This document shows, one piece after another, positions 1-64,000 of a stretch of 64,000 bases of DNA. Source of the DNA: Octopus bimaculoides (Eukaryota); contig NC_068994.1 in the NCBI RefSeq assembly GCF_001194135.2, forward strand, positions 4,684,280-4,748,279, read 5' to 3'. The position numbers and the translations under genes are program-made. The notes below the pieces were generated by a model. The model saw only the letters and a program-made list of their open reading frames with translations. It ran no database searches and was not told where the DNA came from. The number at the start of each line of letters is the position of its first letter. Position 1 is the stretch's first letter.

Positions 1-1069
1 GAACCCTGCTGTACTCTTTCACTGCAACTTTCTCTCGCTCTTTCTTCCTGTTTCTGTTGTACCTGTAATTCAAAGGGGCCAGCCTTGTCACACTGTGTCA
101 CGCTGAATCTCCCCGAGAACTACGTTAAGGGTACACATGTCTGTGGAGTGCTCAGCCACTTGCACGTTAATTTCAAGAGCAGGCTGTTCTGTTGATCGGA
201 TCAACTGGAACCCTCGTCGTCGTAACCGACAGAGTGCCACAATGTGTGTGTGTGTGTGTTTCTTTGTCTTTCCTTCCCCGCCATTTGACAACCAGTGTTG
301 GTTTGTTTACACTCAATAACTTTGCTGTTTTGCAAATGAGACTGATAATATAATTACCTGAATTTAACGAAGATAAGGACAGTGGTCAATTTATCCATCT
401 AAACCCTTCAACATGGTGGTGGTGGTGGCAGTGATGATGATGTGGTGGCATTGGTGGTGGTGGCAGTGGGGATGGTGTTGGTAGTGGTTGTGGTGCCAAT
501 GGTGGTAGCTGTAGTGACAGCAGTGGTGTAGAAAAGCAGAAGAAGTGGGAGTAGTAGTTACAGTAGTGATGCTGGTGCTAATGGAGGTGTTGTAGCATGG
601 TGGGGGTGGGGGGGATGGCAGGCACCGGCGCCAATGTTAAGAGGCAGAGACAGTAAATCAATGAGTATCAGATGGGCGTGGTCGATCCGACCCTTTTCAC
701 CCACCGCTATACCTCGTCCTTCGTTTCCATAGTTACCAACCAACTATGATGCCAGTTTACTGTTCAAGCACAACACCAACCACTAAGCCATCATTCAACC
801 CTACCACCCCACGCCACACCACCCCAGTCCATATTCTGCAGGGGTGGGGGAGGCAGGAAGGGGTCACAGTGGATGATTAGAGCAGACTTTTGGATTTGTT
901 ACATGGCCCAGAATCCAAGTCAGAATCCTCCTTATCATCACCATCATCATCATCACTGTCATCATTATTGCCATCATCATCATCGTCGCCATTGCCCACA
1001 GGCATATGGCATCGTGGTTAAGAGCGCAGGCTATTAACCCCAAGATTCCGAGTTCAATTCCAAGCAGTG

Positions 1070-1071
<2 letters not shown>

Positions 1072-1143
<72 letters not shown>

Positions 1144-1220
1144 AAGAAGAAGAAGAAGAAGAAGAAGAAGAAGAAGAAGAAGAACAACAACAACAACAAC
1201 AACAACAATAACAATAACAT
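1072..1220. repeat. Compound microsatellite (AAT)n-(AAG)n-(AAC)n
   Basis: Directly visible; three abutting trinucleotide tracts. Confidence 0.95.
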
Positions 1221-1225
1221 TGAAA

Positions 1226-1366
1226 AATACCTTAGGAATGAGAACCCAGGTTTGAAATTTCCCCAAGACACCTGATGAAGGCTGGAGGGTATATCAGCAG
1301 AAATGTGTTTAACAACGAACAAGATGAGGACAAATATCTGTCAAATGTATATAATGTAAATAATGT
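1226..1366 (+). mobile_element. Probable Penelope-like terminal-repeat fragment with a degenerate hammerhead motif
   Basis: GACAC-CTGATGA-A-GGCTG-(10 nt)-CAGCA-GAAA-T-GTGTT at 1267-1309. The PLE assignment rests on the known association of PLE terminal repeats with minimal hammerheads. Confidence 0.45.
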
Positions 1367-2443
1367 AAAAAAAGAGAATTATATTGGATAGAATAATCTG
1401 AACACTAAAGGGTTAAGATATCTAACTATGACAACTCCAGTCAAATAAGAGCAAAAAGCATTTCAGATATGCTCATACCATTCAATCTTCATCCAAAAAT
1501 GTTAATTTAAAAAAAAAAAACATGGTGGAGTTCAATGTGAGTGAAATTTTGGCTGCTATTTCTTGTAAGCTGTACAACCACATAGGTGCTACCACGTCAC
1601 TGTGTTCTTGTTTATCATGTAACGTTATGTGATATATATGAGGTGAAGGTTCATAGCCTAGTGGTTAGGGGGTTGCATTCATGATTGCTAGTTCACAGGT
1701 TCGATTTTCAGACTGTTCAGTACAATGTGCTCTTGAGCAAGGCACTCCATTTCACATTGTTCCAGTCCTTTTGGCTGTAAATGGGAAACCCTGCGATGGA
1801 CAAACGTTTTGATTAGAGGGAATGTTGGCCGGCCCACTTAGGCAGCAGGGTGGCATCATTCGAAAGCTAAAATGATGGAAAGTGCACTGTGATCAGCGAT
1901 GTATAACAACATCTGATAGTCTGTTCAATCACATGATATGGTGGAATTTAGTGGGTGAGTTGTCAGAATTGTTAGCAGGCCAGGTAAAATGCTCGGCAGC
2001 TTTTCCCCTGTGCTTGCATCCTGAGTTCAAAGTCCACTGAGGCCAACTCTGCCTTTCGGCCTTGCAGGGTCAATAAAATAGATACAACTTAACCAACCCC
2101 ACTCCAAACTTGCTGGCCTTGTGTCAAAATTTGAAACCAATGTGTTTATTGTAAGATAAAGTTAAAAAGAAATTGTTTAATCTATGAAGTTACACGTACA
2201 CTTGTGAGTGTATGTATGTGTTACATAGACTTGACTGTGTGTATATACATATATATATGTGTGTGAGTATCTGTGTATAAGTGTATCTATACAAATATAA
2301 CATATGTATGTATATTATTTTATTTGTGTGCTTGTTTTGCTAAATTTTTGATGTGAAAAATCTGTGCTGGAACAGACGTTGTTCTATCTTGGGAAGGTCA
2401 TTTTTGCCAATAAAGAAATACGTGTACAAGTTCTATATCACTT

Positions 2444-2503
2444 ATCATCATCATCATCATCATCATCATTATAGTTATTATTATTATTATTATTATGATT
2501 ATT

Positions 2504-2553
<50 letters not shown>

Positions 2554-2593
2554 TATAGTTATTATGATTATTATTATGATTATTATTATGATT

Positions 2594-2637
<44 letters not shown>

Positions 2638-3266
2638 TATAGTTATTATTATTATTATTATGATTATTATTATTATNNNNNNNNNNNNNNNNNNNNNNNN
2701 NNNNNNNNNNNNNNNNNNNNNNNNNNNNNNNNNNNNNNNNNNNNNNNNNNNNNNNNNNNNNNNNNNNNNNNNNNNNNNNNNNNNNNNNNNNNNNNNNNNN
2801 NNNNNNNNNNNNNNNNNNNNNNNNNNNNNNNNNNNNNNNNNNNNNNNNNNNNNNNNNNNNNNNNNNNNNNNNNNNNNNNNNNNNNNNNNNNNNNNNNNNN
2901 NNNNNNNNNNNNNNNNNNNNNNNNNNNNNNNNNNNNNNNNNNNNNNNNNNNNNNNNNNNNNNNNNNNNNNNNNNNNNNNNNNNNNNNNNNNNNNNNNNNN
3001 NNNNNNNNNNNNNNNNNNNNNNNNNNNNNNNNNNNNNNNNNNNNNNNNNNNNNNNNNNNNNNNNNNNNNNNNNNNNNNNNNNNNNNNNNNNNNNNNNNNN
3101 NNNNNNNNNNNNNNNNNNNNNNNNNNNNNNNNNNNNNNNNNNNNNNNNNNNNNNNNNNNNNNNNNNNNNNNNNNNNNNNNNNNNNNNNNNNNNNNNNNNN
3201 NNNNNNNNNNNNNNNNNNNNNNNNNNNNNNNNNNNNNNNNNNNNNNNNNNNNNNNNNNNNNNNNNN

Positions 3267-3310
<44 letters not shown>

Positions 3311-3430
3311 TATAGTTATTATTATTATTATTATGATTATTATTATTATGATTATTATTATGATTATTATTATTATGATTATTATTATGATTATTATTAT
3401 TATCATTATTATTATTATTATCATCATCAT
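2444..3430. repeat. Higher-order (CAT)n/(TAT)n compound microsatellite spanning an N-gap
   Basis: The unit (CAT)n-TATAGT-(TAT)n-GAT... recurs three times before the gap and once after it. Confidence 0.9.
2677..3266. other. Assembly gap (others: 29472-29632, 34014-34310, 36702-36748, 39275-39668, 52009-52018, 52576-52705, 61025-61034)
   Basis: Runs of N. Confidence 0.99.
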
Positions 3431-5999
3431 TATTATGGCTATTATTAGGACAGCAAGCTGCCAGAATCGTTAGCATGCCGGGCGAAATGCTTGGCAGCAT
3501 TTCGTCTGTCTTTACGTTCTGAGTTCAAATTCCACCGAGGTCAACTTTGCCGTTCATCCTTTCGGGGGTCGATTAAATGAGTACCAGTTACGCACTGGAG
3601 CCGATGTAATCAACTTAAACCCTTCCCCCAAATTTGAGGCCCTGTGCTTCCAGTAGAAAGGATTATTATTATTATCACCATCATCATTATTATCATTATT
3701 ATCATTATTATTATTATCATTATTATTATCATTATTATTATTATTATTATTAATAATAATAAGGCGGTGAGCTAATAGAACCATGCCCGTGCCAGGCAAA
3801 ATGTCTAGCAGCATTTCATGCAATTCTATGTAGCTGTTTCTGCTATAAGAAGCAATGCACATGTAGATGAATGGTTGTATATCTTATATCTTTATCAGAG
3901 CAATTAAAATGAAGTGTACGTTTATTTTACACACACACACATAATGTGATTGGTTGTGGTTTGTAATAAAAAGAAAACCCAATTTATACCAAAACAGTGA
4001 AGTTGTAAAATATAGTTTAACGATGATCATACAAAGAAATGATGCTCATTACTCTTAGTTTCCTGCAAAGCTGACTGTTCAGCACTTGTCAGATGTGCAC
4101 ATCATGGATTTAAGCAAAGAAAAAAGAAGAAAAAAACCCACTGGCAGTGTCCCAGTTAAATCCATACCATACACATCAGATGAGTTTGTGTATGAGAGGT
4201 GGGTCACCATTATATGAAACTTGGAGCCACTACCATTGTTTGTGATTTTGACTATTAAACTATACATACATACATACATACATACGTACATACATGTAGC
4301 CATTATTTTAGATTTGACAGTGACAGATAGACTATGCTCTGCTGCTGATGTTCTCATAAGAATGGAGCCTGTCAAAGTCCAGGCCACTCGTTACTACTTT
4401 TTACTTTTAATCAATTTGAATTAAAATCTTGGGGTTACCACCCTTTCCTTTCTAGATCAGAATTAACCATTATGATAATTTAAAAATACAAAAAAAAAAG
4501 CTACATTAAATATGTTAACGCCCACTCTTCTAATAGCTTTTCCCGCAGCAGGGGCCTGTGAGAGGTTTACCTTAGTCATTTGGCTTTAGGAAGGGCATTT
4601 GGCCGTAAAAACCATGTCAAAACAGACAGGGGAGCTTGGTGCAGCCCGCTGGCTTGTCAGCTCCTGTCAAGCCGTCCAACCCATGCTAGCATAGAAAATG
4701 GACTTTAAATGATGATGATTATGATGATCGTCATCATTCTATTCATCAAATTTCGAGTATTATTCAAGGCCTCACACCAGCACAACATAAAAAATGACGT
4801 TTCTAACGGCTTGTTTCAACTCTAGCTATATCCTGTCTCCTCATCTTTTCACTGAAGACATGATATAAATATAGGAATTATATGTACAATTATTGTAGTT
4901 TCAGTTGCTCTCTTTATTGTTAAGTTTACGTGTTTATAGCAAGACGATGCAATTTTGAGTTATTCGCGACGCCCTGATTTTAGCGCCTCAGGTGACCGTC
5001 TAATTTACGAAGTGCATAGCGCCGGTCCTGGTTATAAGTTGATTCAAATTTTTCGGTAAAATATTCTGTTACTAATAACATAAACTCACTGCGGATGTAA
5101 TCCCGTTAAGCTAAAGCCATCATGGAGCTTTAGACTTCGATACTAATCCCTCCTTTTTCTCTTATATGACAAATCTTAAATAAAGTTCAAGAACGCATTA
5201 ACAAAATAAAAATATTTAACTTATTCTTGACGAAGGCTGGACAATGAACTAGATTGGGACCCCGGCTTTTTCTTGAAGTCTGAAAGCATCAAATGTTGAA
5301 ATCTGCAAATGTCGCGACATAGAATATCGTCGAAGTCTAAATGAAACTGTCCCATTCTCTGAAGAAGAGTTCATCGTTCAATCCCGCCAACGGCACACTG
5401 ACATGGATAATGTCTTACAAAACTTTATTGACCTGATTTTTGTTTAAACTGACCACCACCAGTCTCCCCGAATAAAAAAATGTTTGTCTTTTACATGAAA
5501 CAATATTTGAAACCGTATCGATCGATGTACGTGTCCCATTAGGATTGACTGGGACTTTGCTCTTCTATGTGGTTTTGGGACAGAAATAGTGGGACATCAT
5601 CTGCTTAGGATGTGAAAAAAAAAAAGAAGAAAAAAAGAACAAGATTATCCAAGAGTAAAGGCCTCGTGAGAGATATATCCTCCTAGACAACACTTGTGGC
5701 CGACTAACTGTAATATTTACTGTAATATTTATACTATGTAATTCTCTATGTTTATATTATTGTGTGAATATTTCAATGTATTTGTATGAACAGACACACA
5801 CACATAAATATGTACACATACATATTTCCACTCAACTCGTCTGGCATGACAATTATCTCCCTTGGCAAACATTTTTCTTTCGTTTGAAATTTGAAAACAA
5901 TGATTTAAAAAACAAGAAACCCATATTAAAAGACTTTACAAGAAATACGAATATCAAATTCATGGATGATATTTTCCAAATGAAACATTTCGGACTGTT

Positions 6000-6310
6000 C
6001 TGTGATCCAAAACAGAAAATCCGGCCGGAACTTCTTACGTCTTGCCACAGTTAACTCCCCTGACTCGATGATGGCTCTCTTTGCTTTCCATAACTGTTCA
6101 GTCTTATTTTCGAGACATTTTGTCACTTGTAGACCAGACAGAGTCGTTGTCGGCGGCCTATCCACCCCCATGTCGGAGTTGTGAGCTAGAGAGAAAGTAC
6201 AGCCGGGAACAGAAAGTGTCGAAACCAAAGGCCTGCTCTCCATTCCGAGCATTTACAGTCGACTGGGGGGACGGCTTGCTCTAAGTACACAGAGACATTC
6301 ATCCGAAAGG
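6000..6310 (+). other. Putative non-coding exon, possibly a ZNF-A 5' UTR exon (5' boundary uncertain)
   Basis: Relatively CpG-rich unique sequence ending in the consensus donor AGG|GTAAGT (6311-16). Confidence 0.35.
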
Positions 6311-7230
6311 GTAAGTGCCCTGACCATTCACACACACACACACACATTACTTGATCGCCTACACACAGACACATCATCTCACTGTACCAATATATACAGA
6401 AACACACACACCAACTACAGAAAGGCAATCGCGGGTGTATTTCTATAGTCGTGTACATATGGCTATAGAGAGATAAATTCACACAAAATTGAACATATGC
6501 GTATGTATATATGTATGTATATATATAATGACATGTATTTATGTATAACTAACATGCTTATTAGTTAATTAAAATCAATGATGAATTAACATATGTGCGT
6601 GTATGCGTGTGTGTACGTGCGTGTATGTGTGTAAGCATTTGTACTTGTGTCTATCAAAAATGTTTTCATAAATATATATATATATATATATATATACTGT
6701 GTATGTTTGAATTTGCTGGCTTTATATGAAATTATTTAAAAGTTCATGTGTAATGTGTGATCAAGCGGTTGGCGCGGGGTAAAAAAAAATAAACAAACAA
6801 GTGAAACTGTAGCTGCTAATGAATACATCCATATATATGGGTGTGTATATATATATATATATGGAGCTGTCTACATTGTTTGACACCGGTCCGACGACAG
6901 GTCCAATTACCACCACTATCATCATTATCATAATTAAATGCTCTTTCTTACTGTCTGCTATTTTAAGTCCCACCATCCATTCATACGTCCACCCATACAC
7001 CCACTGCACTTTGTGTCAGTTCAAACACATCCACCCACTGCTGCTCTCTCGCCATTTACTGAATTCTTTTAAAAGTCCGTTCGTCGTTTTTAAAACAATG
7101 GTTTTTGTCTGAAGACACTAAAACACAAACACACACACACACACACATCTACTCAGTCACACGTCAGAACGCATACAGGCATTCGTATAAATCTGTATTC
7201 ACAATTTAATATACACACACAAATTCAGTT

Positions 7231-7268
<38 letters not shown>

Positions 7269-8936
7269 TGAAAGAGAGAGCGGAAGGTGGGACACACGCG
7301 CGCCCGCACGCTCATACATTCAGGGAGTGGGAGGGAGAGAGAGAGACGAGCTAGAACTGGAATGGCCGTCAGTCCATTAGCGGCGATATATCATCAACCT
7401 CCACTACCACCACCATCATCATCATCACCATTTACTGGACTGAAGTAGAGGAAGTGGGAGGAACAGTTTGCCTTCCTTCATGTCCCCCCCCCTTAATCAC
7501 TGTTCTCTTTTATGAAAGTAGCCACCATCACCACCGTCTCTTTGTCTTTCTCTCTCAGTCCACCACACTGCTAATAAATTGACATTTCGTTTTCTTGTTG
7601 GGGGTTAGTCTATGTGTCTATGTATATATTTCTGCGCGCGCGTGTGTGTGTTTATGAATAGCTATAGCAATGTGTATTCATTTAATACACCTTGACAGTC
7701 GGTTTTCATCTACCCATATCCTGCGATCCGGTTTCAATCCTCAGCTACATCATCTTTGAACAATCCAAATCGCATTTTCCCACCACTTTTACAAATTCAA
7801 CAACCATTTTCCCTCCACACTCCACATATGTAATGTATGTGTGTGTGTAGACGCAATGTTGAATGCTTACAAATAAGTTTTCTCGGTGTGTAAAGTACGT
7901 GTGTAGAGCAGCGAGTATAAATATCTCTCACCTTTATGTAGGGGGTCGGGGCTGGGGCCTCTAGAGTTCATTGACGCAGCCTCGTCCCAGCCCTTCCCAT
8001 CCGACCAATTAAACTTTGATAAAATCTGAACATGGTTTTGTTTATCTTTTACTTGTCTCAGTCATTAGACTGAGGCACTGTCTCGATGAATGTCTAGTCG
8101 AACAAATCGGTCTCAGTACTTTTTTTTTTTCTAAAGCCCATTACTTATTCTGTTAGTTCTATTTGCCGAACCGCTTGATGACGGGCACGTAAACACACCA
8201 ACACCGGTTGTCATGCTGTGGTGGGGGACAAACACTGACATAAAGACAAACAAAAACACGCACCTATCTATTTGTCTATCAATGAATATAATATATATAC
8301 ACACATGACGGGATTCTTTCAGTTTCCGTCTACCAAATCCACTCACAAGGTTCTGGTCGGCCTAAGGCTATAGTAGAAGGTACTTGCTCAAGGTATCACG
8401 CAGCGGCACTGAAATCGGGAGTACGATTACCCTGTTGGGTTCTGTGCATCCCCAACTCAACTCTGATAAGAAAACACTTATCATAGGCCGTGCCCATCCA
8501 GTCTTTTGACAGTCTCAGTATGTTTATTTTTATTTTTCCATGTTGACCCAGCGTAATTTGAGAGATTTGCCTGCTATTTCTAACAGATAGAGCCACCATG
8601 TAGTGACACCCTTGTTGTTCACCTATAAGTTTTGAAGTTGTTCATGTATGTTGCAGTTTAACCCCCCCACCCAGTCGCCTGGCGTTTCAGCCATAACCAC
8701 CCCCAACGATTTCTCTTGTATATTCTCTTTTTAAGATGTCAGGGTTTAATACGAAAGAAATTCGGCTCCTATTTTAGAAGACCGATCCCGTATATATGTC
8801 TCCCTCGCTGGCTTGATGCCTGTATTTACATATTAACTTTTAGAGTGTTTGTTCAACTTTTGGAATGGTTGTTTTCGTAATCTTTTCCGCCTTCTGGTAT
8901 CACTTGTAGTGAGTATGGAGTTGTATTATGGATGGA

Positions 8937-9218
8937 CAGTGGCGGACTGGCTAGGTTGCCAGCTTTGGCCGATGGCAAGTGGGTCCCTTCGCCATTAGAA
9001 TCCACATATGGGGAGGGGGCCCATCCCCTCGAGTTTGGGAATTTTTTATTCACTCCTGGAAGGATGCATTATTTCAACCTGTCTGTGTTTGTAGACAGTT
9101 GAAAAGAATACTTTAAACCAAAAAAAAAAAAAGGAAAAATTAAATGATAGCATTGTAGTTGCGGGTGGGCCCCCTTACTTTCCTGGCGACCAATATTTTT
9201 AGACCCAGTCCGCCACTG
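8937..9218. mobile_element. hAT-type MITE (282 bp)
   Basis: Perfect 14-bp TIR CAGTGGCGGACTGG / CCAGTCCGCCACTG. The 8-bp flanks TGGATGGA / TAGATGCA match 6/8, consistent with a decayed TSD. Confidence 0.75.
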
Positions 9219-9257
9219 TAGATGCATGTTTCTTTTTAATTGCCAACCACTCGTTCA

Positions 9258-9295
<38 letters not shown>

Positions 9296-9689
9296 GGCTG
9301 TGTAGTTTAGTTTCTGTTCTCTCTGGCAATACATACACACACACATCATGTATGTGTGTGTGTATGTAATGTGCATACATCTGTTTATGTGTGTGTGTGT
9401 GTGTACTAATTAAACAACTATGTTGTCTGTATGTGTGCTGCATGTGTCGATGATGATTTTATTCAGGTCTTCCCCTGCTTTCCCCACCCTTAAACAGTCT
9501 GTAATAAGGAGACATCTATTAACTGTCCCTACTGTTACTCTGCTCCGTCCTTCGCCCCTGTCCCTAACCACTCTCTCACCACGCCACTGACCAGCCTTTG
9601 TCCGTCCTCTTCCAGTTAACTGACCTCTCGTAACTGTCTAAACAAGAACCTGCTAACGCCACGACATTTTTACGAGTCACCGAGGGAGC

Positions 9690-10090
9690 CTCAACCCAAC
9701 CACTCGATCTACTAGAAATAGCAGTCCCAACTCCCTCAAAATTGCCGTCTTGAAAAAAGGATACATTGGATAATGGGAGCCTTGGTTCCCTGCATGTAGT
9801 AAAAAGAGGGGATGGTTACGGCTGGAATACTTTTGATCTGAGGTCTGATGGATCGAAGCTGACCGAAACAACATCAATCATGACACCTACAAGACAGTGA
9901 AAGAGCTTCTATGTGGCCACTCAACCTGCTAGAAATAGTAACCAATTCTCTTTCAAGTCACACTCTATCTCCTTAAAGAAATGGAAGTACACATTGGACA
10001 ATGTAGTCATAAATATACAAAAATGACTGGATGGTCACTGCTGGAATGTCGTTTGACCAGGACAGACCTAAATAATAGCATTCACCTAAA
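9690..10090 (+). mobile_element. Interspersed repeat family D (GCTAGAAATAGCAGCCAAAT...GATGGTCACGGCTGGAA), two tandem copies
   Basis: The same motif recurs at about 17810-17975, 18225-18425, 26420-26570 (-), 26820-27020, 27560-27740 (-), 27755-27950, 40920-41110 (-), 60330-60500 and 60820-61015. Confidence 0.7.
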
Positions 10091-12289
10091 CTTACTCCAC
10101 AATCGTCTTCAGCCACTTCTTCAATTAGTGAAGGTTGATTGTATAATTAGTAATGGGGAGTTCTTTCATTACATTTGTTTGTTTTTATGTCTGTTTTTTC
10201 CATCCTGGCATGGGCTAGATGAGTACATAATATTGAGGTATTGTTTTGCAACTGGATGCTCTTTCTGTCACTGTCATGCACACATTTTTAAGTAAGGGAT
10301 TTCTTATTTCACATATCTTTGAAAGCATGAAGCTAATGGACAGTTTGTTGATAGAAAATATAACAAGACTATCACCACATGTTGCTTGCAGTTTTTGGAG
10401 AAATATGAAAATAAACAAATATGCAGATGCACATGCATTCACACATGCGTCCCTTACTTGAACAGCACATATGGATCATGTGAGCTACCAGCAGTCGTCT
10501 CAGAACTGAGCTCTGATGGTCCACAGCAAGTTTTATGTCCTTACTGTGTTGTTGCATTTGTATTTGATGGCTCGTGAAGTTTCCTTGTGAATTTTGTGGA
10601 CCATTTTCTGTAAAAAGTTTAGCATTAATATCACTTCGCTAGAGATCAGAAATTGTATCCATTTGTCTGCATTGGAAACAATTCCTCTTGGACAAGAAGA
10701 CCCGTCTTCTACCATGCCTGCTGACCTTATCAATTCAATTCTTACTTCACTGCCTCCCATTAAACTTTGTATTCATGATGATGATCATCATCTTTTAACT
10801 TCCACTTTCCCTGCTGGCATGAGTTGGGCGGTTTCACAGGGGCTGGCCAGGCTCCTATTGTCTGTTTTAGCTTGGTTCTTATGGCCGGATGTCCTTCCCA
10901 AAGCCAATCACTTTAAAGAGAGTGCTGGGTGCACTTACGTAGCACTGGCGCAAGTGCGTTTTATATGGCACTAGCACCTCTCAGCTGGGAGAGGGGATGG
11001 GGCCATGGGCATAAAGGACATGCCAGTATGTATGGATTGGTCATAATTTTACTTAGCTTGACATGCCTTCTCAAGTACTGCAAATTGCCACAAGTCATGG
11101 TCCCTTGTCAAATTGCCATAAGTCCGGGTCCCTTGTCCCAAGTATATATATAATTAAAATTAATCAAAGGACATACTAAGTATGTCTACCTGCTAGAAAT
11201 AACAGTCAAAACTCTTATTTAAATCGCCAAAGTACACTGATAATAACTACAGAAATCAACCATCTGAATGCAATCTCCCAACGTACATTCATGGGTTGGG
11301 TGAATATATTAATGACATGGATTTTACAGCCAGATGCCCTTCTTGAGTTGAGAATTTGCTTCTCAACAGCATGATTTCATGTTCAGTCCTGCTGTGTGGA
11401 ACTTTGGGCAAGTGTCTTCTATTACAACTTTCTTATGTGGTGCCGGCACAGGTGTCTTTTACATGGCACCAGCACGGGTGGTTTTTATGCGAACACCAGC
11501 ATCCGTTTCCAATATTTTTTGAAAGGGCATCTGGTCGTAGAAAATCTGTCTCAGTAAACTCCATCCGACCCATGCAGTCATGGAAAGAGGGTTACTAAAA
11601 TAATAATTGATATGTATATAAGCAAGCATATGTGTGTGTGTACAATTATACTTTTATACAACAATCTGTATTTGAGATTTGCTCTAGCCTTCTTCTTCTG
11701 TCCTGGTTTAATTTTCTTCCTCTTTCTTGCTTACTTGCAGATGGCAACAGCGTGATGTCCAACTCGGCGGGAGATATGAAAGACCAAAGAAAGCCGTGAT
11801 GCATGGCTGATCATTCGGGCGAACAACTAATATGGTGGCTATTCAATGTTGTCTGTGTATTAACACAGAGGGGATGGGGAGCCAGGCGTGCCCTCTGGTG
11901 ATCACATCCTTCTAGTCCCTTACTGGTTCATGATGACACCTTGGCTTGCGGGGTAAAGTCTTTCTGGCCACAACGCAACACTTCAGTTGCGCCCAAGTTT
12001 TATTTATGTCCCAACAGCAATAGTAGCAACACAAAATAATACAAAAATAACAGTTACAACAACAACAACAATAATAATTGAATAATAATAACAATAATAA
12101 TTATGATGCCAGTGGTTATTCTCCTATTTTCTTACTACCTCTTTGTTTAGGTAACGAGCTAATGAACTTGATATTGCGGTATTAGATATTAGCATGCTTA
12201 ATTGTGAGAAGTGGCTCCTTTTAATTAACAAATAAATTGCTCTATCGTGCTGACATCATCAATATCAGCTGTATTATAGCTATACATAC

Positions 12290-12350
<61 letters not shown>

Positions 12351-14817
12351 CAAGAGAGTGTGGCATACAGATTTGCAATAACGAACCATCCATCCAAATT
12401 ATAAGAAGTAATTAATTACGATGCTAACAATATCCATTGATATTGAATATAATTGCAGTAACATAAACTAAATTTGATAAAACTGCAGTGGTGATCGTGT
12501 GGTCTCTGAAAGCACTATCAATCTCAGTCTCCTTTGAACGGTCACATTAGCTGTGATATCACTGTCTGCAAACACTAAAACAGTTATTGTTCCATTTGAT
12601 AACAATTTTAGATATATTCTGCCCTGTATCTCGATGTCCACAGCACTGATTGTAGTGATATCAGCTTCTGTTAAACAATATCTTTGAGACAATAACACCA
12701 GGTCTGTCATATAAACTTCTACAAACAATGAAACTCCCATGGTAATAATGTTATTTTAACAAACATCAATACTATTACATACCACATCAAACACTGCATC
12801 ATCATTATTATTATTTAAGTAATTATTATTATTATTATGTAAGGAATTATTATTATTATTTAAGAACTTATTATTTAATATTGTAGGCCAGTTAATTGAT
12901 GATATCGTTATCATTATCATTATTATTTAACTTGTCATTGCGTGAGAACACACGATGACAAACCGATTTTGCCGGGCTCAATAAAAAAAAAAAAACAGAA
13001 ACCAATCAGTCAAGACTTGGCTGTTGACAAGACCCTTCCCTGTCCCTTGCCTGTTTTTATTATTATTATTCACTGTTCTGTTAAAGAATGGAATATTCTT
13101 TAATAATCTAGGATAATTGTTAACGAAAGATGATGACAATATTGTATGAGAACACGAACAATATTGTTACAAAATCTCCTAAATGTTTGCAATTAGCGAC
13201 CCTGTCAACATATTTCTAACAGATGTGTGGTATTAAGACGAAAACAGAGGCCTTGTTAACTCCCTACCAGCAGACGTTGTGTCGAAGGTGAAGTAGAGAC
13301 TCTTGTGAACACACTTTCAAAAATTTCTTTGTTCTGAGAACTAAAGCAGTCCTTGTTACTATGCACTTGACAGATCTGTATTGTCTGCTGCTGTCCTGGC
13401 ATGAGGCCGACATCGTGAAAATAGGGTGTAACAACCTCACCTGAACTTCAGTTGTCAAACCCAACAACAGCACTCAGGGGACCTAACAAATAAACTGCAA
13501 ATTAGGTGCGTTTGTGTGTGTATATATAATATATATGTATATATATATGCACATTTACACACATAATATATTTTCTTTATTTTATTGAGGTTCTTTTTGC
13601 TGAGTGCAGTTAAGAGGAACATCAGCAACTGCAACAACAATAACAAACACTACACTAAGTGTACCTAATCTGATCTCTCTCCTCCCCCCGCCACCACCAC
13701 CACCCTCTTAAAAGTCGTCCCTGGGGAAAGAAAGGTTCGTATTAGCAATTATTTTTAGTTTGTCTCGTCAAGTTAAGGCTTCTTCTTTTAACGACCCACC
13801 CCTAAACACTGACACACACACACACAGTTTCTTTTCTTTTGTTTTTGCAGTGTTTTTTTTTTTCTATTGTTAATTAAATTTTGTTTTCGTTTTTGTTGAC
13901 TGAAAACTGCTACTACTGCTACTACTGCTACTAGTATTCTTCTGTGACTAGTGCAGACGTTAGTCAGTCAACGTAGATGCTTTAATTGTATCCAGCTCAG
14001 TGTCTCGCTGTTTCTGAGTTCAGTTCATACCTGGCTACAGGGAGCAACATTGCCTTTCATCCCTCCAGGGTCGATCAAACAACCACCAGTAACATATACC
14101 AGAGTTCAGCTGTATATGCTCCTCCCCCACTAAATGTGGCTGTCTACCTACTGAAGGCAAACAAGCAGCTTATCATTATCATTATTAGTATCATCACCTA
14201 ACCTACAACAAGGTCAGTATTTGGTGCCCTTGGCCACAACACAAAGCCAGGGTTTGCCCATCCCTCGGTAAGACACTTATTGTCATCAATATTATCCTCA
14301 ACAGTAAGATACGTTCATACTTTGCTGCCAGAATCATTACTTTATTATTATTATTATTATTAATTACTCGTCAAGTGTAATTGACAGCTGAGCAAAACGT
14401 CCCATCTCTGTTACATTTCTGAGTTCTTGTCTTCAGAAGAACAACAGTGATTCCTGTCACTGAAGCCTCTTGTGTTAGTGTCAGTTCAAGACAATAGAAG
14501 TCGTTAATTAAAATAGTTAGATAATTCCATATTTACTGAAGACAATCTTAAGAGTTTCCAGTTTTATATTTGCTGGGATTTTCCTGCTTTTGAAAGACAA
14601 CAGGAGATATCACATATATATTAATTTATTAGCTCACAATTATGTCTGAGTAAAGGTGACATATTTTTTTAAAAAGCCAATATAGTTTAAGAAAACCAAG
14701 AACTGAACTGAACAAAATAAAAGGATTGTTTTAATTATAATTAATAATTCTGTAATTATAAATAAGGTATTTTAGGCTATTTAACTAAGGGCAGAGTTCT
14801 CCTATCTCTTCTTCAAG

Positions 14818-16170
14818 ATGTGTTCTAATTCAGCTGTACAATACCCTCCCATTACAAACCATGTGAACTACCACGCCTGCAGTTTAGCATACTCTCAGGT
14901 CGGCATCACTCCCTCCTACCTCAGTTATAAGCAGAGGTATATCGAAAAGAAACCCTATAAATGCAATATCTGCCGTAAGCGGTTTGCATTGAGAGCCTAC
15001 CTGAAAAAGCATGAAATGGCTCCTGAGGCCGGCAAACATTTCACATGTATGTTTTGCGGCAAAGCTTTCCCGGAGCGTGACAAACTGCGTAATCATGAAC
15101 GTACTCACACCGGTGAGAGACCCTTCCCTTGTGAGCTTTGCGATATGGCTTTTGCTCAGAAAGACAAGTTGAAGATCCATCAACTGACTCACACCGGCAG
15201 TAAACCCTTTCAGTGTACCATATGCCACAAAGCCTTCTCTAGAAACGATAAACTTAAAATACACACCCGTTCTCACACAGGAGAGCGGCCTTTTGAATGC
15301 TTAATTTGTCGTCGCGCGTTCTCTCGCAACGACAAGTTAAAGCTGCATCAGCGGTCGCACACGGGTGAAAAACCATTTGAGTGCCCTGTTTGTCAACGGT
15401 GTTTTTCACGCAATGACAAGCTGAAAATCCATGAGAGATCACATACAGGTGAGAAACCGTTTAGCTGTGGGATTTGTCAGAAAGCTTTCTCTCGTAAGGA
15501 CAAGATGAAAATTCATGAATTCACACACAGTGGGGAAAAGCCATTTAGTTGTTCGCTTTGCTCAAAGTCCTTCTCTCGCAAGGACAAACTAAAATTGCAC
15601 GAGTTTACGCATTCAGGACAGAAGCCTTACAGTTGCGAAATATGCCGCCGTGCATTCTCTCGCAACGACAAGCTGAAGTTGCACCAGCGCACACACATAG
15701 CCAGTGCCATGGGTACAGAGGAGAACAAGATGAACAAATGCGACAAAGATTGCACCATGGCTGCTGCTACTGCACCACCGCCACCGCAACGATGTAACAC
15801 TGATAAACACAGCCAGTGTCACGCAGGGAACCATGCTGTCACCACACTGGTTGCATCTGCACCAACTTCGGTGCAGTCTTCGTCTATGATACCAACACCA
15901 GCTGCATGTTCACACCAAAGAATGCCCTCTCACTTGCCACATCTGCCACAGTTACCACCACTCACCCTCAATTCTCCTCCCATGGCTACGGCCTGCTCTC
16001 ACCAGATGTCGGCTTTGAACAACTTCAACTGGAAGAGGAATGTTCCCCCCATGACGTCTACATGGACTACAAACTGGGGTAACACCCTCAGCGTGCCGTC
16101 CTACAGCATCGGACAGAGGAAGTGTGAGAACCAAGAAGCAGTACACAGCATTCAAACCTTAATGCACTAA
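14818..16170 (+). CDS. C2H2 zinc-finger protein ZNF-A (450 aa; 9 fingers, finger 1 lacks the second His; His/Pro/Ser-rich C-terminus)
   Basis: Uninterrupted ORF with tandem C-x2-C-x3-F-x5-L-x2-H-x3-H units and TGE(K/R)P linkers. ATG directly follows a pyrimidine tract + AG (14816-17). AATAAA at 16397-16402. Confidence 0.92.
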   Translation: MCSNSAVQYPPITNHVNYHACSLAYSQVGITPSYLSYKQRYIEKKPYKCNICRKRFALRAYLKKHEMAPEAGKHFTCMFCGKAFPERDKLRNHERTHTGERPFPCELCDMAFAQKDKLKIHQLTHTGSKPFQCTICHKAFSRNDKLKIHTRSHTGERPFECLICRRAFSRNDKLKLHQRSHTGEKPFECPVCQRCFSRNDKLKIHERSHTGEKPFSCGICQKAFSRKDKMKIHEFTHSGEKPFSCSLCSKSFSRKDKLKLHEFTHSGQKPYSCEICRRAFSRNDKLKLHQRTHIASAMGTEENKMNKCDKDCTMAAATAPPPPQRCNTDKHSQCHAGNHAVTTLVASAPTSVQSSSMIPTPAACSHQRMPSHLPHLPQLPPLTLNSPPMATACSHQMSALNNFNWKRNVPPMTSTWTTNWGNTLSVPSYSIGQRKCENQEAVHSIQTLMH

Positions 16171-16792
16171 CTGACAACCCAGCCTGCCCTCTGTGAGGCT
16201 TCTCAAATCTGACAGTAAACTACTACATCATTGAATGTTGGTAGCTAACCACCCCAGCCAGCCAGCTATGCCCTGCCACTACCTGTGGCTCGGCTGTCCT
16301 AATGTCTACAACATGAACAACTCAACTCTGTATAAAAACAAACCCACCCTTAATCGACCCATTGTAATGATTTCACCATTGTATATGTCTCCAGTCAATA
16401 AAGTCTGATACCCAGTGGCTCCTCCCCCACTGGATACAGCACCATTTTACCAGCATTAAAACTGACAAACCACTGATCATGTGTGTTTACATACATACAT
16501 ATATGTTTTCTTTTTCTATTATTAATAATTGGCAGAATTTATAGAGTGACTCTAGGGCTGCGGGTTTTGTGTATTGGCACAGAGTTTTAATAAGTGCCAA
16601 TACACGGAAAACTCTTGGCTTTAGAGTTGCTCTCTAACTTTCACTGATTATTAATAATAATAAAACAAAAAATATATGTATGTATACTCATGTTTTGAGT
16701 TCTATTTTCCTATTTGTATCACCAAACATATACATATATATACATATATATATATATTTGTGTGTGCGTGTTTGCATGTTGTTGATCTAGGT

Positions 16793-17075
16793 CAGTGTTT
16801 CTCAAGCAAAGTTCACGTGACCCCTGGGAGTCCATAAGTGATTGGGGGTGGGGTCCATGGAAAAAATGTTGCTTTATTGCAAGAAACAGCTTGGTTTGTT
16901 TCCCTGGCATTTTGCATAGTTCGACCTACACAAGTGAATGGGTGAAAAATGAAATGGGAATTTGGAAAGAAGTATCTATAAAACTAGTTTTTAAACATCG
17001 AATGGCTCTGGGGGTCCACCAGAGTAAAATAGTAACCAAAGGGGTCCATAGACAAAAAATGGTTGAGAACCCCTG
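16793..17075 (+). mobile_element. hAT-Charlie-like MITE, copy 1
   Basis: Ends CAGTGTTTCTCAA / TTGAGAACCCCTG. Left flank ATCTAGGT resembles the Charlie target NTCTAGAN. A second copy lies at about 35075-35320. Confidence 0.7.
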
Positions 17076-19436
17076 GCCTGGATCAATTCTACCAACCACT
17101 GATCAAACATGAGATGGTCGTGGCTGTTTTGATTGTGACCATCTTTCCTTGTTCTATTGAGAAATAGTGTGCCTGGAATTTGCAAGAAAGTATGATGTGA
17201 TTTGAAAGATATTTAGCTGTTATTTCTAGCATGTCAAATAATCACCTGGCAGCTCCCATTTTAAGCTCATTAGTGTGTATATAGTGTATGTCGTCGTTGT
17301 GAATGATTGTTGATGGCAGGTAGGTGTGAAAGACAGGAGTGTTGCTGCTAGGACTTTGGCAATTTTCAGAGAGGCAGAATTATTAAACAGACGCACACAG
17401 GGAGTTATCTATCATTACGAGATGAGCTTCTTTTGGTTTCTGCATATCAAATCCACTCACAAGGCTTTGATTGGCCCAGGGCTATAATGAAAAATACTTG
17501 CCCAAGATGCAGCACTGTGGGACTGAACCCCAAATCTTGTGTTCGGGAAGCAAGCTTCATAACTCCATGGCTTTGACTGCTTTTGCTAATTGTTTTAGGT
17601 GCTTAAATAGTTGTGAGCAGATACAGACACCATTTTTGGCTTCATAACCCTTGACCCAGCAGAAGTTGGAGGGAAAGTGAGCTGAACCAACACTCAGGCT
17701 AGTACCCATTTCAGCTGAGTGGATGTTGAGTGCAGTGTGATACTCAGCTGGATGGAATAACTGGATCTGTGGATAATACTCATTGTTCAAAGGACAGTCT
17801 ACGGAGCCAACATGGTGGCCTCTTGGTCTGCTAGAAATAATAGCAAATCTCTTAAATTACATTTTGCTGTCTTAAACAAAAAAGGACACATTGGATCACT
17901 CGATTCACTATTTTTGGAAAAAAAGACAGGATGGTCACTGCTGGAATGTCTGCAGTTAGACAACCTATGAGGGTGTCTCTTTGGAAAATACTCAGCTCTA
18001 CTAAAGATTGAAGTCAAACCATTCCCTACTTAGAAAAAAAAGAAAGACAGAAAGGTTAGATAATAATCTGTGAGTCATTAAATGTTTCACGAGTCATTAG
18101 ATAATGTTATGTGAGTCACTAGGCAATGTTAAGTGAATCCTTAGATGCTGTTAGGGAGTCATGAGGTGCTGTTACATGAACCATTAAATGCGAGTCATTA
18201 GAAAATGAGTCAAGGTGGGAACTATCATGTGGTCGTCCCAATCTGCTAGAAATAACAACCAGTTCTCTTCAAATTGCACCCTACTGCCTTGAAAACAAGA
18301 AATGCAGGTATCCAGGATACCGTGTACTTCTGGAAACATTCTGTCTTGAAAATTAAAACTGGATGGTCATGGCTTGAAAGTCTTTGCTTGTAGTAAGTCT
18401 GTTGAACTGGGACTGGACATCACTGTTTTGTAATACAGGTATGAAGGCCAGCAATTGTTAGTGAAGGGGTCAAGTTAATGTAATCAAACTGGTGAAAAGA
18501 AGCTGTTTATTGTAATCACTTCAGAATGAAGTCTGATAACAATAACCCAATTGATGATATTGGTTTCAAATTTTGACACAAGGCCAGCAATTTTGGGGGT
18601 GGGGAGGGGCATAAGTTGATTACATCGATCCTCAGTGCTCAACTGGTATTCCTTATTTCTTTTACTGACCCTGAAAGAATGAAAGGCAAAGTTGACCTCG
18701 GCTGAATTTGAACTCAGAATGTAAAGACATGAAATGCTGCTAAGCATTTTGCCCAGCTTGCTACCCTTAATCCAAATGATAATATTAAGCAAATAAAGAG
18801 CACAGGTCCCACTAATTTTGATAAAAGCTAATTTAACCAGCAGCAGACTCTCTGTGTTCTGGGTTCAAATCCTGCCAAAGTCAACCTTTCAGTTTCAGGA
18901 TCAACAAAAAATCCCAATCCAGGGAGTGAATCGGTAGAACTGATCGGAGACCTTGTGGTATTTGTTCCAGCTTTTTGTGTTCTTGAGTTCAAATCCTGCC
19001 ATTGCCTACTTGGGTGGTAGACTTAATCCATTGCCTTATTTAACATCACCACCAGGCACCATGGATCCCTTCGACAGGCTCCATTCTGTTGCAGTCACAT
19101 CAGGTCTCTGGTTCAGGGATACCTCCTTCCCTCCCTCCTACCTGTCCCCTAAGCCCTTTAAAGAGTCCTGGACCCTGTATTTCCTCCTCATTAAAAAAAA
19201 GCTTAAATATTGATGGTAAGAAGCTCGCTTCCCAATCACATGGTTCCAGGTTCAGTCCCACTGCATGACACCTTGAGCAAGTGTCTTCTACTATAGCTTC
19301 AGGTCAACCAAAGCTTTGTGAGTGGATTTGGGTTGACAGAAACTGAAAGAAGCCCATTGTATATATATATATATATATATTATGTAAAACAATTAGGTTT
19401 GGTTCTGTGCGACTTAAATTTTTGTATGCTTAGATA

Positions 19437-19653
19437 CGAAGGTGTGTTGAAAAGTTCCTGGCTTAAAGGGTATCACGAAAGGCCTGGTTGGAGGCCCAAC
19501 CTTCCAAGTTCTTTTGCAGGGCTTAGAAAAACTGGAGGACCACTGCAATAAGTGTGTGAATCTGAGAGGGGAATATGTCGAATAAGATCATAATTAACTG
19601 ATCCTCCTGTGTTTTCTTTTACACAAAGCCCAGAACTTTTCAGTACTCCATTG
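19437..19653 (+). mobile_element. Mariner-derived MITE (about 215 bp), copy 1
   Basis: About 28 bp imperfect TIRs around TGAAAAGTTC, TA flanks. The internal part translates to the transposase C-terminus-like GLEKLEDHCNKCVNLRGEYVE*. Confidence 0.8.
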
Positions 19654-20975
19654 TATGTATGCATATAAGAATCTTTTCTACTATAGGTACAAGGTCTGGA
19701 TTTTGTGGGAAAGGGGACAGTTGATCACATCAACCCCAGTATGCAACTGGTACTTGATTTATCAACCTGGAAAGGATGAAAAGCAAAGTCAACCTCGGCG
19801 GAATTTGAACTCAGAACGTAGCGGCTGATGAAATACCGCGAAGTATTTTGCCTGGCATGCTAACGATTCTGCCAGCTTGCCAACTTAATCATCATCATCA
19901 TCATCGTTTAACGTCCACTTTCCATGCTGGCATGGGTTGGACGACTTGACTGAGGACTGGTGAACCAGGTGGCTCCAATCTGATTTGGCATGTAAGAATA
20001 ATATAACAAGGATGGAGAATATAGGTTTTAATAGCAAATCACATTTGTTTCTGCACCAAACACCAGCTTTAAGTTGTTGAGTTTACATTTATGTCTCATT
20101 ATGTGAGAATATTCTTTAGAATCATTCGATAATTAAATATTTTTCAGCAACAGCTGTGTGTGTGTGCTTGCTCAGGTGGAATGTGATCAATGCTTAATCG
20201 CATTCCACCTGAGCAAGCATCCACACAGCTGTTGCTGTAAAATATTTAATTATATATATATATATGCGTGGCTGTTGCCAGTACCGCCTGACTGGCCTTC
20301 GTGCGGGTGACACGTAAAAGCACTCACTACACTCTCAGTGGTTGACATTAGGAAGGGCATCCAGCTGTAGAAACTCTGCTAAATCAGATTGGAGCCTGGT
20401 GTAGCCATCTGGTTCACCAGTCCTCAGTCAAATCGTCCAACCCATGCTAGCATGGAAAGCAGACGTTAAACGATGATGATGTGTGTGTGTGTGTGTCCCA
20501 CCACCTCTACTTGACAATTGGCATTGGCTTCTTCACGTCCCTGTAACCGAGCAGTTCAACAAAAAAAACAATATAATAAGTATCGGGCTTCGTTTGACTA
20601 AAATTTCTTCAAGGCAGTGCCCCAGCTTTTTACATGGTACCAGCACCCACAAGCTCACAGGTCAAGTATTTCTCCCAAAGTGCTGGACAGTAGGACTGAA
20701 CTCAATATCACATGGTTAGGAAGCAAGCTTCTTACTCAAAGCCATGCCAGCATCTATGAGTGTTTATTGTTGGATTTGAAAACAAATTACATACTGGATT
20801 ATAATGCTTACCATCCTGAGAGCATGTACAGCACTCCCTTGGACACCCAGATTATACACAAGTAAATACTTCTTTTGTCACAAACTGATTTATTTAAGTG
20901 TCATGTTGTGTAGGCCATGTCTGCCCCTCGACTGAGTTTGATCCATAGACCTATAGTTTTCGGACATGTCATACT

Positions 20976-21962
20976 TCTGACGAACTGGCCCTCACAGCAG
21001 AATCACTACCAGAACTAGAGAAGAAACTTCAAGTGTGGAAGCAAGGTTTAGAATCAAAGGGCCTTAGAGTCAATGTTGCAAAGACCATAGTTCTAGTAAG
21101 TAGGAAGGCAAACACATCACACACCCCTTCAGATAATAGCTCGATCTGTAGAAAAGGTGTAGGTAGAAACTCCATAACATGTACCTAGTGTAAGCTATGG
21201 ACACGTAAGAGGTGCAGCAAAATCAAAGGAAGATTAACTGGGAAGATAGCTTTTGTGTGCAGCAGATGCACAGGGGCAATAAACACCACAGATACTCAGA
21301 AAACAGACCCCATCACATGCCAGGGGGAGAAACTAGAAGTAGTTGATAGTTTCCGCTACCTAGGTGACAGAGCCTGTAGGGGAGGGATGCTCAGAGAGTG
21401 TTACCACTAGAATAAGAATAACCTGGGCAAAGTTCAGAAAGCTTCTACCCCTACTGGCAACAAAGGGCCTCTTGCTCAGAGTAAAAGGTAGATTGTATGA
21501 TGCATGTGTGCTAATTGCCATGCTACACAGCAGTGAAACATGGGCCTTAACAGCTGAAGACATGCGTAAGCTTGAAAGAAATTAAGCTAGCATGATCCGC
21601 TGGATGTGTAATGTCAGTGTGCTCACACAACAGAGTGTAAGTGCCCTGAGAGAAATGTTGGACACAGAAGCATTGGATGTACCTTGGATCGTAGGGTGAC
21701 ATGCCGTGCGTGAGGAGACCTATTGAGTCAAGTACATCAACATCAGAATCAAAGCAAATGGAAATTGTAGTTGTGACCCCCATGCTGGTGGCACATAAAA
21801 AGCACCCACTACATTCTTGGAGTGGTTGGCATTAGGAAGGGCATCCAGCTGTAGAAACACTGCCAGATCAGACTGGAGCCTGGTGCAGCCTCCTGGCTTC
21901 CCAGACCCCAGTCGAACCGTCCAACCCATGCCAGCATGGAAAACAGACGTTAAACAATGATG
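20976..21962 (+). mobile_element. 5'-truncated, internally deleted RTE-type LINE remnant (RT C-terminal half plus 3' UTR ending GACGTTAAAC-(GAT)n-like)
   Basis: Translation DELALTAESLPELEKKLQVWKQGLESKGLRVNVAKT...VVDSFRYLGD, then (frameshift) GCSESVTTRIRITWAKFRKLLPLL...MLHSSETWALT, matches non-LTR RT domains 5-7 and the downstream RTE-type region. 21680-21790 is homologous to the reverse complement of about 52880-53080. Confidence 0.85.
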
Positions 21963-22817
21963 ATTGTGGCTGATGTGCAGTTTCAACATCTGTGAGTTGA
22001 TGTCTGAGAGTAAAAAATATTGGTAGAGGTGGGGGTGGGGACTAGATGCAGCTTAATAAAATTGGTGGCTGGTTCCGGGGTGCATCAGCTGTTATAGAAG
22101 CAGTAGAAAACTTAGAATAAACAGCATGTCTGGGAAATGGTGAACTGTTTGTTGACCCTTCTTCCCCCATTCTCCAATTCCATTCTGACAGAGCAGAGCG
22201 ACCAATGACCAAGACACTCCAGCGGAGACCCTTCCATCCAGGCAAGGTTGCTGTCAGTGTGTCCATTTGTATGAAGGTAAGGAATGGTTTGAGGCAGATT
22301 TGGCTGCTTTTTCTAGCTGGTCTGATGAAGCTCACTCACTGACTCACGAGTCAGTGAGTGTAGTTTGTTGGTGAGTCTTTGTTAATGAGGTAGACATCAT
22401 CAGACAGCTCTTATTAGTTCATATTTTTGTTGATATGATCTAATGGTTTCTTCCATGAGTGCTTACCAACTCTTGTATCCCCAAACCAGTACTCTATCTG
22501 GTATTTGAAATTAATAGGGGTCAGAAACTGGTGAGGCCTGAAGGGTTTGATAACATAAGTTATCCACTGCAGAGCTGAAAAATCCTTTAAAAAAGAACAA
22601 ATACAAACAAAAAGGAAAACACTTGACTCAACAAAAGGCATAAAAATGAATGAATAAAACAAAAAGGAAATGTAATTTTATTCCCCTTAATCACACCTGT
22701 TTGGTGAAGTGACCCCTATGATACCATAGATTGATAAGGTCTGGAGATAACAGTGTTTTTTTTTCTCTTCTTTTTCTTTAGCAAAGCACCCGACATCACA
22801 GATCTGAAATACATATA

Positions 22818-22851
<34 letters not shown>

Positions 22852-23124
22852 AGTCAACTTTAAATATAATCCCATAGATTAACAGTATGTAACATTACAA
22901 TCCTTGATTCCTGTTTTTTTTTCTTCAGGAAATGAGAGCCACAACATCACTAAACTCTTCATCAAGATATAGCCCTAGCCCTTACACTGCTCAATGGAAC
23001 CAAACTGGGGTTGCTTTTGTATTTTGTTTGTTTGCTTTTTTGTCATTAAACAGAATCTTTTCTGCAAGTGAAGCCTCAGCCTTCCACACGAATGGAGGAA
23101 CAATAAAATATCAAGGTAACTGCT

Positions 23125-23820
23125 TTAGGTGTTCCTTGTATGCACACGTTGGTGTTTTTTTAAATCACTACTTTGAGAATATTGTGCAGGACACAATTCA
23201 CATTTGAAAGGTTTTTCACTGCTATGGCTCATTCGATGTCGCTTCAAGAGACTGTATGTAGAGAAAGCAGCCGGACAAACTTCACACTGGAACGGTTTCT
23301 CACCTGTGTGTGTCCGGTGGTGCTGCTTCAGTGAAGAATTCCTAGAGAAAGCAGCTGAACAATAATCGCATTTATAGGGTTTCTCACCGGTGTGGATCAT
23401 GCGATGTTTCTTGAGGTCACAGTTTTGAGTGAACGCTGCTGAACAAAGGTCACACTTGAACGGCTTCAAGCCTGTGTGATTCATGTGGTGACGTTTGAGT
23501 AAACTACGCGTCGAGAATGCAGAGGGGCACTCTTCGCATTTGAATGGTTTCTGCCCTGTATGAGTGAGGCCGTGTTGTTTGAGAGAACTGTTGCGTGAAA
23601 ACGCTGCCCCACACGTGTAGCAGGTGAATGGTTTCTCCCCTGTATGAATCATGTTGTGTTTCTTTAGATCACTGCTCTGTAAGAACGCAGCAGAGCATAC
23701 ATTGCACTGGTATGGTCGCTGACCCTCGTGGATCAACTTGTGCCGTCTTAAGAGACTCAACGTTGATAACGAAGAACCACATATCTGACAGTGACACATC
23801 TTGACCAATACATCAGCCAT
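23125..23820 (-). CDS. C2H2 zinc-finger protein ZNF-B (231 aa; 8 fingers, almost no non-finger sequence)
   Basis: Intact ORF with 8 tandem fingers and TGEKP-type linkers. An in-frame TGA at 23836-38 closes the frame upstream, so an extra coding exon would need a nearby acceptor. Candidate AATAAA (minus strand) at 22677-82. Confidence 0.9.
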   Translation of the reverse strand: MADVLVKMCHCQICGSSLSTLSLLRRHKLIHEGQRPYQCNVCSAAFLQSSDLKKHNMIHTGEKPFTCYTCGAAFSRNSSLKQHGLTHTGQKPFKCEECPSAFSTRSLLKRHHMNHTGLKPFKCDLCSAAFTQNCDLKKHRMIHTGEKPYKCDYCSAAFSRNSSLKQHHRTHTGEKPFQCEVCPAAFSTYSLLKRHRMSHSSEKPFKCELCPAQYSQSSDLKKHQRVHTRNT

Positions 23821-24224
23821 GTTGTATTGAGAAAGTCAGTGAACCACGTCAGAGTGGAGGACACAGGGCCTGAAACGATGTTGTGATTGTCTGAGAGTGG
23901 GGTGGGGTTATGTTCTCTCCTGCTTGAGAAATTTTAAAACAGCTGTAGGAAGATTACCAATTGTAGCCAAGGAATCGGTTCGATCAGTTTCTTGTATATT
24001 TCTCAGAGTTCTTTGTAATTTGTTGTCCTTCAGTTTCGGTGCTTTATGAGGTGGATTTCATTAGGGGCTGGTGTACTTGGTGATTTTCTTCTAGAATCTT
24101 CCAATCTTCCATGTCTATACAATCACCGAGAAAGACATTTTGACACATCTGAAACAGAGAAGAAATTAGATTCGTCAAAAATATGCAAATATTGTACTTA
24201 TTACTATTATTATTATTATTCCAC

Positions 24225-24930
24225 TGAGGTTGACTTTGCTTTTCATCATTTTAGGAGGTCGATAAATTTAATGGCAGTCAAGCACTGGGATCAATGAAAT
24301 CCAGTGGCCACCCCCACTTAAGATTTCAGGCTTTGTGCCTATTGTAGAAAGCGACAGAGACGTTAGCTCCCCAGGCAAAATGCTTAGTGGCATTTTTTCC
24401 GTCTTAACATTCTGAGTTCAAATTCTGTTGAGGTCAACTGTGCCTTTTGGAGTTTATAAAATAAGTACCAGCTGAACATTGGGGTTGATATAATCAGCTT
24501 ATCTCCTCTCCACAAACTGCCAGCTTTGTGTCAAAATTTAAAATCATTATTATTGTTGTTGTTATTGTTAAGGTGGTGAGCTGGCAGAATCGTTAGCATG
24601 CTGGACAAAATGCTTTGTGGTATCTCACCTGTCGCTCCGTTCTGAGTTTAAAATCTGCCAAGGTCGACTTTGCCTTTCATCCTTTCAAGGTCAATAAATT
24701 AAGTACCAGTTGCATACTAGGGTCGATTTAATCAACTGGCCCCCTCCCCTAAAGTTTCAGGCCTTGTGCGTATAGTAGAAAGGATTATTGTTGTTAGCTA
24801 GAAGAATTATTAACATGCTGGACAAAATGTTTAGTGGCAGTTTGTCCAGCTGTATGTTCTGAGTTCAAATTCCACCGAGGTCAACTTATCCTTTCAGGGT
24901 TGATAAAATAAGTACCAGTGGAGCAAGGGG
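24225..24930 (+). repeat. Stack of 4 co-oriented SINE-A copies in the putative ZNF-B intron
   Basis: The core motif recurs at about 24230, 24430, 24660 and 24875. The best-preserved copy is 24569-24785. Confidence 0.75.
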
Positions 24931-26586
24931 TTGAAAAAAACACAAGTAATTGAAAGAAACACAAAGCATCTCAAAATAAATACAGTAACGAAAGGGTTAA
25001 AAACAATGCTAAGGGATTTAAATGGTTGGCTGAAGATGCGGAACATTGAGGTATATTTCCTGAGTCTATAGAAAGCCTATTTGCTTGGCACAGCAAGGAC
25101 TATAAACTAAGGCAGAACATAATATGTTCAGAGTGACAAATAAGCGCGAGTTGATAGTGGCAGGTACCTATGCGAGAATTGGAGTAAGAAAGTAAACTTG
25201 AAAACATAGAGCTAGGATATGTCAGTTTGTCAGAATATTTGACAAAGAAGAAAGTTACACAGAGATGTACTGAAGTGCAGGTCTATCTAACCCACACAAC
25301 AATTCCTTCCCATGACAGAAGGCAAAAGTACACAGCAGACCTAGCCAACCCACACAACAGTTCCTTCCCTTCCTACATCTTTCCTCGATAAAAGATTTCA
25401 GTCAGAGAGATGTGCTGGATAGCAGACCTATCCAACCCACACAATTCCTTCCTTCTCATATCTTTCCTTCAATTATTAACAGATAACTGAAAATAAATAA
25501 CTTCCTTAAAGTTACTCCAGTTTTTGTTGACCAACTCTAGGAGGGAGGGAGAGAACAATGGATATAGCATAGCAATGGTTTCCAACATGACCACAAAACC
25601 AAACATTTTGCAGAAGGGAACACACGATCATACTGACCCCAGTATCTGACTGGTATTCATTTTATCAGATACAGAAAAATGAAAGACAAAGTCTTAATGT
25701 TCTTCAAGAAATTCCATTCCCATCTTAAGATGCTTCATAGGACTACTAACCCCTGCACCTAACTAGTACTTTGTTATATCAACCCTAGAGGAATGAAAAA
25801 CGAAGTCGATCTCAGTGGGATTTGAACTCAGAATGCAATAAAGGCTATTACTAGAGACTGTAAAACATTTTCCTCTGACGCTCTACCGATTCAGTGTTCA
25901 AGTGATTCACCGTGTGACTGCAATAACGAAAGTACACTTAACGTGACAGGTCACCGATTTCATTTAATGACAGTGAGTGCAACACAGCGACAAGTGTGCT
26001 GGAAGCAATTTTCAGAGCTTGTACTTCGGAAGGTTCGAATTGTGCGTAGGTCAGGATAACCTTTCAGTTTTCCAGCAGTCGATAACAATGTCAACAGGGG
26101 CAATGAGATCGATAAGTGGGGGCTATGCAACAATTTGTTGATGGAATGTCAAAGTAGGTGGGTGCTTTAACGTAGCAATCTGTTGGCTTAGGGATTTGTG
26201 CTCGAATCCGATCGGACTGTTTGAAAAAGCTTCTAGCACCACGGGACAGATGTATATCATAGGTATTATAGAAATATTAAAAAACGAGTGTCAGAAATTC
26301 AAAGAAAATCTAAATTAATTGCAGTCGAATAGAATAACTGCTATACAAGCGTTGTGTAAAGTATACATACAAACGTTTGTGTAAATTATATATACACACA
26401 CACATTTAGTCCCAGGTTAACTCACACTGGGCAGACCTATCATGAAAAGCCGTCCAACCTTGACCAACACGTCTTTTTACGAGTATTTAAGACTACCGTA
26501 TCTGGAAAATATCTGCTACTTCTAGACGGTCGAGCAATCACAGAGAGGCTCCCTCGTGGGCCCGAGATGTGTTCGAGTAAAACATT

Positions 26587-26646
<60 letters not shown>

Positions 26647-27832
26647 AATACCTATGCATGTGCGTATACATGGATTTGAATATATGCTTCACTCGAGTCA
26701 GGAATATATAGACATACGAGTGTGTGTGTATGTGTGATTAAAAGCTATGACTGCGATTCGGGTTCGAGTCATGGGAGCACTGTATAATATAAAATAGGAA
26801 TTATTTCAATAAAATGTTCCTTCACTGCTAGAAATAACCGTGCAGTCTCCTCACATTCAACCATCTTAAGAAAAAAACACACAAAAAAAAGATATGCCAC
26901 ACTAGATAATGAATCTAGTCCCTAATATACAAAACACAAAAGACAGAATGGTTCTGGATGGCTTCCTTTTGATGTTAAGTCTCCTCAAACAGGACTGAAC
27001 TGGAGCTTAACAACCCAAATAGAAGGCTAAAAACTACACTATAACATATATTTTACCTTAATCCTTATACTATAATTACATACATTAATCTACATCCTTC
27101 TTCAAAAATTTAGAATCCTAAGTATAAAAAAAACACACAAGAAAACATCATCAAATAACAAAATTAATGGGTTTTTTATCGATTCATTATTTTTCTTAAG
27201 ACATTCTGAATAAAAAACGTGGATTTATTTTCCTCATAAGATGTGCAAGACTTAATGCTATTCTAGAAATTGTGTTGTCATTGTGCATAAACCATGAACT
27301 GTCAGTAAATAAACTACTTTAGTTATCATTCGTTTAATTAATTAATTGCCTGATTATAATCAGTTATATTTAAATGGAATATGTTATTTTATTACTACCT
27401 ACCTTCCCTAACTAATAATTTCTGTTAACCCCAAATTCAGGGCCCATGTTTCAATGTCACAACAAATTATAGTTAAGGTTACATTTGAATAATTAAATAA
27501 TTAACAAACACCATCGCCTTTATTTGCCACAAGGACGACAAATGATGACAAACAACGACTGTCAGCCTTGATCCAGCAGACACCACCTATGACTAAAGGC
27601 GTTCCAACCGTGACCATTTATTTTGTCCTTTTTTTTATATTAGGGACTACATTGTCTAATGCGTCCTTCCTTTATTTAAGGAAGGATGTGATTTGAGGAA
27701 GATCTGGCTGCTATTTTTAGCATTATAGTTGGTCGAGCGGCTGCGTAATGGTTCCATCGCTAGAAATAGCAGCCAAATTTTCTCAAATGATACCCTACTA
27801 TCTTGAAAAAAGGACACGTTACATAAGGTATG

Positions 27833-27866
<34 letters not shown>

Positions 27867-28126
27867 CTCAGGATAGTTAGTCACGGCTGAAACGTCTGTG
27901 ACCAAGAGTCTTCAAAGACTAGGTTTGACCTGCGGTTCAACAACAGGCAAATGTTATTTTACTTGTTGTTTAACCCCAGGCTGAGTTTGATTATAACAGA
28001 CTTCTTATAAATAGACACTCCAGTCGTGACCATAACCAACAAGAACAAATGTGAGCACAACATTTTAGACAAATAAAATGGAGTGTGTGAGGAAATAAAA
28101 ATAGCTGTAAATAATATATTCCTTAC

Positions 28127-28340
28127 CTGTGAGGGATCAATTTTCTTCAGCAATTATTTCCAGGAGATGACGAGGAGGAGGCTTAAGAGAAGAGGAACGG
28201 AGACGTGGAGGAAGGATTTGGTAGTGTAAGGCTACACAAGTATAGAGAAAAACTCTGAGTACGGTCGAAGTGAATCATCAGATTCTTCCAATTAAACACT
28301 GTGTATTGAGTACTCCTTTCTCTCTACTCGTTCCTTTCTC
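28127..28340 (-). other. Putative non-coding first exon of ZNF-B (5' boundary uncertain)
   Basis: Strong donor CAG|GTAAGG (intron starts at 28126) and a matching acceptor TTCTTCTCTGTTTCAG (AG at 24149-50) upstream of the CDS. Confidence 0.45.
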
Positions 28341-28614
28341 CCGTTCGTAAACTACAAACGTATATATATATATATATATGTGTATTAATAAAGTCAGATG
28401 TGTTTGTTTTTCGAACGGGAACCTATTAAATGGGGAGACTTAACACCGCCTGACGGGGAGACAACTCATGACCATGACCGACATACAGACAGACATCTAC
28501 ATAGAATATATATAGCTATGTAATGTGATATATACATATATATATATATGTCTAATTATGCACGATTTTATACTCATATTCATTGTTTATTAAATATTAA
28601 TGCATACTCTTTAT

Positions 28615-28654
<40 letters not shown>

Positions 28655-29964
28655 ATATATGACAATTATAAGAAAAGTAGATAGATAGAGAGAGAGAGAG
28701 ATACAAAGATAGATAGAGTGAGAGATTCAGTTTGTTTCCCTTCTCCTTTTATCTATCCTAGTCTTCTCTATCACTGTCATATTTTAAACCACTTTCTCTG
28801 AATTCTTTGTTTCTTTAGCACCCCCCCCCACTCTCCCTCTCTTCTCTTCCAATTCTCTAATCCTTCTTTTTGCTTATTCAGTCATTCCCTCCTACTCACT
28901 CTATCCCTTCTCTTCCTCCTACTCTCTCTCTCTCTCTCTCTCTCTCTGTATATCTGATATCCAACTTGATGTCGTTATCCAACCGTCCATTTATTGATTT
29001 TAATTTTCGATTTTCAAACGATTTGCTTAAAATTATTGATTTCTTTTATTAACAGGGAATGAGGCCTAAGGAGAGGAAATAAGATTGGTGAAGTGCACGC
29101 TTTTCTCAAGGCTATCAGCAATTAGCTTAATATGATTAAACGAATTTTACTCTGGAAGTAAAATAATAAATTTTGACATATAGGGCCTAGGATCATACGT
29201 TGTGGCGGAACTGGGGAAAAGATGTAGTCTTTATTTAGATTACACATAAGCTAAATGGACCCCATTACTAGAATCGTGTTTTTTATAGTGACAACAGTGT
29301 GATTCGAACTCAAAATGTAAGGGGACCTAACTGCAAAACATTTTATCCGCCGTACTACCAATTTGAATACTGCCATCCTTATAATGATTGGTTTTAATAT
29401 AGGCATAAGACCAACAATTTTAAGATGGAGTTAGTCAATCCTATCGACTCTACTGTTACTTTATCACCCCCNNNNNNNNNNNNNNNNNNNNNNNNNNNNN
29501 NNNNNNNNNNNNNNNNNNNNNNNNNNNNNNNNNNNNNNNNNNNNNNNNNNNNNNNNNNNNNNNNNNNNNNNNNNNNNNNNNNNNNNNNNNNNNNNNNNNN
29601 NNNNNNNNNNNNNNNNNNNNNNNNNNNNNNNNCCCTATCGGCCTGACCTCGAATAATTCTTTCCACTATAAGTATAGAGGCGGAGAGAGGGGTAGTCGAT
29701 TATAACGACCCAGTACACAACTGGTATTTTATTTATTCACCTCAAAAAATAAAGACAAGCTGACCTTAGCGATATTTGAACTTTGAACACAGAGCCGGAC
29801 GAAATACCGCTAAGCATTTTGTCCGATGTTCTAACTATTCTGCCAAACCCATCTCCTTCGTTAGTATAATCAGACAGGGGACCACATTTTCCAGTGGGTT
29901 CGGCAAAAGAAGACCGATAAAATAAGTACTAGGCTTACAAAGAATACGTTGTTTTTTTTTTTTT

Positions 29965-30445
29965 TGAAACTTTTCTGCACTAATGCTTCAGGGGAATTGA
30001 AAATAAGGCCATTCCTAGTGTACTATTCAGAAAAACCCAGAGCCTTGAAAAACATTAACCAGAGTTCAGGGAGCTTCCAGCTGAAGGCCTGGGTTATGAG
30101 GAACCTGTTTACTGTATGGTTTACTGATGTGTCCCCTTTGAGATAGTCACATACAATACCAAGGGGACAGTCTTTCAATGAAGGGTTATTTTTGTTAATG
30201 TTGATGCTCCTTTACACCCTCTCAAATTCATGGACCAAACGCCACAGGAGTTTGATTTTATCAAAGTTCAATTTCCTACCTCACAACACAACTCCTCTGT
30301 TACAAACTCCATGGATCAGTAAGTGACTGCAGGCTTTAAAGAATTCTACACAAGGCACCGGTTTTGAAGCAAGTTTGTCTACTGATGTGAAATGGAAAGA
30401 GTTTGGGAAAAATCGCTTCACCATTGTGAATGCTGTGTTTAAAAA
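29965..30445 (+). mobile_element. Degraded pogo/Tigger-type transposase fragment (DDE_1 domain)
   Basis: CTNASGELKIRPFLVYYSEKPRALKN...KAWVMRNLFTVWF, then frameshifted DAPxHP, HNTTPLLQ/MDQ and FKEFYT motifs typical of Tigger transposases. Confidence 0.75.
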
Positions 30446-33400
30446 TTAAATCATATAAAGAGACTGAACCCGGATCCATGTGGTTGGGAAGCAACCTTCT
30501 TACCACACAGCCATGCCTGCACTTACATATATATTTTCCATCAAAAACAACTTTTACTTGGATGGAGCTGTGCTGAGGCTCCCCTCTGTTTCAACTCTTG
30601 TACACAGCGCATATCTACTCACCCCCAAACCTAAAGTTCTGCAGCCAAAACGAAAAGAAGAGTTTCAACTTGTGATGGTTAGATTGGTGTTTGATGTGCA
30701 ACCATTCCTGAAAGAGAGTCTGTGAGTTCCTTTAATGTCAGTTAGAGGGCCCTACACATTGTTACCCCACTACAGAATACATCATTAGCATGTCAAGTGT
30801 TAACCTTGTTATGAGTTTACATTTATTTTATGAATATCACAGCTGTTTTTCTTTATGGTTGTATGCTCTTCCTGTCACCAACCATTGTACAGCATGGACT
30901 GGAAATACTGACAGTGTTTATTCAGTGTTATAACTCCCCTTGACAGGTTGTCATTGCTGCATCATGTTGAGTGAAGACTCCTCTGTCGGTAGGACTCAAA
31001 CGTTTTTTGCATGATGTTAGGTTGATCAAAAATTTGAAAGATTTAATCAGTTATATCACCCTCCATAATTAATCTAATACTTGTTTTATTGACATCTATT
31101 TAGGAAATAGCTAAGTTAACCAAAATTGTTTCTGTAGTGAGCAACAATGCATTTCACCAATATACACAAAACTACATATGCAAACTTTTGTACAGTCTTT
31201 GGTAAATCCACAGCCAGAAGAAAATATTTGTTTGTACGAAGATGAATAATAATGGTTTGTTAGTAATTACTAAAGTCTTTTTCAATTTTGTTGTTTGGAT
31301 TTGTCTGTAAACCTGCTGAGGTAGATAAGGTGTCTGTTAATAAATTTGTCAACCTCATCCATTCACTTACCCAATTGTTCGTATTTCTCTCTCTCTTATG
31401 CTAAGCATTGATTTTTTTCCCCCATTTACTGCATTTACAACTGACACACTGCCAATTTCCTCTCTATTTCTGTTGTTAGGGTCCATGTCTCTTACCCATA
31501 AACGACTGCTGTTGTTATGCATTGGTCTAGGCTACTTGTTGTGAGGCAGACTGCAAGGTTTGATTTCACAATGCTGCTGAGATTGTTGAAAGAGATCCGA
31601 CCATGTATGAATCTCCTCTTTATTTCATTTTCTTAATCTTTTTCATTCATTCTTATTCTCTGTCCTAGCTGCTTGTTCTGTTTGATTCTCTTCCAATAAT
31701 TGGTGTAGATTTTATATTTATTAAGAATTAGTTGATGAGACATTCAGTCACTCTTCAGATTTTCACACCACATAACAATGCTGCAATGAAGAAATTACGT
31801 TGGTAAGAAACACATTGTGTCATTAATTACTGGTTTAGAGGGGGTAGGCTGTTCTGTATCTGAGTGAATTCTGTTGGTATTGCTAGATGACACCACATCT
31901 ATGCAGAGGAGAGAACTGGTTTCATCTGTGAGTGTCAGAGGAGAATACCCAGCTTCAGTATGGAGGTTCTGATTTTGAGAAATTTCAGTGGTTTTGCAAA
32001 TTTTGCACATTTAGTCCAGATGAATATTCTCCAATAGAAATGGACTCCAATAATAGCAGAGAGTTAGTATCTCAGATCTTCTGTTCAGTGATCTTGGTGG
32101 CTGTTTCAAGATCTGGAACTTTCCAGTTAAGTCTATTCTGTGATTTCCAGCTTCATTCATGCATTGGGTCGCTCCAATTAAAATATTCCAAGTTATGGGA
32201 GCATGTTTGGTCTCACAGTCCTTTGGTTTCCAAATGAATTGTGACAGAAGGATGGAATCTCCTTTCTTTTGGTATCTCAACCTGAATAAGTGCATATGAT
32301 TGTTATATTAACTCTTAAATGTATTTGCAGTAAGTCTCATAAATTCCTCATGATACAATTTGCATATATTATGTTACTTCTTTTACCACCTAAGAGAAAC
32401 ATGATCTTCTAAAGTTAGTAGTTTATTTCTGATTCTACAACTTGGATGTTGGAGTGTGGTGTGTGTATATGCATGTGTGTGTGTCTAAGATTATAGTGTG
32501 AGATCTAAAAAGCATTGCTATCCAGGTAACAATAGCCTACTTTACCTTTATTAATATTGAAAACTTTATAGTGTTTATGTGTTTAGAAAATAGGACCTTG
32601 TTATGGATAAAGAGTATCTAACATTATCCTGATGGTGAATAGCGAATTGAACCAAACTATTATCCTCTTTTTGATTATGCTGCTGTATGGCGCAAAGATT
32701 GCTTGCATACTTGTTAGTTGATAAGGTCACCGCATGTTAGCACATCATGTTAAAACCGTCAAGGCGATAGAGTGGAAATTCTAATTACAAAATCTACAAA
32801 GTTAACTATGGCTGAGAGTATTTTTATTTCAATATGCAAATATAACCCTTTCATTTGAGTTGTTGATGGGTTCATATCTAGTGTAATATATTTTCATAAG
32901 TGACTATGACTCTCCTTAGGTTGGTGCTAATAATGATGCTAGAACTGATAATTCCTATCCATTTTTTTTCTTGATCTATCCATAATGTGTGACTGTTCTA
33001 ACAGATGATTCCTCGACTATTATCTCTGTGTGTGCACATTATATATATGTATATATGTATGTATATCTATGACTCGCATGTTATATAACTCTCAAGTTAT
33101 ATAACACAAATATAAAAACATATGTATGTGTGAGTGTGTGTCGACCATGTATATATGATAAATATAATAACACAAATACATAATGCACCAAAAAAATAAA
33201 GTAAATATAAAAAATATATCAATGGAAACTGAAAGTAATGTTTATGAAAAAAAATCAAACTCCATCCTGCCTGACAGAACTGGAATTTATCAAACAAAAA
33301 ATACAACAAAGGACAAACCAATGAATTATATATAAAAAAAAAAAAACCATGGATTATCTACAATAATGTTGGTATATTTGTTATTTTTATTTTTTGTTGT

Positions 33401-33519
33401 TGGTGGGTGGGTGAGTGGGGGGTAGTGATGTTCATGTGGGATTATAGAGATGGGGGGGGGCTGATGTTTGTTGCCGATTAGATCGAATACAAAGATGAAA
33501 AGCATGAAGCAGAACATAA

Positions 33520-34310
33520 AAAGAAGCTATATATATGTATATATATATATATATGCATGTATGTATATATACATGCATATATATATATACATATATATAC
33601 ATACATACACATATATATATATATATTACATATATATGTATATGTATACATATATTTATATATATATATATATACATATCTATATACACACAGATATGTA
33701 TGTATATACATACATATATATATATATATATGTATATATAAATACATACATAGATATAAAAATATATATGTGCATATATGCCCGTATATACATGTGTATG
33801 TATATAACCAAATGTTTTAGAGAAAAAAAAAAATTAATAAAAATAACAAGACAAAAATATGTATGTAAAAAAAAATATTAAAAAAAACAAACAACTTGTT
33901 TCAAAAATTTTCTTTTTAAAGACAACAGCAACAACAACAACAACAACAAGGAAACTATGAAAAGGGAAGAAATAGTTTTGTTTGATATTTTTTTTACAAA
34001 CATATTTTTGTCTNNNNNNNNNNNNNNNNNNNNNNNNNNNNNNNNNNNNNNNNNNNNNNNNNNNNNNNNNNNNNNNNNNNNNNNNNNNNNNNNNNNNNNN
34101 NNNNNNNNNNNNNNNNNNNNNNNNNNNNNNNNNNNNNNNNNNNNNNNNNNNNNNNNNNNNNNNNNNNNNNNNNNNNNNNNNNNNNNNNNNNNNNNNNNNN
34201 NNNNNNNNNNNNNNNNNNNNNNNNNNNNNNNNNNNNNNNNNNNNNNNNNNNNNNNNNNNNNNNNNNNNNNNNNNNNNNNNNNNNNNNNNNNNNNNNNNNN
34301 NNNNNNNNNN

Positions 34311-34350
<40 letters not shown>

Positions 34351-34552
34351 CATATACATACATATGTATTTTATGTGTATATAGATAGATATATATATTC
34401 ATACACAGATACATATGCACATACACACATATGTAAACATATGAAATGAATATATATATATACATATATATATATGTATATTAATATAAATACATACATA
34501 TATATGTTTATATAGATGTGTATATATATATATATATGCATAAATATATATA

Positions 34553-34601
<49 letters not shown>

Positions 34602-34620
34602 GTATGTATGTATGCATTTT
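33520..34620. repeat. (TA)n/(TACA)n low-complexity region with N-gap; similar tracts near 40250-40600, 61790-62120 and 63550-63890
   Basis: Directly visible. These tracts produce the spurious Y/I-rich ORFs in the track. Confidence 0.9.
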
Positions 34621-35074
34621 TATTTGTGTGTGTATCTCACTCATCCTCGAATGTTGAGTAGAATCAAGGATTACAGTTTAGCAACAACAGTGGTAGTGGA
34701 GTTATCGGTGGTGGTGGTCATCATCATGGCTGCAGTGCCAAAAGCGGGGTGGGGGGTGCTGCTGTTGTTAGTGATCGTATGAGTGATGACAGTTGTATTA
34801 ACAACAATCAATGATGGTGACTGATGACTGATGGCTGAATGTAGGGACTGACTCTCTCCATCTCCGGGGATGAACAACATTCTTATCATAAGCCACCAGA
34901 AGGTAGTCGACTCAATTTAGGATCATTCTATGACGAATGAAAATCAGATTGGGAAACGGAAGGTGGGAAAGAGGGCGCTGGACTCCCTTCGCCCCAGGAC
35001 GCATAAGGCTGGAGTTTAACCTGGTTTCTATGATGTATAAGTGATTGAAATTACTTATAGCAAAATGGTAAATT

Positions 35075-35320
35075 GGGGATCCACAGTAGAATTTTAAGGA
35101 TCCATGAAGAATTTTGCTTTGGGTGTATATACTGCAAGAAACCGCTTGGTTTGTTTCTCTTATATTTTATATAGTTCAACCGGCAGAAATTAAAATAGGA
35201 ATTTTGAAAGAAGTTTCTATAAAACTAGGTTTTAAGCATCAAATGGATATGGGAGAGGGGGTACCAGAGTAAAATAATAATGAAAGGGGCCCATAGGTTA
35301 AAAAGGGTTGAGAATTACTG
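35075..35320 (+). mobile_element. hAT-Charlie-like MITE, copy 2 (left end missing)
   Basis: Colinear with 16830-17075. Ends TTGAGAATTACTG. Confidence 0.65.
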
Positions 35321-36085
35321 CTTTAGGTGACTATCAAAACAGAAGGTATTTATTAGTAGCCTTGGTGGCTACTAATGATATTACTACAACTTCAAATAAT
35401 GACAGGAGTGGCCACAGTTTTCATGTTACTCTCTTGCTCTGGTCAAGATGACCTTTTCCCATCTTCTGGTCATTCATCGCAGACGTTCTCAGCACACGCA
35501 AAAATAAAACAAAATGTTACCTAGCACCATCTGTGTGATGATGATAGCCAATAGTCTAAACTTCTAAGTTGTAGATGTCCAGACCAACTATCAACTGGTC
35601 ACACGTACAACAGAAGATATAGACAGCTTCTTATGTTGTAGGAGGGCTTATAAGGGATAATACAAAGCTCCTAGGTGGGGCTGGAGGTAGGTTCTGGATT
35701 GAAATGGACCAGTGAGAAATTTCCTGCCCGATAAGACACCAATTCATTGTACATAGTATTGGTTTCAAATTTTGGCACAAGGCCAGCAATTTTGGGGGAA
35801 GGGGCCAAGACGATTACAATGACCCCCAATGGTCAACTGATACTTATTTTATCAACTCTGAAAGGATGAAAGGCAAAGTCAACCCCAGTGGAATTTGAAC
35901 TCAGAATGTAGTGACGGGCAAAATGGCGCTAGGCATTTTGCCTGGCGTGCTAACGATTCTGCCAGCTCACAGCCTCACGCCATAAATAATAGAAACATGG
36001 TAACTGGAATCTGTCTCTGGCAGGCCCATGGAAACAACTTGGTTGCAACTGTACCACTACCACTGCTGCTACTACACATTATACA

Positions 36086-36147
<62 letters not shown>

Positions 36148-36824
36148 TATGTATAGCATCCAAATATATGCACATTGATATATATATATATTTATACATA
36201 CATATATACATACACATACACACATACTTGTGTCAACATTACGTTACACACATTTAAACAGCACAAGCTCATGCATACTGGTATTGTGTATATATATACA
36301 CATATATGTATGCATGCATGTATGTGTGTATGTATATATATTAGTCTCTCTGTTGGAAAACACACTCAAGATATGGAACATGACAGAAAAAATCCTAAAG
36401 AAAAGAAAAAAAAGAAACAACAAAAATAAAACAAGAAACAACAAAACTTTTGACATTAAATGACACCGAGGTGGGGGAAGGGGGTAAATATTAGAAGTTG
36501 GCATGGCTGCCTGGTTTAGGGGTCAGCCATCAAAGGAAGTTCATATTAGAAGACAGGCTCTCTCTTAAGGGGCCACATAAAAAAACCCCTTTCAGGAGAT
36601 ATTAGCATCATATTAGCATCTTATTAGCAGATGTTATTAGGTTAGTCCTTGGTGAGGTGTGTGATGCGAGGGGTAGGGGTATGGTGGGGGATTGGGGACA
36701 GNNNNNNNNNNNNNNNNNNNNNNNNNNNNNNNNNNNNNNNNNNNNNNNTGGGGGCGGGCTGAAGTGTGAGAGGAGGTCATCATATGTATTTGATATTTTC
36801 CAATAATAATAATAATAATAATAA

Positions 36825-37059
36825 TGGGCTCAAATTTTGACACAAGGCCAGTAATTTCGAGGTGGTGGGGGAGTTAAGTTGATTACATCGACCCCGGTGT
36901 TCAACTGGTACTTATTTTATTCACTCCCAAAAAGATGAAAGGCAAAGTTGACCTTGGCGGAACTTGAACTCACAATGCACACATGGATGAAAATGCTGCT
37001 AAGCACTTTGTCCAGTGGGCTACCAGTTCTGCCAGCTTGCGAATAAATAAATAGATAAA

Positions 37060-37091
<32 letters not shown>

Positions 37092-37183
37092 AATAATAAT
37101 AATAATAACTGATTCTGATTTAGGCACAAGGCTAGCAATTTTTTTGAGGAGAGAGGATTAGTTGATACTATGAAACCCAGTAC

Positions 37184-37225
<42 letters not shown>

Positions 37226-37491
37226 TAATAACAACAATAACAAGAACAATTTGTGTGGTACAAAGTAATATGGAAGAGGTAGGGGATGGGGAGGTATGGG
37301 ATGGGGGAGGTGGTGGATAGGAGGGAAGAGGAAGGTGTATAGTTAGCTGACTTGAACCCAGAGGAACAAAAGGCAAAGTCGACCCCAACAACATTTGAAC
37401 CTGGAAGTGGTGATCACCAGACTAGGCACTTCCTCTCAGTGTCTTTCTTTCCCCAAGTGCCAACTCCACTAAGTTTCTTACATGATGATGG

Positions 37492-37534
<43 letters not shown>

Positions 37535-38593
37535 AATAATAATGATTTCAAGTCTTGGCACAAAGCCAGAATGATAATAATGAGAGTAACAACAACAATT
37601 AATAATATTCATACAGATGACGATGATAATAAAAAAAAGTTTTTTTAAGTCAGGCACAAAGCCCTTATGAAAGGCAAATAGTGTTAAGTGTCTTGTTTAA
37701 GGACACAGTAAAACATCTACAGCAGAAAGAGTTGAAAATTCAACAGAGAGGATGGTGGAAAATGATAATAATAATAATAATGGTTTCAAATTTTGCCATA
37801 AGGGCAGCAATTTTGGGGAAGGGGGATAGTTGACCTCAGTACTTAACTGGTACTTAATTTATCAACCCCTGAAAGGATCAAAGGTAAAGTCAACCTCGGC
37901 GGAATTTGAACTCAGGACGTAGGGGCAGACAAAATACTGCTAAGCATTTTGTCTAGTGTGCTAACGAGTCTATCAGCTTGCCACCTAATAATAATAATAA
38001 TGATAATAGTAATAATAATAATAATAATAATAGTAATGGTTTCAGATTTTGACAGGAAATTTTTAGCAGGGGTCGTTACTCAATTCCACCAACGCCAGGC
38101 CAGGGCTAAAGAATGACAGGCAAAGTTGACTTAAGTGCCATTTGAACTCAGAATGTTAAGATCAAAACTGCCGCTAAGCATCTTGTCTGACGTTCTACCG
38201 ATTCTGCTGGCTCACTTCGGCAGAAGGGCCAGTATTTTAGGGAGAGGGGTTTAGTTGGTTACAGCAACCCCAGTGTTCAGCTGGTACTTTATTTTAGCGA
38301 CCGCGAAGGGATGAAAGACAAAGTTGACCTCGGCAGGATTTGAGCTCAGCACAAAAAGTGTGGAGAAATGCTACTAAGCATTTTCTCTGAAATGAGAAAG
38401 ATTTTGCCAGCTTTCCACCTTAATAATAATAATAATAATAATAATAACAACAACAATCAGTAACTTAGACTCAAGGCCACATGATTCTAGGGGTGGATTG
38501 CAGTTGATGACTAAATATTTCAATGACATGCTATAAGAACGAAAGGCAAAGTCAAACCCTGTTGAATTTTAACTCAGTTCTGTAAAGAAATGA

Positions 38594-38629
<36 letters not shown>

Positions 38630-38843
38630 CCTTTCTACTACAGGCACAAGGCCTGGAATTTGTGGGGAGCGGGATAGTCGATTACATCGACCCCAGCACT
38701 TGACTGGTACTTAATTTATCGACCCCGAAAGGATGAAAGGCAAAGTCAACCTCGGCAGAATTTGAACTCAGAACGTGAAGATGGATGAAGTGCCGCTAAG
38801 CATTTTGTTTGGCATGCTAATGGTTCTGCCAGTTCACCACCTT
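36825..38843 (-). repeat. Stack of 6-7 co-oriented SINE-A copies and fragments separated mostly by (AAT)n
   Basis: Copies at about 36825-37041, 37110-37180, 37780-37987, 38037-38215, 38216-38421, 38462-38580 and 38630-38843. Confidence 0.75.
38630..38843 (-). mobile_element. SINE family A, representative full copy (tRNA-like head; central TTGCCTTTCATCCTTTCGGGGTCGATAAATTAAGTACCAG core), flanked by (AAT)n
   Basis: A-box-like TGGCAGAAxCxTTAG and B-box-like GAGTTCAAATTC on the minus strand. Other copies at about 1965-2140, 3447-3662, 18561-18763, 19670-19887, 24225-24930, 29670-29850, 35761-35980, 36825-38421 and 57480-57610. Confidence 0.8.
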
Positions 38844-39196
38844 AATAATAATAATGATAATAACAATAATAGTTGTAATAACAATATTAATTCATCATCG
38901 TCATCTTTGAATGAAATGGTTGTTTGTTAATGAAAGAAACGAAGCTTATATTAGAGGCAGGACGTTTAGGTTGGCAACTGTGAGGTATAACTGTGTGAAT
39001 TTTGGGACATTTTTTTTGATAAAGAGAGAAATATATATATATATATATAAATATATATATATATGTATATTAGAAATGTACAACGTGAGCAGCAGTGACA
39101 AGCAAATGACACCAGCTGCACATTACGGTAGATATATATTAGAATGGAACACTGGAAATTGGTAAGGCAAAAAATAAAATCAAAATAATAATAATA

Positions 39197-39234
<38 letters not shown>

Positions 39235-39757
39235 AATAATAATAATAATAATCAATGATGAAAAAAAAAAAAAANNNNNNNNNNNNNNNNNNNNNNNNNN
39301 NNNNNNNNNNNNNNNNNNNNNNNNNNNNNNNNNNNNNNNNNNNNNNNNNNNNNNNNNNNNNNNNNNNNNNNNNNNNNNNNNNNNNNNNNNNNNNNNNNNN
39401 NNNNNNNNNNNNNNNNNNNNNNNNNNNNNNNNNNNNNNNNNNNNNNNNNNNNNNNNNNNNNNNNNNNNNNNNNNNNNNNNNNNNNNNNNNNNNNNNNNNN
39501 NNNNNNNNNNNNNNNNNNNNNNNNNNNNNNNNNNNNNNNNNNNNNNNNNNNNNNNNNNNNNNNNNNNNNNNNNNNNNNNNNNNNNNNNNNNNNNNNNNNN
39601 NNNNNNNNNNNNNNNNNNNNNNNNNNNNNNNNNNNNNNNNNNNNNNNNNNNNNNNNNNNNNNNNNNNNATATATATATATACATATATATATATTTATAT
39701 ATATATATATATATACACACATCTATGTACACAAGCAGTGTGTAGGTGTGAACATGC

Positions 39758-39801
<44 letters not shown>

Positions 39802-40521
39802 CATGCACACACACACGTGTAAATACATACTAACACACATTAATGAACACAGTATGTCCCAAAGTAAGACAAGTTAATTAAATTATTGTCCTTTCCTTTT
39901 TGTTTTAAGACTTTCTGCTCTCACACAAAACCTCTTCCAAAGCATAAAGGTCTTCTAACCCTGAGGAGAGAGGGGGGTTAGCTAAGGGCCGTACTGAACT
40001 CCGATCTCATGTTGTGAAGCAGATGAGATACCTCTAAGCATCTGTTTTCTTTGCACACACCATTCTCAGAGGCTCTGGTACCTTATTCCCTTCAACAGCC
40101 AAACTATTTGAGGCAATGTGGAATACAATGTTCTACACTGACATCACATTTGGCAAAATTTGGTATCTTCATTGTGACTTACATACTGTAACTTCTTGCA
40201 AGTAGACACACCATGTATACATACAGAGACAATAAATTTATAATAAATATAGCATACAAAGGATAATAAATACATACATTTATCAGTTAGATGTATGTAT
40301 ATGTGCACATATGTATGCACGTGTGTGTGAGTGTATGTGTGTGTATATATATATATTTATATATATATACATATAACTCATAGTAGCATGAAAATATGGA
40401 CGTAAAACCAGCAAATGAATGATGTATATATAATTATATATTCATATATATATACACACACATATACATACATATGTACACATATACACATATGTATATG
40501 GATATATGTGTGTATATCTAT

Positions 40522-40566
<45 letters not shown>

Positions 40567-43506
40567 TACACACAAATATATACATATACATGTGTATACT
40601 TGAGAATAAAGTTGAAATATCTTGTTTTTATCTTACAAAAAATAAGAACTATAAAATGAACGTAACAATAATTAATTAATAAATTTTAGGAAAAACAGAC
40701 TTTTTTTGAAGTGATTAATTATTAGAATTTAGTTTGGTTTCAAAATCATCTGGTTGTGATGTTCTCATGGCATCTTCCCCACCCCTTATGCAATCTCTTC
40801 CTCCTCACACTAACATATAATTTCTTGGGAACTGCCCCTTCACTAACCTCACATGACATCTTTCTCATTAGAAACTTCCAAAAATTTCCAGCTCACAGTC
40901 TACAAATAACGTAGACTGCTGCAGTAGTTTAGCCCCAGGCCAACCTTAAGTGGACAGACCATTGATCAAGTGTGTTACAACCACAACAGATCTGCCCTTC
41001 TTTTGGACAGCATTGCCTTTCTAGGATTACATTATCTAACAGGTCCCTCGCTTTTCAAGATGTTAAATATAATTTAAGGGAGGTTTGGCTGCATCTATTT
41101 CTTGCAATACCAGAGACACAGCCCTTTGTTTGCTAGAAATAGCCTAAATTGTTTCAATTACCAATAATTCAAAAATAACTTCGATGATTTCCAGTTTACA
41201 AATAGCTTGAATTTATTTATATTTAAGATTTAAAAAAAAAAAAGAAATTCCACACACAAGGTAAATCCATAAGATGTAAGAGAGAAATCTAACCAAGGAC
41301 AGGGTTCTAGTTTATTAGAAGTAACTTTCACAGAAGAATCTGGTACTTATTTCTGTGCCTACAGGGTGACTTGAACCTCTGTAGCTTGGGTTATCTTACA
41401 CAGTTCTATGTTGAGGAGACACACATTAAGGAGTCAGTAGCCATGTAGGGATACTGGTGAGATAGTGTGAGCATCAATTCGCTAACAGACATGTGGACAT
41501 CTTTTGAAGTTATTCCTTTTACAAGGCACATGGCTTAGAGGTTAGGGTATCTGGCTCACGATTGTAAAGTTATGAGTTTGATTCTTAATCGTGCATTATG
41601 TTCTTGAGCAAGACACTTTATTTCATGTTGTTTCAGTTCACTCAGCTAGTAAAAATGAGTAGTACTTGTATTTCAAAAGGTCGATTTTGTCACATTCTGT
41701 ATCACGCCAAATCTCCCTGAGGGCGATGTTAAGGGTACGTATATCTGTGGAGTACTCAGCCACTTGCACGTTAATTTCATGAGCAGATTGTTCCATTGAT
41801 TGGACCAACTGCAAACCTTCATCAGTGTTACCAATGGAGTGCCAGTCTTTAGTTTCAAAAATATTCCCTAACACATCTAGGAAGCATAAAAGAATCTGAA
41901 ATTGATTTCAGTACTTGACTGGCACTTTATGCTATCGACCCCTGGAATGTTGTGGTAATTGACACTTGGGTTTTATGATGAAGACTAGGATTAAGGGATA
42001 AATTACCTCAGTGTATAATAAGGATAGCTGCCTCCATATCTGTAACTGGAATACAATATAATGCCAAGGACCGAAGAATTTAATAAAAATAATTTTGTCA
42101 TTATTAAGTTGGATGTTTGGAACATAAATTAACATGATCTTTTATTAATGGAAGCTTTTAATTTAGATCGCTTTAAAATAGGAAATTTGTATTGTAGAAC
42201 CAGTTTCAGGTGGATTGGTACCAAAAGGGATAAGCACAAAACAAGTGCCTGTAGGTGAGATACTATGTCAATTAAATCGACCCATTGTATTTACTGCTAC
42301 TTAATCCATCGATTTTCAAAGGATGAAAGTTAATGCTGTATTCTGTGTGATTTGAATTCAGATCACAGTGGTTCAAATCTATAAACTGTTAAATGTTTGG
42401 CCTGATGCTCTACAGTTTCTGAAAATTCGATGCCTTTTGTAAAACTTATTGTTTATAAAACAATTATTGTCACATCAATGTCAAATCACTACAAGCGTTT
42501 CGAGTATGGATCCCTCTCCATACTCCTGTATAAACCAATCAATCTACTCCCATATATTTGTTTACAGAGATTTTTCACCTGAGGATGCCAATTAACAAAG
42601 AAAGAAACATAAACGACTGAGAACTAATTCAAGCAATAAACAAAAATTTCACAACTGAAATCCTTATTCAATATTATTAGAGGTTTTTGTGTGGGTGTAT
42701 GAATACATAAACACATGCACACATATATAATATACCACAATGCATCAAGCAAAGTACCATATACACACATACATATATATATAAATATACTTGCACACAT
42801 CTATGTATAAGATATTTCTGTATCAAATCAATTATCTGTGCAAATTTAACTCTCTCAATCATTAGCCAATACATATAATAAATATTGCAATGCATATATA
42901 TATATATGCACATATATACACACACACACATATATATATTTGTAATATATGTAACATGTACATATACACACAGAGAACAGTAACACACACATCGCAATTG
43001 CTACAAAGACTGTATCTTTCTGAAGAAATGTTCAAGCTGGAAAGAGGAATCCATGATGTTTGCATAAAAGGTGTTCAATAACAGAGTCTGTCGTATATTT
43101 ATATACTGTAATAGGCATCAAGGCAGGAGACATTGAGCTAAAAATCAATCAGATGCTTTTACAACACAGCAGCTCTTCTCCATTAAAAAAAAAAAATTTT
43201 AATTTTAAAAAAATTATCAAGAGGAGCCATAAACAGTCGTCAGAACTTTCGGTGAGTTTCTAATATTAGAATTTGACCAGCACAGATGATTCTGCTTTTT
43301 CAGGGTAGGTGGGGAAGAAATGTCTCACTTTGTAGGACAGACTGCTTTGACAAAATTTTCATGAAATTCCGATGAAGGAAATGTTAACACCATTGATAAA
43401 ATGAAATTTGAAACAACACAGGTCGAGTTATAAAATCAAAGTTGAGGAAACATAATTAAGTAGACAGGGAAAGAAAACGTTCAAGGTGTTTTTAATTATT
43501 ATTATG

Positions 43507-43538
<32 letters not shown>

Positions 43539-43683
43539 CATTATTACTATCATTACAACTACTAATATTAACAGTTTGTGCTGCTGCTGCTGCTGTTGTT
43601 GTTGTTGTTATTTTCATATCTATGAATGTTCCAAATATTATTGGTTGTTTGATTGGTTAGGTTGTTTTTAATTTTTAAAATTT

Positions 43684-46101
43684 TTATTTGTCATTGCCGT
43701 AGTGGTCGGAGTTACTCTTAGAAGGTGCGTGAATGCCTTGGATGTTGTTCCAAGAAGTTTGTTTACCTTGCTTGACCCCACAGGAATAGCTCGAAGGAAC
43801 GCTAGGCCAGCTGGAACCAAGCAAAGGAGGCATGGGGTACCCTCTAGACCACAGATAGTTGCTCTCCCAACTCTGTGGCATTTCGTGCAGATATGCTGGG
43901 GTGGATGTATGAGAAACTGGGATTGAAGGAGTCTGTAACTGGGTGGATTGCACATGAGGATCTCGGTGATGTGCTAATGACATGGGCCCGGGGTGGGGTG
44001 AACCACCCTGATTGACTTTCATGCTGTTTTTATGTGAAGACGATGAGATTGGTGGTGATGAAGAATTTGGTATGTGCTGATGATGTTTGTTGCTATGTGT
44101 TTCTGGGCTGTATGTATTAAATGGGGAAGAGCTTTTGTTCTGCGGATGTGTGGAGTGAGTAGGCGTGCTGTTCCCACTCAACATCGAAGGGGGCGGTTGA
44201 GGGAGGGGAGGCTCGCAGCCGGGTCGAGGCCGTTTGTGAGTGGCAATATGAGATTCACTCTCACATGTGCTGAATGCAGACGGAGGCTTTTCTTGGGTGT
44301 GGTTCGAGGACTGATGACTCATTCGGCTTCCACTGTTCAACAAAGATGAAGAAGAGTTTGGAGATGACAGCGAATGCATTTGCGATGCCTGTGGTTGTGG
44401 ATTCTTCGTGAAGAGTTCACAACCTGTACGTGTGCGCCTATGATTGTTTAAGTTTGCCTTTTGCGAGAAAGATTTCCCACAACTTTCACACTTAAATGGC
44501 TTCTCTCCAGTATGAGTACGAAGATGAGTTTTCAAGTTACCAGCCTGCGAGAATACCTTAGGACAAAGGTCACAACAATATGGTTTCTCTCCAGCATGGG
44601 TGCGAAGGTGAAGCTTCAAATTACCTCTCTGGCTAAAAGCTTTGTCACACAGGTTACATTTAAATGGTTTTTCGCCTGTGTGCGTTCTCATGTGATTTTT
44701 CAAATTTATTTGAAGAGTAAATTCTTTGGGACAATAATCACATTTATACAGCTCCCCGGTGTGTATACGTTCATGGATTTTGAGGAAAAACTGGTTACAA
44801 AATGGTTTCTTGCAGAACTGACAATAGTAGAGCTCTCCTGTGTGGAGTCTTTTGTGGTCGTTTAAATTAATCTTCTGGGAAAAGGCTTTCCCACAGACAT
44901 CACAGGCAAATGGTTTCTCACCTGTATGAGTTCTGAGATGGAGTTTTAAGTTACCTCTTTGGCTGAAAGCTTTTGAACAAACATGGCACTGAAATGGTCG
45001 GTCACCAGTGTGTGTTCTTTCATGATTTTTAAGATTGATTTTCTGCGAAAATGTTTTGCTACAATATTCACATTTAAACACTTCACCAGTGTGTGTACGC
45101 TCATGGATCTTCAAAAAAAACTGGTTACAAAATGATTTCTTGCAGTAGCTACAATAAAATAACTCTCCAGTGTGTATACGCTTATGATCATTCAAGTTGA
45201 TCTTTTGAGAAAATGCTTTTCCACATATGTCACATGCGAATGGCTTCTCTCCTGTATGGGTTCTCAAATGAAGTTTTAAGTTACCTCTCTGACTAAATGC
45301 TTTATTACAGACATTACATTGGAATGGTTTCTCTCCTGTGTGTGTTCTTAAGTGATTTTTCAAATTTATCTGTAAAGTGAAAGATTTTGTACAGAACGTG
45401 CATTTATACAACTCCCCTGTATGTGTACGTTCGTGTATTTTTAGAAAAAACTGGTTACAAAATGGTTTCTTGCAGAACTGACAATAGTAGAGCTCTCCTG
45501 TGTGAAGTCTTTTGTGGTCGTTTAAATTAATCTTCTGGGAAAAGGCTTTCCCACAGACATCACAGGCAAATGGTTTTTCCCCAGTGTGCGTTCTAAGGTG
45601 AAGCTTCAAATTACCACGCTGACTAAAAGATTTATTACAAACTGTACACTGGAATGGCTTCTCTCCAGTGTGAGTTCGCAGATGATTTTTAAGGTTGATT
45701 TTCTGTGTGAAGGCTTTTCCACAGTAACTGCACTCAAAAGGTTTCAGTCCTGTGTGAGTGAGTTCATGGTTCTTTAGAAAAAACTGATTTGAGAATCCTT
45801 TTTTACAGAAACTACACTGGAAATCTTTTTCCAATGGCTGATGTTGCGGTAGCTTGTTGTCATACATATGCGAGGGAGAGTGATGGGGTGGAAGCGACTC
45901 TCTGCCAGCCTCGTCCATTGCTGAAGGTGATCCTAGAGTGGTAGGAACATCTTTCCTGCCCATCTCACCTGAACTGTAAGTCTTTTCAGCAAGTGGCATT
46001 GTCTTTTCTGGACACTTTGGATAACTGCTTGGATAAACCGGCTGCCCACTATACAGCGGTGGTTGGTTGGTCATTGGAAACATCGGTTGAAAAGGATACA
46101 T
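43684..46101 (-). CDS. C2H2 zinc-finger protein ZNF-C (805 aa; 17 fingers, last one ends H-x3-R; Pro/Ser/His-rich N- and C-termini)
   Basis: 2.4 kb intact ORF with a finger array at about 44416-45822. AATAAA overlaps the stop codon (43683-88, minus strand). Confidence 0.93.
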
Positions 46102-46494
46102 CTTGGCAATGGGTTGGTACTTGTGCGATAATGAATCAGTTTATCCAAGTTCAAAAATCAATCAAATGTGGAAATGAAAAGAACATTGAGTATTGTTGTT
46201 AATGTTATTGTCAATGTTGTTGCTGTTTTTTTTCTCTTTTTCTTGTCTGTTCTATGTATGTCCGGATTGAATGTAGTTTCACAGACGTCACAAGACTAAC
46301 AATGTTCTCAGCGGCCCATGAACAGAAGACCAGCCTTAAAATCAAAATTTATTCAACGTGCCACATACTCATAAATTGAGAGGATGGTGGGAAAGGAAGG
46401 ATAGATGTATTTCTGACACCTCCAGGGATTCTTCTAATTCAAATTAACATTGGACTTTGAAGTCTCAACATAGGAGCAGCATGGAAAGTGGCAT

Positions 46495-46525
46495 CTGGAA
46501 AGAAAGAGAAAACAAATACTTTTAT
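46495..46525 (-). promoter_or_regulatory. Putative splice acceptor for the ZNF-C coding exon
   Basis: TTTGTTTTCTCTTTCTTTCCAG (AG at 46495-96), 393 nt upstream of the ATG. Confidence 0.55.
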
Positions 46526-46610
46526 AAAAAAAAGATCAAATAAAATCATTAAATTAACATAAAATTATATATATATGTGTATGTACATCATCATCACCAT
46601 CGATTTCACA

Positions 46611-46654
<44 letters not shown>

Positions 46655-46848
46655 CACATGCACACATATATATTTCAAAATGTAACCACATGTGAATCGT
46701 TGGCGATTTTTTTTCCTGTTTTCCTTTTCCATTGGACTTTTCTCTGTTTCTGAAGAAGAGCTCTTCTTTCCTTCCCTGAGTGTCTGCTAATACTTTACAT
46801 ATTTGTGCTTGTTCTTCATTTTTGGGGGATTTACTATGTATATATATA

Positions 46849-48128
46849 TTGGGTTGGCAAGAAGGTAATTTTGCTTTTCACAAATAGATAGAGTTATGAT
46901 TTTTTTGAATGAGTTTTGTGAATGTTATGATTTTTCCCTTTTGACATCTGATAGCCGTTACTTTTAGCCTACTTTAGAAGCAAATTGCACTTTTACAAAT
47001 TGTAAATTTGTTTAGTGTCAATTTTAACATGGAGTGCAAAAACAAACATTTTTTGCCATATTTTGCTTTTTTATTTCTGTAAAGGCAAGAAAGCTGCTGA
47101 GGCTCACAAAGAGATGTGTGAAGTTTCTGGTGTTGATTGCTTAAGAAAAGGCACATGTCAGAAATGGTTTAGAAAATTCTGTTCTGGAGATTTTTCACTC
47201 AAAGATAAACATTCTGGTCGACCTACTGAAGTTGATGATGACCGAATCAAAGCCATAATTGAATCTGATTATCATATAAACTGTGCGAAAGATTGCAGAG
47301 AGGTTAAATGTATCACACACAATAATTGAAAATCACTTAAAATGTCTTAGACTCGTTAAGAAGCTCGATATTTGAGTTCCACATAAAATTGAAAGAGATT
47401 CAATTAACACAACAAATCAATATTTGTGATATGCATCTCAAATGCAATGAAATTGACCTTTCTTTGAAACGAATCATCACTGGTGATGAAAAATGGATTG
47501 TTTACAATAACATCAATCAAAAGCGATCATAGTCCAAGTGTAATGAACCGGCACAAACTATATCGAAAGCTGAACTGCATAAAAAAAAAAGGTCTTGCTG
47601 TCAATTTGATGGGATTGCAAAGGTGTTGTGTATTTTGAGCTGCTTCCAAGGAACCAAACGATCAATTCAGATGTTTACTGTCAACAACTAATGAAACTGG
47701 AGGAAGCAATCAAAGAAAGACGACAGAATTGATAAATCATAAAACAATCATGACGCTAGACCACACACGTCTTTGCTAACTCCTGAAAACTTATTGGAGC
47801 TGGGTTGGGAAGTGATGTCACATCCCCCACACAGCCCTCCCTCACCTTGCACCATCAGATTAACATTTATTTCAAAGTTTGCAAAATTTTTTGAATGGTA
47901 AAACTTTCAGTAAATGAAGATGACCTGAAATTGTACTTGCTGCAGATTTTGGCTGATAAGGACCAGAAGTTTAATGAGCGCAGAATTATGAAGTTGCCTG
48001 AAAGAGGGCAAAACGTCATCGAAGAAAATGGAAAACATGTAATTGATTAAAGTTCATTCTTTGTATGAAAGACAAAAAATGACTTATGTTCACACTAAAA
48101 AACCGAAATTACTTTCTTGCCAACCCAA
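46849..48128 (+). mobile_element. Full-length (1280 bp) defective mariner (DD34D), mellifera-subfamily-like
   Basis: TIRs TTGGGTTGGCAAGAAGGTAATTT / AAATTACTTTCTTGCCAACCCAA, flanked by TA on both sides. Transposase motifs HILLFYF, SGRP, ITGDEKW, HD(N)ARPHT and HPPxSPxLAPSD are recognisable. Confidence 0.93.
47029..48050 (+). pseudogene. Mariner transposase pseudogene
   Basis: ATG at 47029 (MECKNKHF), a frameshift near 47050, internal stops (e.g. KRS*SK, SI*WD) and further frameshifts. Ends at TAA 48048-50. Confidence 0.9.
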
Positions 48129-48736
48129 TATATATATATATGGTCAGTTTGGTATTCAGAGAGAACTGGATGTTAGATAAGTGGGGGGACAGTCGTCAGA
48201 TTAACTAGTCCAGTTGAACACAAAGGAAAGTGTGTGTGTGTGTGTGTGTGAACAAAGACTTCGAGAGAGTAAAAGCAAGAATAGAGGTTAACAAAGAAAG
48301 AAACAATTAGATAAACAGAAAGAAGTGAATATAAGTGAATTAATAAACAGACAGCTGGATTAACAGATATGGAGATTAGTCCAGACAGCTAGCCAGGAAG
48401 AGAGTTAGATAGACAAAAAGATTAGTGTAGATAAACAGATAATTAGAAAAACAAAAACTAACTAATCAGACAGACAGGCAGACACTGATAAGACAGAATG
48501 AACACAGAGAAAGAGAGAGAGAGAGAGAGGGGGGAGGAAAGAAGGGTCTGGGTAGAGAGTAAGCCGGACAGAGGAGGGGGAAGTGATAAAGAGGGCCTGA
48601 GAGATGAGAGAGAAAGATAGATCAGTATTAACTGATACTCTCCCTTTCAGCAGACTGGGGTGAGGATGAAGGGGGTGTTTATTTATCTGTCTGTTTGTGT
48701 ATCTTTCTCTCTATCTATCAAATGGCTGTACTGTAG

Positions 48737-48770
<34 letters not shown>

Positions 48771-51700
48771 AGGCTGGGATGGTGGTGGTGGAATGTAGGG
48801 TGAAATAATGGATGGGTAGTAGTCAGAGGATATGGAAGAAGCAATTTGTCACGGTTGGTTTGGTCCAGCATGGTTGAGAGGTCAGAGGTTCTTGTTTCAG
48901 TGCTGCTTTTTAATTTGGGTTGAGGGCACAGAAAGCCAGCAATTGGAGCTCACACACACACACACGCAATCATAGCCATTTAAAAGTACATAGAGAAACA
49001 CGAAAACACGTGTCTACATACACATACATATATACACATATGTACACACACACAAACATTTAAAAACACATATCGACTCACATATCCAGGATTGTACATA
49101 CAACACACCTACATTACACAGCCATGTTACACTCACTCTCCCATACTTCTACCCATCCATACGTGCATCCAGCATACTTATAAACATCAATTCAACCATA
49201 CATACACATCCATCCAGAAAGACAGGCAGACAGACAGAGCTAGCAAGTTATGAATCACTGTTTTATTTTTTTTAATTCTATGGCTCCTCACCCCTTCACA
49301 CCCCTCTTATGTTAACTATGGATTCATCCATCCTCTCGCTATCCTTCAAGCCCCTTCCTATGGCCTTCCTGTCTACAATAAAGGGAATAAGATACTGATC
49401 AAGAGTGGAAAAGGGGAAAAGGGTGTTGGTTTCGCTAGGGATGGCAGAGAGGGATGTAGTGAACAATGGACGGACACACATATACACAGACAGGGGGAGT
49501 AGATAGAGGTGAAAGAAAGAAACTACAGACAACGCTTCCTCCCCGCTGTACACTGCCATTGCTGGATAAGAAAGGAAGGAGGAAGTGCATGAGGAGAAGG
49601 AAGAGGAGAAAATAAGGGTGGACAGGTTGAGATGACAGAAATATATAGAGAGAGGTTTCAGTACGTAAGGCTTAAGTTGTGTATGTATGTATGTATGTGT
49701 GAGAGACAGAGTGTGAGTGAGAGAAAGAGAGAGTGTGTGTGTGTGTTTGTATAACTTTGTGAATAATGTATTATAAATGGGTTAGTATTATTTATAAATA
49801 GATTAATATTGTTTATATAGATATATACAATTTGTACAATTTACAGATATATATAATTAGCTGCAATGTAATTTATTAGGATTAATATGTGCTTGTAAAT
49901 GCCGTATAACACACACACAAACACACACTATTGTGGTACTAGTCAAATATGACAGGGTACGTTTTGTTTCCTTTCAGTAATTCAGCTCTTTGCATCACGC
50001 AAAGTGCCATTTTCTTCTTGTGTTTCATTCTGTCTTCTTTTAGTTATTCTTTTTAACTCAAGCCATATTGTCCTTCTGTCACACTCCATCTCTCTAATTC
50101 CCATTGAGAATTGGCTTTTGGGGAAAATCTTGAACGTCTTTCTTCTCTTCAAAGTTGACCAGTTTCTCCGTAACTCAAAATTTCTTTGTTCCACTTGAAG
50201 TTACCTTTTTTAAACTCATGCACTCTTACTCACCATCACCATCACCATTTAATGTCCATGTATCATGCTGGCACAAGTTGTATGGCTTGACAGGATCTAG
50301 GGGGTCCATGGGCTGCATTGTGCTCTAGCGTCTGGTTTGGTATGGTTTCTATGGCTGGATGCTTTTCCTAATGCAAGCCACGTTAAAGCATGGACAGGGT
50401 CTTTTTTTCATGCCATCAACACTACTGACGTCACCTTGCAGCTTACAAGATTATAACCTCTGAAGCAGGTGAGAGGGACAACCTTATTCTAGGAGAATAA
50501 GGAGTAGAGAAGGATGAGAGAAAAGGGCTGGAGAAGAATGGGTTTCTTGATGTAAGGGAGCTACATGACTACTTCATTATTCACAATCACAACCATATTT
50601 CATTATTTCTTCTCTCTCTCTCTCTCCTCTATCAAAATCACCTACCACCTATTCTCTTCCCGAATACATTTCTTCAATATCATACATACATAATTTTCTC
50701 TCTGTTTTTCTAACATTCATTCACTCTCTACAATTCTTTTATTTTATTTTGTTACTTCTTTCACCCCTCTATTGTATGGGAGCCAGTCAAGTGGCACTGG
50801 CAATGACCATGCTCGAATGGCGCTTTTTACGTGCCACTGGCATGGGAGCCAGTCAGGTAGCACTGGTGTTAAAATCCCCACTGGGGAAGGGTGCGGTAGC
50901 AACCACTTTGAGAACCTATGACTTAGAATAAGATCTATCCTGAGCCCTAGAACTCGTTACGGTTGGGCCTTAATCCAGTTTCCTTGATACATAAATGAAT
51001 GAGATCACCATCCCCTAAGGATGGTGGTCTGTCACAGAGTTAACCTCCCAGCTATAATTTACCGCTGATTGGGCTGGAACAACACGAAATGAAGTGTCTT
51101 GCTCAAGAATACAATGCAAGGTCAGGAATTGAAACCATGGTCTTACAATCCAGTATGCAATATCCAAACCACCAGATGATATGCCTTCACAGTAGGCATC
51201 AGCATCTTTTATATTTTACTTGTTTCAATCATTGACTGTGGCCATGCTGGGGCACCGCCTTCAAGTATTTTTAAGTTGAATGAATCGGCTGCAGTTCTTT
51301 TTTTTTTTAAAGCCAGGTTTTATTCTATCAGTCTGTTTTGTTGAACTGCTAGGTTATGGGGATGTAAACACATTAACACCAATTGTTCGGTGGTGGTGGT
51401 GGTGGTGGGGACAAACACAGACACAAAAACACACAAACATATTATCACCATCATCATCCTCATTTAACGTCCATTCTCCATGCTGGCATGGGTTGGACAG
51501 TTTGACTGGGCTGGCACACTGGAAGGCTGCACGAGACCCCAGTCTCATTTGGCATGGTTTTCTACAGCTGGATGCCTTTCCTAATGCCGTGAGGGTAACG
51601 GGTGCTTTTACGTGCCACTGGCATGGGTGCCATTTGCATGACACTGGGGTGCTATTACGTGCCGAATATATATATATATATATAGATAGATATATGATAG

Positions 51701-51910
51701 GCTTCTTTCAGTTTCTGTCTACAAAGCTTTGGCTGGCCTGAGGCTAAAGTAGAAGACATTTTGCCTAAGGTGCCACACAATGGGATTGAACCCAGAACCA
51801 TGTGGTTGGGAAGCAAACTTCTTACCACATGGTCATGCCTGCACATGTTTAAAGATTACATGCTAAATTTTAGGAAAGTATTGCACTATTTCCATTGTTG
51901 TGCATACAGT

Positions 51911-52212
51911 GAAGACGTGGCTCAGTGGTTAGGGTATTTAGGCCACGATCATAAGGTCGTGAGTTCAATTCTCAGCGACGCGTTGTGTCCTTGAGCAAGA
52001 CACTTTATNNNNNNNNNNCTCAGCGACGCGTTGTGTCCTTGAGCAAGACACTTTATTTCACATTGCTCCAGTCCACTCAGCTGGCAAAAATGAGTAGTAC
52101 CTGTAATTCAAAAGGGCTGGCCTTGTTACACTTTGTGTCAAGCTGAATCTCCCTCCTGAGAACCACATTAAGGGTACTCGTGTCTGTGGAGTGCTCAGCC
52201 ACTTGCAAGTTA
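51911..52212 (+). mobile_element. SINE family E (tRNA-like head + TGTGTCCTTGAGCAAGACAC core), 3' end interrupted by a SINE-B tail
   Basis: A box TGGCTCAGTGGTTAG and B box GAGTTCAATTC. Homologs at 41524-41844 and (3' part only) about 58-240. Confidence 0.75.
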
Positions 52213-53809
52213 ATATATATATATATGTATGTATGTATATATTTGTGTGTGTCCTTTGTGTCTGTGTTTGTACCCATACTGTTGCTTGACAACCGATGTT
52301 GGTATGTTTACGTCCCCCCGTAATTTGGCGGTTCGGCAAAAGAGACTGATAGAATAGAATAAGTCCTTGGGTCAATTTCTTCGTCTAAAAGGCAGTGCTC
52401 CAGCATGGCCACAGTCAAAATAACTGAAACAAATAAAAAAACATCTATGTCATTGGAATCGGTACAAGTTGTGTGTTTAACTCTTCCTGGCACCAACCCA
52501 TAGGAAGATTCTCCTGGATCTAGGATTCAAAAACACACTTCTTTTATAATTTACTTGTTTTAGTCATTGGACTACNNNNNNNNNNNNNNNNNNNNNNNNN
52601 NNNNNNNNNNNNNNNNNNNNNNNNNNNNNNNNNNNNNNNNNNNNNNNNNNNNNNNNNNNNNNNNNNNNNNNNNNNNNNNNNNNNNNNNNNNNNNNNNNNN
52701 NNNNNTGCTAAACCGCTAAGTTATGGGGACATAAACAAACCGACACCAGTTGTCAAGTGGTGGTGGGAGACAAACACACACATAAGTATGTACGTACATA
52801 CACACACTCACACATGCTATTTTTATCTTCTATCCTTTACTTGTTTCACTCATTGGACTGCAGCCATGTGAATAGTTTAATGGTATCGACCACATTCGGA
52901 TGGTGCTTTTTACGTGTCACTGGCACAGGGAGCCAGTCAGACGGCACTGGTATCGGCCACAACTACAATTTCCATTTGATTGTGATTTGATTTGAATTTT
53001 GATTTTTGATTTACTTGACTCAATAAGTTTCCTCAAGCATGGGATGTCACCCGACGATTTAAAGGTACATTTTAAATGGGCTGGTTATGTGACACTGGTG
53101 TAGGCTACGGCTGTGGTGTCTCTCCAAGAGAGAGAGGGAAAAATATTAATGACGATATCATTCTTTGGCTGCCTAGTTGGGGTTACTAGTGTGTCTGTAT
53201 GTATAGGGGTATGCTACATAGGTACGTATACGTGTCTTCGTGTGTTGAAGCATATTTTCTTGTGTCTAGGGAGAGTCATTCTCTTTTAGTGCCTTATAAT
53301 TTAACACACTCACCTGTTCAGTTTCCACTCATTTACTTTTCAGGAAAAATAAATACGTAAATGAAAGGAAATTGAACAGGTGAGTGTGTTAAATTATAAG
53401 GCACTAAAAGAGAATGACTCTCCCCAGACACAACAGAATATATATATATATATATATATATGATTAATGAGAGAGACAGAAGATGGAAGATACGAGAATG
53501 TTTATTGATCACTAGAATTGTTTTGACCTATCTAGCATCAGTTCATCATGGGTGGGATACTGGACATCTGGTTCAGGTGTATCTATCGGTGAAGATGTTT
53601 GTTTTTATGCCAACATTAAACCAAAGCATTGTTCAATACATTTTAGTGGGATACATACATACCAAACTCTTACAAGGAGTGATTTCAAAGTTTTGGCTTG
53701 CCTGCCTTTGTAACAGAGTCTGACAAAGGTAAGATAAGTCAAAACTTCAAAGGTACTGTTAACCTTTACTGAGCGTAAGCTTCATATGTATGTTTGTGTG
53801 TGTATGTAT

Positions 53810-54125
53810 ATATCATCATCATCATCATCATCGTTTAACGTCCACTTTCCATGCTAGCATGGGTTGGACGATTTGACTGAGGACTGGTGAACCAGATGGC
53901 TACACCAGGCTCCAATCTGATCTGGTAGAGTTTCTATAGCTAGATGCCCTTTCTAACGCCAACAACTCCGAGACTGTAGTGGGTGCTTTTACGTGCCACT
54001 GGCACGGAGGCCAGTCAGGCAGTACTGGCAACGGCCACGCTCAAAATGGTGTATTTTACGTGCCACCTGCACAGGAGCCAGTTCAGCGGCACTGGCAAAT
54101 GATCTCACTCGAATGTCTTTTCACG
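53810..54125 (-). mobile_element. RTE 3'-tail copy (family C), representative of many truncated copies ending in (GAT)n
   Basis: (CAT)n-CGTTTAACGTCCACTTTCCATGCTAGCATGGGTTGGACG...TAGATGCCCTTTCTAACGCC. Same tail as 21780-21962. Other copies at about 4590-4720, 10790-10980, 19889-19992, 20270-20480, 50230-50430, 51445-51660, 54185-54360 and 56360-56490. Confidence 0.75.
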
Positions 54126-54615
54126 TGCCATATATATATATATTATTATTATTTATTACTTGTATTATATATATATATCCTCCTCCTCATCATCATATTT
54201 AACGTCTGTTTTCCATGCTAGCATGGGTTGGATGCCTCGACAGAAAATGGCAAAAGCTAGGGGCTGCACCAAGCTCTATTGTCTGTTTTGGCCTGGTTTC
54301 CATGGATGGCTACTCTTCCTAATTACAGGGTGGACTGGATGACGTTTTACCTGGCATCAGCACCAGCAGACTTCTGTCCCTTTCACTAAATTCTACTCAA
54401 AAGCAATGGTTTACTCAGTTTTTGTTGGAACTCATTTACAGCAGAATGGAGAGGAGAGATATGAAATGAAGTGCCTTGCTCAAGAACACAATGCACCACT
54501 CAGACTGGGAATTAAAACCATGCTCTGATAATATTGAGTGTCATATCCTACTCACAAGGTCACATGAGGTAGATAGACAAATAGATATCAAAATTAGATA
54601 GACAGATAGTTAAAT

Positions 54616-54652
<37 letters not shown>

Positions 54653-56510
54653 GAGAGAGAGAGAGAGAGAGAGAGGTCGACAGACAGATAAATAGATAGA
54701 AAGATAGACAGATAGATAGATATAGAAATTAGATAGACAGATAGTTAAATTAGACAGACAGACAGACAGACAGATAGATAGAGAAACAGACAGATGGATG
54801 GTTAGATAGTATCACGACAAACTGCACTATAGAATAAATAACTGTAGGTTAAGCCATGTGGTCAGATAATTTGTAATTCCTGCATTGGTGCCGTGAATGG
54901 TATTGGATTTAAAAAAAATCTATCATCAAATATGCTGTTTGTGAATTAATAACATTAGAAACCAGTTAGATAGACATTGTTACTGTTTGGAGAGTCACTA
55001 TATGTGTTTCCATGGATTCAGCACAAGCCGGTGGTTCCAAGGTGGTTTCAGTTTTTGCAATGAAATACAGTTTGGTTGGTTTTCGTCTGCCTCTGATATA
55101 TATATATTGTTTTTAAACACAGCATGTTCATAAAAGATGTTTATCTCTGGTTGAAATACAATAAGCATGATATAAAAATGGCTGTGTGATAAGAAGTCCC
55201 TAATCCAACCACATGGTTCTGGATGTAGGCCCATAGAGAGGCACCTTGGGCAAGTGTCTCTACTATAGCCCTAGGCCAACCAAAGCTTCATGAATGAATT
55301 TGGCAGACGGAGACTGGTAGACCTATAACATGAATGTATGTGTGTGCATTAGTGTCTCCATGTGTTGACATCATGTGACAGCTGTAAACGAGTGTCACCA
55401 TCACGCAAGCAGTGTCCTTCATCTCCAATCTTCCGTGCGAATATGTCTGGTCACGGAGAAAGGTTACCTTAGATGGGAAACAAGTGGGGGTTGGCAACAG
55501 GAAGGGCATCCAGCCTTAAAAAACCTGCCTCATCAAATTCCATCCAATCCGTACGTGTATGGAAATATGGACGTTAAAGGATGATGGTGATGATGATGAC
55601 GACGATGATGATGATGATATATACTACACTCAAACACATCATTGGAGTTTCCTCAAAGAATGCATCAATGAATGCAGTGCTTAGTTATATTTTTTTATCT
55701 TTTACTTGTTTCAGTCATTTGACAGTGGCCATGCTGGGGCACCACCTTGAAGAGTTTTTAGTAGAATGAATTGAGCATAAACGCACCAACACTTATTGTC
55801 AAGCAGTGGGAGGGGGGAATAAAAGCAGACACAAAGACACACACACACATATATAAATGATGGGCTTCTTTCAGTTTCCGTCTACTGAATCCAGTCACAA
55901 GACTTTGCTCAACACAGGGCTATAGTAGAAGACACTTACTTGTTCAAGGTGCCATGCAGTGGGACTGAACCTGGAACCATGTGGTTGGGAAGCAAACTTC
56001 TTATATATAAATGAATGCTAATAACCAAACTGATTTTCATCACAGAAAAGGGGGAAAAAAGGGGACATAGATGCACTATGTCCCCTACTTTAATTAAATG
56101 GCTACGATTTTTATAATTACATGTTCTGGTTCAAATACTATGAGTCCCTCCTGATACACATATATATTCATATATATATATATATGCATATTCATATTCA
56201 TACGTTTACGTACGCATATATATCAAAGAAGCTGGGGCTAGCAACATGAAGGGTGTGGTAATAAGTAAGGGCTCGCAACAGGAAGGACATCTGGATGTGG
56301 AAAATCTGTCTCATGCAAGCATGGAAAAGTGGACATCAGAGCAATCATCAGCGTCACCATTATCATTTGACATTCATTTTCCATGCTGACATGGGTTGGA
56401 CAGTTTGACAGAAGCTGGCAAAGCTAGGAACTGCACCAGATTCCATTATCTGTTTTGGCTTGGAGATCCCTCTTAATGCCACCCACTTTAAAACAGTGAT
56501 GATATATATA

Positions 56511-56721
56511 CAAAGGGTGCTGAAAAGTTCCTGGCTTTAAAGGTGTTGCAAAACGCCTGGTTGGGGGCTCAACCTTCCAAGTTCTTTTACAGGGCTTAGA
56601 AAAACTGAAGGGCCGCTGCAATAAGTGTGAGAATCTGAGAGAGGAATCTGTTGAATAAAATCATTAACTGATCCTCTTGCATTTCTTTTTACTCAAAGCC
56701 AGGAACTAACAGCAACCCCTC
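56511..56721 (+). mobile_element. Mariner-derived MITE, copy 2
   Basis: Colinear homolog of 19437-19653, with TIRs and TA flanks. Confidence 0.8.
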
Positions 56722-58474
56722 ATATATATGTACACACACACACATATACACAAAATGTCCTCTTTTCCATGCCTACATAGGTCAGATGAAATTTCATTGA
56801 AGTAAATTTTCTAGGGCTGGATATTTTCCCTCACCTGTTCCCAATTAAGGTAATATTTCCCTTGAATCCTTCAAGCATGAATAGCGTAATGGCCAGGCAT
56901 GATTTTACAGATGATTGCAAAAGAACAACGCTAGTCGTACAATAGTAACAGTCATTCCTAACGAGTGTGTGAAGCCAAGACAAGGAGGAACACGCACACG
57001 AGCACACATATCTACACACATACACAGCAAGCTTCTTTCAGTTGCCCATCTACTAAATTCCCCCACAAAACTTTGGTTGGGTCAAAGTTGTAGTAGACAC
57101 CTGCTCAAAGTGCTGCACAGTGAGACTGAACCTGAAACCATGTGGTTGGCAAGTGAACATCTTAACCATTCAGTCATGCACATATATCATCATCATCATT
57201 GTTTAACATCCACTTTTCGATGTTTGCATGGATCGGATGGAATTTGTTAAGATGGATTTTCTACATCCAGATGCCCTTTCTCTTGCCAGTCTTCACCTGT
57301 TTTCAAGGAGGGTAATATTCTCTCATGGCAAGACATGTTTTCATGGCAGACTGGAAACAAAGGACACTGCCTTTATGACAATAACATTTGTTTATGACCA
57401 CCGCATGAAGTTTATAAACGATAGGGAAACTTGGAGAGAGTTTGTGGATGGATGAGTGAATTTGATGTTGCTGAGAGGGGTAATTTATCGACCCCAAAAG
57501 GATGAAAGGCAAAGTCAACCTCAGCAGAATTTGAACTCAGAACATAAAGACAGACTAAACACTGCTAAGCATTTCGCCCGGTGTGCTAACGGTTCTGCCA
57601 GCTCATTGCCTTAGTATTGCCAATACACGCACACAAATCATCATCATTATTCTAACAGCCACTTTTCCATGCTTGCATCGGGGGCAGACAAAACTTGAAG
57701 CAGATTTGCTGTGGCCAGAAGCCCTTCCTGTTGTCAAGCTTCACCTATATCCACATAAGCTAACATTTCTGCCTAGTTCTTACAACAGACAGCTCAATTG
57801 CCAGACATGTTTGCATGGTAGATTGTAGAGAACAATACTATTTGAACGGTGACTTTGTTTTCATGCAGCCTGCAAATGTCGAGAGAGAGGAAACACAGAA
57901 ACAGACACTAGCATGCCTGTAGATACACGTACACACGCGTGCATGCACGCACACACACACATTACAAGCTTCTCACGATTTTCATTATCAACCAAATCCA
58001 TTCCCAAGGCAGTCTCAGGCCATAGTTCAACACACCTACTCACAACACCACACACCTGGACCATGTGGTTTCCAAGTGAATTATTTGGCCAAATAGTCAT
58101 ACCTGTGCTTATTTGAGTGTGTGCATACATATTCATCCATCCATCCATCCATCTATCTATCATATGTATATGTATATGCACACACATACATACAACGGGC
58201 TTCTTTCAGTTTCTGTCTACCAAATTCACTCACAAGGCTTTGGTTACCCCACGGTTATAGTAGAAGACACCAGCCCAAAGTGTCATGCAGTGAGACTGAA
58301 CCTGGAACCATGTGGTTGGGAAGCAATCCTCTTACCACACAACAGCATGTACATATATATATATATATATTCTTTTACTTGTTTCAGTCATTTGACTGTG
58401 GCCATACTGGAGCACCACGTTTTCCCTGGATGAGGAAGTGAAACCCTCTTTCATGAGGCAGTGATGATGATAGT

Positions 58475-58721
58475 CCAGTGACGAGGAAGTGAAAACTGTA
58501 GTGAAGAAGTGGCTCAAAGAACAGTCAACAGAATTTTACGGAGCAGGGATACATGCTCTCATTCGAAGGTAGAACATCGCTATTGAGAGAAACGGTGACT
58601 ATGTTGAGAAGTAGGGATGTGATCCAGAGGACCAGCTTCATTTTGATGTATGATACATGTTCCTGTGTTGGTAATTATAGCTGTCCTAAACAAAATGGCA
58701 TTACTTTGTGACTCACCCTCG
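58475..58721 (+). mobile_element. 3' fragment of another mariner (transposase C-terminus plus right TIR)
   Basis: SSDEEVKTVVKKWLKEQSTEFYGAGIHALIRR*NIAIERNGDYVEK*, followed by TTACTTTGTGACTCACCCTCG-TA. Confidence 0.75.
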
Positions 58722-58840
58722 TATGATCCTATATAATTCTTATATGTTCAGACGAAAGTGTAAGTTGATGAAATTGTTCAGATAACTATCGAAACGATCA
58801 GAACCTTTAATGAATTTATGTCATACCATCATCTTTATTC

Positions 58841-59253
58841 CTTTATCTTTTACTTGTTTCAGTCATTTGACTGTGGCCATGCTGGGGCAATGCCTTTGAT
58901 GGGTTTTAGTTGAACGAATCAACCCAGGACTTACTTTTTAAAGACTAGTACTTATTGGTCACTTATGCTGAACTGTTAAGTTACAGGGACATAAACAAAC
59001 CAACAGCAGTAGTCAGGCGGTGGTGGTGGTGGACAAACACAGGCACAAAGACACCCACATAAATATATATACACATACACACACGTATATACATAACCGG
59101 CTTCTTTCAGTTTCTGTTTACCAAATCCGCTCACAAGGCTTTGGTCAGCCCAGGGTTATATCAGAAGACACTTGGCCATGATGCCACACAATAGGACCGA
59201 ACCTGGAACCATGTAGTTAGGGAGCAAGCTTCTTACCACGCAACTACGCCTGT
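58841..59253 (-). mobile_element. SINE family B, representative full copy (tRNA-like head, CCTTGGGCAAGTGTCTT core, internal (TA/CA)n and (TGG)n)
   Basis: Recurs at about 8040-8430, 17400-17570, 19210-19350, 51210-51840, 52250-52440, 55690-56005, 57020-57180, 57960-58100 and 58190-58345. Confidence 0.78.
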
Positions 59254-60549
59254 GCCAATTTCTGTTTATAAGTGGGAATGGATGCACTCACTGCATGAAA
59301 ATTGCTGTATAGGTTTCAGCTCTTAATAGTATCCACGTCAAACTTCCTCTATTACAAGACCTGATGGACCTAGAAACATATATAAACCTTATCACTTTGG
59401 AGCACCTGTTTCTAATCCTCGCAGCATACCCGAACTCCTGAACTACTCACTTAAAGCAACCACCCTATCTCCTCACAGCAAACTCACTCGTCGTAGAGTT
59501 ATGAAAATAAGCCATTCAATTCACTGTGTAAAGTGGTTAGAATTAGGAAGGACATAGAGCAACGGACACCATACCAAAATCGAGACACTGGAACAATACG
59601 AGGTCCTCCAACCCGTTGGATCCATAAAATCGTCCAAGCCATGCCAGCATGGAAAGTGGATGCAAAACATCTATATCACACACACACGCACACTTCTGAA
59701 TAGTTTGTGTCTACCAAAGGTATTGCTTAATTTGCTCCATACAAGAAAATGCTTTCCCCAATATGTTTCACACTGACAACGAACCCAGAACCATGTAGTT
59801 GCAAAGCGAAATTCTTAACCACACAGCCATGCGTATATCTGTTTGTGTGCGTGTGTGTGTGTTCGTAAGTGTGTATATGTGTGTGCACGCGCGTTATGTT
59901 TATATATATTGAAAGAGACAGATAGAGGTAGAAAGAGAGAGGGTGATAGATGTAAGGTGTATGTCTCCTCTATATGTGTGCGTGCTATGCTTATTTGATG
60001 TACAACGGAGTTGACAAGGAGAGAGAAAGAGTCAGAGATAGCCTGTGATAGAGAAAGAGAAAGGTAGAGTGAGAGAGAGGGGGAAAGAGAAAGGAGACAG
60101 GCGACATCACATACAACATCAACAAAAACCTGCACACATAGGTGTATATGTGTGTGTGTTGTTAGAGAGGGAGGTGGGTTGACATTCTGTCGCCTCTTCT
60201 TAACCCCTTTCCCGACGGCAGTGATGTCAGATACAGGAAGAGGACGACGACACCAAGAAGTAGTAGTGGTAGTCATGACGCTGGGGGGAGGGGAGCGAAA
60301 ACGTGAAGACGAACGAAGAAGCCTTTATGCGGTTAATCAGTCTGCTAGAAATAGTAGCTAAATCTCCCCTTAAATTAATCTATTAACCTCGTTAAAAAGG
60401 ATCATCGAATCATAGATACGCAATACCTGAGAAATGGACAAAATGCCTTTTTATCATAGGTCTGCTTAGTTAGGGAAGACCTGGGGCTGAACAATAACAC
60501 ATACACACAAGCATATAAACACATTAATACATACACATACAAATGTACG

Positions 60550-60580
<31 letters not shown>

Positions 60581-61034
60581 AAATATATATATATATATAT
60601 ATATATGCATGTATGTATACAAACACGCATACATATTATATTTAGTACGTATAGACACAAGGGGACAGGGATAAGGTATATATATGATGATCATGCCGTT
60701 TTCAAGCACATTAGCAGCTTGGGTGGCGAAAAATTAATGTAGACAAGGCAACGAAACCGGTGAGAGCTCTCAGCATGCCGGAAGCTTACCTCCAAATCTT
60801 TAACAACAAACACAATGAGCCAAAGCGGTCACTCGACGCGCTAGAAATAGCAACCAGATCTCACACATCATAACCTTGCTATCTTAGAAGAAAACACCTT
60901 TTGGGGCATCTTTTGGATGCAATGGCTAAGAAAATAAAAGAATGGTCACGGTTGGAAAGCCTTCGATCATAGGTCCAGCTCCAAAAGGGCCAACATGTGA
61001 CTAAACAATACGTATAAAACTACANNNNNNNNNN

Positions 61035-61078
<44 letters not shown>

Positions 61079-61556
61079 TGATAGATAGATAGATATACAA
61101 GCGCGCATCTGGATGTAGAAACGGGATAAAGTACATCAAGAGTTTATTTATTCGCGAGAAGTCTATGGGTCACTCTGTCGCTACTCAGTGTGAACATTCA
61201 GTCGACAAAAGAAGGAGCTTGCCCCCTAAATTCCAGGAGGATTGCGCATAGGAAAACTCTGAGCAGCGACGGAATAAAGCACTGGATTGGAACGAATATG
61301 TGTGTGAGTATATATACATACACAGAGAAACAGCTACATATATATTATATACGTGATCAAATGCGAATACATACAGAAGCATTTTATATATACACATATG
61401 TGGCCGGAGTTTTGAATATATCAGTGAATGGAAAATAAAAGGACGATAAAAACAGAGAGTATGAGACAGAAATATACACACTACACATACATACATACAT
61501 AGAGAGAGAGAGAGAGGGAGAGAAAGATATATGTTTTACATTGTGGGCAAACTCAC

Positions 61557-61774
61557 CAAGGAAGTGTACGTCCAGCTGTCCCGCGAGGCCCGCGCTTGAA
61601 CTTGGATCGGTGAAGTTTACTGACCGACTCGGACATTGTTTGCGAAGGAGTAGACTCCCTGAAGAAGTAAAGATCAAAACAAAACTCTTGTATGGATTCA
61701 TAACTGGAGGGGATCAATGGATGAATGACGTTCAATGAGGAGGAGTAATGTTGTTGTGCAAGAAAATTTGGCTT
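61557..61774 (-). other. Putative exon on the minus strand, possibly an upstream exon of ZNF-C
   Basis: Acceptor CTTTTCAG (AG at 61775-76), donor TTG|GTGAGT (61556-51), unique CpG-containing sequence. Confidence 0.4.
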
Positions 61775-61794
61775 CTGAAAAGCTGCCTTTTAAA

Positions 61795-61832
<38 letters not shown>

Positions 61833-63612
61833 CGTTTTTTAATTAATTAATTAATTATCTACGAGATTTAATTGATATATCATTTTCTATATATATATAT
61901 AAATGTAATTAGAGAGTAGCATATATAAATGCATTAAGTTATATAATAAATTATATGTATATATATATATATATATATACGCTAATCAATTGTATTATAC
62001 AATCAATCGTATGTTTATATAATCATATATATATATATATACATATACATACTATAGATTATATAACATATATATATATGTATATAAACACTATGAATTA
62101 ATATATATATATATATACACACACACGCGCGTGCCCACATCAATTTTCGCTTTTTTGGGTTTTTTTAAATTCCTTCAGGATTATTATAATTTCTCTTGTA
62201 GTTATTTTGCCATTCTTCCACTTTCGATTATTATTGCTATTGTACTCGTCACAATTATTGCTGTTCTTGTTGTTTGGAAATGTTTTTTTTTCGTCTTTTT
62301 TTAAATACTGGGGTTTTTTCTTGGGCTGTTTTTTTAGTTTTTAGTTTTAAAAGGAATATAAAAATGGAAGTGAAGAATTTTTCTGCTTCTCCTCGTCGTT
62401 GTTTTGAGTTTGTTTCTGTTTCTATTCTTTCTTGAGTTCTTGCTTTGTGTTTTTTGATTTGTCTTGTATATTTTTGTTATATATTTTATTGTTTTTGTTT
62501 TTGTTTTTTTCGTTTTATTTTCTTTAATTCACCGCCTTGTTTGTGTGTGTGAGAGAGAAAGGGAGGAAGAGAGCGATGGATAGAGAAATAGAGACAGACT
62601 GAGAGTGTGAGAAGCAGAGAGAGAGAGAAATTGTGTGTGAGAAGAGAGAGAAAGCTAATGACTGAGAGAGGGAGAACCTTGACTAACAACAACAACAGTT
62701 CTATTGGAAGCAGTTGTGTGGATGGCTGGCTGGATGTAGTGTCGGACGGCAGGGAGAGGCGGTTCTGTGGAAGGAGGAAGGCACTGTAATTGATGAAGGT
62801 GGGGGGGTGCAAAAGTGGTGTTGGTGGTGGATTTGTAGTAGCAGTGGTGGATATAGTAACGGTGGTGGTGGTGGCGTTACAGATGCGGTGGATGTTGGAA
62901 TAATGCTGGTAGTTGTGCTGCTCCTCCTGTATATGTGTGTGTGTGTGTGGATGGAGAGAGACACGGTGTTTTTCATGTGTGTGCAGTAGAGGTGAGCATG
63001 TGTTTACAATGGGGAGGTGTATTGTGATGGGGGCCCGTCCTGAGAATAAGGAAGTATGAACGTGTGCAGGTCCCACTGTGTCTTAAAGCTGTCCCCCCTC
63101 GTTTCTCTCTCTCTCTCTCTCATTCTCTCAGTTCTGTCATATTTCTGCATGGATCTGTGTACTTATATGTGTCCCCAGGACAGTATATATTGTATTTTCG
63201 TTACACAGTGCCACACCGTAGATATGAATGTGCATGTGTGTGTTTTACACTGTACATGGCCATATGTGTCTGACTGCTGCACTTTCAGTATGTGTGTGTG
63301 CGTGTGTGAGAGCGTCACTTTATCTCCGCAGCACAAAAGGCTACCACCCAACCCACACAGTTATAAATCCAAAGATCCAAGTGTGAGACAAAATCTCTCC
63401 CTCTCGTATGTATATATATAATATAAGGAGGAGAGAGAGAGAGAGGGAGAGATGATGTGTGGGTTGTTTAGTGGCTGTGTGTGTGGGTGTGACTCTTGTG
63501 GACTAAGAGTACTTTTCTCTCTCATACGTACATACATACATACATATTTGTGTGTGTGTGTGTATATATATACTATCCGTATCACGTCCTCATTTTGTTG
63601 TTTTTTTGAACT

Positions 63613-63646
<34 letters not shown>

Positions 63647-63846
63647 CGTACATATATGTATGGATATATATATATATATATATATATGCATACATATATA
63701 TACATATATATATATATCATGCGTATGTACATATCAATATACACACATACACATGCGAGCACACACACACACACACACACACATTAATACCAGTTCTACT
63801 ACAAACTCCTCAGCTTCATTCACAGTGTAAGCACATTGACCAGTAT

Positions 63847-63888
<42 letters not shown>

Positions 63889-64000
63889 TGAACCATAAAG
63901 AGGGCAACTTGACTAAGAGAGAAGAAATTCTGAAAAATCCTGCTCAGTGAGGAAGTGTGCACCACTGAAGCTAATCCATGTAGAAGAGCAGTAATTCTGA

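What the first reader, a model, noticed from the sequence alone, without database searches (positions are those of the whole stretch)
15208..15696. ZNF-A: six consecutive fingers with the same recognition helix, a candidate (TGG)n / G-tract reader
Seen: fingers 4-9 all read R-[N/K]-D-K-[L/M]-K-[I/L]-H. The frameworks differ (TICHKA, LICRRA, PVCQRC, GICQKA, SLCSKS, EICRRA) and the helix codons differ synonymously (aga aac gat aaa ctt; cgc aac gac aag tta; cgt aag gac aag atg). That argues for selection on the helix, not recent duplication. Established: engineered R-S-D-K helices bind xGG (RSDKLVR for GGG, RSDKLTE for CGG), and Asp at +2 favours G/T at the adjacent base. Inference: the target is about 18 bp of (TGG)n or poly-G. 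(TGG)6 occurs at 51391-51408 and (TGG)4 at 59021-32, both inside SINE-B bodies, and (TGG)5 at 414-428.
Basis: partly seen in the sequence, partly recalled or inferred. Interest (0 to 1): 0.8.

Follow-up and report, generated by a model that had tools for sequence, protein, structure and literature searches.

The report
Octopus zinc-finger gene, six identical fingers
An intact octopus zinc-finger gene carries six adjacent fingers whose DNA-reading residues have been kept identical by selection for a very long time, which predicts, but does not prove, that it reads G-rich DNA with a three-base period such as (TGG)n.

Summary
Window 15208-15696 encodes fingers 4-9 of a 450-codon open frame (14818-16170, +) in Octopus bimaculoides chromosome CM046614.1. 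All six helices read R-[N/K]-D-K-[L/M]-K-[I/L].

Between these fingers, synonymous sites are fully randomised (same codon 0.438 observed, 0.428 expected), so the shared helix is not a recent duplication or gene conversion.

New context:
- ZNF-A is an old paralogue of a five-finger octopus gene (XP_052828934.1). It shares that gene's N-terminus, an atypical first finger and a C-terminal motif, and has four extra fingers.
- An 11-finger relative with the same D-K-L helix core has identical helices in Argonauta and an Octopus-like octopod.
- This is therefore a small, slowly evolving octopod family, not a fast-evolving array.

The DNA target is still a prediction. The nearly identical helix RQDKLKV of human ZBTB7A finger 2 contacts two guanines in crystal structures, so 5'-(G/T)GG-3' per finger is reasonable.

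The link to (TGG)n inside SINE-like elements is circumstantial. I could not find an orthologue of ZNF-A itself. I rate this a moderately interesting new variant of a known kind.

The parts
14818..16170 (+). ZNF-A coding sequence, 450 codons plus stop. It is probably one complete coding exon.
   Evidence: This is the only long + strand ORF in the area. It has 0 stops in frame, against 18 and 30 in the other two frames. Pfam finds zf-C2H2 with 9 stretches, E 2.7e-43. The start Met aligns with the start Met of the single-exon paralogue XP_052828934.1.
14800..14817 (+). Polypyrimidine tract plus AG directly before the ATG (ctcctatctcttcttcaag). It is a possible 3' splice site of a 5'-UTR intron, or of an upstream coding exon.
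   Evidence: Read directly from the sequence. The frame is closed 11 codons upstream. A gene call with a 1385-aa product ends at 16170 and runs upstream beyond 13125.
14956..15039 (+). Finger 1, atypical: C-x2-C-x12-H-x8-H, YKCNICRKRFALRAYLKKHEMAPEAGKH.
   Evidence: Read. It is nearly identical in the paralogues P0317 and P0316.
15040..15192 (+). Fingers 2 and 3, with helices ERDKLRN and QKDKLKI. They share the D-K-L core but have a different -1 residue.
   Evidence: They align one-to-one with fingers 2 and 3 of P0317.
15208..15696 (+). Fingers 4-9, the finding: six consecutive fingers with R-1, D+2, K+3 and I/L+6. Helix codons (-1..+6) lie at 15241-15261, 15325-15345, 15409-15429, 15493-15513, 15577-15597 and 15661-15681.
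   Evidence: The linkers are TGERP, TGEKP, TGEKP, SGEKP and SGQKP.
16030..16164 (+). Conserved C-terminal motif, W-K-R-N ... P-S-Y-x-x-G-Q-R-K-x-x-N-Q ... I-Q-x-L-M. Its function is unknown.
   Evidence: It is shared with P0317 (O. bimaculoides) and P0316 (O. vulgaris), although the intervening tail is unalignable. The tail has no other homologue.
16397..16402 (+). AATAAA, a candidate polyadenylation signal starting 227 nt after the stop codon.
   Evidence: This is sequence only; no transcript evidence was available.
51388..51411 (+). Best match in the window to the predicted site: CGG (TGG)6 GGA, inside a SINE-like repeat. It is a candidate target only.
   Evidence: Zero mismatches to (KGG)6. 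The next triplet, GGA, fits the finger 3 prediction KGA. The following CAA does not fit finger 2. The element is repeated in the window.
13682..13708 (-). G-rich period-3 tract GGGTGGTGGTGGTGGCGGGGGG, 1.1 kb upstream of the ZNF-A ATG. It is a candidate site only.
   Evidence: One mismatch to (KGG)6. A link to ZNF-A is pure speculation.

Best explanation
ZNF-A is a functional, single-coding-exon C2H2 transcription-factor gene of Octopus bimaculoides. It belongs to a small, old octopod family whose fingers share an Asp+2 / Lys+3 / Leu+4 helix core.

Origin. It descends from a five-finger ancestor like XP_052828934.1, through ancient internal amplification of the RNDKLKI finger. Purifying selection has since held the base-contacting residues identical in six consecutive fingers.

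Inferred mechanism. Each of fingers 4-9 docks in the major groove of double-stranded DNA and reads a 3-bp subsite, 5'-(G/T)-G-G-3':
- Arg-1 bonds the 3' guanine.
- Lys+3 bonds the middle guanine.
- Asp+2 braces the Arg and contacts C or A opposite the 5' base of the neighbouring subsite.
- Ile/Leu+6 gives at most a van der Waals contact, which favours T.

With canonical TGEKP-type linkers, the six fingers would read up to 18 bp of G-rich DNA with a 3-bp period, (KGG)n. Fingers 3 and 2 would add about KGA and AGN on the 3' side.

Shown: the gene, the fingers, their age, the selection and the family.
Inferred: the DNA target, and that all six fingers engage together.
Unknown: the effector function and the biological targets.
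For: Intact ORF. All 32 zinc ligands of the eight canonical fingers are present, and Pfam zf-C2H2 matches 9 stretches.

Age and selection.
- Same-codon use between fingers is 0.438, against 0.428 expected.
- ZNF-A versus paralogue P0317 has pS 0.87 (saturated) and dN 0.22 over aa 36-182.
- The O. bimaculoides / O. vulgaris orthologue pair of that paralogue has dS only 0.18 and dN 0.016.

Family.
- ZNF-A shares its N-terminus, atypical finger 1, fingers 2-4 and C-terminal motif with P0317 and P0316.
- P0317 lies 455 kb away on the same chromosome.
- The 11-finger relative P0315/P0050/P0060 has 8 D-K helices. All its helices are identical between Argonauta hians and an Octopus-like octopod: helix pN 0.005, dS saturated, overall dN/dS 0.036.

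Rarity. R-1/D+2/K+3 occurs in 0.28% of 5423 comparison fingers.

Mechanism by analogy.
- ZBTB7A finger 2, RQDKLKV, shares 5 of 7 helix residues with RNDKLKI (Q/N at +1, V/I at +6). In crystals it reads GG, with Asp+2 on the cross-strand C and no contact from Val+6 (PMC8553545; sequence check).
- Arg, Lys and His recognise guanine; the Arg-Asp pair and hydrophobic-to-thymine-methyl contacts are reviewed in PMC12264921.
- RSDKLTE is assigned to CGG (PMC2278136).
Against: - There are no binding data of any kind.
- Long arrays often use only a subset of fingers for base-specific contact. ZBTB7A finger 3 acts as a spacer.
- Lys+3 can swing to a guanine on the other strand, so the middle base may be less strict than G.
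- Ile/Leu+6 gives little specificity, so the 5' base is soft.
- No orthologue of ZNF-A itself was recovered, so direct cross-species conservation of the six helices is unshown.
- No transcript with exactly this product is on record.
- An annotated 1385-aa gene model ends at this stop codon, so an unseen N-terminal part cannot be excluded.
Confidence: 0.55

Rival explanations
1. ZNF-A is an ordinary G-box promoter or enhancer factor. Only three or four fingers make specific contacts to a short G-rich box such as GGGTGG, as in Sp/KLF, EGR/WT1 or ZBTB7A. The remaining identical fingers add non-specific affinity, allow register sliding on G-rich DNA, or serve other partners. The target is then not a microsatellite.
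For: The five-finger paralogue P0317 has the same helix types (ERDKLKI, RKDKLKN, RNDKLKI, RKDHLNK). It is predicted to read a short G-rich box and is under strong constraint, dN/dS about 0.09 between Octopus species. ZBTB7A needs only fingers 1-2 for binding and must find its register among repeated G runs.
Against: Six fingers have kept R-1, D+2 and K+3 invariant through saturation of synonymous sites. That is hard to explain if most of them make no base contacts. Spacer fingers normally lose these residues.
Confidence: 0.25
2. ZNF-A is a transposon-directed repressor. It targets the (TGG)n tract embedded in an abundant octopus SINE-like element, as KRAB zinc-finger proteins target transposable elements in tetrapods.
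For: - (TGG)2-6 sits at a fixed position in a SINE-like element that has several copies in the window.
- The best (KGG)6 match in the window is in such a copy, and its next triplet fits finger 3.
- SINEs dominate the octopus repeat landscape (PMC9068888).
Against: - The family is old and slowly evolving, not in an arms race.
- No KRAB or other repressor domain is present in the ORF.
- The TGG tract is short or absent in most copies of the element.
- TGG repeats are not unusually common among microsatellites here.
- Simple repeats are poor identifiers of one transposon family.
Confidence: 0.1
3. The fingers do not read double-stranded DNA. The very basic helices (R, K, K, plus K or N) instead bind G-rich single-stranded DNA or RNA or a structured nucleic acid, or they mediate protein contacts.
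For: There are weak Pfam cross-hits to dsRNA-type fingers: zf-C2H2_jaz 2.1e-08 and zf-met 2.9e-07. (TGG)n and G-tracts can form non-B structures (general knowledge).
Against: - These Pfam hits are ordinary cross-matches of any C2H2 array and have no stretch passing on its own.
- Canonical TGEKP-type linkers join all of fingers 2-9. Such linkers mark DNA-binding arrays (general knowledge).
- The Arg-1/Asp+2 pair is a hallmark of duplex-DNA G recognition.
Confidence: 0.07
4. It is a dead or never-expressed copy, and the pattern has no present function.
For: No exact product is on record in assemblies or transcript-derived contigs, and no orthologue was found.
Against: The frame is open for 450 codons with every zinc ligand intact, although the internal duplications are old enough to have randomised synonymous sites. 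Non-synonymous divergence from the paralogue is far below synonymous divergence. The database hides cluster members behind representatives, so absence from the hit list is weak evidence.
Confidence: 0.03

Closest known systems
Human ZBTB7A (LRF/Pokemon) zinc finger 2, helix RQDKLKV (PDB 7EYI, 7N5W and others)
   Same: It has the same Arg-1, Asp+2, Lys+3, Leu+4 and Lys+5, and an aliphatic residue at +6. In crystals the finger reads two guanines, Asp+2 reaches the cross-strand cytosine of the next triplet, and +6 makes no base contact. It is the best solved model for what one ZNF-A finger does.
   Different: ZBTB7A has one such finger among four different ones, plus a BTB domain. ZNF-A has six in a row and no BTB domain in its ORF. 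The two are not orthologous.
Octopus bimaculoides XP_052828934.1 ('Krueppel homolog 1-like', P0317) and O. vulgaris CAI9733359.1 (P0316)
   Same: They share with ZNF-A the N-terminal region, atypical finger 1, fingers 2-4 with D-K-L helices and the C-terminal WKRN...PSY..GQRK motif. They also have a single coding exon and lie on the same chromosome. These are true paralogues.
   Different: They have five fingers, not nine, and the last finger is RKDHLNK. Synonymous sites between them and ZNF-A are saturated. Neither protein has been characterised, to my knowledge.
Octopod 11-finger protein XP_014771513.2 / Argonauta hians GAB1604198.1 (P0315, P0050, P0060)
   Same: Eight of its 11 main fingers carry x-x-D-K-L-x-[I/V/L], and six of them have Arg at -1. 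The helices are invariant between Argonauta and an Octopus-like octopod. This shows the helix type is an old, constrained family trait.
   Different: It has a different N-terminus and C-terminus. Its helices alternate R, Q and H at -1 rather than being identical. It is only 53% identical to ZNF-A over the fingers.
Engineered modular fingers for xGG triplets (RSDKLVR for GGG, RSDKLTE for CGG), and synthetic arrays built to bind trinucleotide repeats such as the poly-CAG binders for huntingtin
   Same: They use the same R-x-D-K-L helix logic for GG. RSDKLTE is assigned to CGG in PMC2278136. RSDKLVR for GGG is from my own knowledge of the Barbas modules. A synthetic ZF repressor that binds expanded CAG-repeat DNA was built (PMC5013590 abstract). 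That it consists of repeated near-identical fingers is from my own knowledge.
   Different: Those are designed proteins. ZNF-A would be a natural, selection-maintained counterpart, with an aliphatic +6 rather than Arg or Glu.
Sp/KLF, EGR1/Zif268 and WT1 G-rich box readers
   Same: They use an Arg-1/Asp+2 pair reading G, with a cross-strand contact to the next triplet.
   Different: They have three or four different fingers, usually with His or Glu at +3 and Arg at +6. ZNF-A's architecture and flanks do not match.
Fast-evolving poly-ZNF arrays with repeated fingers (PRDM9, KRAB-ZNFs)
   Same: They are tandem fingers arising by internal duplication, with 3-bp periodic motifs.
   Different: In those arrays the repeats are young at the DNA level and the contact residues are the most variable positions (general knowledge). 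Here the DNA is saturated and the contact residues are the most conserved.

Membership tests
Classical C2H2 zinc finger (Pfam PF00096), tandem array | C-x2-4-C-x12-H-x3-5-H with a conserved Phe and Leu core, repeated in tandem | tested here: met
   PF00096 scores E 2.7e-43 with 9 stretches, and PF13465 scores 4.9e-59. A regex finds 8 canonical fingers at 15046-15696. Finger 1 has H-x8-H and is atypical.
Classical C2H2 zinc finger (Pfam PF00096), tandem array | TGEKP-type linkers between fingers, the mark of DNA-binding arrays | tested here: met
   The linkers are TGERP, TGSKP, TGERP, TGEKP, TGEKP, SGEKP and SGQKP.
Octopod D+2/K+3/L+4 zinc-finger family (XP_052828934.1 type) | Shared N-terminal segment with atypical finger 1 (KKPYKCN.CRKRF.LRAYLKKHE.APE.GKH) and fingers 2-4 ERDKL.. 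/ .KDKLK. / RNDKLKI | tested here: met
   In the three-way alignment, 73% of aa 36-182 are identical.
Octopod D+2/K+3/L+4 zinc-finger family (XP_052828934.1 type) | Shared C-terminal motif WKRN...PSY..GQRK..NQ...IQ.LM | tested here: met
   The columns are invariant in the alignment of ZNF-A, P0317 and P0316.
Octopod D+2/K+3/L+4 zinc-finger family (XP_052828934.1 type) | Orthologue of ZNF-A with the same six helices in other octopods | not testable with these tools
   No hit is above 53% identity, the tail finds nothing, and the exact product is not on record. The database shows only cluster representatives and hid even the paralogue P0317. No cephalopod DNA collection can be searched.
KRAB zinc-finger proteins | N-terminal KRAB domain (PF01352) | tested here: not met
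   There is no PF01352 hit in the 450-aa ORF. Only 46 residues precede finger 1. Upstream exons of the 1385-aa model could not be read.
BTB-ZF (ZBTB7A family) | N-terminal BTB/POZ domain with a C-terminal array of a few fingers | tested here: not met
   There is no BTB hit, and there are nine fingers. The similarity is confined to the helix of one finger.
Sp/KLF family | Exactly three C-terminal fingers with fixed helices | tested here: not met
   There are nine fingers followed by a 157-aa tail, and the helices differ.
Sequence-specific reader of (KGG)n duplex DNA (a functional class, not a family) | Demonstrated preferential binding to GG-containing period-3 DNA | not testable with these tools
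   There is only inference from the recognition code and the ZBTB7A finger 2 structure.

The most novel reading that the evidence does not exclude
ZNF-A would be a natural, selection-maintained homotypic zinc-finger array that reads a trinucleotide repeat, (TGG)n/(CCA)n, using all six identical fingers in register. It would be one example of a wider octopus habit of building arrays with periodic recognition helices. The other two ZNF genes in this window have helix periods of 3 and 4 fingers, which predict 9- and 12-bp DNA periods. Together these arrays would then read tandem or simple repeats, including those embedded in the dominant SINE-like elements.
Probability: 0.2. Interest if true: 0.7.

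Novelty: new variant of a known kind. Interest (0 to 1): 0.45.

Why it matters
Tandem zinc-finger arrays are normally thought of as strings of different fingers whose contact residues diversify fastest. Here the contact residues are the most conserved part, and six neighbours are kept identical over a time long enough to randomise every synonymous site.

If the prediction holds, it would give three things:
- a natural protein that measures the length or presence of a G-rich trinucleotide repeat;
- a simple test case for how many fingers of a long array can engage at once;
- a first functional handle on the very large, unexplored octopus C2H2 expansion.

If it fails, the six identical basic helices must be conserved for a reason other than canonical triplet reading, and that would also be informative.

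Tried and rejected
1. Full-length homologue search and the exhaustive representative search with fingers 4-9. Both were swamped by long poly-ZNF proteins, because summed finger scores dominate. They were useful only as a background set of 5423 fingers.

2. Search with the non-finger tail, aa 294-450. It found no hit.

The two-finger profile returned only proteins under 90 aa and nothing informative.

4. Exact look-ups of the 450-aa product found nothing on record. The paralogues were found only by listing the members of P0050's cluster.

5. A recent internal duplication or gene conversion as the cause of the identical helices is rejected. Unit DNA identity is 52-68% and codon choice is random. 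TRF sees only a weak 84-nt period over 2.1 copies.

6. The idea that (TGG)n is specially enriched in the window is rejected. It is far above a shuffled-sequence expectation, but so are other microsatellites, and it ranks third among trinucleotide classes.

7. A search of the + strand upstream (1-14817) for further coding exons or fingers of the 1385-aa model found none.

8. Supplementary data of Wells et al. 2023, checked for a predicted motif of this ORF. The files held are BED lists, and no octopus file is among the first 200.

9. Literature phrase searches for natural arrays with identical recognition helices, or for TGG/GGT-repeat-binding C2H2 proteins, found no precedent. This is not proof of absence.

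10. The 2015 octopus genome paper is not held.

11. Structure prediction was not run. Without DNA it would only restate the canonical fold.
Full report
WHAT IS THERE

The window is Octopus bimaculoides chromosome CM046614.1 (assembly GCA_001194135.2). Window position w corresponds to record position 4,684,279 + w on the + strand. This follows from exact look-ups of the two other zinc-finger genes in the window.

The finding lies in a 450-codon open reading frame, 14818-16170 (+). That frame has no stop, while the other two frames of the same stretch have 18 and 30. Pfam reports zf-C2H2 with nine matched stretches (E 2.7e-43) and the double-finger model at 4.9e-59. It reports no KRAB, BTB, SCAN or other effector domain.

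A regular-expression scan of all six frames finds eight canonical fingers at 15046-15696 and no other + strand finger upstream in the window. Finger 1 (14956-15039) is atypical, with C-x2-C-x12-H-x8-H. Fingers 2-9 are joined by TGEKP-type linkers.

THE OBSERVATION

Fingers 4-9 occupy exactly 15208-15696. Their helices (-1 to +6) are RNDKLKI, RNDKLKL, RNDKLKI, RKDKMKI, RKDKLKL and RNDKLKL.

Besides the zinc ligands and the core Phe, the invariant positions are S-2, R-1, D+2, K+3 and K+5. The helix is therefore the conserved part and the beta-hairpin is the variable part. Non-synonymous difference per site is 0.14 in the helix and 0.45 at the variable framework positions. This is the reverse of ordinary poly-zinc-finger arrays.

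I used 270 poly-ZNF proteins returned by two database searches as a comparison set, 5423 fingers in all. Only 15 fingers (0.28%) combine R-1, D+2 and K+3, and 12 of these are in two octopod relatives.

IS IT RECENT DUPLICATION?

No. The 84-nt finger units are only 52-68% identical to each other, and the proportion of synonymous differences is about 0.9.

A direct test compares all pairs of fingers 4-9 at positions where the amino acid is the same. The same codon is used in 98 of 224 cases (0.438), against 0.428 expected from codon usage in the three ZNF genes of the window (0.421 with a slightly different usage table). No DNA-level trace of common ancestry is left. Gene conversion is excluded for the same reason. 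Tandem Repeats Finder sees only a weak 84-nt period over 2.1 copies.

For calibration:
- The O. bimaculoides / O. vulgaris orthologue pair of the paralogue described below has dS 0.18.
- An Octopus-like octopod versus Argonauta pair has an overall synonymous difference of 0.71.

The finger duplications are therefore several-fold older than the split between the two Octopus species. They are probably of the order of the Octopus-Argonauta split or older. That last step is my inference.

FAMILY CONTEXT (NEW)

The general homologue search gave nothing above 53% identity, and the non-finger tail gave no hit. Two of the 53% hits, P0060 (Argonauta hians) and P0050 (a Logan contig), have 11 main fingers. 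Eight of these carry x-x-D-K-L-x-[I/V/L].

Listing the members of P0050's 90% cluster revealed proteins hidden behind the representative:
- O. bimaculoides XP_014771513.2 (658 aa, the 11-finger protein);
- XP_052828934.1 (405 aa, 'Krueppel homolog 1-like', P0317);
- its O. vulgaris orthologue CAI9733359.1 (P0316);
- an older fused model of 1089 aa that joined the first two.

P0317 is a clear paralogue of ZNF-A. The two share:
- the start (M-x-x-N-x-x-V-Q);
- the segment Y.Q.YI.KKPYKCN.CRKRF.LRAYLKKHE.APE.GKHF, including the atypical finger 1;
- fingers 2-4 (ERDKL.., .KDKLK., RNDKLKI);
- a C-terminal motif WKRN...PSY..GQRK..NQ...IQ.LM.

P0317 has five fingers and ZNF-A has nine. ZNF-A therefore looks like the same scaffold with four more fingers, all of its last six being of the RNDKLK[I/L] type.

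P0317 is a single-exon coding gene 455 kb away on the opposite strand of the same chromosome. ZNF-A versus P0317 is saturated at synonymous sites (pS 0.87), with dN 0.22.

Both relatives are under strong constraint:
- P0317/P0316 have dN/dS of about 0.09.
- P0050/P0060 have overall dN/dS 0.036 and helix pN 0.005. Every helix is identical between Argonauta and the Octopus-like species.

The D-K-L helix is therefore an old family trait in a slowly evolving group, not the signature of an arms race. What is special to ZNF-A is the run of six fingers with the same -1, +2 and +3 residues.

GENE STRUCTURE

A gene call whose product has 1385 residues ends at the ZNF-A stop codon and runs upstream beyond window position 13125. 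I found no coding-looking + strand exon in 1-14817.

The ATG at 14818 is preceded by a pyrimidine tract and AG, and the frame is closed 11 codons upstream. An upstream coding exon therefore cannot be excluded.

Two facts argue that the 1385-aa model is an over-extension. The start Met aligns with the start of the single-exon paralogue. And an earlier RefSeq model wrongly fused that paralogue to its neighbour. AATAAA starts 227 nt after the stop.

No transcript evidence was available. The exact 450-aa product is not on record.

HOW IT PROBABLY WORKS

The closest solved finger is finger 2 of human ZBTB7A, RQDKLKV. In the crystal structures:
- Arg421 (-1) and Lys424 (+3) each hydrogen-bond a guanine.
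- Asp423 (+2) pairs with the Arg and accepts a bond from the cytosine opposite the first base of the next triplet.
- Val427 (+6) makes no base contact, so the finger reads two bases (PMC8553545; helix sequence checked against the PDB).

A recent review states the general rules (PMC12264921). Guanine is read by Arg, Lys or His. The Arg-Asp pair is recurrent. Ile and Val can touch thymine methyl groups.

In a ZF-Tools design, RSDKLTE is the finger for 5'-CGG (PMC2278136). RSDKLVR for GGG is my own recollection of the Barbas modules.

Applied to ZNF-A, each of fingers 4-9 should prefer 5'-(G/T)GG-3'. Read from finger 9 to finger 4, this gives (KGG)6 over 18 bp. Finger 3 (QKDKLKI) predicts about KGA, and finger 2 (ERDKLRN) about AGN or AGC.

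This is inference. Three caveats apply:
- Lys+3 is flexible and can reach the other strand.
- The 5' base is weakly specified.
- Long arrays often leave some fingers as spacers.

The invariance of R-1, D+2 and K+3 in all six fingers over a long time argues that all six make base contacts.

THE (TGG)n SITES

(TGG)4 or longer occurs at 414, 452, 13691 (-), 48780, 51391, 59021 and 62863. The pattern (KGG)6 with up to two mismatches has 17 overlapping matches at about nine loci, against 0.01 expected in shuffles.

That excess reflects the microsatellite-rich genome. TGG/CCA is only the third commonest trinucleotide class (8 loci, against 33 for AAT and 14 for ATC).

The tracts at 51391 and 59021 lie at the same place in a repeated SINE-like element. 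Copies at about 8230, 20530 (-) and 52300 (-) carry only one to three TGG-like units there.

At 51388-51411 the sequence reads CGG (TGG)6 GGA CAA. Seven of the eight predicted subsites fit and finger 2's does not. This is suggestive at most.

A G-rich period-3 tract also lies 1.1 kb upstream of the ZNF-A ATG, at 13682-13708 on the - strand.

COMPARISON AND NOVELTY

ZNF-A is a member of the classical C2H2 class and of a small octopod family that appears uncharacterised. It is not a KRAB, BTB or Sp/KLF protein.

It works like the G-reading fingers of ZBTB7A, Sp/KLF and EGR/WT1, and like engineered xGG modules. A natural array of six identical, anciently duplicated recognition helices is unusual. 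The nearest analogues I know are designed proteins such as the poly-CAG binders (PMC5013590). Phrase searches of the literature found no natural precedent, which is not proof.

I therefore call it a new variant of a known kind. The evolutionary part is well supported and the functional part is only a reasoned prediction.

VERDICT

- Observation: confirmed.
- Best explanation: a duplex-DNA reader of G-rich period-3 sequence, built on a conserved family helix. Confidence 0.55.
- Interest: 0.45.

Noticed in passing
window 23125-23820 (-): The 231-aa ZNF gene has helices with a period of three fingers: QSSDLKK / RNSSLKQ / TRSLLKR, then QNCDLKK / RNSSLKQ / TYSLLKR, then QSSDLKK. Corresponding fingers show no excess of shared codons (0.31 observed, 0.41 expected). 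This periodicity is therefore also old and kept at the protein level. It predicts a 9-bp DNA period.
   Followed up: partly
window 43684-46101 (-): The 805-aa ZNF gene has 16 fingers in a four-finger super-repeat (NQFFLK. / QKINLKN / QRGNLKL / QKINLND), which TRF sees as a 330-nt period. Some blocks are recent: finger 4 versus finger 12 is 99% identical in DNA, and 5 versus 13 is 90%. Others are 70-79% identical. Shared-codon use is 0.56 against 0.43 expected. All three ZNF genes in the window thus have periodic helices, with periods of 1, 3 and 4 fingers.
   Followed up: partly
window 13125-16170 (+) and upstream: A gene call with a 1385-aa product ends at the ZNF-A stop codon, yet no coding exon is visible upstream in the window. 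By analogy with the withdrawn 1089-aa fusion of XP_014771513 and XP_052828934, this is probably an over-extended or fused model.
   Followed up: partly
window 14956-15039 (+): Finger 1 is atypical, with eight residues between the two histidines (HEMAPEAGKH). It is conserved in the paralogue in two Octopus species, so it is probably functional. Its role is unknown.
   Followed up: no
window 16030-16164 (+): The C-terminal motif WKRN...PSY..GQRK..NQ...IQ.LM is conserved between old paralogues, while the rest of the tail is unalignable. It is a candidate effector or partner-binding motif. No family match was found.
   Followed up: no
window 13682-13708 (-): The tract GGGTGGTGGTGGTGGCGGGGGG lies 1.1 kb upstream of the ZNF-A start and has one mismatch to the predicted (KGG)6 site. 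It could be an ordinary G-rich promoter element, or a self-regulation site.
   Followed up: no
window 51280-51620 (+), with copies near 4582-4728, 8105-8254, 20307-20579, 21828-21974, 50230-50374, 52237-52359, 53810-54001, 56344-56463 and 58963-59057: This is a SINE-like repeated element, 70-88% identical between copies. Its 5' half carries a variable (TGG)1-6 tract just before GGACAAACAC.
   Followed up: partly
window 414-506 (+): A degenerate (TGG)n stretch of about 28 units at 65% match, with a 15-nt higher-order period. It is the longest G-rich period-3 DNA in the window.
   Followed up: no
window 2677-3266, 29472-29632, 34014-34310, 36702-36748, 39275-39668, 52576-52705 and two 10-nt runs: These are assembly gaps (runs of N) flanked by AT-rich and trinucleotide microsatellites. 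ORFs reported across them are artefacts.
   Followed up: no
database behaviour (clusters of P0050): The 90% clustering placed the 405-aa paralogue under a representative that does not contain its sequence, linked through an old fused model. Searches therefore could not see it. An orthologue of ZNF-A could be hidden in the same way.
   Followed up: partly

Follow-up and report, generated by a model that had tools for sequence, protein, structure and literature searches.

The stretch of DNA analysed here (the window, 64 kb of Octopus bimaculoides assembly GCA_001194135.2, chromosome CM046614.1, ∼4.68–4.75 Mb) contains exactly three C2H2 arrays, located in the open reading frames (ORFs) ZNF-A, ZNF-B and ZNF-C; a six-frame scan of the window finds none elsewhere. 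Each belongs to the C2H2 poly-zinc-finger class, with tandem C-X2-C-X12-H-X3-H fingers and TGEKP-like linkers, and matches the Pfam families zf-C2H2 and zf-H2C2_2 with E-values from 1e-38 to 1e-122. With a splice-acceptor-like ttcttcaAG just ahead of it, the ZNF-A ORF is placed as the last exon in a 1385-aa gene model, and is probably the terminal exon of such a longer gene. In ZNF-C the fingers lie between an N-terminal region and a low-complexity region, which is followed by a conserved C-terminal motif. The four assembly gaps all lie between ZNF-B and ZNF-C, adjoining simple sequence. Because none of the four falls inside an ORF the reading frames are unaffected, and gap-related uncertainty is limited to the distance between these two genes and to the repeat census.

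Features of the three zinc-finger genes and of the surrounding repeats, with positions counted from the start of the window
Feature	Position	Strand	Description
ZNF-A ORF	14818..16170	+	450 aa
ZNF-A fingers 3–8	15214..15696	+	helix R-x-D-K-L/M-K-I/L ("period 1"); canonical TGEKP-type linkers
ZNF-A C-terminal W-rich segment	15985..16122	+	BLASTP E 0.03; hhalign probability 60%, E 8.6e-5
ZNF-B ORF	23125..23820	-	231 aa; single-exon gene call; 8 fingers
Intergenic span with four assembly gaps	29472..39668	.	29472–29632, 34014–34310, 36702–36748, 39275–39668
SINE S1 reference copy	38594..38891	-	tRNA-like head, ~214-bp body, (ATT)n 3' tail, (ATT/GTT)n 5' flank
ZNF-C ORF	43684..46101	-	805 aa; single-exon gene call; 17 fingers
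ZNF-C C-terminal motif	43729..43893	-	...W...VPS...C.VKQGKQ
ZNF-C tail fingers 16 and 17	44428..44574	-	16 = QAGNLKT; 17 = QKANLNN
ZNF-C fingers 1–15	44596..45816	-	4-finger units a(NQFFLK[N/I]) b(QKINLKN/LQINLKN) c(QRGNLKL) d(QKINLND)
ZNF-C fingers 1–6 stretch	45322..45834	-	97–99% nucleotide identity to O. vulgaris, counting third codon positions
Repeat S3 reference copy	53812..54120	-	ends in (GAT)7
SINE S2 reference copy	55800..56003	-	internal (TA)n(TG)n

No KRAB (PF01352), SCAN (PF02023), BTB or ZAD (PF07776) domain matches the three ORFs in Pfam at E ≤ 0.01, as the original prediction had held. This absence covers the ORFs alone, that of ZNF-A being one exon of its gene model. Their non-finger parts match no Pfam family at E ≤ 1, the ORFs otherwise matching zinc-finger families only; ZNF-B has no non-finger Pfam domain.

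When each finger is reduced to a key of its helix residues −1, 2, 3 and 6, all three arrays prove to be cyclic. ZNF-A has eight canonical fingers and one degenerate finger (14962–15039), with the keys EDKN and QDKI followed by RDK(I/L) six times. In ZNF-B the series TSLR/QSDK/RSSQ runs through 2.7 cycles with a strict period of three. The ZNF-C keys follow NFF(N/I), QINN or LINN, QGNL and QIND for 3.75 cycles and end with QGNT and QANN, finger 17 having an Arg in place of its second His. The second finger of the ZNF-C unit alternates between its two helix types, producing a period-8 overtone, and finger a of units 2–4 is flanked by six-residue linkers that lack Pro (TGELYY/TGELYK); the array is also detected by TRF, with a period of 330 nt and 3.4 copies. 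The helix periods of 1, 3 and 4 originally proposed for these neighbouring genes are real and non-random. Permutation of finger order gives an equally high lag identity 357 times in 100,000 for ZNF-B and never in 100,000 for ZNF-C, and the all-pairs key identity of ZNF-A is 0.71, against at most 0.52 in 239 other proteins of eight or more fingers. The period of one holds for fingers 3–8 of ZNF-A, but not for the remaining two of its eight canonical fingers. Internal array duplication as defined in PMC13541613, in which at least two adjacent fingers are related to a second such block, is found here, same-phase fingers differing at a median of 4 of 21 residues in ZNF-C, 7 in ZNF-A and 9 in ZNF-B. 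The ZNF-B value lies above the limit of 5 used in that study, yet its helix keys repeat exactly.

These cycles are old. Same-phase finger pairs have a pS of 0.88–1.04, with a helix pN (0.06–0.17) lower than the framework pN (0.14–0.31), whereas different-phase pairs show the reverse, with 0.40–0.48 for the helix and 0.26–0.31 for the framework. Nucleotide identity between same-phase fingers is just 58–74%, and in ZNF-B same-phase frameworks are almost as different (9 edits) as those of unrelated fingers (11 edits). Synonymous sites are saturated in all same-phase pairs other than fingers 4 and 12 of ZNF-C, which are near-identical in nucleotides (pS 0.07) and retain the trace of a local conversion or duplication. 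This pair, an 82%-identical self-match of 468 nt at an offset of 660 nt, and the varying number of ZNF-C units between species could suggest that unequal crossing-over or gene conversion, of recent date, produced the periodicity as a side effect with no functional meaning. A wholly neutral and recent duplication, which the original prediction named as a ground for its own refutation, however, does not account for saturated synonymous sites, drifted frameworks and retained contact residues, nor for a ZNF-C structure common to O. vulgaris, and we regard it as very improbable.

Cross-species comparison of the helices, made for ZNF-C, points the same way. All the helix types are retained in the ortholog from O. 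vulgaris/O. sinensis (P0001), and the two arrays differ by exactly one unit of four fingers, even though synonymous saturation has been reached in the tail fingers and the flanks are beyond alignment. These helix classes also recur every 3–4 fingers in the cephalopod paralogs P0008, P0029 and P0032. Arrays such as those of PRDM9, ZFY/ZFX and Xfin change by whole-finger or whole-unit steps, with a two-finger periodicity in ZFY/ZFX, and the fingers of PRDM9 are near-identical in DNA, differing precisely at the contact residues, which are under positive selection. The octopus arrays present the reverse pattern to PRDM9, with the contacts the same and the framework and synonymous sites diverged.

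We conclude that all three C2H2 poly-zinc-finger genes are intact and maintained by selection, and that each array derives from an old internal duplication of a module of one, three or four fingers. Since that duplication the framework and synonymous sites have drifted to saturation while residues −1, 2, 3 and 6 have been held constant, and each protein carries its reading module several times over, in a fixed register. Because the contacts are kept, the synonymous sites are saturated and O. vulgaris has the same ZNF-C helix types, the reiterated specificity is seen to be maintained by selection, which is the pattern that a periodic DNA target predicts. Such long selective upkeep of the cycles implies that the three arrays probably read periodic DNA.

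The C-terminal motif of ZNF-C matches no Pfam family. Its invariant W, E, N, Y, W, R, P and W residues define what we term the SWE-NYLW-R subfamily, to which ZNF-C belongs and of which the motif is missing from ZNF-B. Searches with phmmer find it in P0001 (1e-43), P0241 (2e-24) and P0029 (7e-17), and nine representatives reach E ≤ 1e-3 among 1.8 billion. The clusters, a handful overall, are all octopod where the source is named, and this small motif appears to be restricted to cephalopods. The W-rich C-terminus of ZNF-A is suggestive of a diverged copy of the same motif, judging from its alignment scores.

The retroelement-borne microsatellites originally described around these genes are all present. 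SINE S1 is represented by 17 HSPs in the window, and six of the 11 copies with an intact 3' end have an (ATT)n tail; the 5' flank is often (ATT)n too. About six of nine copies of SINE S2 contain an internal (TA)n(TG)n tract, and some carry (CCA)n, equivalent to (TGG)n, further 3' (for example at 59018–59032). Repeat S3, which is non-coding and ∼290 bp long, ends in (GAT)n in nine of ten copies. These ends had been described as RTE tails. The (GAT)n tracts stand, but the RTE label, which implies an ORF with an apurinic-type endonuclease and reverse transcriptase (RT), or a 3' end common to such an element, is not confirmed; ten further ORFs in the window, each 100 aa or longer, have no Pfam match, and no RT or endonuclease is seen in them.

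Targets were predicted with a recognition code, the module table (Zinc Finger Tools column) of PMC5260015, in which RSDKLVR specifies GGG, QSSNLVR GAA and QSGDLRR GCA. The predicted target of ZNF-A consists of xGG triplets, (KGG)6 for fingers 3–8, and fits (TGG)n tracts; (KGG)5 occurs at ∼10 loci in the window, compared with 0.04 expected. For ZNF-C the prediction is A-rich, (CAA-NAA-AAA-NNN)n, with mostly xAA triplets that fit (AAT/AAC)n tails, the code giving no base preference for finger a (N-F-F-I). It has 87 matches where 3.4 are expected, many of them in (CAA/TAA)n tracts that include SINE S1 flanks. The ZNF-B target is predicted to be the 9-bp unit GCA-GTN-ANG. Its repeat has 10 matches against 3.65 expected, a number reached in two of 100 shuffles, and no local repeat in the window matches the unit above chance. 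None of the finger sets in the three arrays is predicted to read (GAT)n. As to the proposed correspondence between motifs and microsatellite classes, ZNF-A and ZNF-C are compatible with local tracts, and ZNF-B and (GAT)n are left without a partner.

Even for ZNF-A and ZNF-C this agreement is not significant and carries little weight, because about half of the trinucleotide classes (five of ten) occur in the window. A periodic PWM rich in A or G will always hit low-complexity DNA, and periods of three and four fingers correspond to target periods of 9 and 12 bp, not to microsatellite units. Code predictions are also weak for natural poly-zinc-finger proteins, only 5% of those for human KZNFs having matched ChIP-exo motifs (PMC10547256), and long arrays often engage just subsets of their fingers (PMC13541613). 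Within these limits, the code makes the simple repeats of SINE tails plausible predicted targets for two genes, ZNF-A and ZNF-C, and docking of such proteins on retroelement-borne microsatellites is a reasonable and partly supported hypothesis, close to a remark made on predicted octopus ZNF motifs in PMC10547256, where these are enriched in transposable elements (TEs) and are often simple repeats.

The reading that we prefer, tentatively and at a little short of an even chance, is that selected, reiterated modules confer occupancy on repeated 3-, 9- and 12-bp units, with SINE-delivered tracts among the targets of ZNF-A and ZNF-C. A reiterated module would gain affinity and occupancy on DNA that repeats its cognate unit, or on dense clusters of it. 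The six R-D-K fingers of ZNF-A, joined by TGEKP linkers, would read ∼18 bp of (G/T)GG triplets. ZNF-C would act as four units, each a spacer finger a and three xAA-reading fingers, that recognise CAA-NAA-AAA blocks ∼12 bp apart and could fit a (YAA)n tract at every third base, and ZNF-B would read its 9-mer repeat. The likeliest high-occupancy sites for ZNF-A and ZNF-C would then be low-complexity tracts of 3-bp periodicity, many of which may be delivered here by SINE tails as (CCA/TGG)n and (ATT/GTT)n. Output may pass through non-finger parts, such as the W-rich C-terminal motif of ZNF-C and its putative diverged version in ZNF-A.

Another possibility is that the modules are equivalent DNA-binding units for dispersed single-copy promoter or enhancer motifs, any fitting module being engaged or two sites bridged. 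The genes would then have no special relation to microsatellites or retroelements and, as conserved transcription factors with a neural or developmental role, would belong to the coleoid C2H2 expansion. Human proteins offer close parallels, since GHT-SELEX indicates that alternative sub-array engagement is the norm among C2H2 proteins and 140 of them have internal array duplications (PMC13541613). In ZNF775 and ZNF721, as in the octopus genes, adjacent finger blocks are duplicated within one array; arrays 1–3, 5–7 and 9–11 of ZNF775 are homologous, with a period of four conserved since marsupials, and for ZNF721 alpha-satellite sequences are the target of the duplicated arrays (PMC13541613). 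The non-canonical linkers of ZNF-C divide its array into 3-finger blocks, its strong interspecies helix conservation fits conserved gene targets, and coleoid C2H2 duplicates are expressed mainly in the nervous system (PMC12513265). Human duplicates, however, count as such up to a limit of 5 edits per finger and tend to diverge in predicted specificity (PMC13541613), whereas the octopus frameworks have diverged by up to 9–11 edits of 21 with the specificity residues constant. That these residues are the best conserved while frameworks drift is harder to explain if one copy were enough, and six identical readers on canonical linkers, as in ZNF-A, are an architecture to be expected for contiguous reading. 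We consider equivalent modules somewhat unlikely, though a serious alternative.

Repeat-rich coleoid genomes have also been proposed as an arena for an arms race (PMC12513265), in which the three genes, like KRAB zinc-finger proteins (KZFPs), would silence the surrounding SINE and LINE families through the element bodies or tails. S1, S2 and S3 copies lie all around the genes, and TE consensus sequences are enriched for the motifs predicted for octopus ZNFs (PMC10547256). Tetrapod KZFPs are likewise polydactyl C2H2 genes in repeat-rich genomes, and some bind simple repeats and SINEs, such as ZFP92 on B1/Alu (PMC10166502). The octopus ORFs differ, however, in having none of the KRAB, SCAN, BTB or ZAD domains, and would use a different C-terminal motif as the effector part. 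The ZNF-C helices are invariant across two species despite saturated synonymous divergence, the opposite of fast-changing contact residues; the family that shares the C-terminal motif is very small and not an expanding clade, and the predicted sites match SINE bodies unconvincingly. We give this explanation a small chance. Comparably doubtful is a ligand of another kind, which could be RNA, a nucleic acid in single-stranded or structured (G4 or Z) form, or a protein partner that is repetitive. The two aromatics at +2 and +3 of ZNF-C finger a and its atypical linkers could indicate such a role, and G-rich (TGG)n and alternating (TA/TG)n can form non-B structures of the type argued to be ZNF targets (PMC12539977), but most fingers are canonical, are joined by TGEKP linkers and have the classical residues at base-contacting positions (R/Q at −1, N/D/K at +3).

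Several known systems are consistent with the reading of periodic DNA by reiterated modules. The in vivo sites of the C2H2 protein ZSCAN4 form a microsatellite class, (CA/TG)n (PMC7083622, PMC10785592), although it has four non-periodic fingers and a SCAN domain and recognises a 7-bp motif embedded in the repeat; its repeat binding is demonstrated, whereas that of the octopus proteins is a recognition-code prediction. Engineered periodic arrays, as outlined in PMC9374162, read GGAA microsatellites in register and provide proof of principle for a reiterated module on a tandem repeat, but they are artificial and module-designed, unlike the natural arrays of the octopus. Both internal duplication of finger arrays and repeat binding by zinc-finger proteins are already known, and what is unusual in the three octopus genes is that the reiterated specificity is preserved by selection. 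Studies of the coleoid C2H2 expansion deal with the same species and superfamily, in a SINE-dominated genome, and cover copy number, phylogeny and expression; internal helix periodicity and the C-terminal motif are not described there (PMC9068888, PMC12513265), and TE-borne binding sites are named as an open next step (PMC12513265). An extension that we think improbable is that some cephalopod C2H2 lineages have been selected for reiterated specificity with occupancy that scales with the length of simple-sequence tracts. If so, genome-wide docking sites of tunable length would be supplied by the (TGG)n and (AAT/AAC)n tails of SINEs, and the dedicated proteins reading them would have a C-terminal effector motif of their own. 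This would amount to a repeat-length "rheostat" specific to a genome dominated by SINEs.

Finally, in the stretch of ZNF-C that encodes fingers 1–6, the most negative RNA-folding z-scores coincide with strong synonymous-site conservation.

Look-ups of exact gene products locate the window at ~4.68-4.75 Mb of chromosome CM046614.1 (Octopus bimaculoides, GCA_001194135.2). C2H2 fingers occur at only three places in the window, according to a six-frame regular-expression scan, and these correspond to the ORFs of three poly-zinc-finger genes, ZNF-A, ZNF-B and ZNF-C (Table). The residues at helix positions -1, 2, 3 and 6 (the helix key, which contacts DNA) recur with periods of 1, 3 and 4 fingers respectively, as originally predicted, the period of 1 in ZNF-A applying to the last six of its eight fingers. 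The overall key identity of ZNF-A is 0.71, compared with a maximum of 0.52 in 239 other proteins with at least eight fingers, and the lag identities of ZNF-B and ZNF-C are equalled in 357 and 0, respectively, of 100,000 permutations of finger order. The linkers of ZNF-C are also periodic; six-residue, proline-less linkers (TGELYY/TGELYK) flank finger a, the first of its four-finger unit, in units 2-4, and the others are TGEKPFx. Zinc-finger families are the sole Pfam matches in the three ORFs, the non-finger parts having none, which bears out the earlier statement that none of these ORFs has a recognisable KRAB, SCAN, BTB or ZAD domain. Exact-sequence cluster look-ups gave no match for any of the ORFs, whether or not the stop codon was included, and searches of PDB sequences returned generic poly-ZNF structures (ZFP568, Aart, CTCF, PRDM9) without informative helix matches.

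Table. Positions of the features discussed; coordinates refer to the window, except those prefixed L003 or L004, which refer to retrieved loci.
Feature	Position	Strand	Description
ZNF-A	14818-16170	+	eight canonical fingers; last six R-D-K-(I/L) at -1, 2, 3, 6
ZNF-A ORF start	14790-14820		polypyrimidine tract and AG
ZNF-A C-terminus	15985-16122		weakly similar to ZNF-C motif
ZNF-A gene model	L004:17651-20696		1385 aa, extending past retrieved locus
ZNF-B	23125-23820	-	eight fingers, cycle TSLR/QSDK/RSSQ
ZNF-C	43684-46101	-	17 fingers: cycle NFF(N/I) / QINN or LINN / QGNL / QIND, then two tail fingers
ZNF-C fingers compared across species	44596-45816		versus L003:10001-12064
ZNF-C finger 4	~45502-45564
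ZNF-C finger 12	~44842-44904
ZNF-C codons ~90-260	45322-45834	-	fingers 1-6
ZNF-C codons ~735-790	43732-43899	-	C-terminal motif
ZNF-C C-terminal motif	43729-43893		W-rich, SWE-NYLW-R-PP-W; includes ...W...VPS...C.VKQGKQ
S2/S3 in fixed order	51388-51824	-
S2/S3 in fixed order	20266-20510	+
9-bp tandem	13906-13933		(ACTGCTACT) x3.1, perfect
Degenerate G-rich tract	414-620		200 bp, trinucleotide periodicity
Assembly gap	2677-3266
Assembly gap	34014-34310
Assembly gap	39275-39668
Assembly gap	61025-61034

The age of these cycles was assessed from Nei-Gojobori counts on 24-codon finger modules, taken for pairs of same-phase fingers (those at the same place in the cycle) and of different-phase fingers. 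Same-phase pairs give pS values of 0.88-0.93 in ZNF-A, 0.98-1.04 in ZNF-B and 0.82-0.95 in ZNF-C, at nucleotide identities of 61%, 58% and 74%; pN in these pairs is 0.14, 0.17 and 0.06 for the helix, compared with 0.29, 0.31 and 0.14 for the framework. In different-phase pairs the relationship is reversed, as is usual, with helix pN of 0.40-0.48 and framework pN of 0.26-0.31. The median number of same-phase differences per 21 residues is 7 in ZNF-A, 9 in ZNF-B and 4 in ZNF-C; the value for ZNF-B approaches the 11 seen between unrelated fingers, yet the contact residues are kept. ZNF-C alone bears a recent trace: its fingers 4 and 12 differ with a pS of 0.07, all other same-phase pairs being saturated, and a 468-nt self-match is 82% identical at an offset of 660 nt, together suggesting a tract of local gene conversion or partial duplication. 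Neutral recent duplication, which the original prediction had named as a competing explanation of the periodicity, is ruled out by the saturated pS and by helix pN being lower than framework pN, and we conclude from these counts that the cycles are old and have been kept by selection. That a strict cycle of contact residues has been held through saturating synonymous divergence argues that the reiteration is itself functional.

Comparison between species leads to a similar picture for ZNF-C. Its best match is P0001, an O. vulgaris protein annotated as 'zinc finger protein 2 homolog', which shares the N-terminus, the helix types and their order, and the C-terminus; an identical protein, with 3 nucleotide differences, is encoded in GCA_006345805.1, which we take to be O. 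sinensis. The O. bimaculoides protein has 17 fingers and those of O. vulgaris and O. sinensis have 13, a difference of exactly one four-finger unit, which leaves the register of the helix cycle intact. The tail fingers are unambiguously orthologous, with cross-species pN of 0.02-0.05 and pS of 0.73-0.86, and the flanks of the O. vulgaris locus (10 kb on each side; 22 kb) align to the window through SINE copies only; the species are thus deeply diverged at neutral sites, with the helices invariant. Looser cycles of 3-4 fingers, built from the ZNF-C helix classes, are present in the cephalopod paralogs P0032 (on the same chromosome, 1.3 Mb away), P0029 and P0008, and an Argonauta protein resembling ZNF-A, P0180, has mostly R-x-D-K-L helices, making reiteration a family trait. 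Full-length searches with ZNF-A and ZNF-C were swamped by generic poly-ZNFs, and an ortholog emerged for ZNF-C alone; the best cephalopod matches of ZNF-A are paralogs (47-53% identical), and the loci retrieved contain no ortholog of ZNF-A or ZNF-B.

ZNF-C also matches the anuran KRAB-ZNFs P0089, P0090, P0013 and 9 others, a conserved protein of 24 fingers in which six four-finger clusters carry near-identical helix sets (RHTSLLI/QRQHLTT/WRSELxK). These frog proteins (P0089 and its relatives) were considered as analogues and rejected, since spacers of 75-159 residues with KRAB-like segments separate the clusters; they are another kind of reiterated ZNF architecture.

In canonical recognition the 3' triplet is contacted by the N-terminal finger, Asp at +2 prefers G or T as the 5' base of the neighbouring triplet, and N, D or T at +6 prefer A, C or T. 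Targets were predicted by combining such rules with the Zinc Finger Tools module assignments RSDKLVR=GGG, QSSNLVR=GAA, QSGDLRR=GCA and TSGELVR=GCT (PMC5260015). On this basis ZNF-A would read 5'-(KGG)6-NGA-AGC, ZNF-B (GCA-GTN-ANG)n and ZNF-C (CAA-NAA-AAA-NNN)n, finger a of the latter (N-F-F-I) being unpredictable and possibly a spacer. No array is predicted to read (GAT)n. With up to one mismatch allowed, (KGG)5 is present 18 times in the window, at ~10 loci (0.04 expected), the ZNF-C pattern 87 times (3.4 expected), mainly within (CAA/TAA)n tracts that include S1 flanks, and the ZNF-B pattern 10 times (3.65 expected), a count equalled in 2 of 100 shuffles. These counts mostly reflect the existence of such microsatellites, and matches for two of the three genes are no evidence because half of the trinucleotide classes (five of ten) are present in the window. 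The period-3 and period-4 arrays, moreover, imply target periods of 9 and 12 bp, not microsatellite units, ZNF-C departing in part from this since the majority of its fingers belong to the xAA class. When predicted motifs are set against microsatellite classes, ZNF-A and ZNF-C are compatible with local tracts and ZNF-B has none, chance agreement being high. For ZNF-A and ZNF-C it is plausible that retroelement-borne microsatellites in particular would be the targets, as proposed; for ZNF-B this is unsupported.

Three interspersed families dominate the window, and the repeat tracts originally ascribed to them are essentially right. S1, a SINE with a tRNA-like head and a 214-bp body, has an (ATT)n tail in 6 of the 11 copies with an intact 3' end and is often placed behind a further (ATT/GTT)n tract; of 10 S3 copies, 9 terminate in (GAT)n; and S2, a second SINE, has an internal (TA)n(TG)n in ~6 of 9 copies, with (CCA)n further 3' in some. 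With regard to the label RTE given to S3, ten other ORFs in the window, each 100 aa or longer, have no Pfam match, so the window provides no evidence of an autonomous LINE. ARAGORN and Rfam found no tRNA and no RNA family in the window, the tRNA-like heads of the SINEs being too degenerate for them to recognise. In some stretches (Table) the S2 body is followed in fixed order by (TA)n, the S3 body, (GAT)n, (TG)n and a (CCA)n-rich end; this order may reflect a single composite SINE with S2 and S3 as its parts, or else nested insertion that recurs. A 9-bp tandem lies ~900 bp upstream of ZNF-A; the reverse complement of its unit, cyclically GCAGTAGTA, agrees with 5 of the 7 specified bases of the predicted ZNF-B unit, probably by chance. 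In the G-rich tract (TGG)n decays into GCAGTGATG- and GTAGTGACA-like units and ends in GGGGTGGGGGGG, and the best local matches to the predicted sites of both ZNF-A and ZNF-B lie inside it.

Four assembly gaps, all intergenic between ZNF-B and ZNF-C, adjoin poly-C/G, (AT)n or poly-A. No reading frame therefore rests on them, and they bear solely on the spacing of ZNF-B and ZNF-C and on the census of repeats. Most of the gaps, including those tabulated, adjoin microsatellites or homopolymers, namely (ATC/ATT)n, (AT)n, poly-A and poly-C/G, so the microsatellite content of the window is underestimated where it matters for the hypothesis.

The best-supported mechanism is that the proteins read periodic or reiterated DNA, which we favour tentatively, at a little short of an even chance. 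Natural and engineered precedents exist: ZSCAN4 binds (CA)n (PMC7083622, PMC10785592), the octopus case differing in that repeat binding is a prediction, and engineered periodic arrays are described as reading GGAA repeats (PMC9374162). The main rival, which we regard as rather unlikely, is that each protein carries several equivalent DNA-binding modules, as is known from human ZNFs. Among human C2H2 proteins, blocks of fingers have commonly been duplicated internally (140 proteins); the homologous arrays of ZNF775, at fingers 1-3, 5-7 and 9-11, are conserved, and in ZNF721 duplicated arrays recognise alpha satellite (PMC13541613). Human duplicates, however, tend toward diverged specificity (PMC13541613), whereas in the octopus genes specificity is the conserved part. 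An arms race of the KZFP type is disfavoured, because the ZNF-C helices are invariant across species and KRAB is absent from the ORFs.

The octopus repeat landscape is SINE-dominated and C2H2 genes are greatly expanded, to ~1,800-2,800 C2H2-domain genes per coleoid genome, the octopus total being computed from '165, or 9%' (PMC9068888). Motifs predicted for octopus ZNFs show enrichment in TE consensus sequences, and many of them are simple repeats (PMC10547256); the targets of C2H2 proteins are an acknowledged question, with TE-borne binding sites named as a next step (PMC12513265). The three genes offer a clean, testable case for what coleoid C2H2 proteins bind. If occupancy of SINE-tail microsatellites proves to depend on repeat length, it would tie the octopus SINE expansion mechanistically to the ZNF expansion; if not, the genes still exemplify conserved multi-module DNA-binding proteins like human ZNF775.

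ZNF-B and ZNF-C are annotated as single-exon genes whose products are the ORFs, and the ZNF-A ORF forms the 3' end of a longer gene model. The sequence ttcttcaAG directly precedes the ATG of the ZNF-A ORF. Upstream of it, the DNA has low-complexity or TE-like ORFs without convincing coding exons, and a 590-N gap, so the 1385-aa model may in part be an artefact; translations of the stop-to-stop ORFs that precede each of the three genes likewise resemble low-complexity or TE sequence.

Outside the fingers, ZNF-C ends in a W-rich motif that belongs to no Pfam family and is a candidate effector module. A word-indexed homolog search with the C-terminal 84 aa gave no match; exhaustive phmmer against 1.8 billion cluster representatives found nine proteins that reach E<=1e-3, of which four also reach E<=1e-10, and those with a named source are all octopod. 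Residues W, E, N, Y, W, R, P and W are invariant in the alignment. The C-terminus of ZNF-A resembles the motif weakly (BLASTP E 0.03; hhalign probability 60%, E 8.6e-5) and may be a diverged version of it; ZNF-B has no non-finger part.

Two stretches of ZNF-C, codons ~90-260 and ~735-790, are 97-99% identical to O. vulgaris in nucleotide sequence, with third-position identity of 0.93-0.97 in the codon alignment; in the remaining fingers amino-acid identity is 90-100% and third-position identity merely 0.4-0.7. The most negative RNA-folding z-scores of the coding sequence fall in the same two stretches (-4.5 and -4.2 at ~nt 300-600, and -3.0 in the last window scored). ADAR editing substrates are abundant in coleoids, and constraint on mRNA structure, for example as substrates for A-to-I editing, is a candidate explanation for these nearly frozen synonymous sites.

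Follow-up and report, generated by a model that had tools for sequence, protein, structure and literature searches.

The window (the whole 64,000-nucleotide stretch of Octopus bimaculoides DNA analysed here) contains on its minus strand, at positions 43684–46101, a single 805-codon open reading frame, identified from the ORF list and its translation, that we refer to as ZNF-C. An exact protein look-up in GCA_001194135.2 places it on chromosome CM046614.1 at ~4.73 Mb, where the gene occupies one unbroken range, and it is clustered with two other ZNF genes in the window. ZNF-C is an intact single-exon gene, and its product is predicted to be a nuclear C2H2 poly-zinc-finger protein with the following parts:

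43684..46101, minus strand: complete single-exon ZNF-C coding sequence, 805 aa plus stop (ORF and look-up; termini colinear with those of relatives)
45823..46101, minus strand: N-terminal region, aa 1–93, with the family motif MYP.QP...Q..Y....K (family alignment)
44428..45822, minus strand: array of 17 C2H2 zinc fingers, aa 94–558 (regular-expression parse and AF2)
43684..44427, minus strand: C-terminal tail, aa 559–805, predicted to be disordered (AF2)
43684–43899, minus strand: end of the tail, the last ~70 aa, with the motif YL..M.QSWE.NY.W.R...PP..S.WP...KQ...W...H. (family alignment)

Only C2H2 families score above the Pfam cutoffs in ZNF-C (PF00096, E = 4.7e-95; PF13465, E = 1.1e-122), and at these cutoffs there is no N-terminal effector domain of the KRAB, SCAN, BTB or ZAD types. 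KRAB (PF01352) is also not recorded for P0001, the O. vulgaris/O. sinensis relative, and the 'KRAB' name given to some Sepia relatives is the depositor's label. Outside its motif the N-terminal region is fast-evolving, with 44% amino acid identity to O. vulgaris and an AF2 pLDDT below 30; the invariant columns across the family alignment are M1, Y2, Q13, Q20, Y23, K29 and K40. The tail is 86% identical in P0001. The neighbouring ZNF-A was considered as a further bearer of the family tail motif and rejected, the BLASTP match (E = 0.067) being to an unrelated stretch.

The array has the order (A-B-C-D)x4 plus one finger, in units of C-x2-C-x12-H-x3-H with a conserved Phe/Leu core. This anatomy, the 330 bp period and the helices are exactly as claimed in the sequence-only reading, both in the parse and by Tandem Repeats Finder (period 330, 3.4 copies, 73% matches, 44580–45705), and the anchor CTGGTTACAAAATG to which that reading had pointed recurs exactly at 44791, 45121 and 45451, with no other copy in the window. 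The A helices (positions -1 to +6) are NQFFLKN at F1 and NQFFLKI at F5, F9 and F13; the B helices are QKINLKN at F2 and F10 and LQINLKN at F6 and F14; the C helices are QRGNLKL throughout (F3, F7, F11 and F15); and the D helices are QKINLND at F4, F8 and F12. F16 has the helix QAGNLKT, a diverged D, and F17 has QKANLNN. Gln at -1 is accompanied by Asn at +3 in 11 of the 17 fingers, and in F6 and F14 Leu takes the place of Gln at -1, again with Asn at +3. The components of the array are:

45490..45822, minus strand: module 1, F1–F4 (A-B-C-D), with a normal F1 linker, TGLKP (parse; 98–99% nucleotide identity to O. vulgaris F1–F4)
45160..45489, minus strand: module 2, F5–F8 (parse)
44830..45159, minus strand: module 3, F9–F12 (parse), within a stretch that has no one-to-one counterpart in 13-finger relatives
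44497..44829, minus strand: module 4, F13–F16, with D = QAGNLKT (parse; this diverged finger also occurs in O. vulgaris and Sepia)
44428..44496, minus strand: terminal finger F17 (parse), with Arg in place of the last zinc-binding His
45421..45489, minus strand: A finger F5 (parse)
45754–45822, 45091–45159 and 44761–44829, minus strand: A fingers F1, F9 and F13 (parse)
45490..45501, minus strand: short linker TGEL after F4 (parse; HMMER alignment gap)
45409–45420, 45160–45171, 45079–45090, 44830–44841 and 44749–44760, minus strand: further short linkers (parse; HMMER)

The linkers on both sides of the A fingers F5, F9 and F13 are one residue short, a feature that had been read from the sequence and that parse and HMMER gaps bear out. 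The four-residue linkers are TGEL after F4, F5, F8, F12 and F13, and TGEV after F9, with five residues in all remaining linkers. Expressed as His-to-Cys links, ten of the 16 are of the canonical TGEKP type (7 residues) and six are one residue short, in a strictly periodic pattern. HMMER alignment of the D-A-B stretch with the solved PRDM9 and ZFP568 arrays gives a one-residue gap at both short linkers. As a rarity background we used 240 unrelated poly-zinc-finger proteins (3090 fingers, 2528 links), in which the His-to-Cys link is 7 residues long in 94% of cases and 6 residues long in 3%. An aromatic residue is present at +2 as well as at +3 in 0.36% of the background fingers, and ZNF-C has Phe-Phe in four of 17. 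The A fingers have the lowest PF00096 scores among the finger types (21.7–24.2 bits, against a cutoff of 25.2). The zinc ligands of F1–F16 are intact, and the His-to-Arg change in F17 is kept as H.RTRTGCEL in three species; this fourth-ligand Arg is absent from the sequence-only reading. The ZNF-C array is real, and it is an unusual variant among C2H2 arrays.

AF2 models the full-length protein with 17 beta-beta-alpha units, at pLDDT ~70–82 over most of the array and 56–65 around aa 381–410; the pTM of 0.29 makes the inter-finger geometry uninformative. A model of the F4–F7 fragment alone (pLDDT 54, from a 3-row alignment) is too poor to use. Compared with the PDB, three- to four-finger stretches of the full-length model match generic DNA-bound arrays at TM 0.73–0.86, and the closest solved relatives of the canonical ZNF-C fingers are all DNA complexes. 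The A fingers also give weak hits to zf-C2H2_jaz, a dsRNA-binding family, that are overlapped by stronger C2H2 hits.

The modules are old. They differ from each other by 20–28% in nucleotides, mismatches between copies fall on every third base, the differences are mostly synonymous, and synonymous sites are saturated (between-module pS 0.7–1.0). Among the pairs of modules 1–3, pN is 0.03–0.08 in the helices vs 0.14–0.15 in the rest of the same modules. These comparisons show an array built long ago by tandem duplication of a 330 bp four-finger unit, and held nearly constant since then by purifying selection. One segment departs from this pattern:

44786..44916, minus strand: recent gene-conversion tract of 131 bp, differing at one base from 45446–45576 (F12–F13 vs F4–F5), with flanking mismatches on every third base

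Such a tract shows ZNF-C to be, on its sequence, still subject to intragenic conversion.

The sequence-only reading had named erosion of the module and of the short linkers in orthologs as the observation that would count against it. This comparison was run, and both features are kept in O. vulgaris/O. sinensis and in Sepia pharaonis despite saturated synonymous sites. P0001 has the same helices in the same order and TGEL/TGDL linkers, in a 13-finger (ABCD)x3+1 form, and the full-length Sepia pharaonis ortholog (ORF L008:4615–6759) has the same 13 fingers, helices and short linkers. Between Octopus and Sepia, pS is 0.77–1.06 (saturated) vs a finger pN of 0.015–0.07. Positions +2, +3 and +4 never vary within a finger type among 37 fingers, and the fingers vary mostly in the beta-hairpin and to some extent between the two His residues that bind zinc. 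Since helices and short linkers are common to Octopus and Sepia, the architecture is older than the octopus–cuttlefish split. O. bimaculoides has, on this alignment, gained one in-register module, for which unequal crossing-over is the simplest route. Compared with the O. vulgaris gene the divergence is oddly mosaic, and the flanks give no alignment. We considered whether F1–F4 are abnormally conserved at silent sites, and rejected this because their pS of 0.09 is within the range of the paralog-3 baseline (0.03–0.31, mean 0.158); as judged from these values, the anomaly is excess divergence elsewhere in the gene and not conservation of F1–F4. Conversion from paralogs 2 or 3 was rejected as the source of the diverged 3′ fingers, the identities being just 65–77%.

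Three paralog groups share the terminal motifs, MYP.QP at the N-terminus and YL..M.QSWE.NY.W.R...PP..S.WP at the C-terminus (invariant columns). A HMMER search of 1.84 billion representatives with the tail only returned eight proteins, of which six were checked; four of the six have the motif, and all four are from cephalopods, the remaining two being unrelated or unnamed proteins. The closest other relative among 5.8 billion proteins is 72% identical. Searches of other types were less productive: a word-indexed homolog search with the tail alone gave no match, despite the similarity of the P0001 tail, and a homolog search with the D-A-B-C-D-A-B stretch gave short generic zinc-finger proteins only and no family member, so that the A finger is recorded here from Octopus, Argonauta and Sepia. 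Within the present searches the ZNF-C family thus appears to be small and confined to coleoid cephalopods. The paralogs are built from differing sets of fingers, one group consisting of B-C-D triads without A, and another for the most part of A-C-D triads, in which B-like and additional A-type fingers are confined to certain places. In the repeating modules the D-type fingers (..LNDH or ..LDNH) are followed by a four-residue linker, TG[DEN][LMV], both in ZNF-C with its orthologs from O. vulgaris and Sepia and in paralog groups 2 and 3; this linker is present in Octopus, Argonauta and the paralog-3 cluster, and also in the Sepia copy P0122. Because paralogs with differing finger sets share it, the short linker after D is the conserved trait of the family, and the four-finger period is, on this comparison, a feature of the subfamily. 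Recent lineage-specific duplication with many close paralogs was not seen for ZNF-C, which has a Sepia ortholog and belongs to a very small family; it fits the old 'coleoid' tier better than the young octopus-specific C2H2 expansion, as far as these sequences indicate.

ZNF-C is a conserved regulator, and we predict that it probably reads A-rich DNA. Adenine is read by Asn or Gln at the base contacts (PMC12264921), and the earlier proposal that Gln at -1 and Asn at +3 specify adenine agrees with this published recognition code. In the mechanism that we propose, the B-C-D triads would dock in the major groove, each reading ~9 bp of A-rich DNA of the form 5′-CAA-NAA-AAA-3′. The A finger has Phe at +2 and +3 (-5 and -4 in the numbering of the review), so that bulky side chains would occupy the usual base-contact positions, and both of its flanking linkers would be one residue too short for canonical continuation. 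It would then lack the usual base reading and act as punctuation, as a spacer or re-phasing finger, possibly with a protein contact as well; its resemblance to spacer fingers suggests such a role by analogy. Together these features would predict binding to three or four A-rich 9-mers set a fixed distance apart, or in-register sliding on (NAA)n-like tracts, and the conserved disordered termini could recruit partners. We regard this combination of an old coleoid array, A-rich reading by the triads and punctuation by the A finger as the best joint explanation, with a chance of being right that is somewhat short of even. Several considerations count against it. Recognition codes predict specificity only approximately, and in long arrays it is often just some of the fingers that are used. 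The A-type finger of paralog 2 occupies the place of B in paralog 3 (X-C-D triads), and from this position A could be more than a spacer and contact DNA, thymine methyl groups being one example. In engineered long arrays the periodic linkers have to be lengthened, not shortened (PMC5013590).

Tracts in the NAA register are strongly over-represented in the window, with 157 matches to AANAANAANAANAA vs 0.84 expected. To say that (TAA/CAA/GAA)n tracts 'dominate' the window is nevertheless an overstatement, as NAA-type tracts cover ~970 bp (~1.6%) and (AT)n covers more. The code-derived 9-mer CAANAAAAA has 21 matches vs 7.8 expected, a modest excess of the kind that any A-rich low-complexity DNA gives. 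Autoregulation through the (CAA)n/(TAA)n tract directly 3′ of the stop codon was considered and rejected, since the tract lacks conservation; in O. vulgaris its place is taken by (TA)n, and no tract is present in Sepia. No link between NAA tracts and ZNF-C was found in the window or at the O. vulgaris and Sepia loci. A bolder proposal is that the family is a natural repeat reader kept since before the octopus–cuttlefish split, in which adenine triads, shortened linkers and the ZNF-C Phe-Phe spacer would give in-register binding to (NAA)n microsatellites or periodic A-rich elements, sequences that these genomes contain in unusual abundance; we consider this unlikely.

Other explanations account for parts of the data. 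Many long C2H2 proteins use only some of their fingers for binding, and the periodicity of ZNF-C could be only historical, in a conserved transcription factor that places a few fingers on a short ordinary motif while the others, A included, have structural, protein-binding or affinity roles. Spacer and non-contact fingers of this kind have been reviewed (PMC12264921), and the module number varies by species (17 vs 13 fingers), so the protein need not keep exact register with one fixed long site. However, the helices are near-invariant in every module and species rather than in a subset, and position-specific variants are conserved, LQINLKN at F6 being kept in the O. bimaculoides, P0001 and Sepia orthologs; we judge a purely historical periodicity to be somewhat unlikely, although a serious contender. 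Binding of RNA or single-stranded nucleic acid (e.g. poly(A) or A-rich RNA), or a role mainly as a protein scaffold, with Phe-Phe stacking on bases or mediating protein contacts, would suit the rarity of helix-face aromatic pairs in DNA-reading fingers and the position of the A fingers below the Pfam C2H2 cutoff with hits to zf-C2H2_jaz, and classical fingers can bind RNA, as the title of PMC5100589 indicates. Those hits are weak and overlap stronger ones, though, and 13 of the 17 fingers are canonical TGEKP-type and Gln/Asn-bearing, with solved relatives that are DNA complexes, which makes this quite improbable.

A role in targeting repeats has been proposed for octopus ZNFs (PMC10547256; PMC12513265), and ZNF-C could be a fast-evolving, transposon-targeting 'arms-race' gene of the octopus-specific expansion, analogous to KRAB-ZNFs, as its clustering with other ZNF genes, the change in finger number between species and the fast divergence of its N-terminus and tail might suggest. 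Invariance of the contact residues from octopus to cuttlefish is the opposite of what arms-race arrays show and largely refutes this; there is moreover no KRAB or other known effector domain, and the tail-motif family has just eight representatives among the 1.84 billion proteins searched, so that we give it very little credence. It is likewise highly improbable that an assembly artefact or a decaying duplicate accounts for the extra fourth module or for the 17-finger form as a whole. The draft window has 1639 N, the 131 bp near-identical tract could mislead an assembler, and the mosaic O. vulgaris divergence and non-aligning flanks are also suspicious, but no N is inside the gene, the frame is open for 805 codons with F1–F16 ligands intact and the F17 change common to orthologs, and the between-module differences are mostly synonymous and too large for any module to be a collapsed or duplicated read artefact.

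The reading of the array as adenine triads punctuated by A fingers bears on a wider question. Cephalopod genomes have a very large C2H2 repertoire with targets that are not known (PMC12513265). ZNF-C differs from the young expansions in that its reading residues have stayed fixed since the coleoid ancestor, and its array follows a clean grammar in which triad, short linker and aromatic finger are the elements. If this grammar means what we propose, it would provide a testable rule for predicting spacer fingers, and a candidate reader of the simple A-rich repeats that are common in octopus DNA. Should binding prove ordinary, ZNF-C is still a well-defined, conserved, coleoid-specific regulator, and its N- and C-terminal motifs deserve naming.

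Among known systems, the closest parallel for the A finger is with the spacers of natural arrays, such as TFIIIA ZF4 and ZF6, CTCF ZF8, Zfp568 ZF2 and HIC2 ZF2; in TFIIIA ZF6 the linkers are shortened, CTCF ZF8 carries an aromatic at +2, and an aromatic at this position can lift the finger off the bases (PMC12264921). Like these, the A finger is atypical on its base-contact face, has non-standard linkers around it and looks like a spacer between three-finger reading units. The known spacers are found once or twice in a protein and have no sequence signature in common, and no feature yet predicts them according to the 2024 review (PMC12264921), whereas the Phe-Phe finger returns three or four times with a fixed period, the recurring copies having both linkers shorter by exactly one residue. 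A second parallel is with engineered repeat-reading arrays, including the poly-CAG ZF-KOX1 (PMC5013590), GGAA-repeat arrays (PMC9374162) and Aart, designed for ANN triplets (PDB 2I13), which is among the best structural and sequence matches of ZNF-C. Both have many identical or near-identical helices suited to a periodic sequence and linkers that are modified periodically so that a long array stays functional, but the engineered arrays have known targets and lengthen the linker every two fingers, whereas the ZNF-C family shortens it, every three fingers in the paralogs and around the A finger in ZNF-C. If the repeat-reader interpretation is true, ZNF-C would be a natural counterpart of these arrays with the first sequence signature that predicts spacers.

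GAGA factor and CLAMP bind (GA)n, and ZBTB48 and ZBTB10 bind telomeric repeats. Another natural example is the (CA)n-binding C2H2 protein Zscan4 (PMC7083622). ZNF-C resembles all of these in the proposed C2H2 recognition of abundant simple repeats, but they use few fingers without a modular array, and have no sequence relationship to it or accessory domain in common. With KRAB-ZNFs and the octopus C2H2 expansions (PMC10547256, PMC12513265) it shares a tandem array, clustering of ZNF genes and change of finger number by recombination, and differs in lacking KRAB, in having contact residues frozen across coleoids and in its small family. PRDM9-type minisatellite arrays are similar in being coding tandem repeats with copy-number change by unequal exchange and conversion tracts. 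The PRDM9 unit, however, is one finger (84 bp) of near-identical DNA with hypervariable contact residues, whereas the ZNF-C unit is four fingers (330 bp), old and diverged in its DNA, with contact residues that are invariant.

ZNF-C is a single unbroken open reading frame of 805 codons on the minus strand (43684-46101), at about 4.73 Mb on chromosome CM046614.1 of the Octopus bimaculoides assembly GCA_001194135.2 (exact protein look-up), in draft eukaryotic DNA (38% G+C, 1639 N in the window). Its Pfam matches are to C2H2 families only (PF00096, E = 4.7e-95; PF13465, E = 1.1e-122). A motif parse identifies 17 C2H2 fingers (F1-F17; aa 94-558, window 44428-45822) in the order proposed in the sequence-only reading, (A-B-C-D)x4 plus one finger. 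The proposed helices are exact (A = NQFFLK[NI], B = [QL][KQ]INLKN, C = QRGNLKL, D = QKINLND), as is the divergence of the last D finger, F16, to QAGNLKT; the final finger, F17, has the helix QKANLNN. The four-residue linkers (TGEL/TGEV) do flank A fingers F5, F9 and F13 on both sides, and alignment of D-A-B with the solved PRDM9 and ZFP568 arrays requires a one-residue gap at each short linker. Tandem Repeats Finder recovers the 330-bp period (3.4 copies, 73% matches), and the 14-mer anchor is present exactly at 44791, 45121 and 45451 and nowhere else in the window. Three further features of the gene are:

46063-46101, minus strand: N-terminal motif (family alignment)
43684-43899, minus strand: C-terminal motif (family alignment)
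44428-44496, minus strand: F17 (aa 536-558), with the fourth zinc-binding His replaced by Arg

O. vulgaris and Sepia share the F17 substitution (H.RTRTGCEL), and a Cys lies seven residues past the third ligand.

The short links and the Phe-Phe fingers are both rare. Among 240 unrelated poly-zinc-finger proteins (3090 fingers, 2528 links), the His-to-Cys link is seven residues in 94% and six residues in 3%, and aromatic residues occupy both +2 and +3 in only 0.36% of fingers. In ZNF-C six of 16 links are short, with strict periodicity, and four of the 17 fingers are Phe-Phe. The A fingers also have the lowest Pfam scores (21.7-24.2 bits, cutoff 25.2; B, C and D score 29.7-35.7).

Fingers of the same type in different modules share only 63-79% DNA identity (excluding the converted pairs F4/F12 and F5/F13), and the C and D fingers are 78-100% identical in protein (excluding the diverged F16). 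Synonymous differences per site (pS) between modules are saturated (0.7-1.0, Nei-Gojobori counting), non-synonymous differences (pN) among modules 1-3 are 0.03-0.08 in helix codons versus 0.14-0.15 elsewhere in the module, and copies compared at a 660-bp shift mismatch on every third base. The modules are thus old duplicates under purifying selection on the protein. One departure is a 131-bp tract at 44786-44916 that differs from 45446-45576 by a single mismatch. This is a recent conversion within the gene, with F4-F5 as donor and F12-F13 as recipient, and it accounts for the identical context of two of the three anchors.

The closest protein to ZNF-C among 5.8 billion is P0001 (687 aa, 72% identical), which is labelled 'zinc finger protein 2 homolog' and has the same sequence in O. 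vulgaris and O. sinensis; its 13 fingers, (ABCD)x3+1, match ZNF-C in helices and short linkers. A full ortholog of 714 aa in Sepia (Acanthosepion) pharaonis (L008:4615-6759), on a contig reached via a fragment match, also has 13 fingers, with ZNF-C helices, TGEL linkers, the LQINLKN variant at F6 and a degenerate last finger. Between octopus and Sepia, synonymous change has reached saturation (pS 0.77-1.06) and finger pN is 0.015-0.07. Across 37 A-D fingers from the three species, positions +2, +3 and +4 are invariant within each finger type, and what variation exists is concentrated in the beta-hairpin and, to a lesser degree, in the stretch between the zinc-binding His residues. Erosion of the module or its short linkers in orthologs, which would have counted against the earlier interpretation, is not seen in P0001 or Sepia, since helices and short linkers are kept despite synonymous saturation. 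The architecture is thus older than the octopus-cuttlefish split, which dates to roughly 250-300 million years ago. The ancestral form has 13 fingers, with one module gained in register by O. bimaculoides; MAFFT places the extra module from mid-F7 to mid-F11.

Divergence between O. bimaculoides 43684-46101 and O. vulgaris L003:10001-12064 (P0001) is mosaic:

N-terminus: 44% amino acid identity
F1-F4: pS 0.09, zero amino acid changes
F5-F6: pS 0.33
F7-F11: nucleotide identity 74-79%, with unclear one-to-one pairing
Last three fingers: pS 0.74, saturation equal to octopus-Sepia
Last 110 residues: pS 0.34

The two genes may be old co-orthologs that have undergone differential loss and partial conversion, or the pattern may reflect recombination-driven turnover of the 3' array. 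An attempted alignment of the ZNF-C and P0001 flanks gave no match; for comparison, both flanks of the paralog 3 pair align at 76-86%, with coding pS 0.158. There is no second copy of ZNF-C within the 64-kb window, and the comparison gave no sign of paralog 2 or paralog 3 as a conversion donor.

With the C-terminal 94 residues of ZNF-C as query, HMMER matched only eight proteins among 1.84 billion representatives; the motif is present in four of the six examined, all four from cephalopods, and the remaining two are either unrelated or unnamed. Three paralog groups have in common an N-terminal MYP.QP and a C-terminal YL..M.QSWE.NY.W.R...PP..S.WP...KQ...W...H. These motifs have no Pfam match and are candidate partner-binding linear motifs. 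In both octopus species the family paralogs are on the ZNF-C chromosome (O. vulgaris 75.65, 75.76 and 78.55 Mb; O. bimaculoides 3.39 and 4.73 Mb). Paralog 2 and P0001 are some 105 kb apart in O. vulgaris, and paralog 3 lies 1.3-2.8 Mb from ZNF-C/P0001. The latter paralog (P0032 and relatives) is extremely conserved between the octopus species (pN 0.005) and consists of B-C-D triads, with no A finger. A-C-D triads make up most of paralog 2 (P0127; present in Argonauta too), with a B-like finger in the first module and a second A-type finger (NEFFLRN) in the middle module. In the repeating modules of both paralogs, D-type fingers are followed by a four-residue TG[DEN][LM] linker, which makes this short post-D linker the trait shared by the family. 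In ZNF-C, A and B together fill the place of one finger, and this produces the four-finger period; in the MAFFT alignment one half of the single paralog finger matches A and the other half B, and A and B fall in one DNA repeat family with 81-bp spacing. Duplication of a 'short linker plus finger' unit would account for the short linkers on both sides of A. We found no description of the family or its array grammar in the literature searched.

AF2 modelling from a nine-row family alignment predicts a beta-beta-alpha fold for all 17 units, and a helix that runs on through the F17 Arg substitution. Across most of the array the pLDDT is about 70-82, peaking around F4-F6. Residues 1-92 and 558-805 are predicted to be disordered, conserved motifs included. 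The pTM is 0.29, the fragment model is poor and inter-finger geometry is unreliable. The closest structures in the PDB are arrays bound to DNA (such as ZFP568, CTCF, PRDM9 and Aart), with TM scores of 0.73-0.86 for three- to four-finger stretches.

The window has two other zinc finger genes. ZNF-A (14818-16170, plus strand; 450 aa, 9 fingers) has a helix, R[NK]DK[LM]K[IL], that is nearly constant in most fingers, and an 84-bp tandem period at 15409-15587; its tail has no significant similarity to that of ZNF-C. ZNF-B (23125-23820, minus strand; 231 aa, 8 fingers) has about 2.7 copies of a three-finger module, T.SLLKR / Q..DLKK / RNSSLKQ, which Tandem Repeats Finder misses, indicating that the copies have diverged in DNA. 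Homogeneous helices are thus present in all three zinc finger genes of the window.

Tracts in the NAA (TAA/CAA/GAA) register are strongly over-represented, with 157 window matches to AANAANAANAANAA against 0.84 expected, and 42 tracts have five or more units. However, their combined length of about 970 bp is only 1.6% of the window, less than that of (AT)n, so they are common and do not dominate the window as was claimed. Individual tracts include:

1074-1219: compound perfect microsatellite (TAA)14(GAA)24(CAA)12 in one register
12058-12100, 24547-24569, 37184-37249 and 38421-38456: mixed NAA tracts like that at 1074-1219
43508-43612, minus strand: (CAA)5(CAG)5 and (TAA)n on the sense strand, within 200 nt 3' of the ZNF-C stop codon

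The last of these has no counterpart at the Sepia locus, and in O. vulgaris its place is taken by (TA)n. We found no link between the NAA tracts of the window and the ZNF-C protein.

Overall, the sequence-only observation is confirmed and its interpretation partly supported: the gene is strongly conserved and the proposed adenine reading and spacer finger are precedented in the literature (PMC12264921), but the claim of dominance is overstated. In the published recognition code, Asn or Gln at base-contact positions specifies adenine and Asp cytosine (PMC12264921). By this code the B finger (Gln -1, Asn +3, Asn +6) would read AAA, C would read NAA and D (Asp +6) CAA, so the triad would read about 5'-CAA-NAA-AAA-3'; the paralog fingers are Gln/Asn-rich as well. 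Known spacer fingers include TFIIIA ZF4 and ZF6, CTCF ZF8, Zfp568 ZF2 and HIC2 ZF2; TFIIIA ZF6 has shortened linkers, an aromatic residue at +2 can raise a finger off the bases, and spacer fingers have so far had no predictive feature (PMC12264921). The A finger resembles these in its short linkers and +2 aromatic, and in ZNF-C it recurs periodically. Because it unites these traits, we favor a model in which the triads would read A-rich DNA and the non-canonical A finger would serve as punctuation. One caution is that periodic linkers in engineered repeat-reading arrays must be longer (PMC5013590), whereas those of ZNF-C are shortened. The A-type finger may also touch DNA, as in paralog 2 it occupies a triad position. 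The ZNF-C array is an unusual, deeply conserved C2H2 variant and not a new kind of system.
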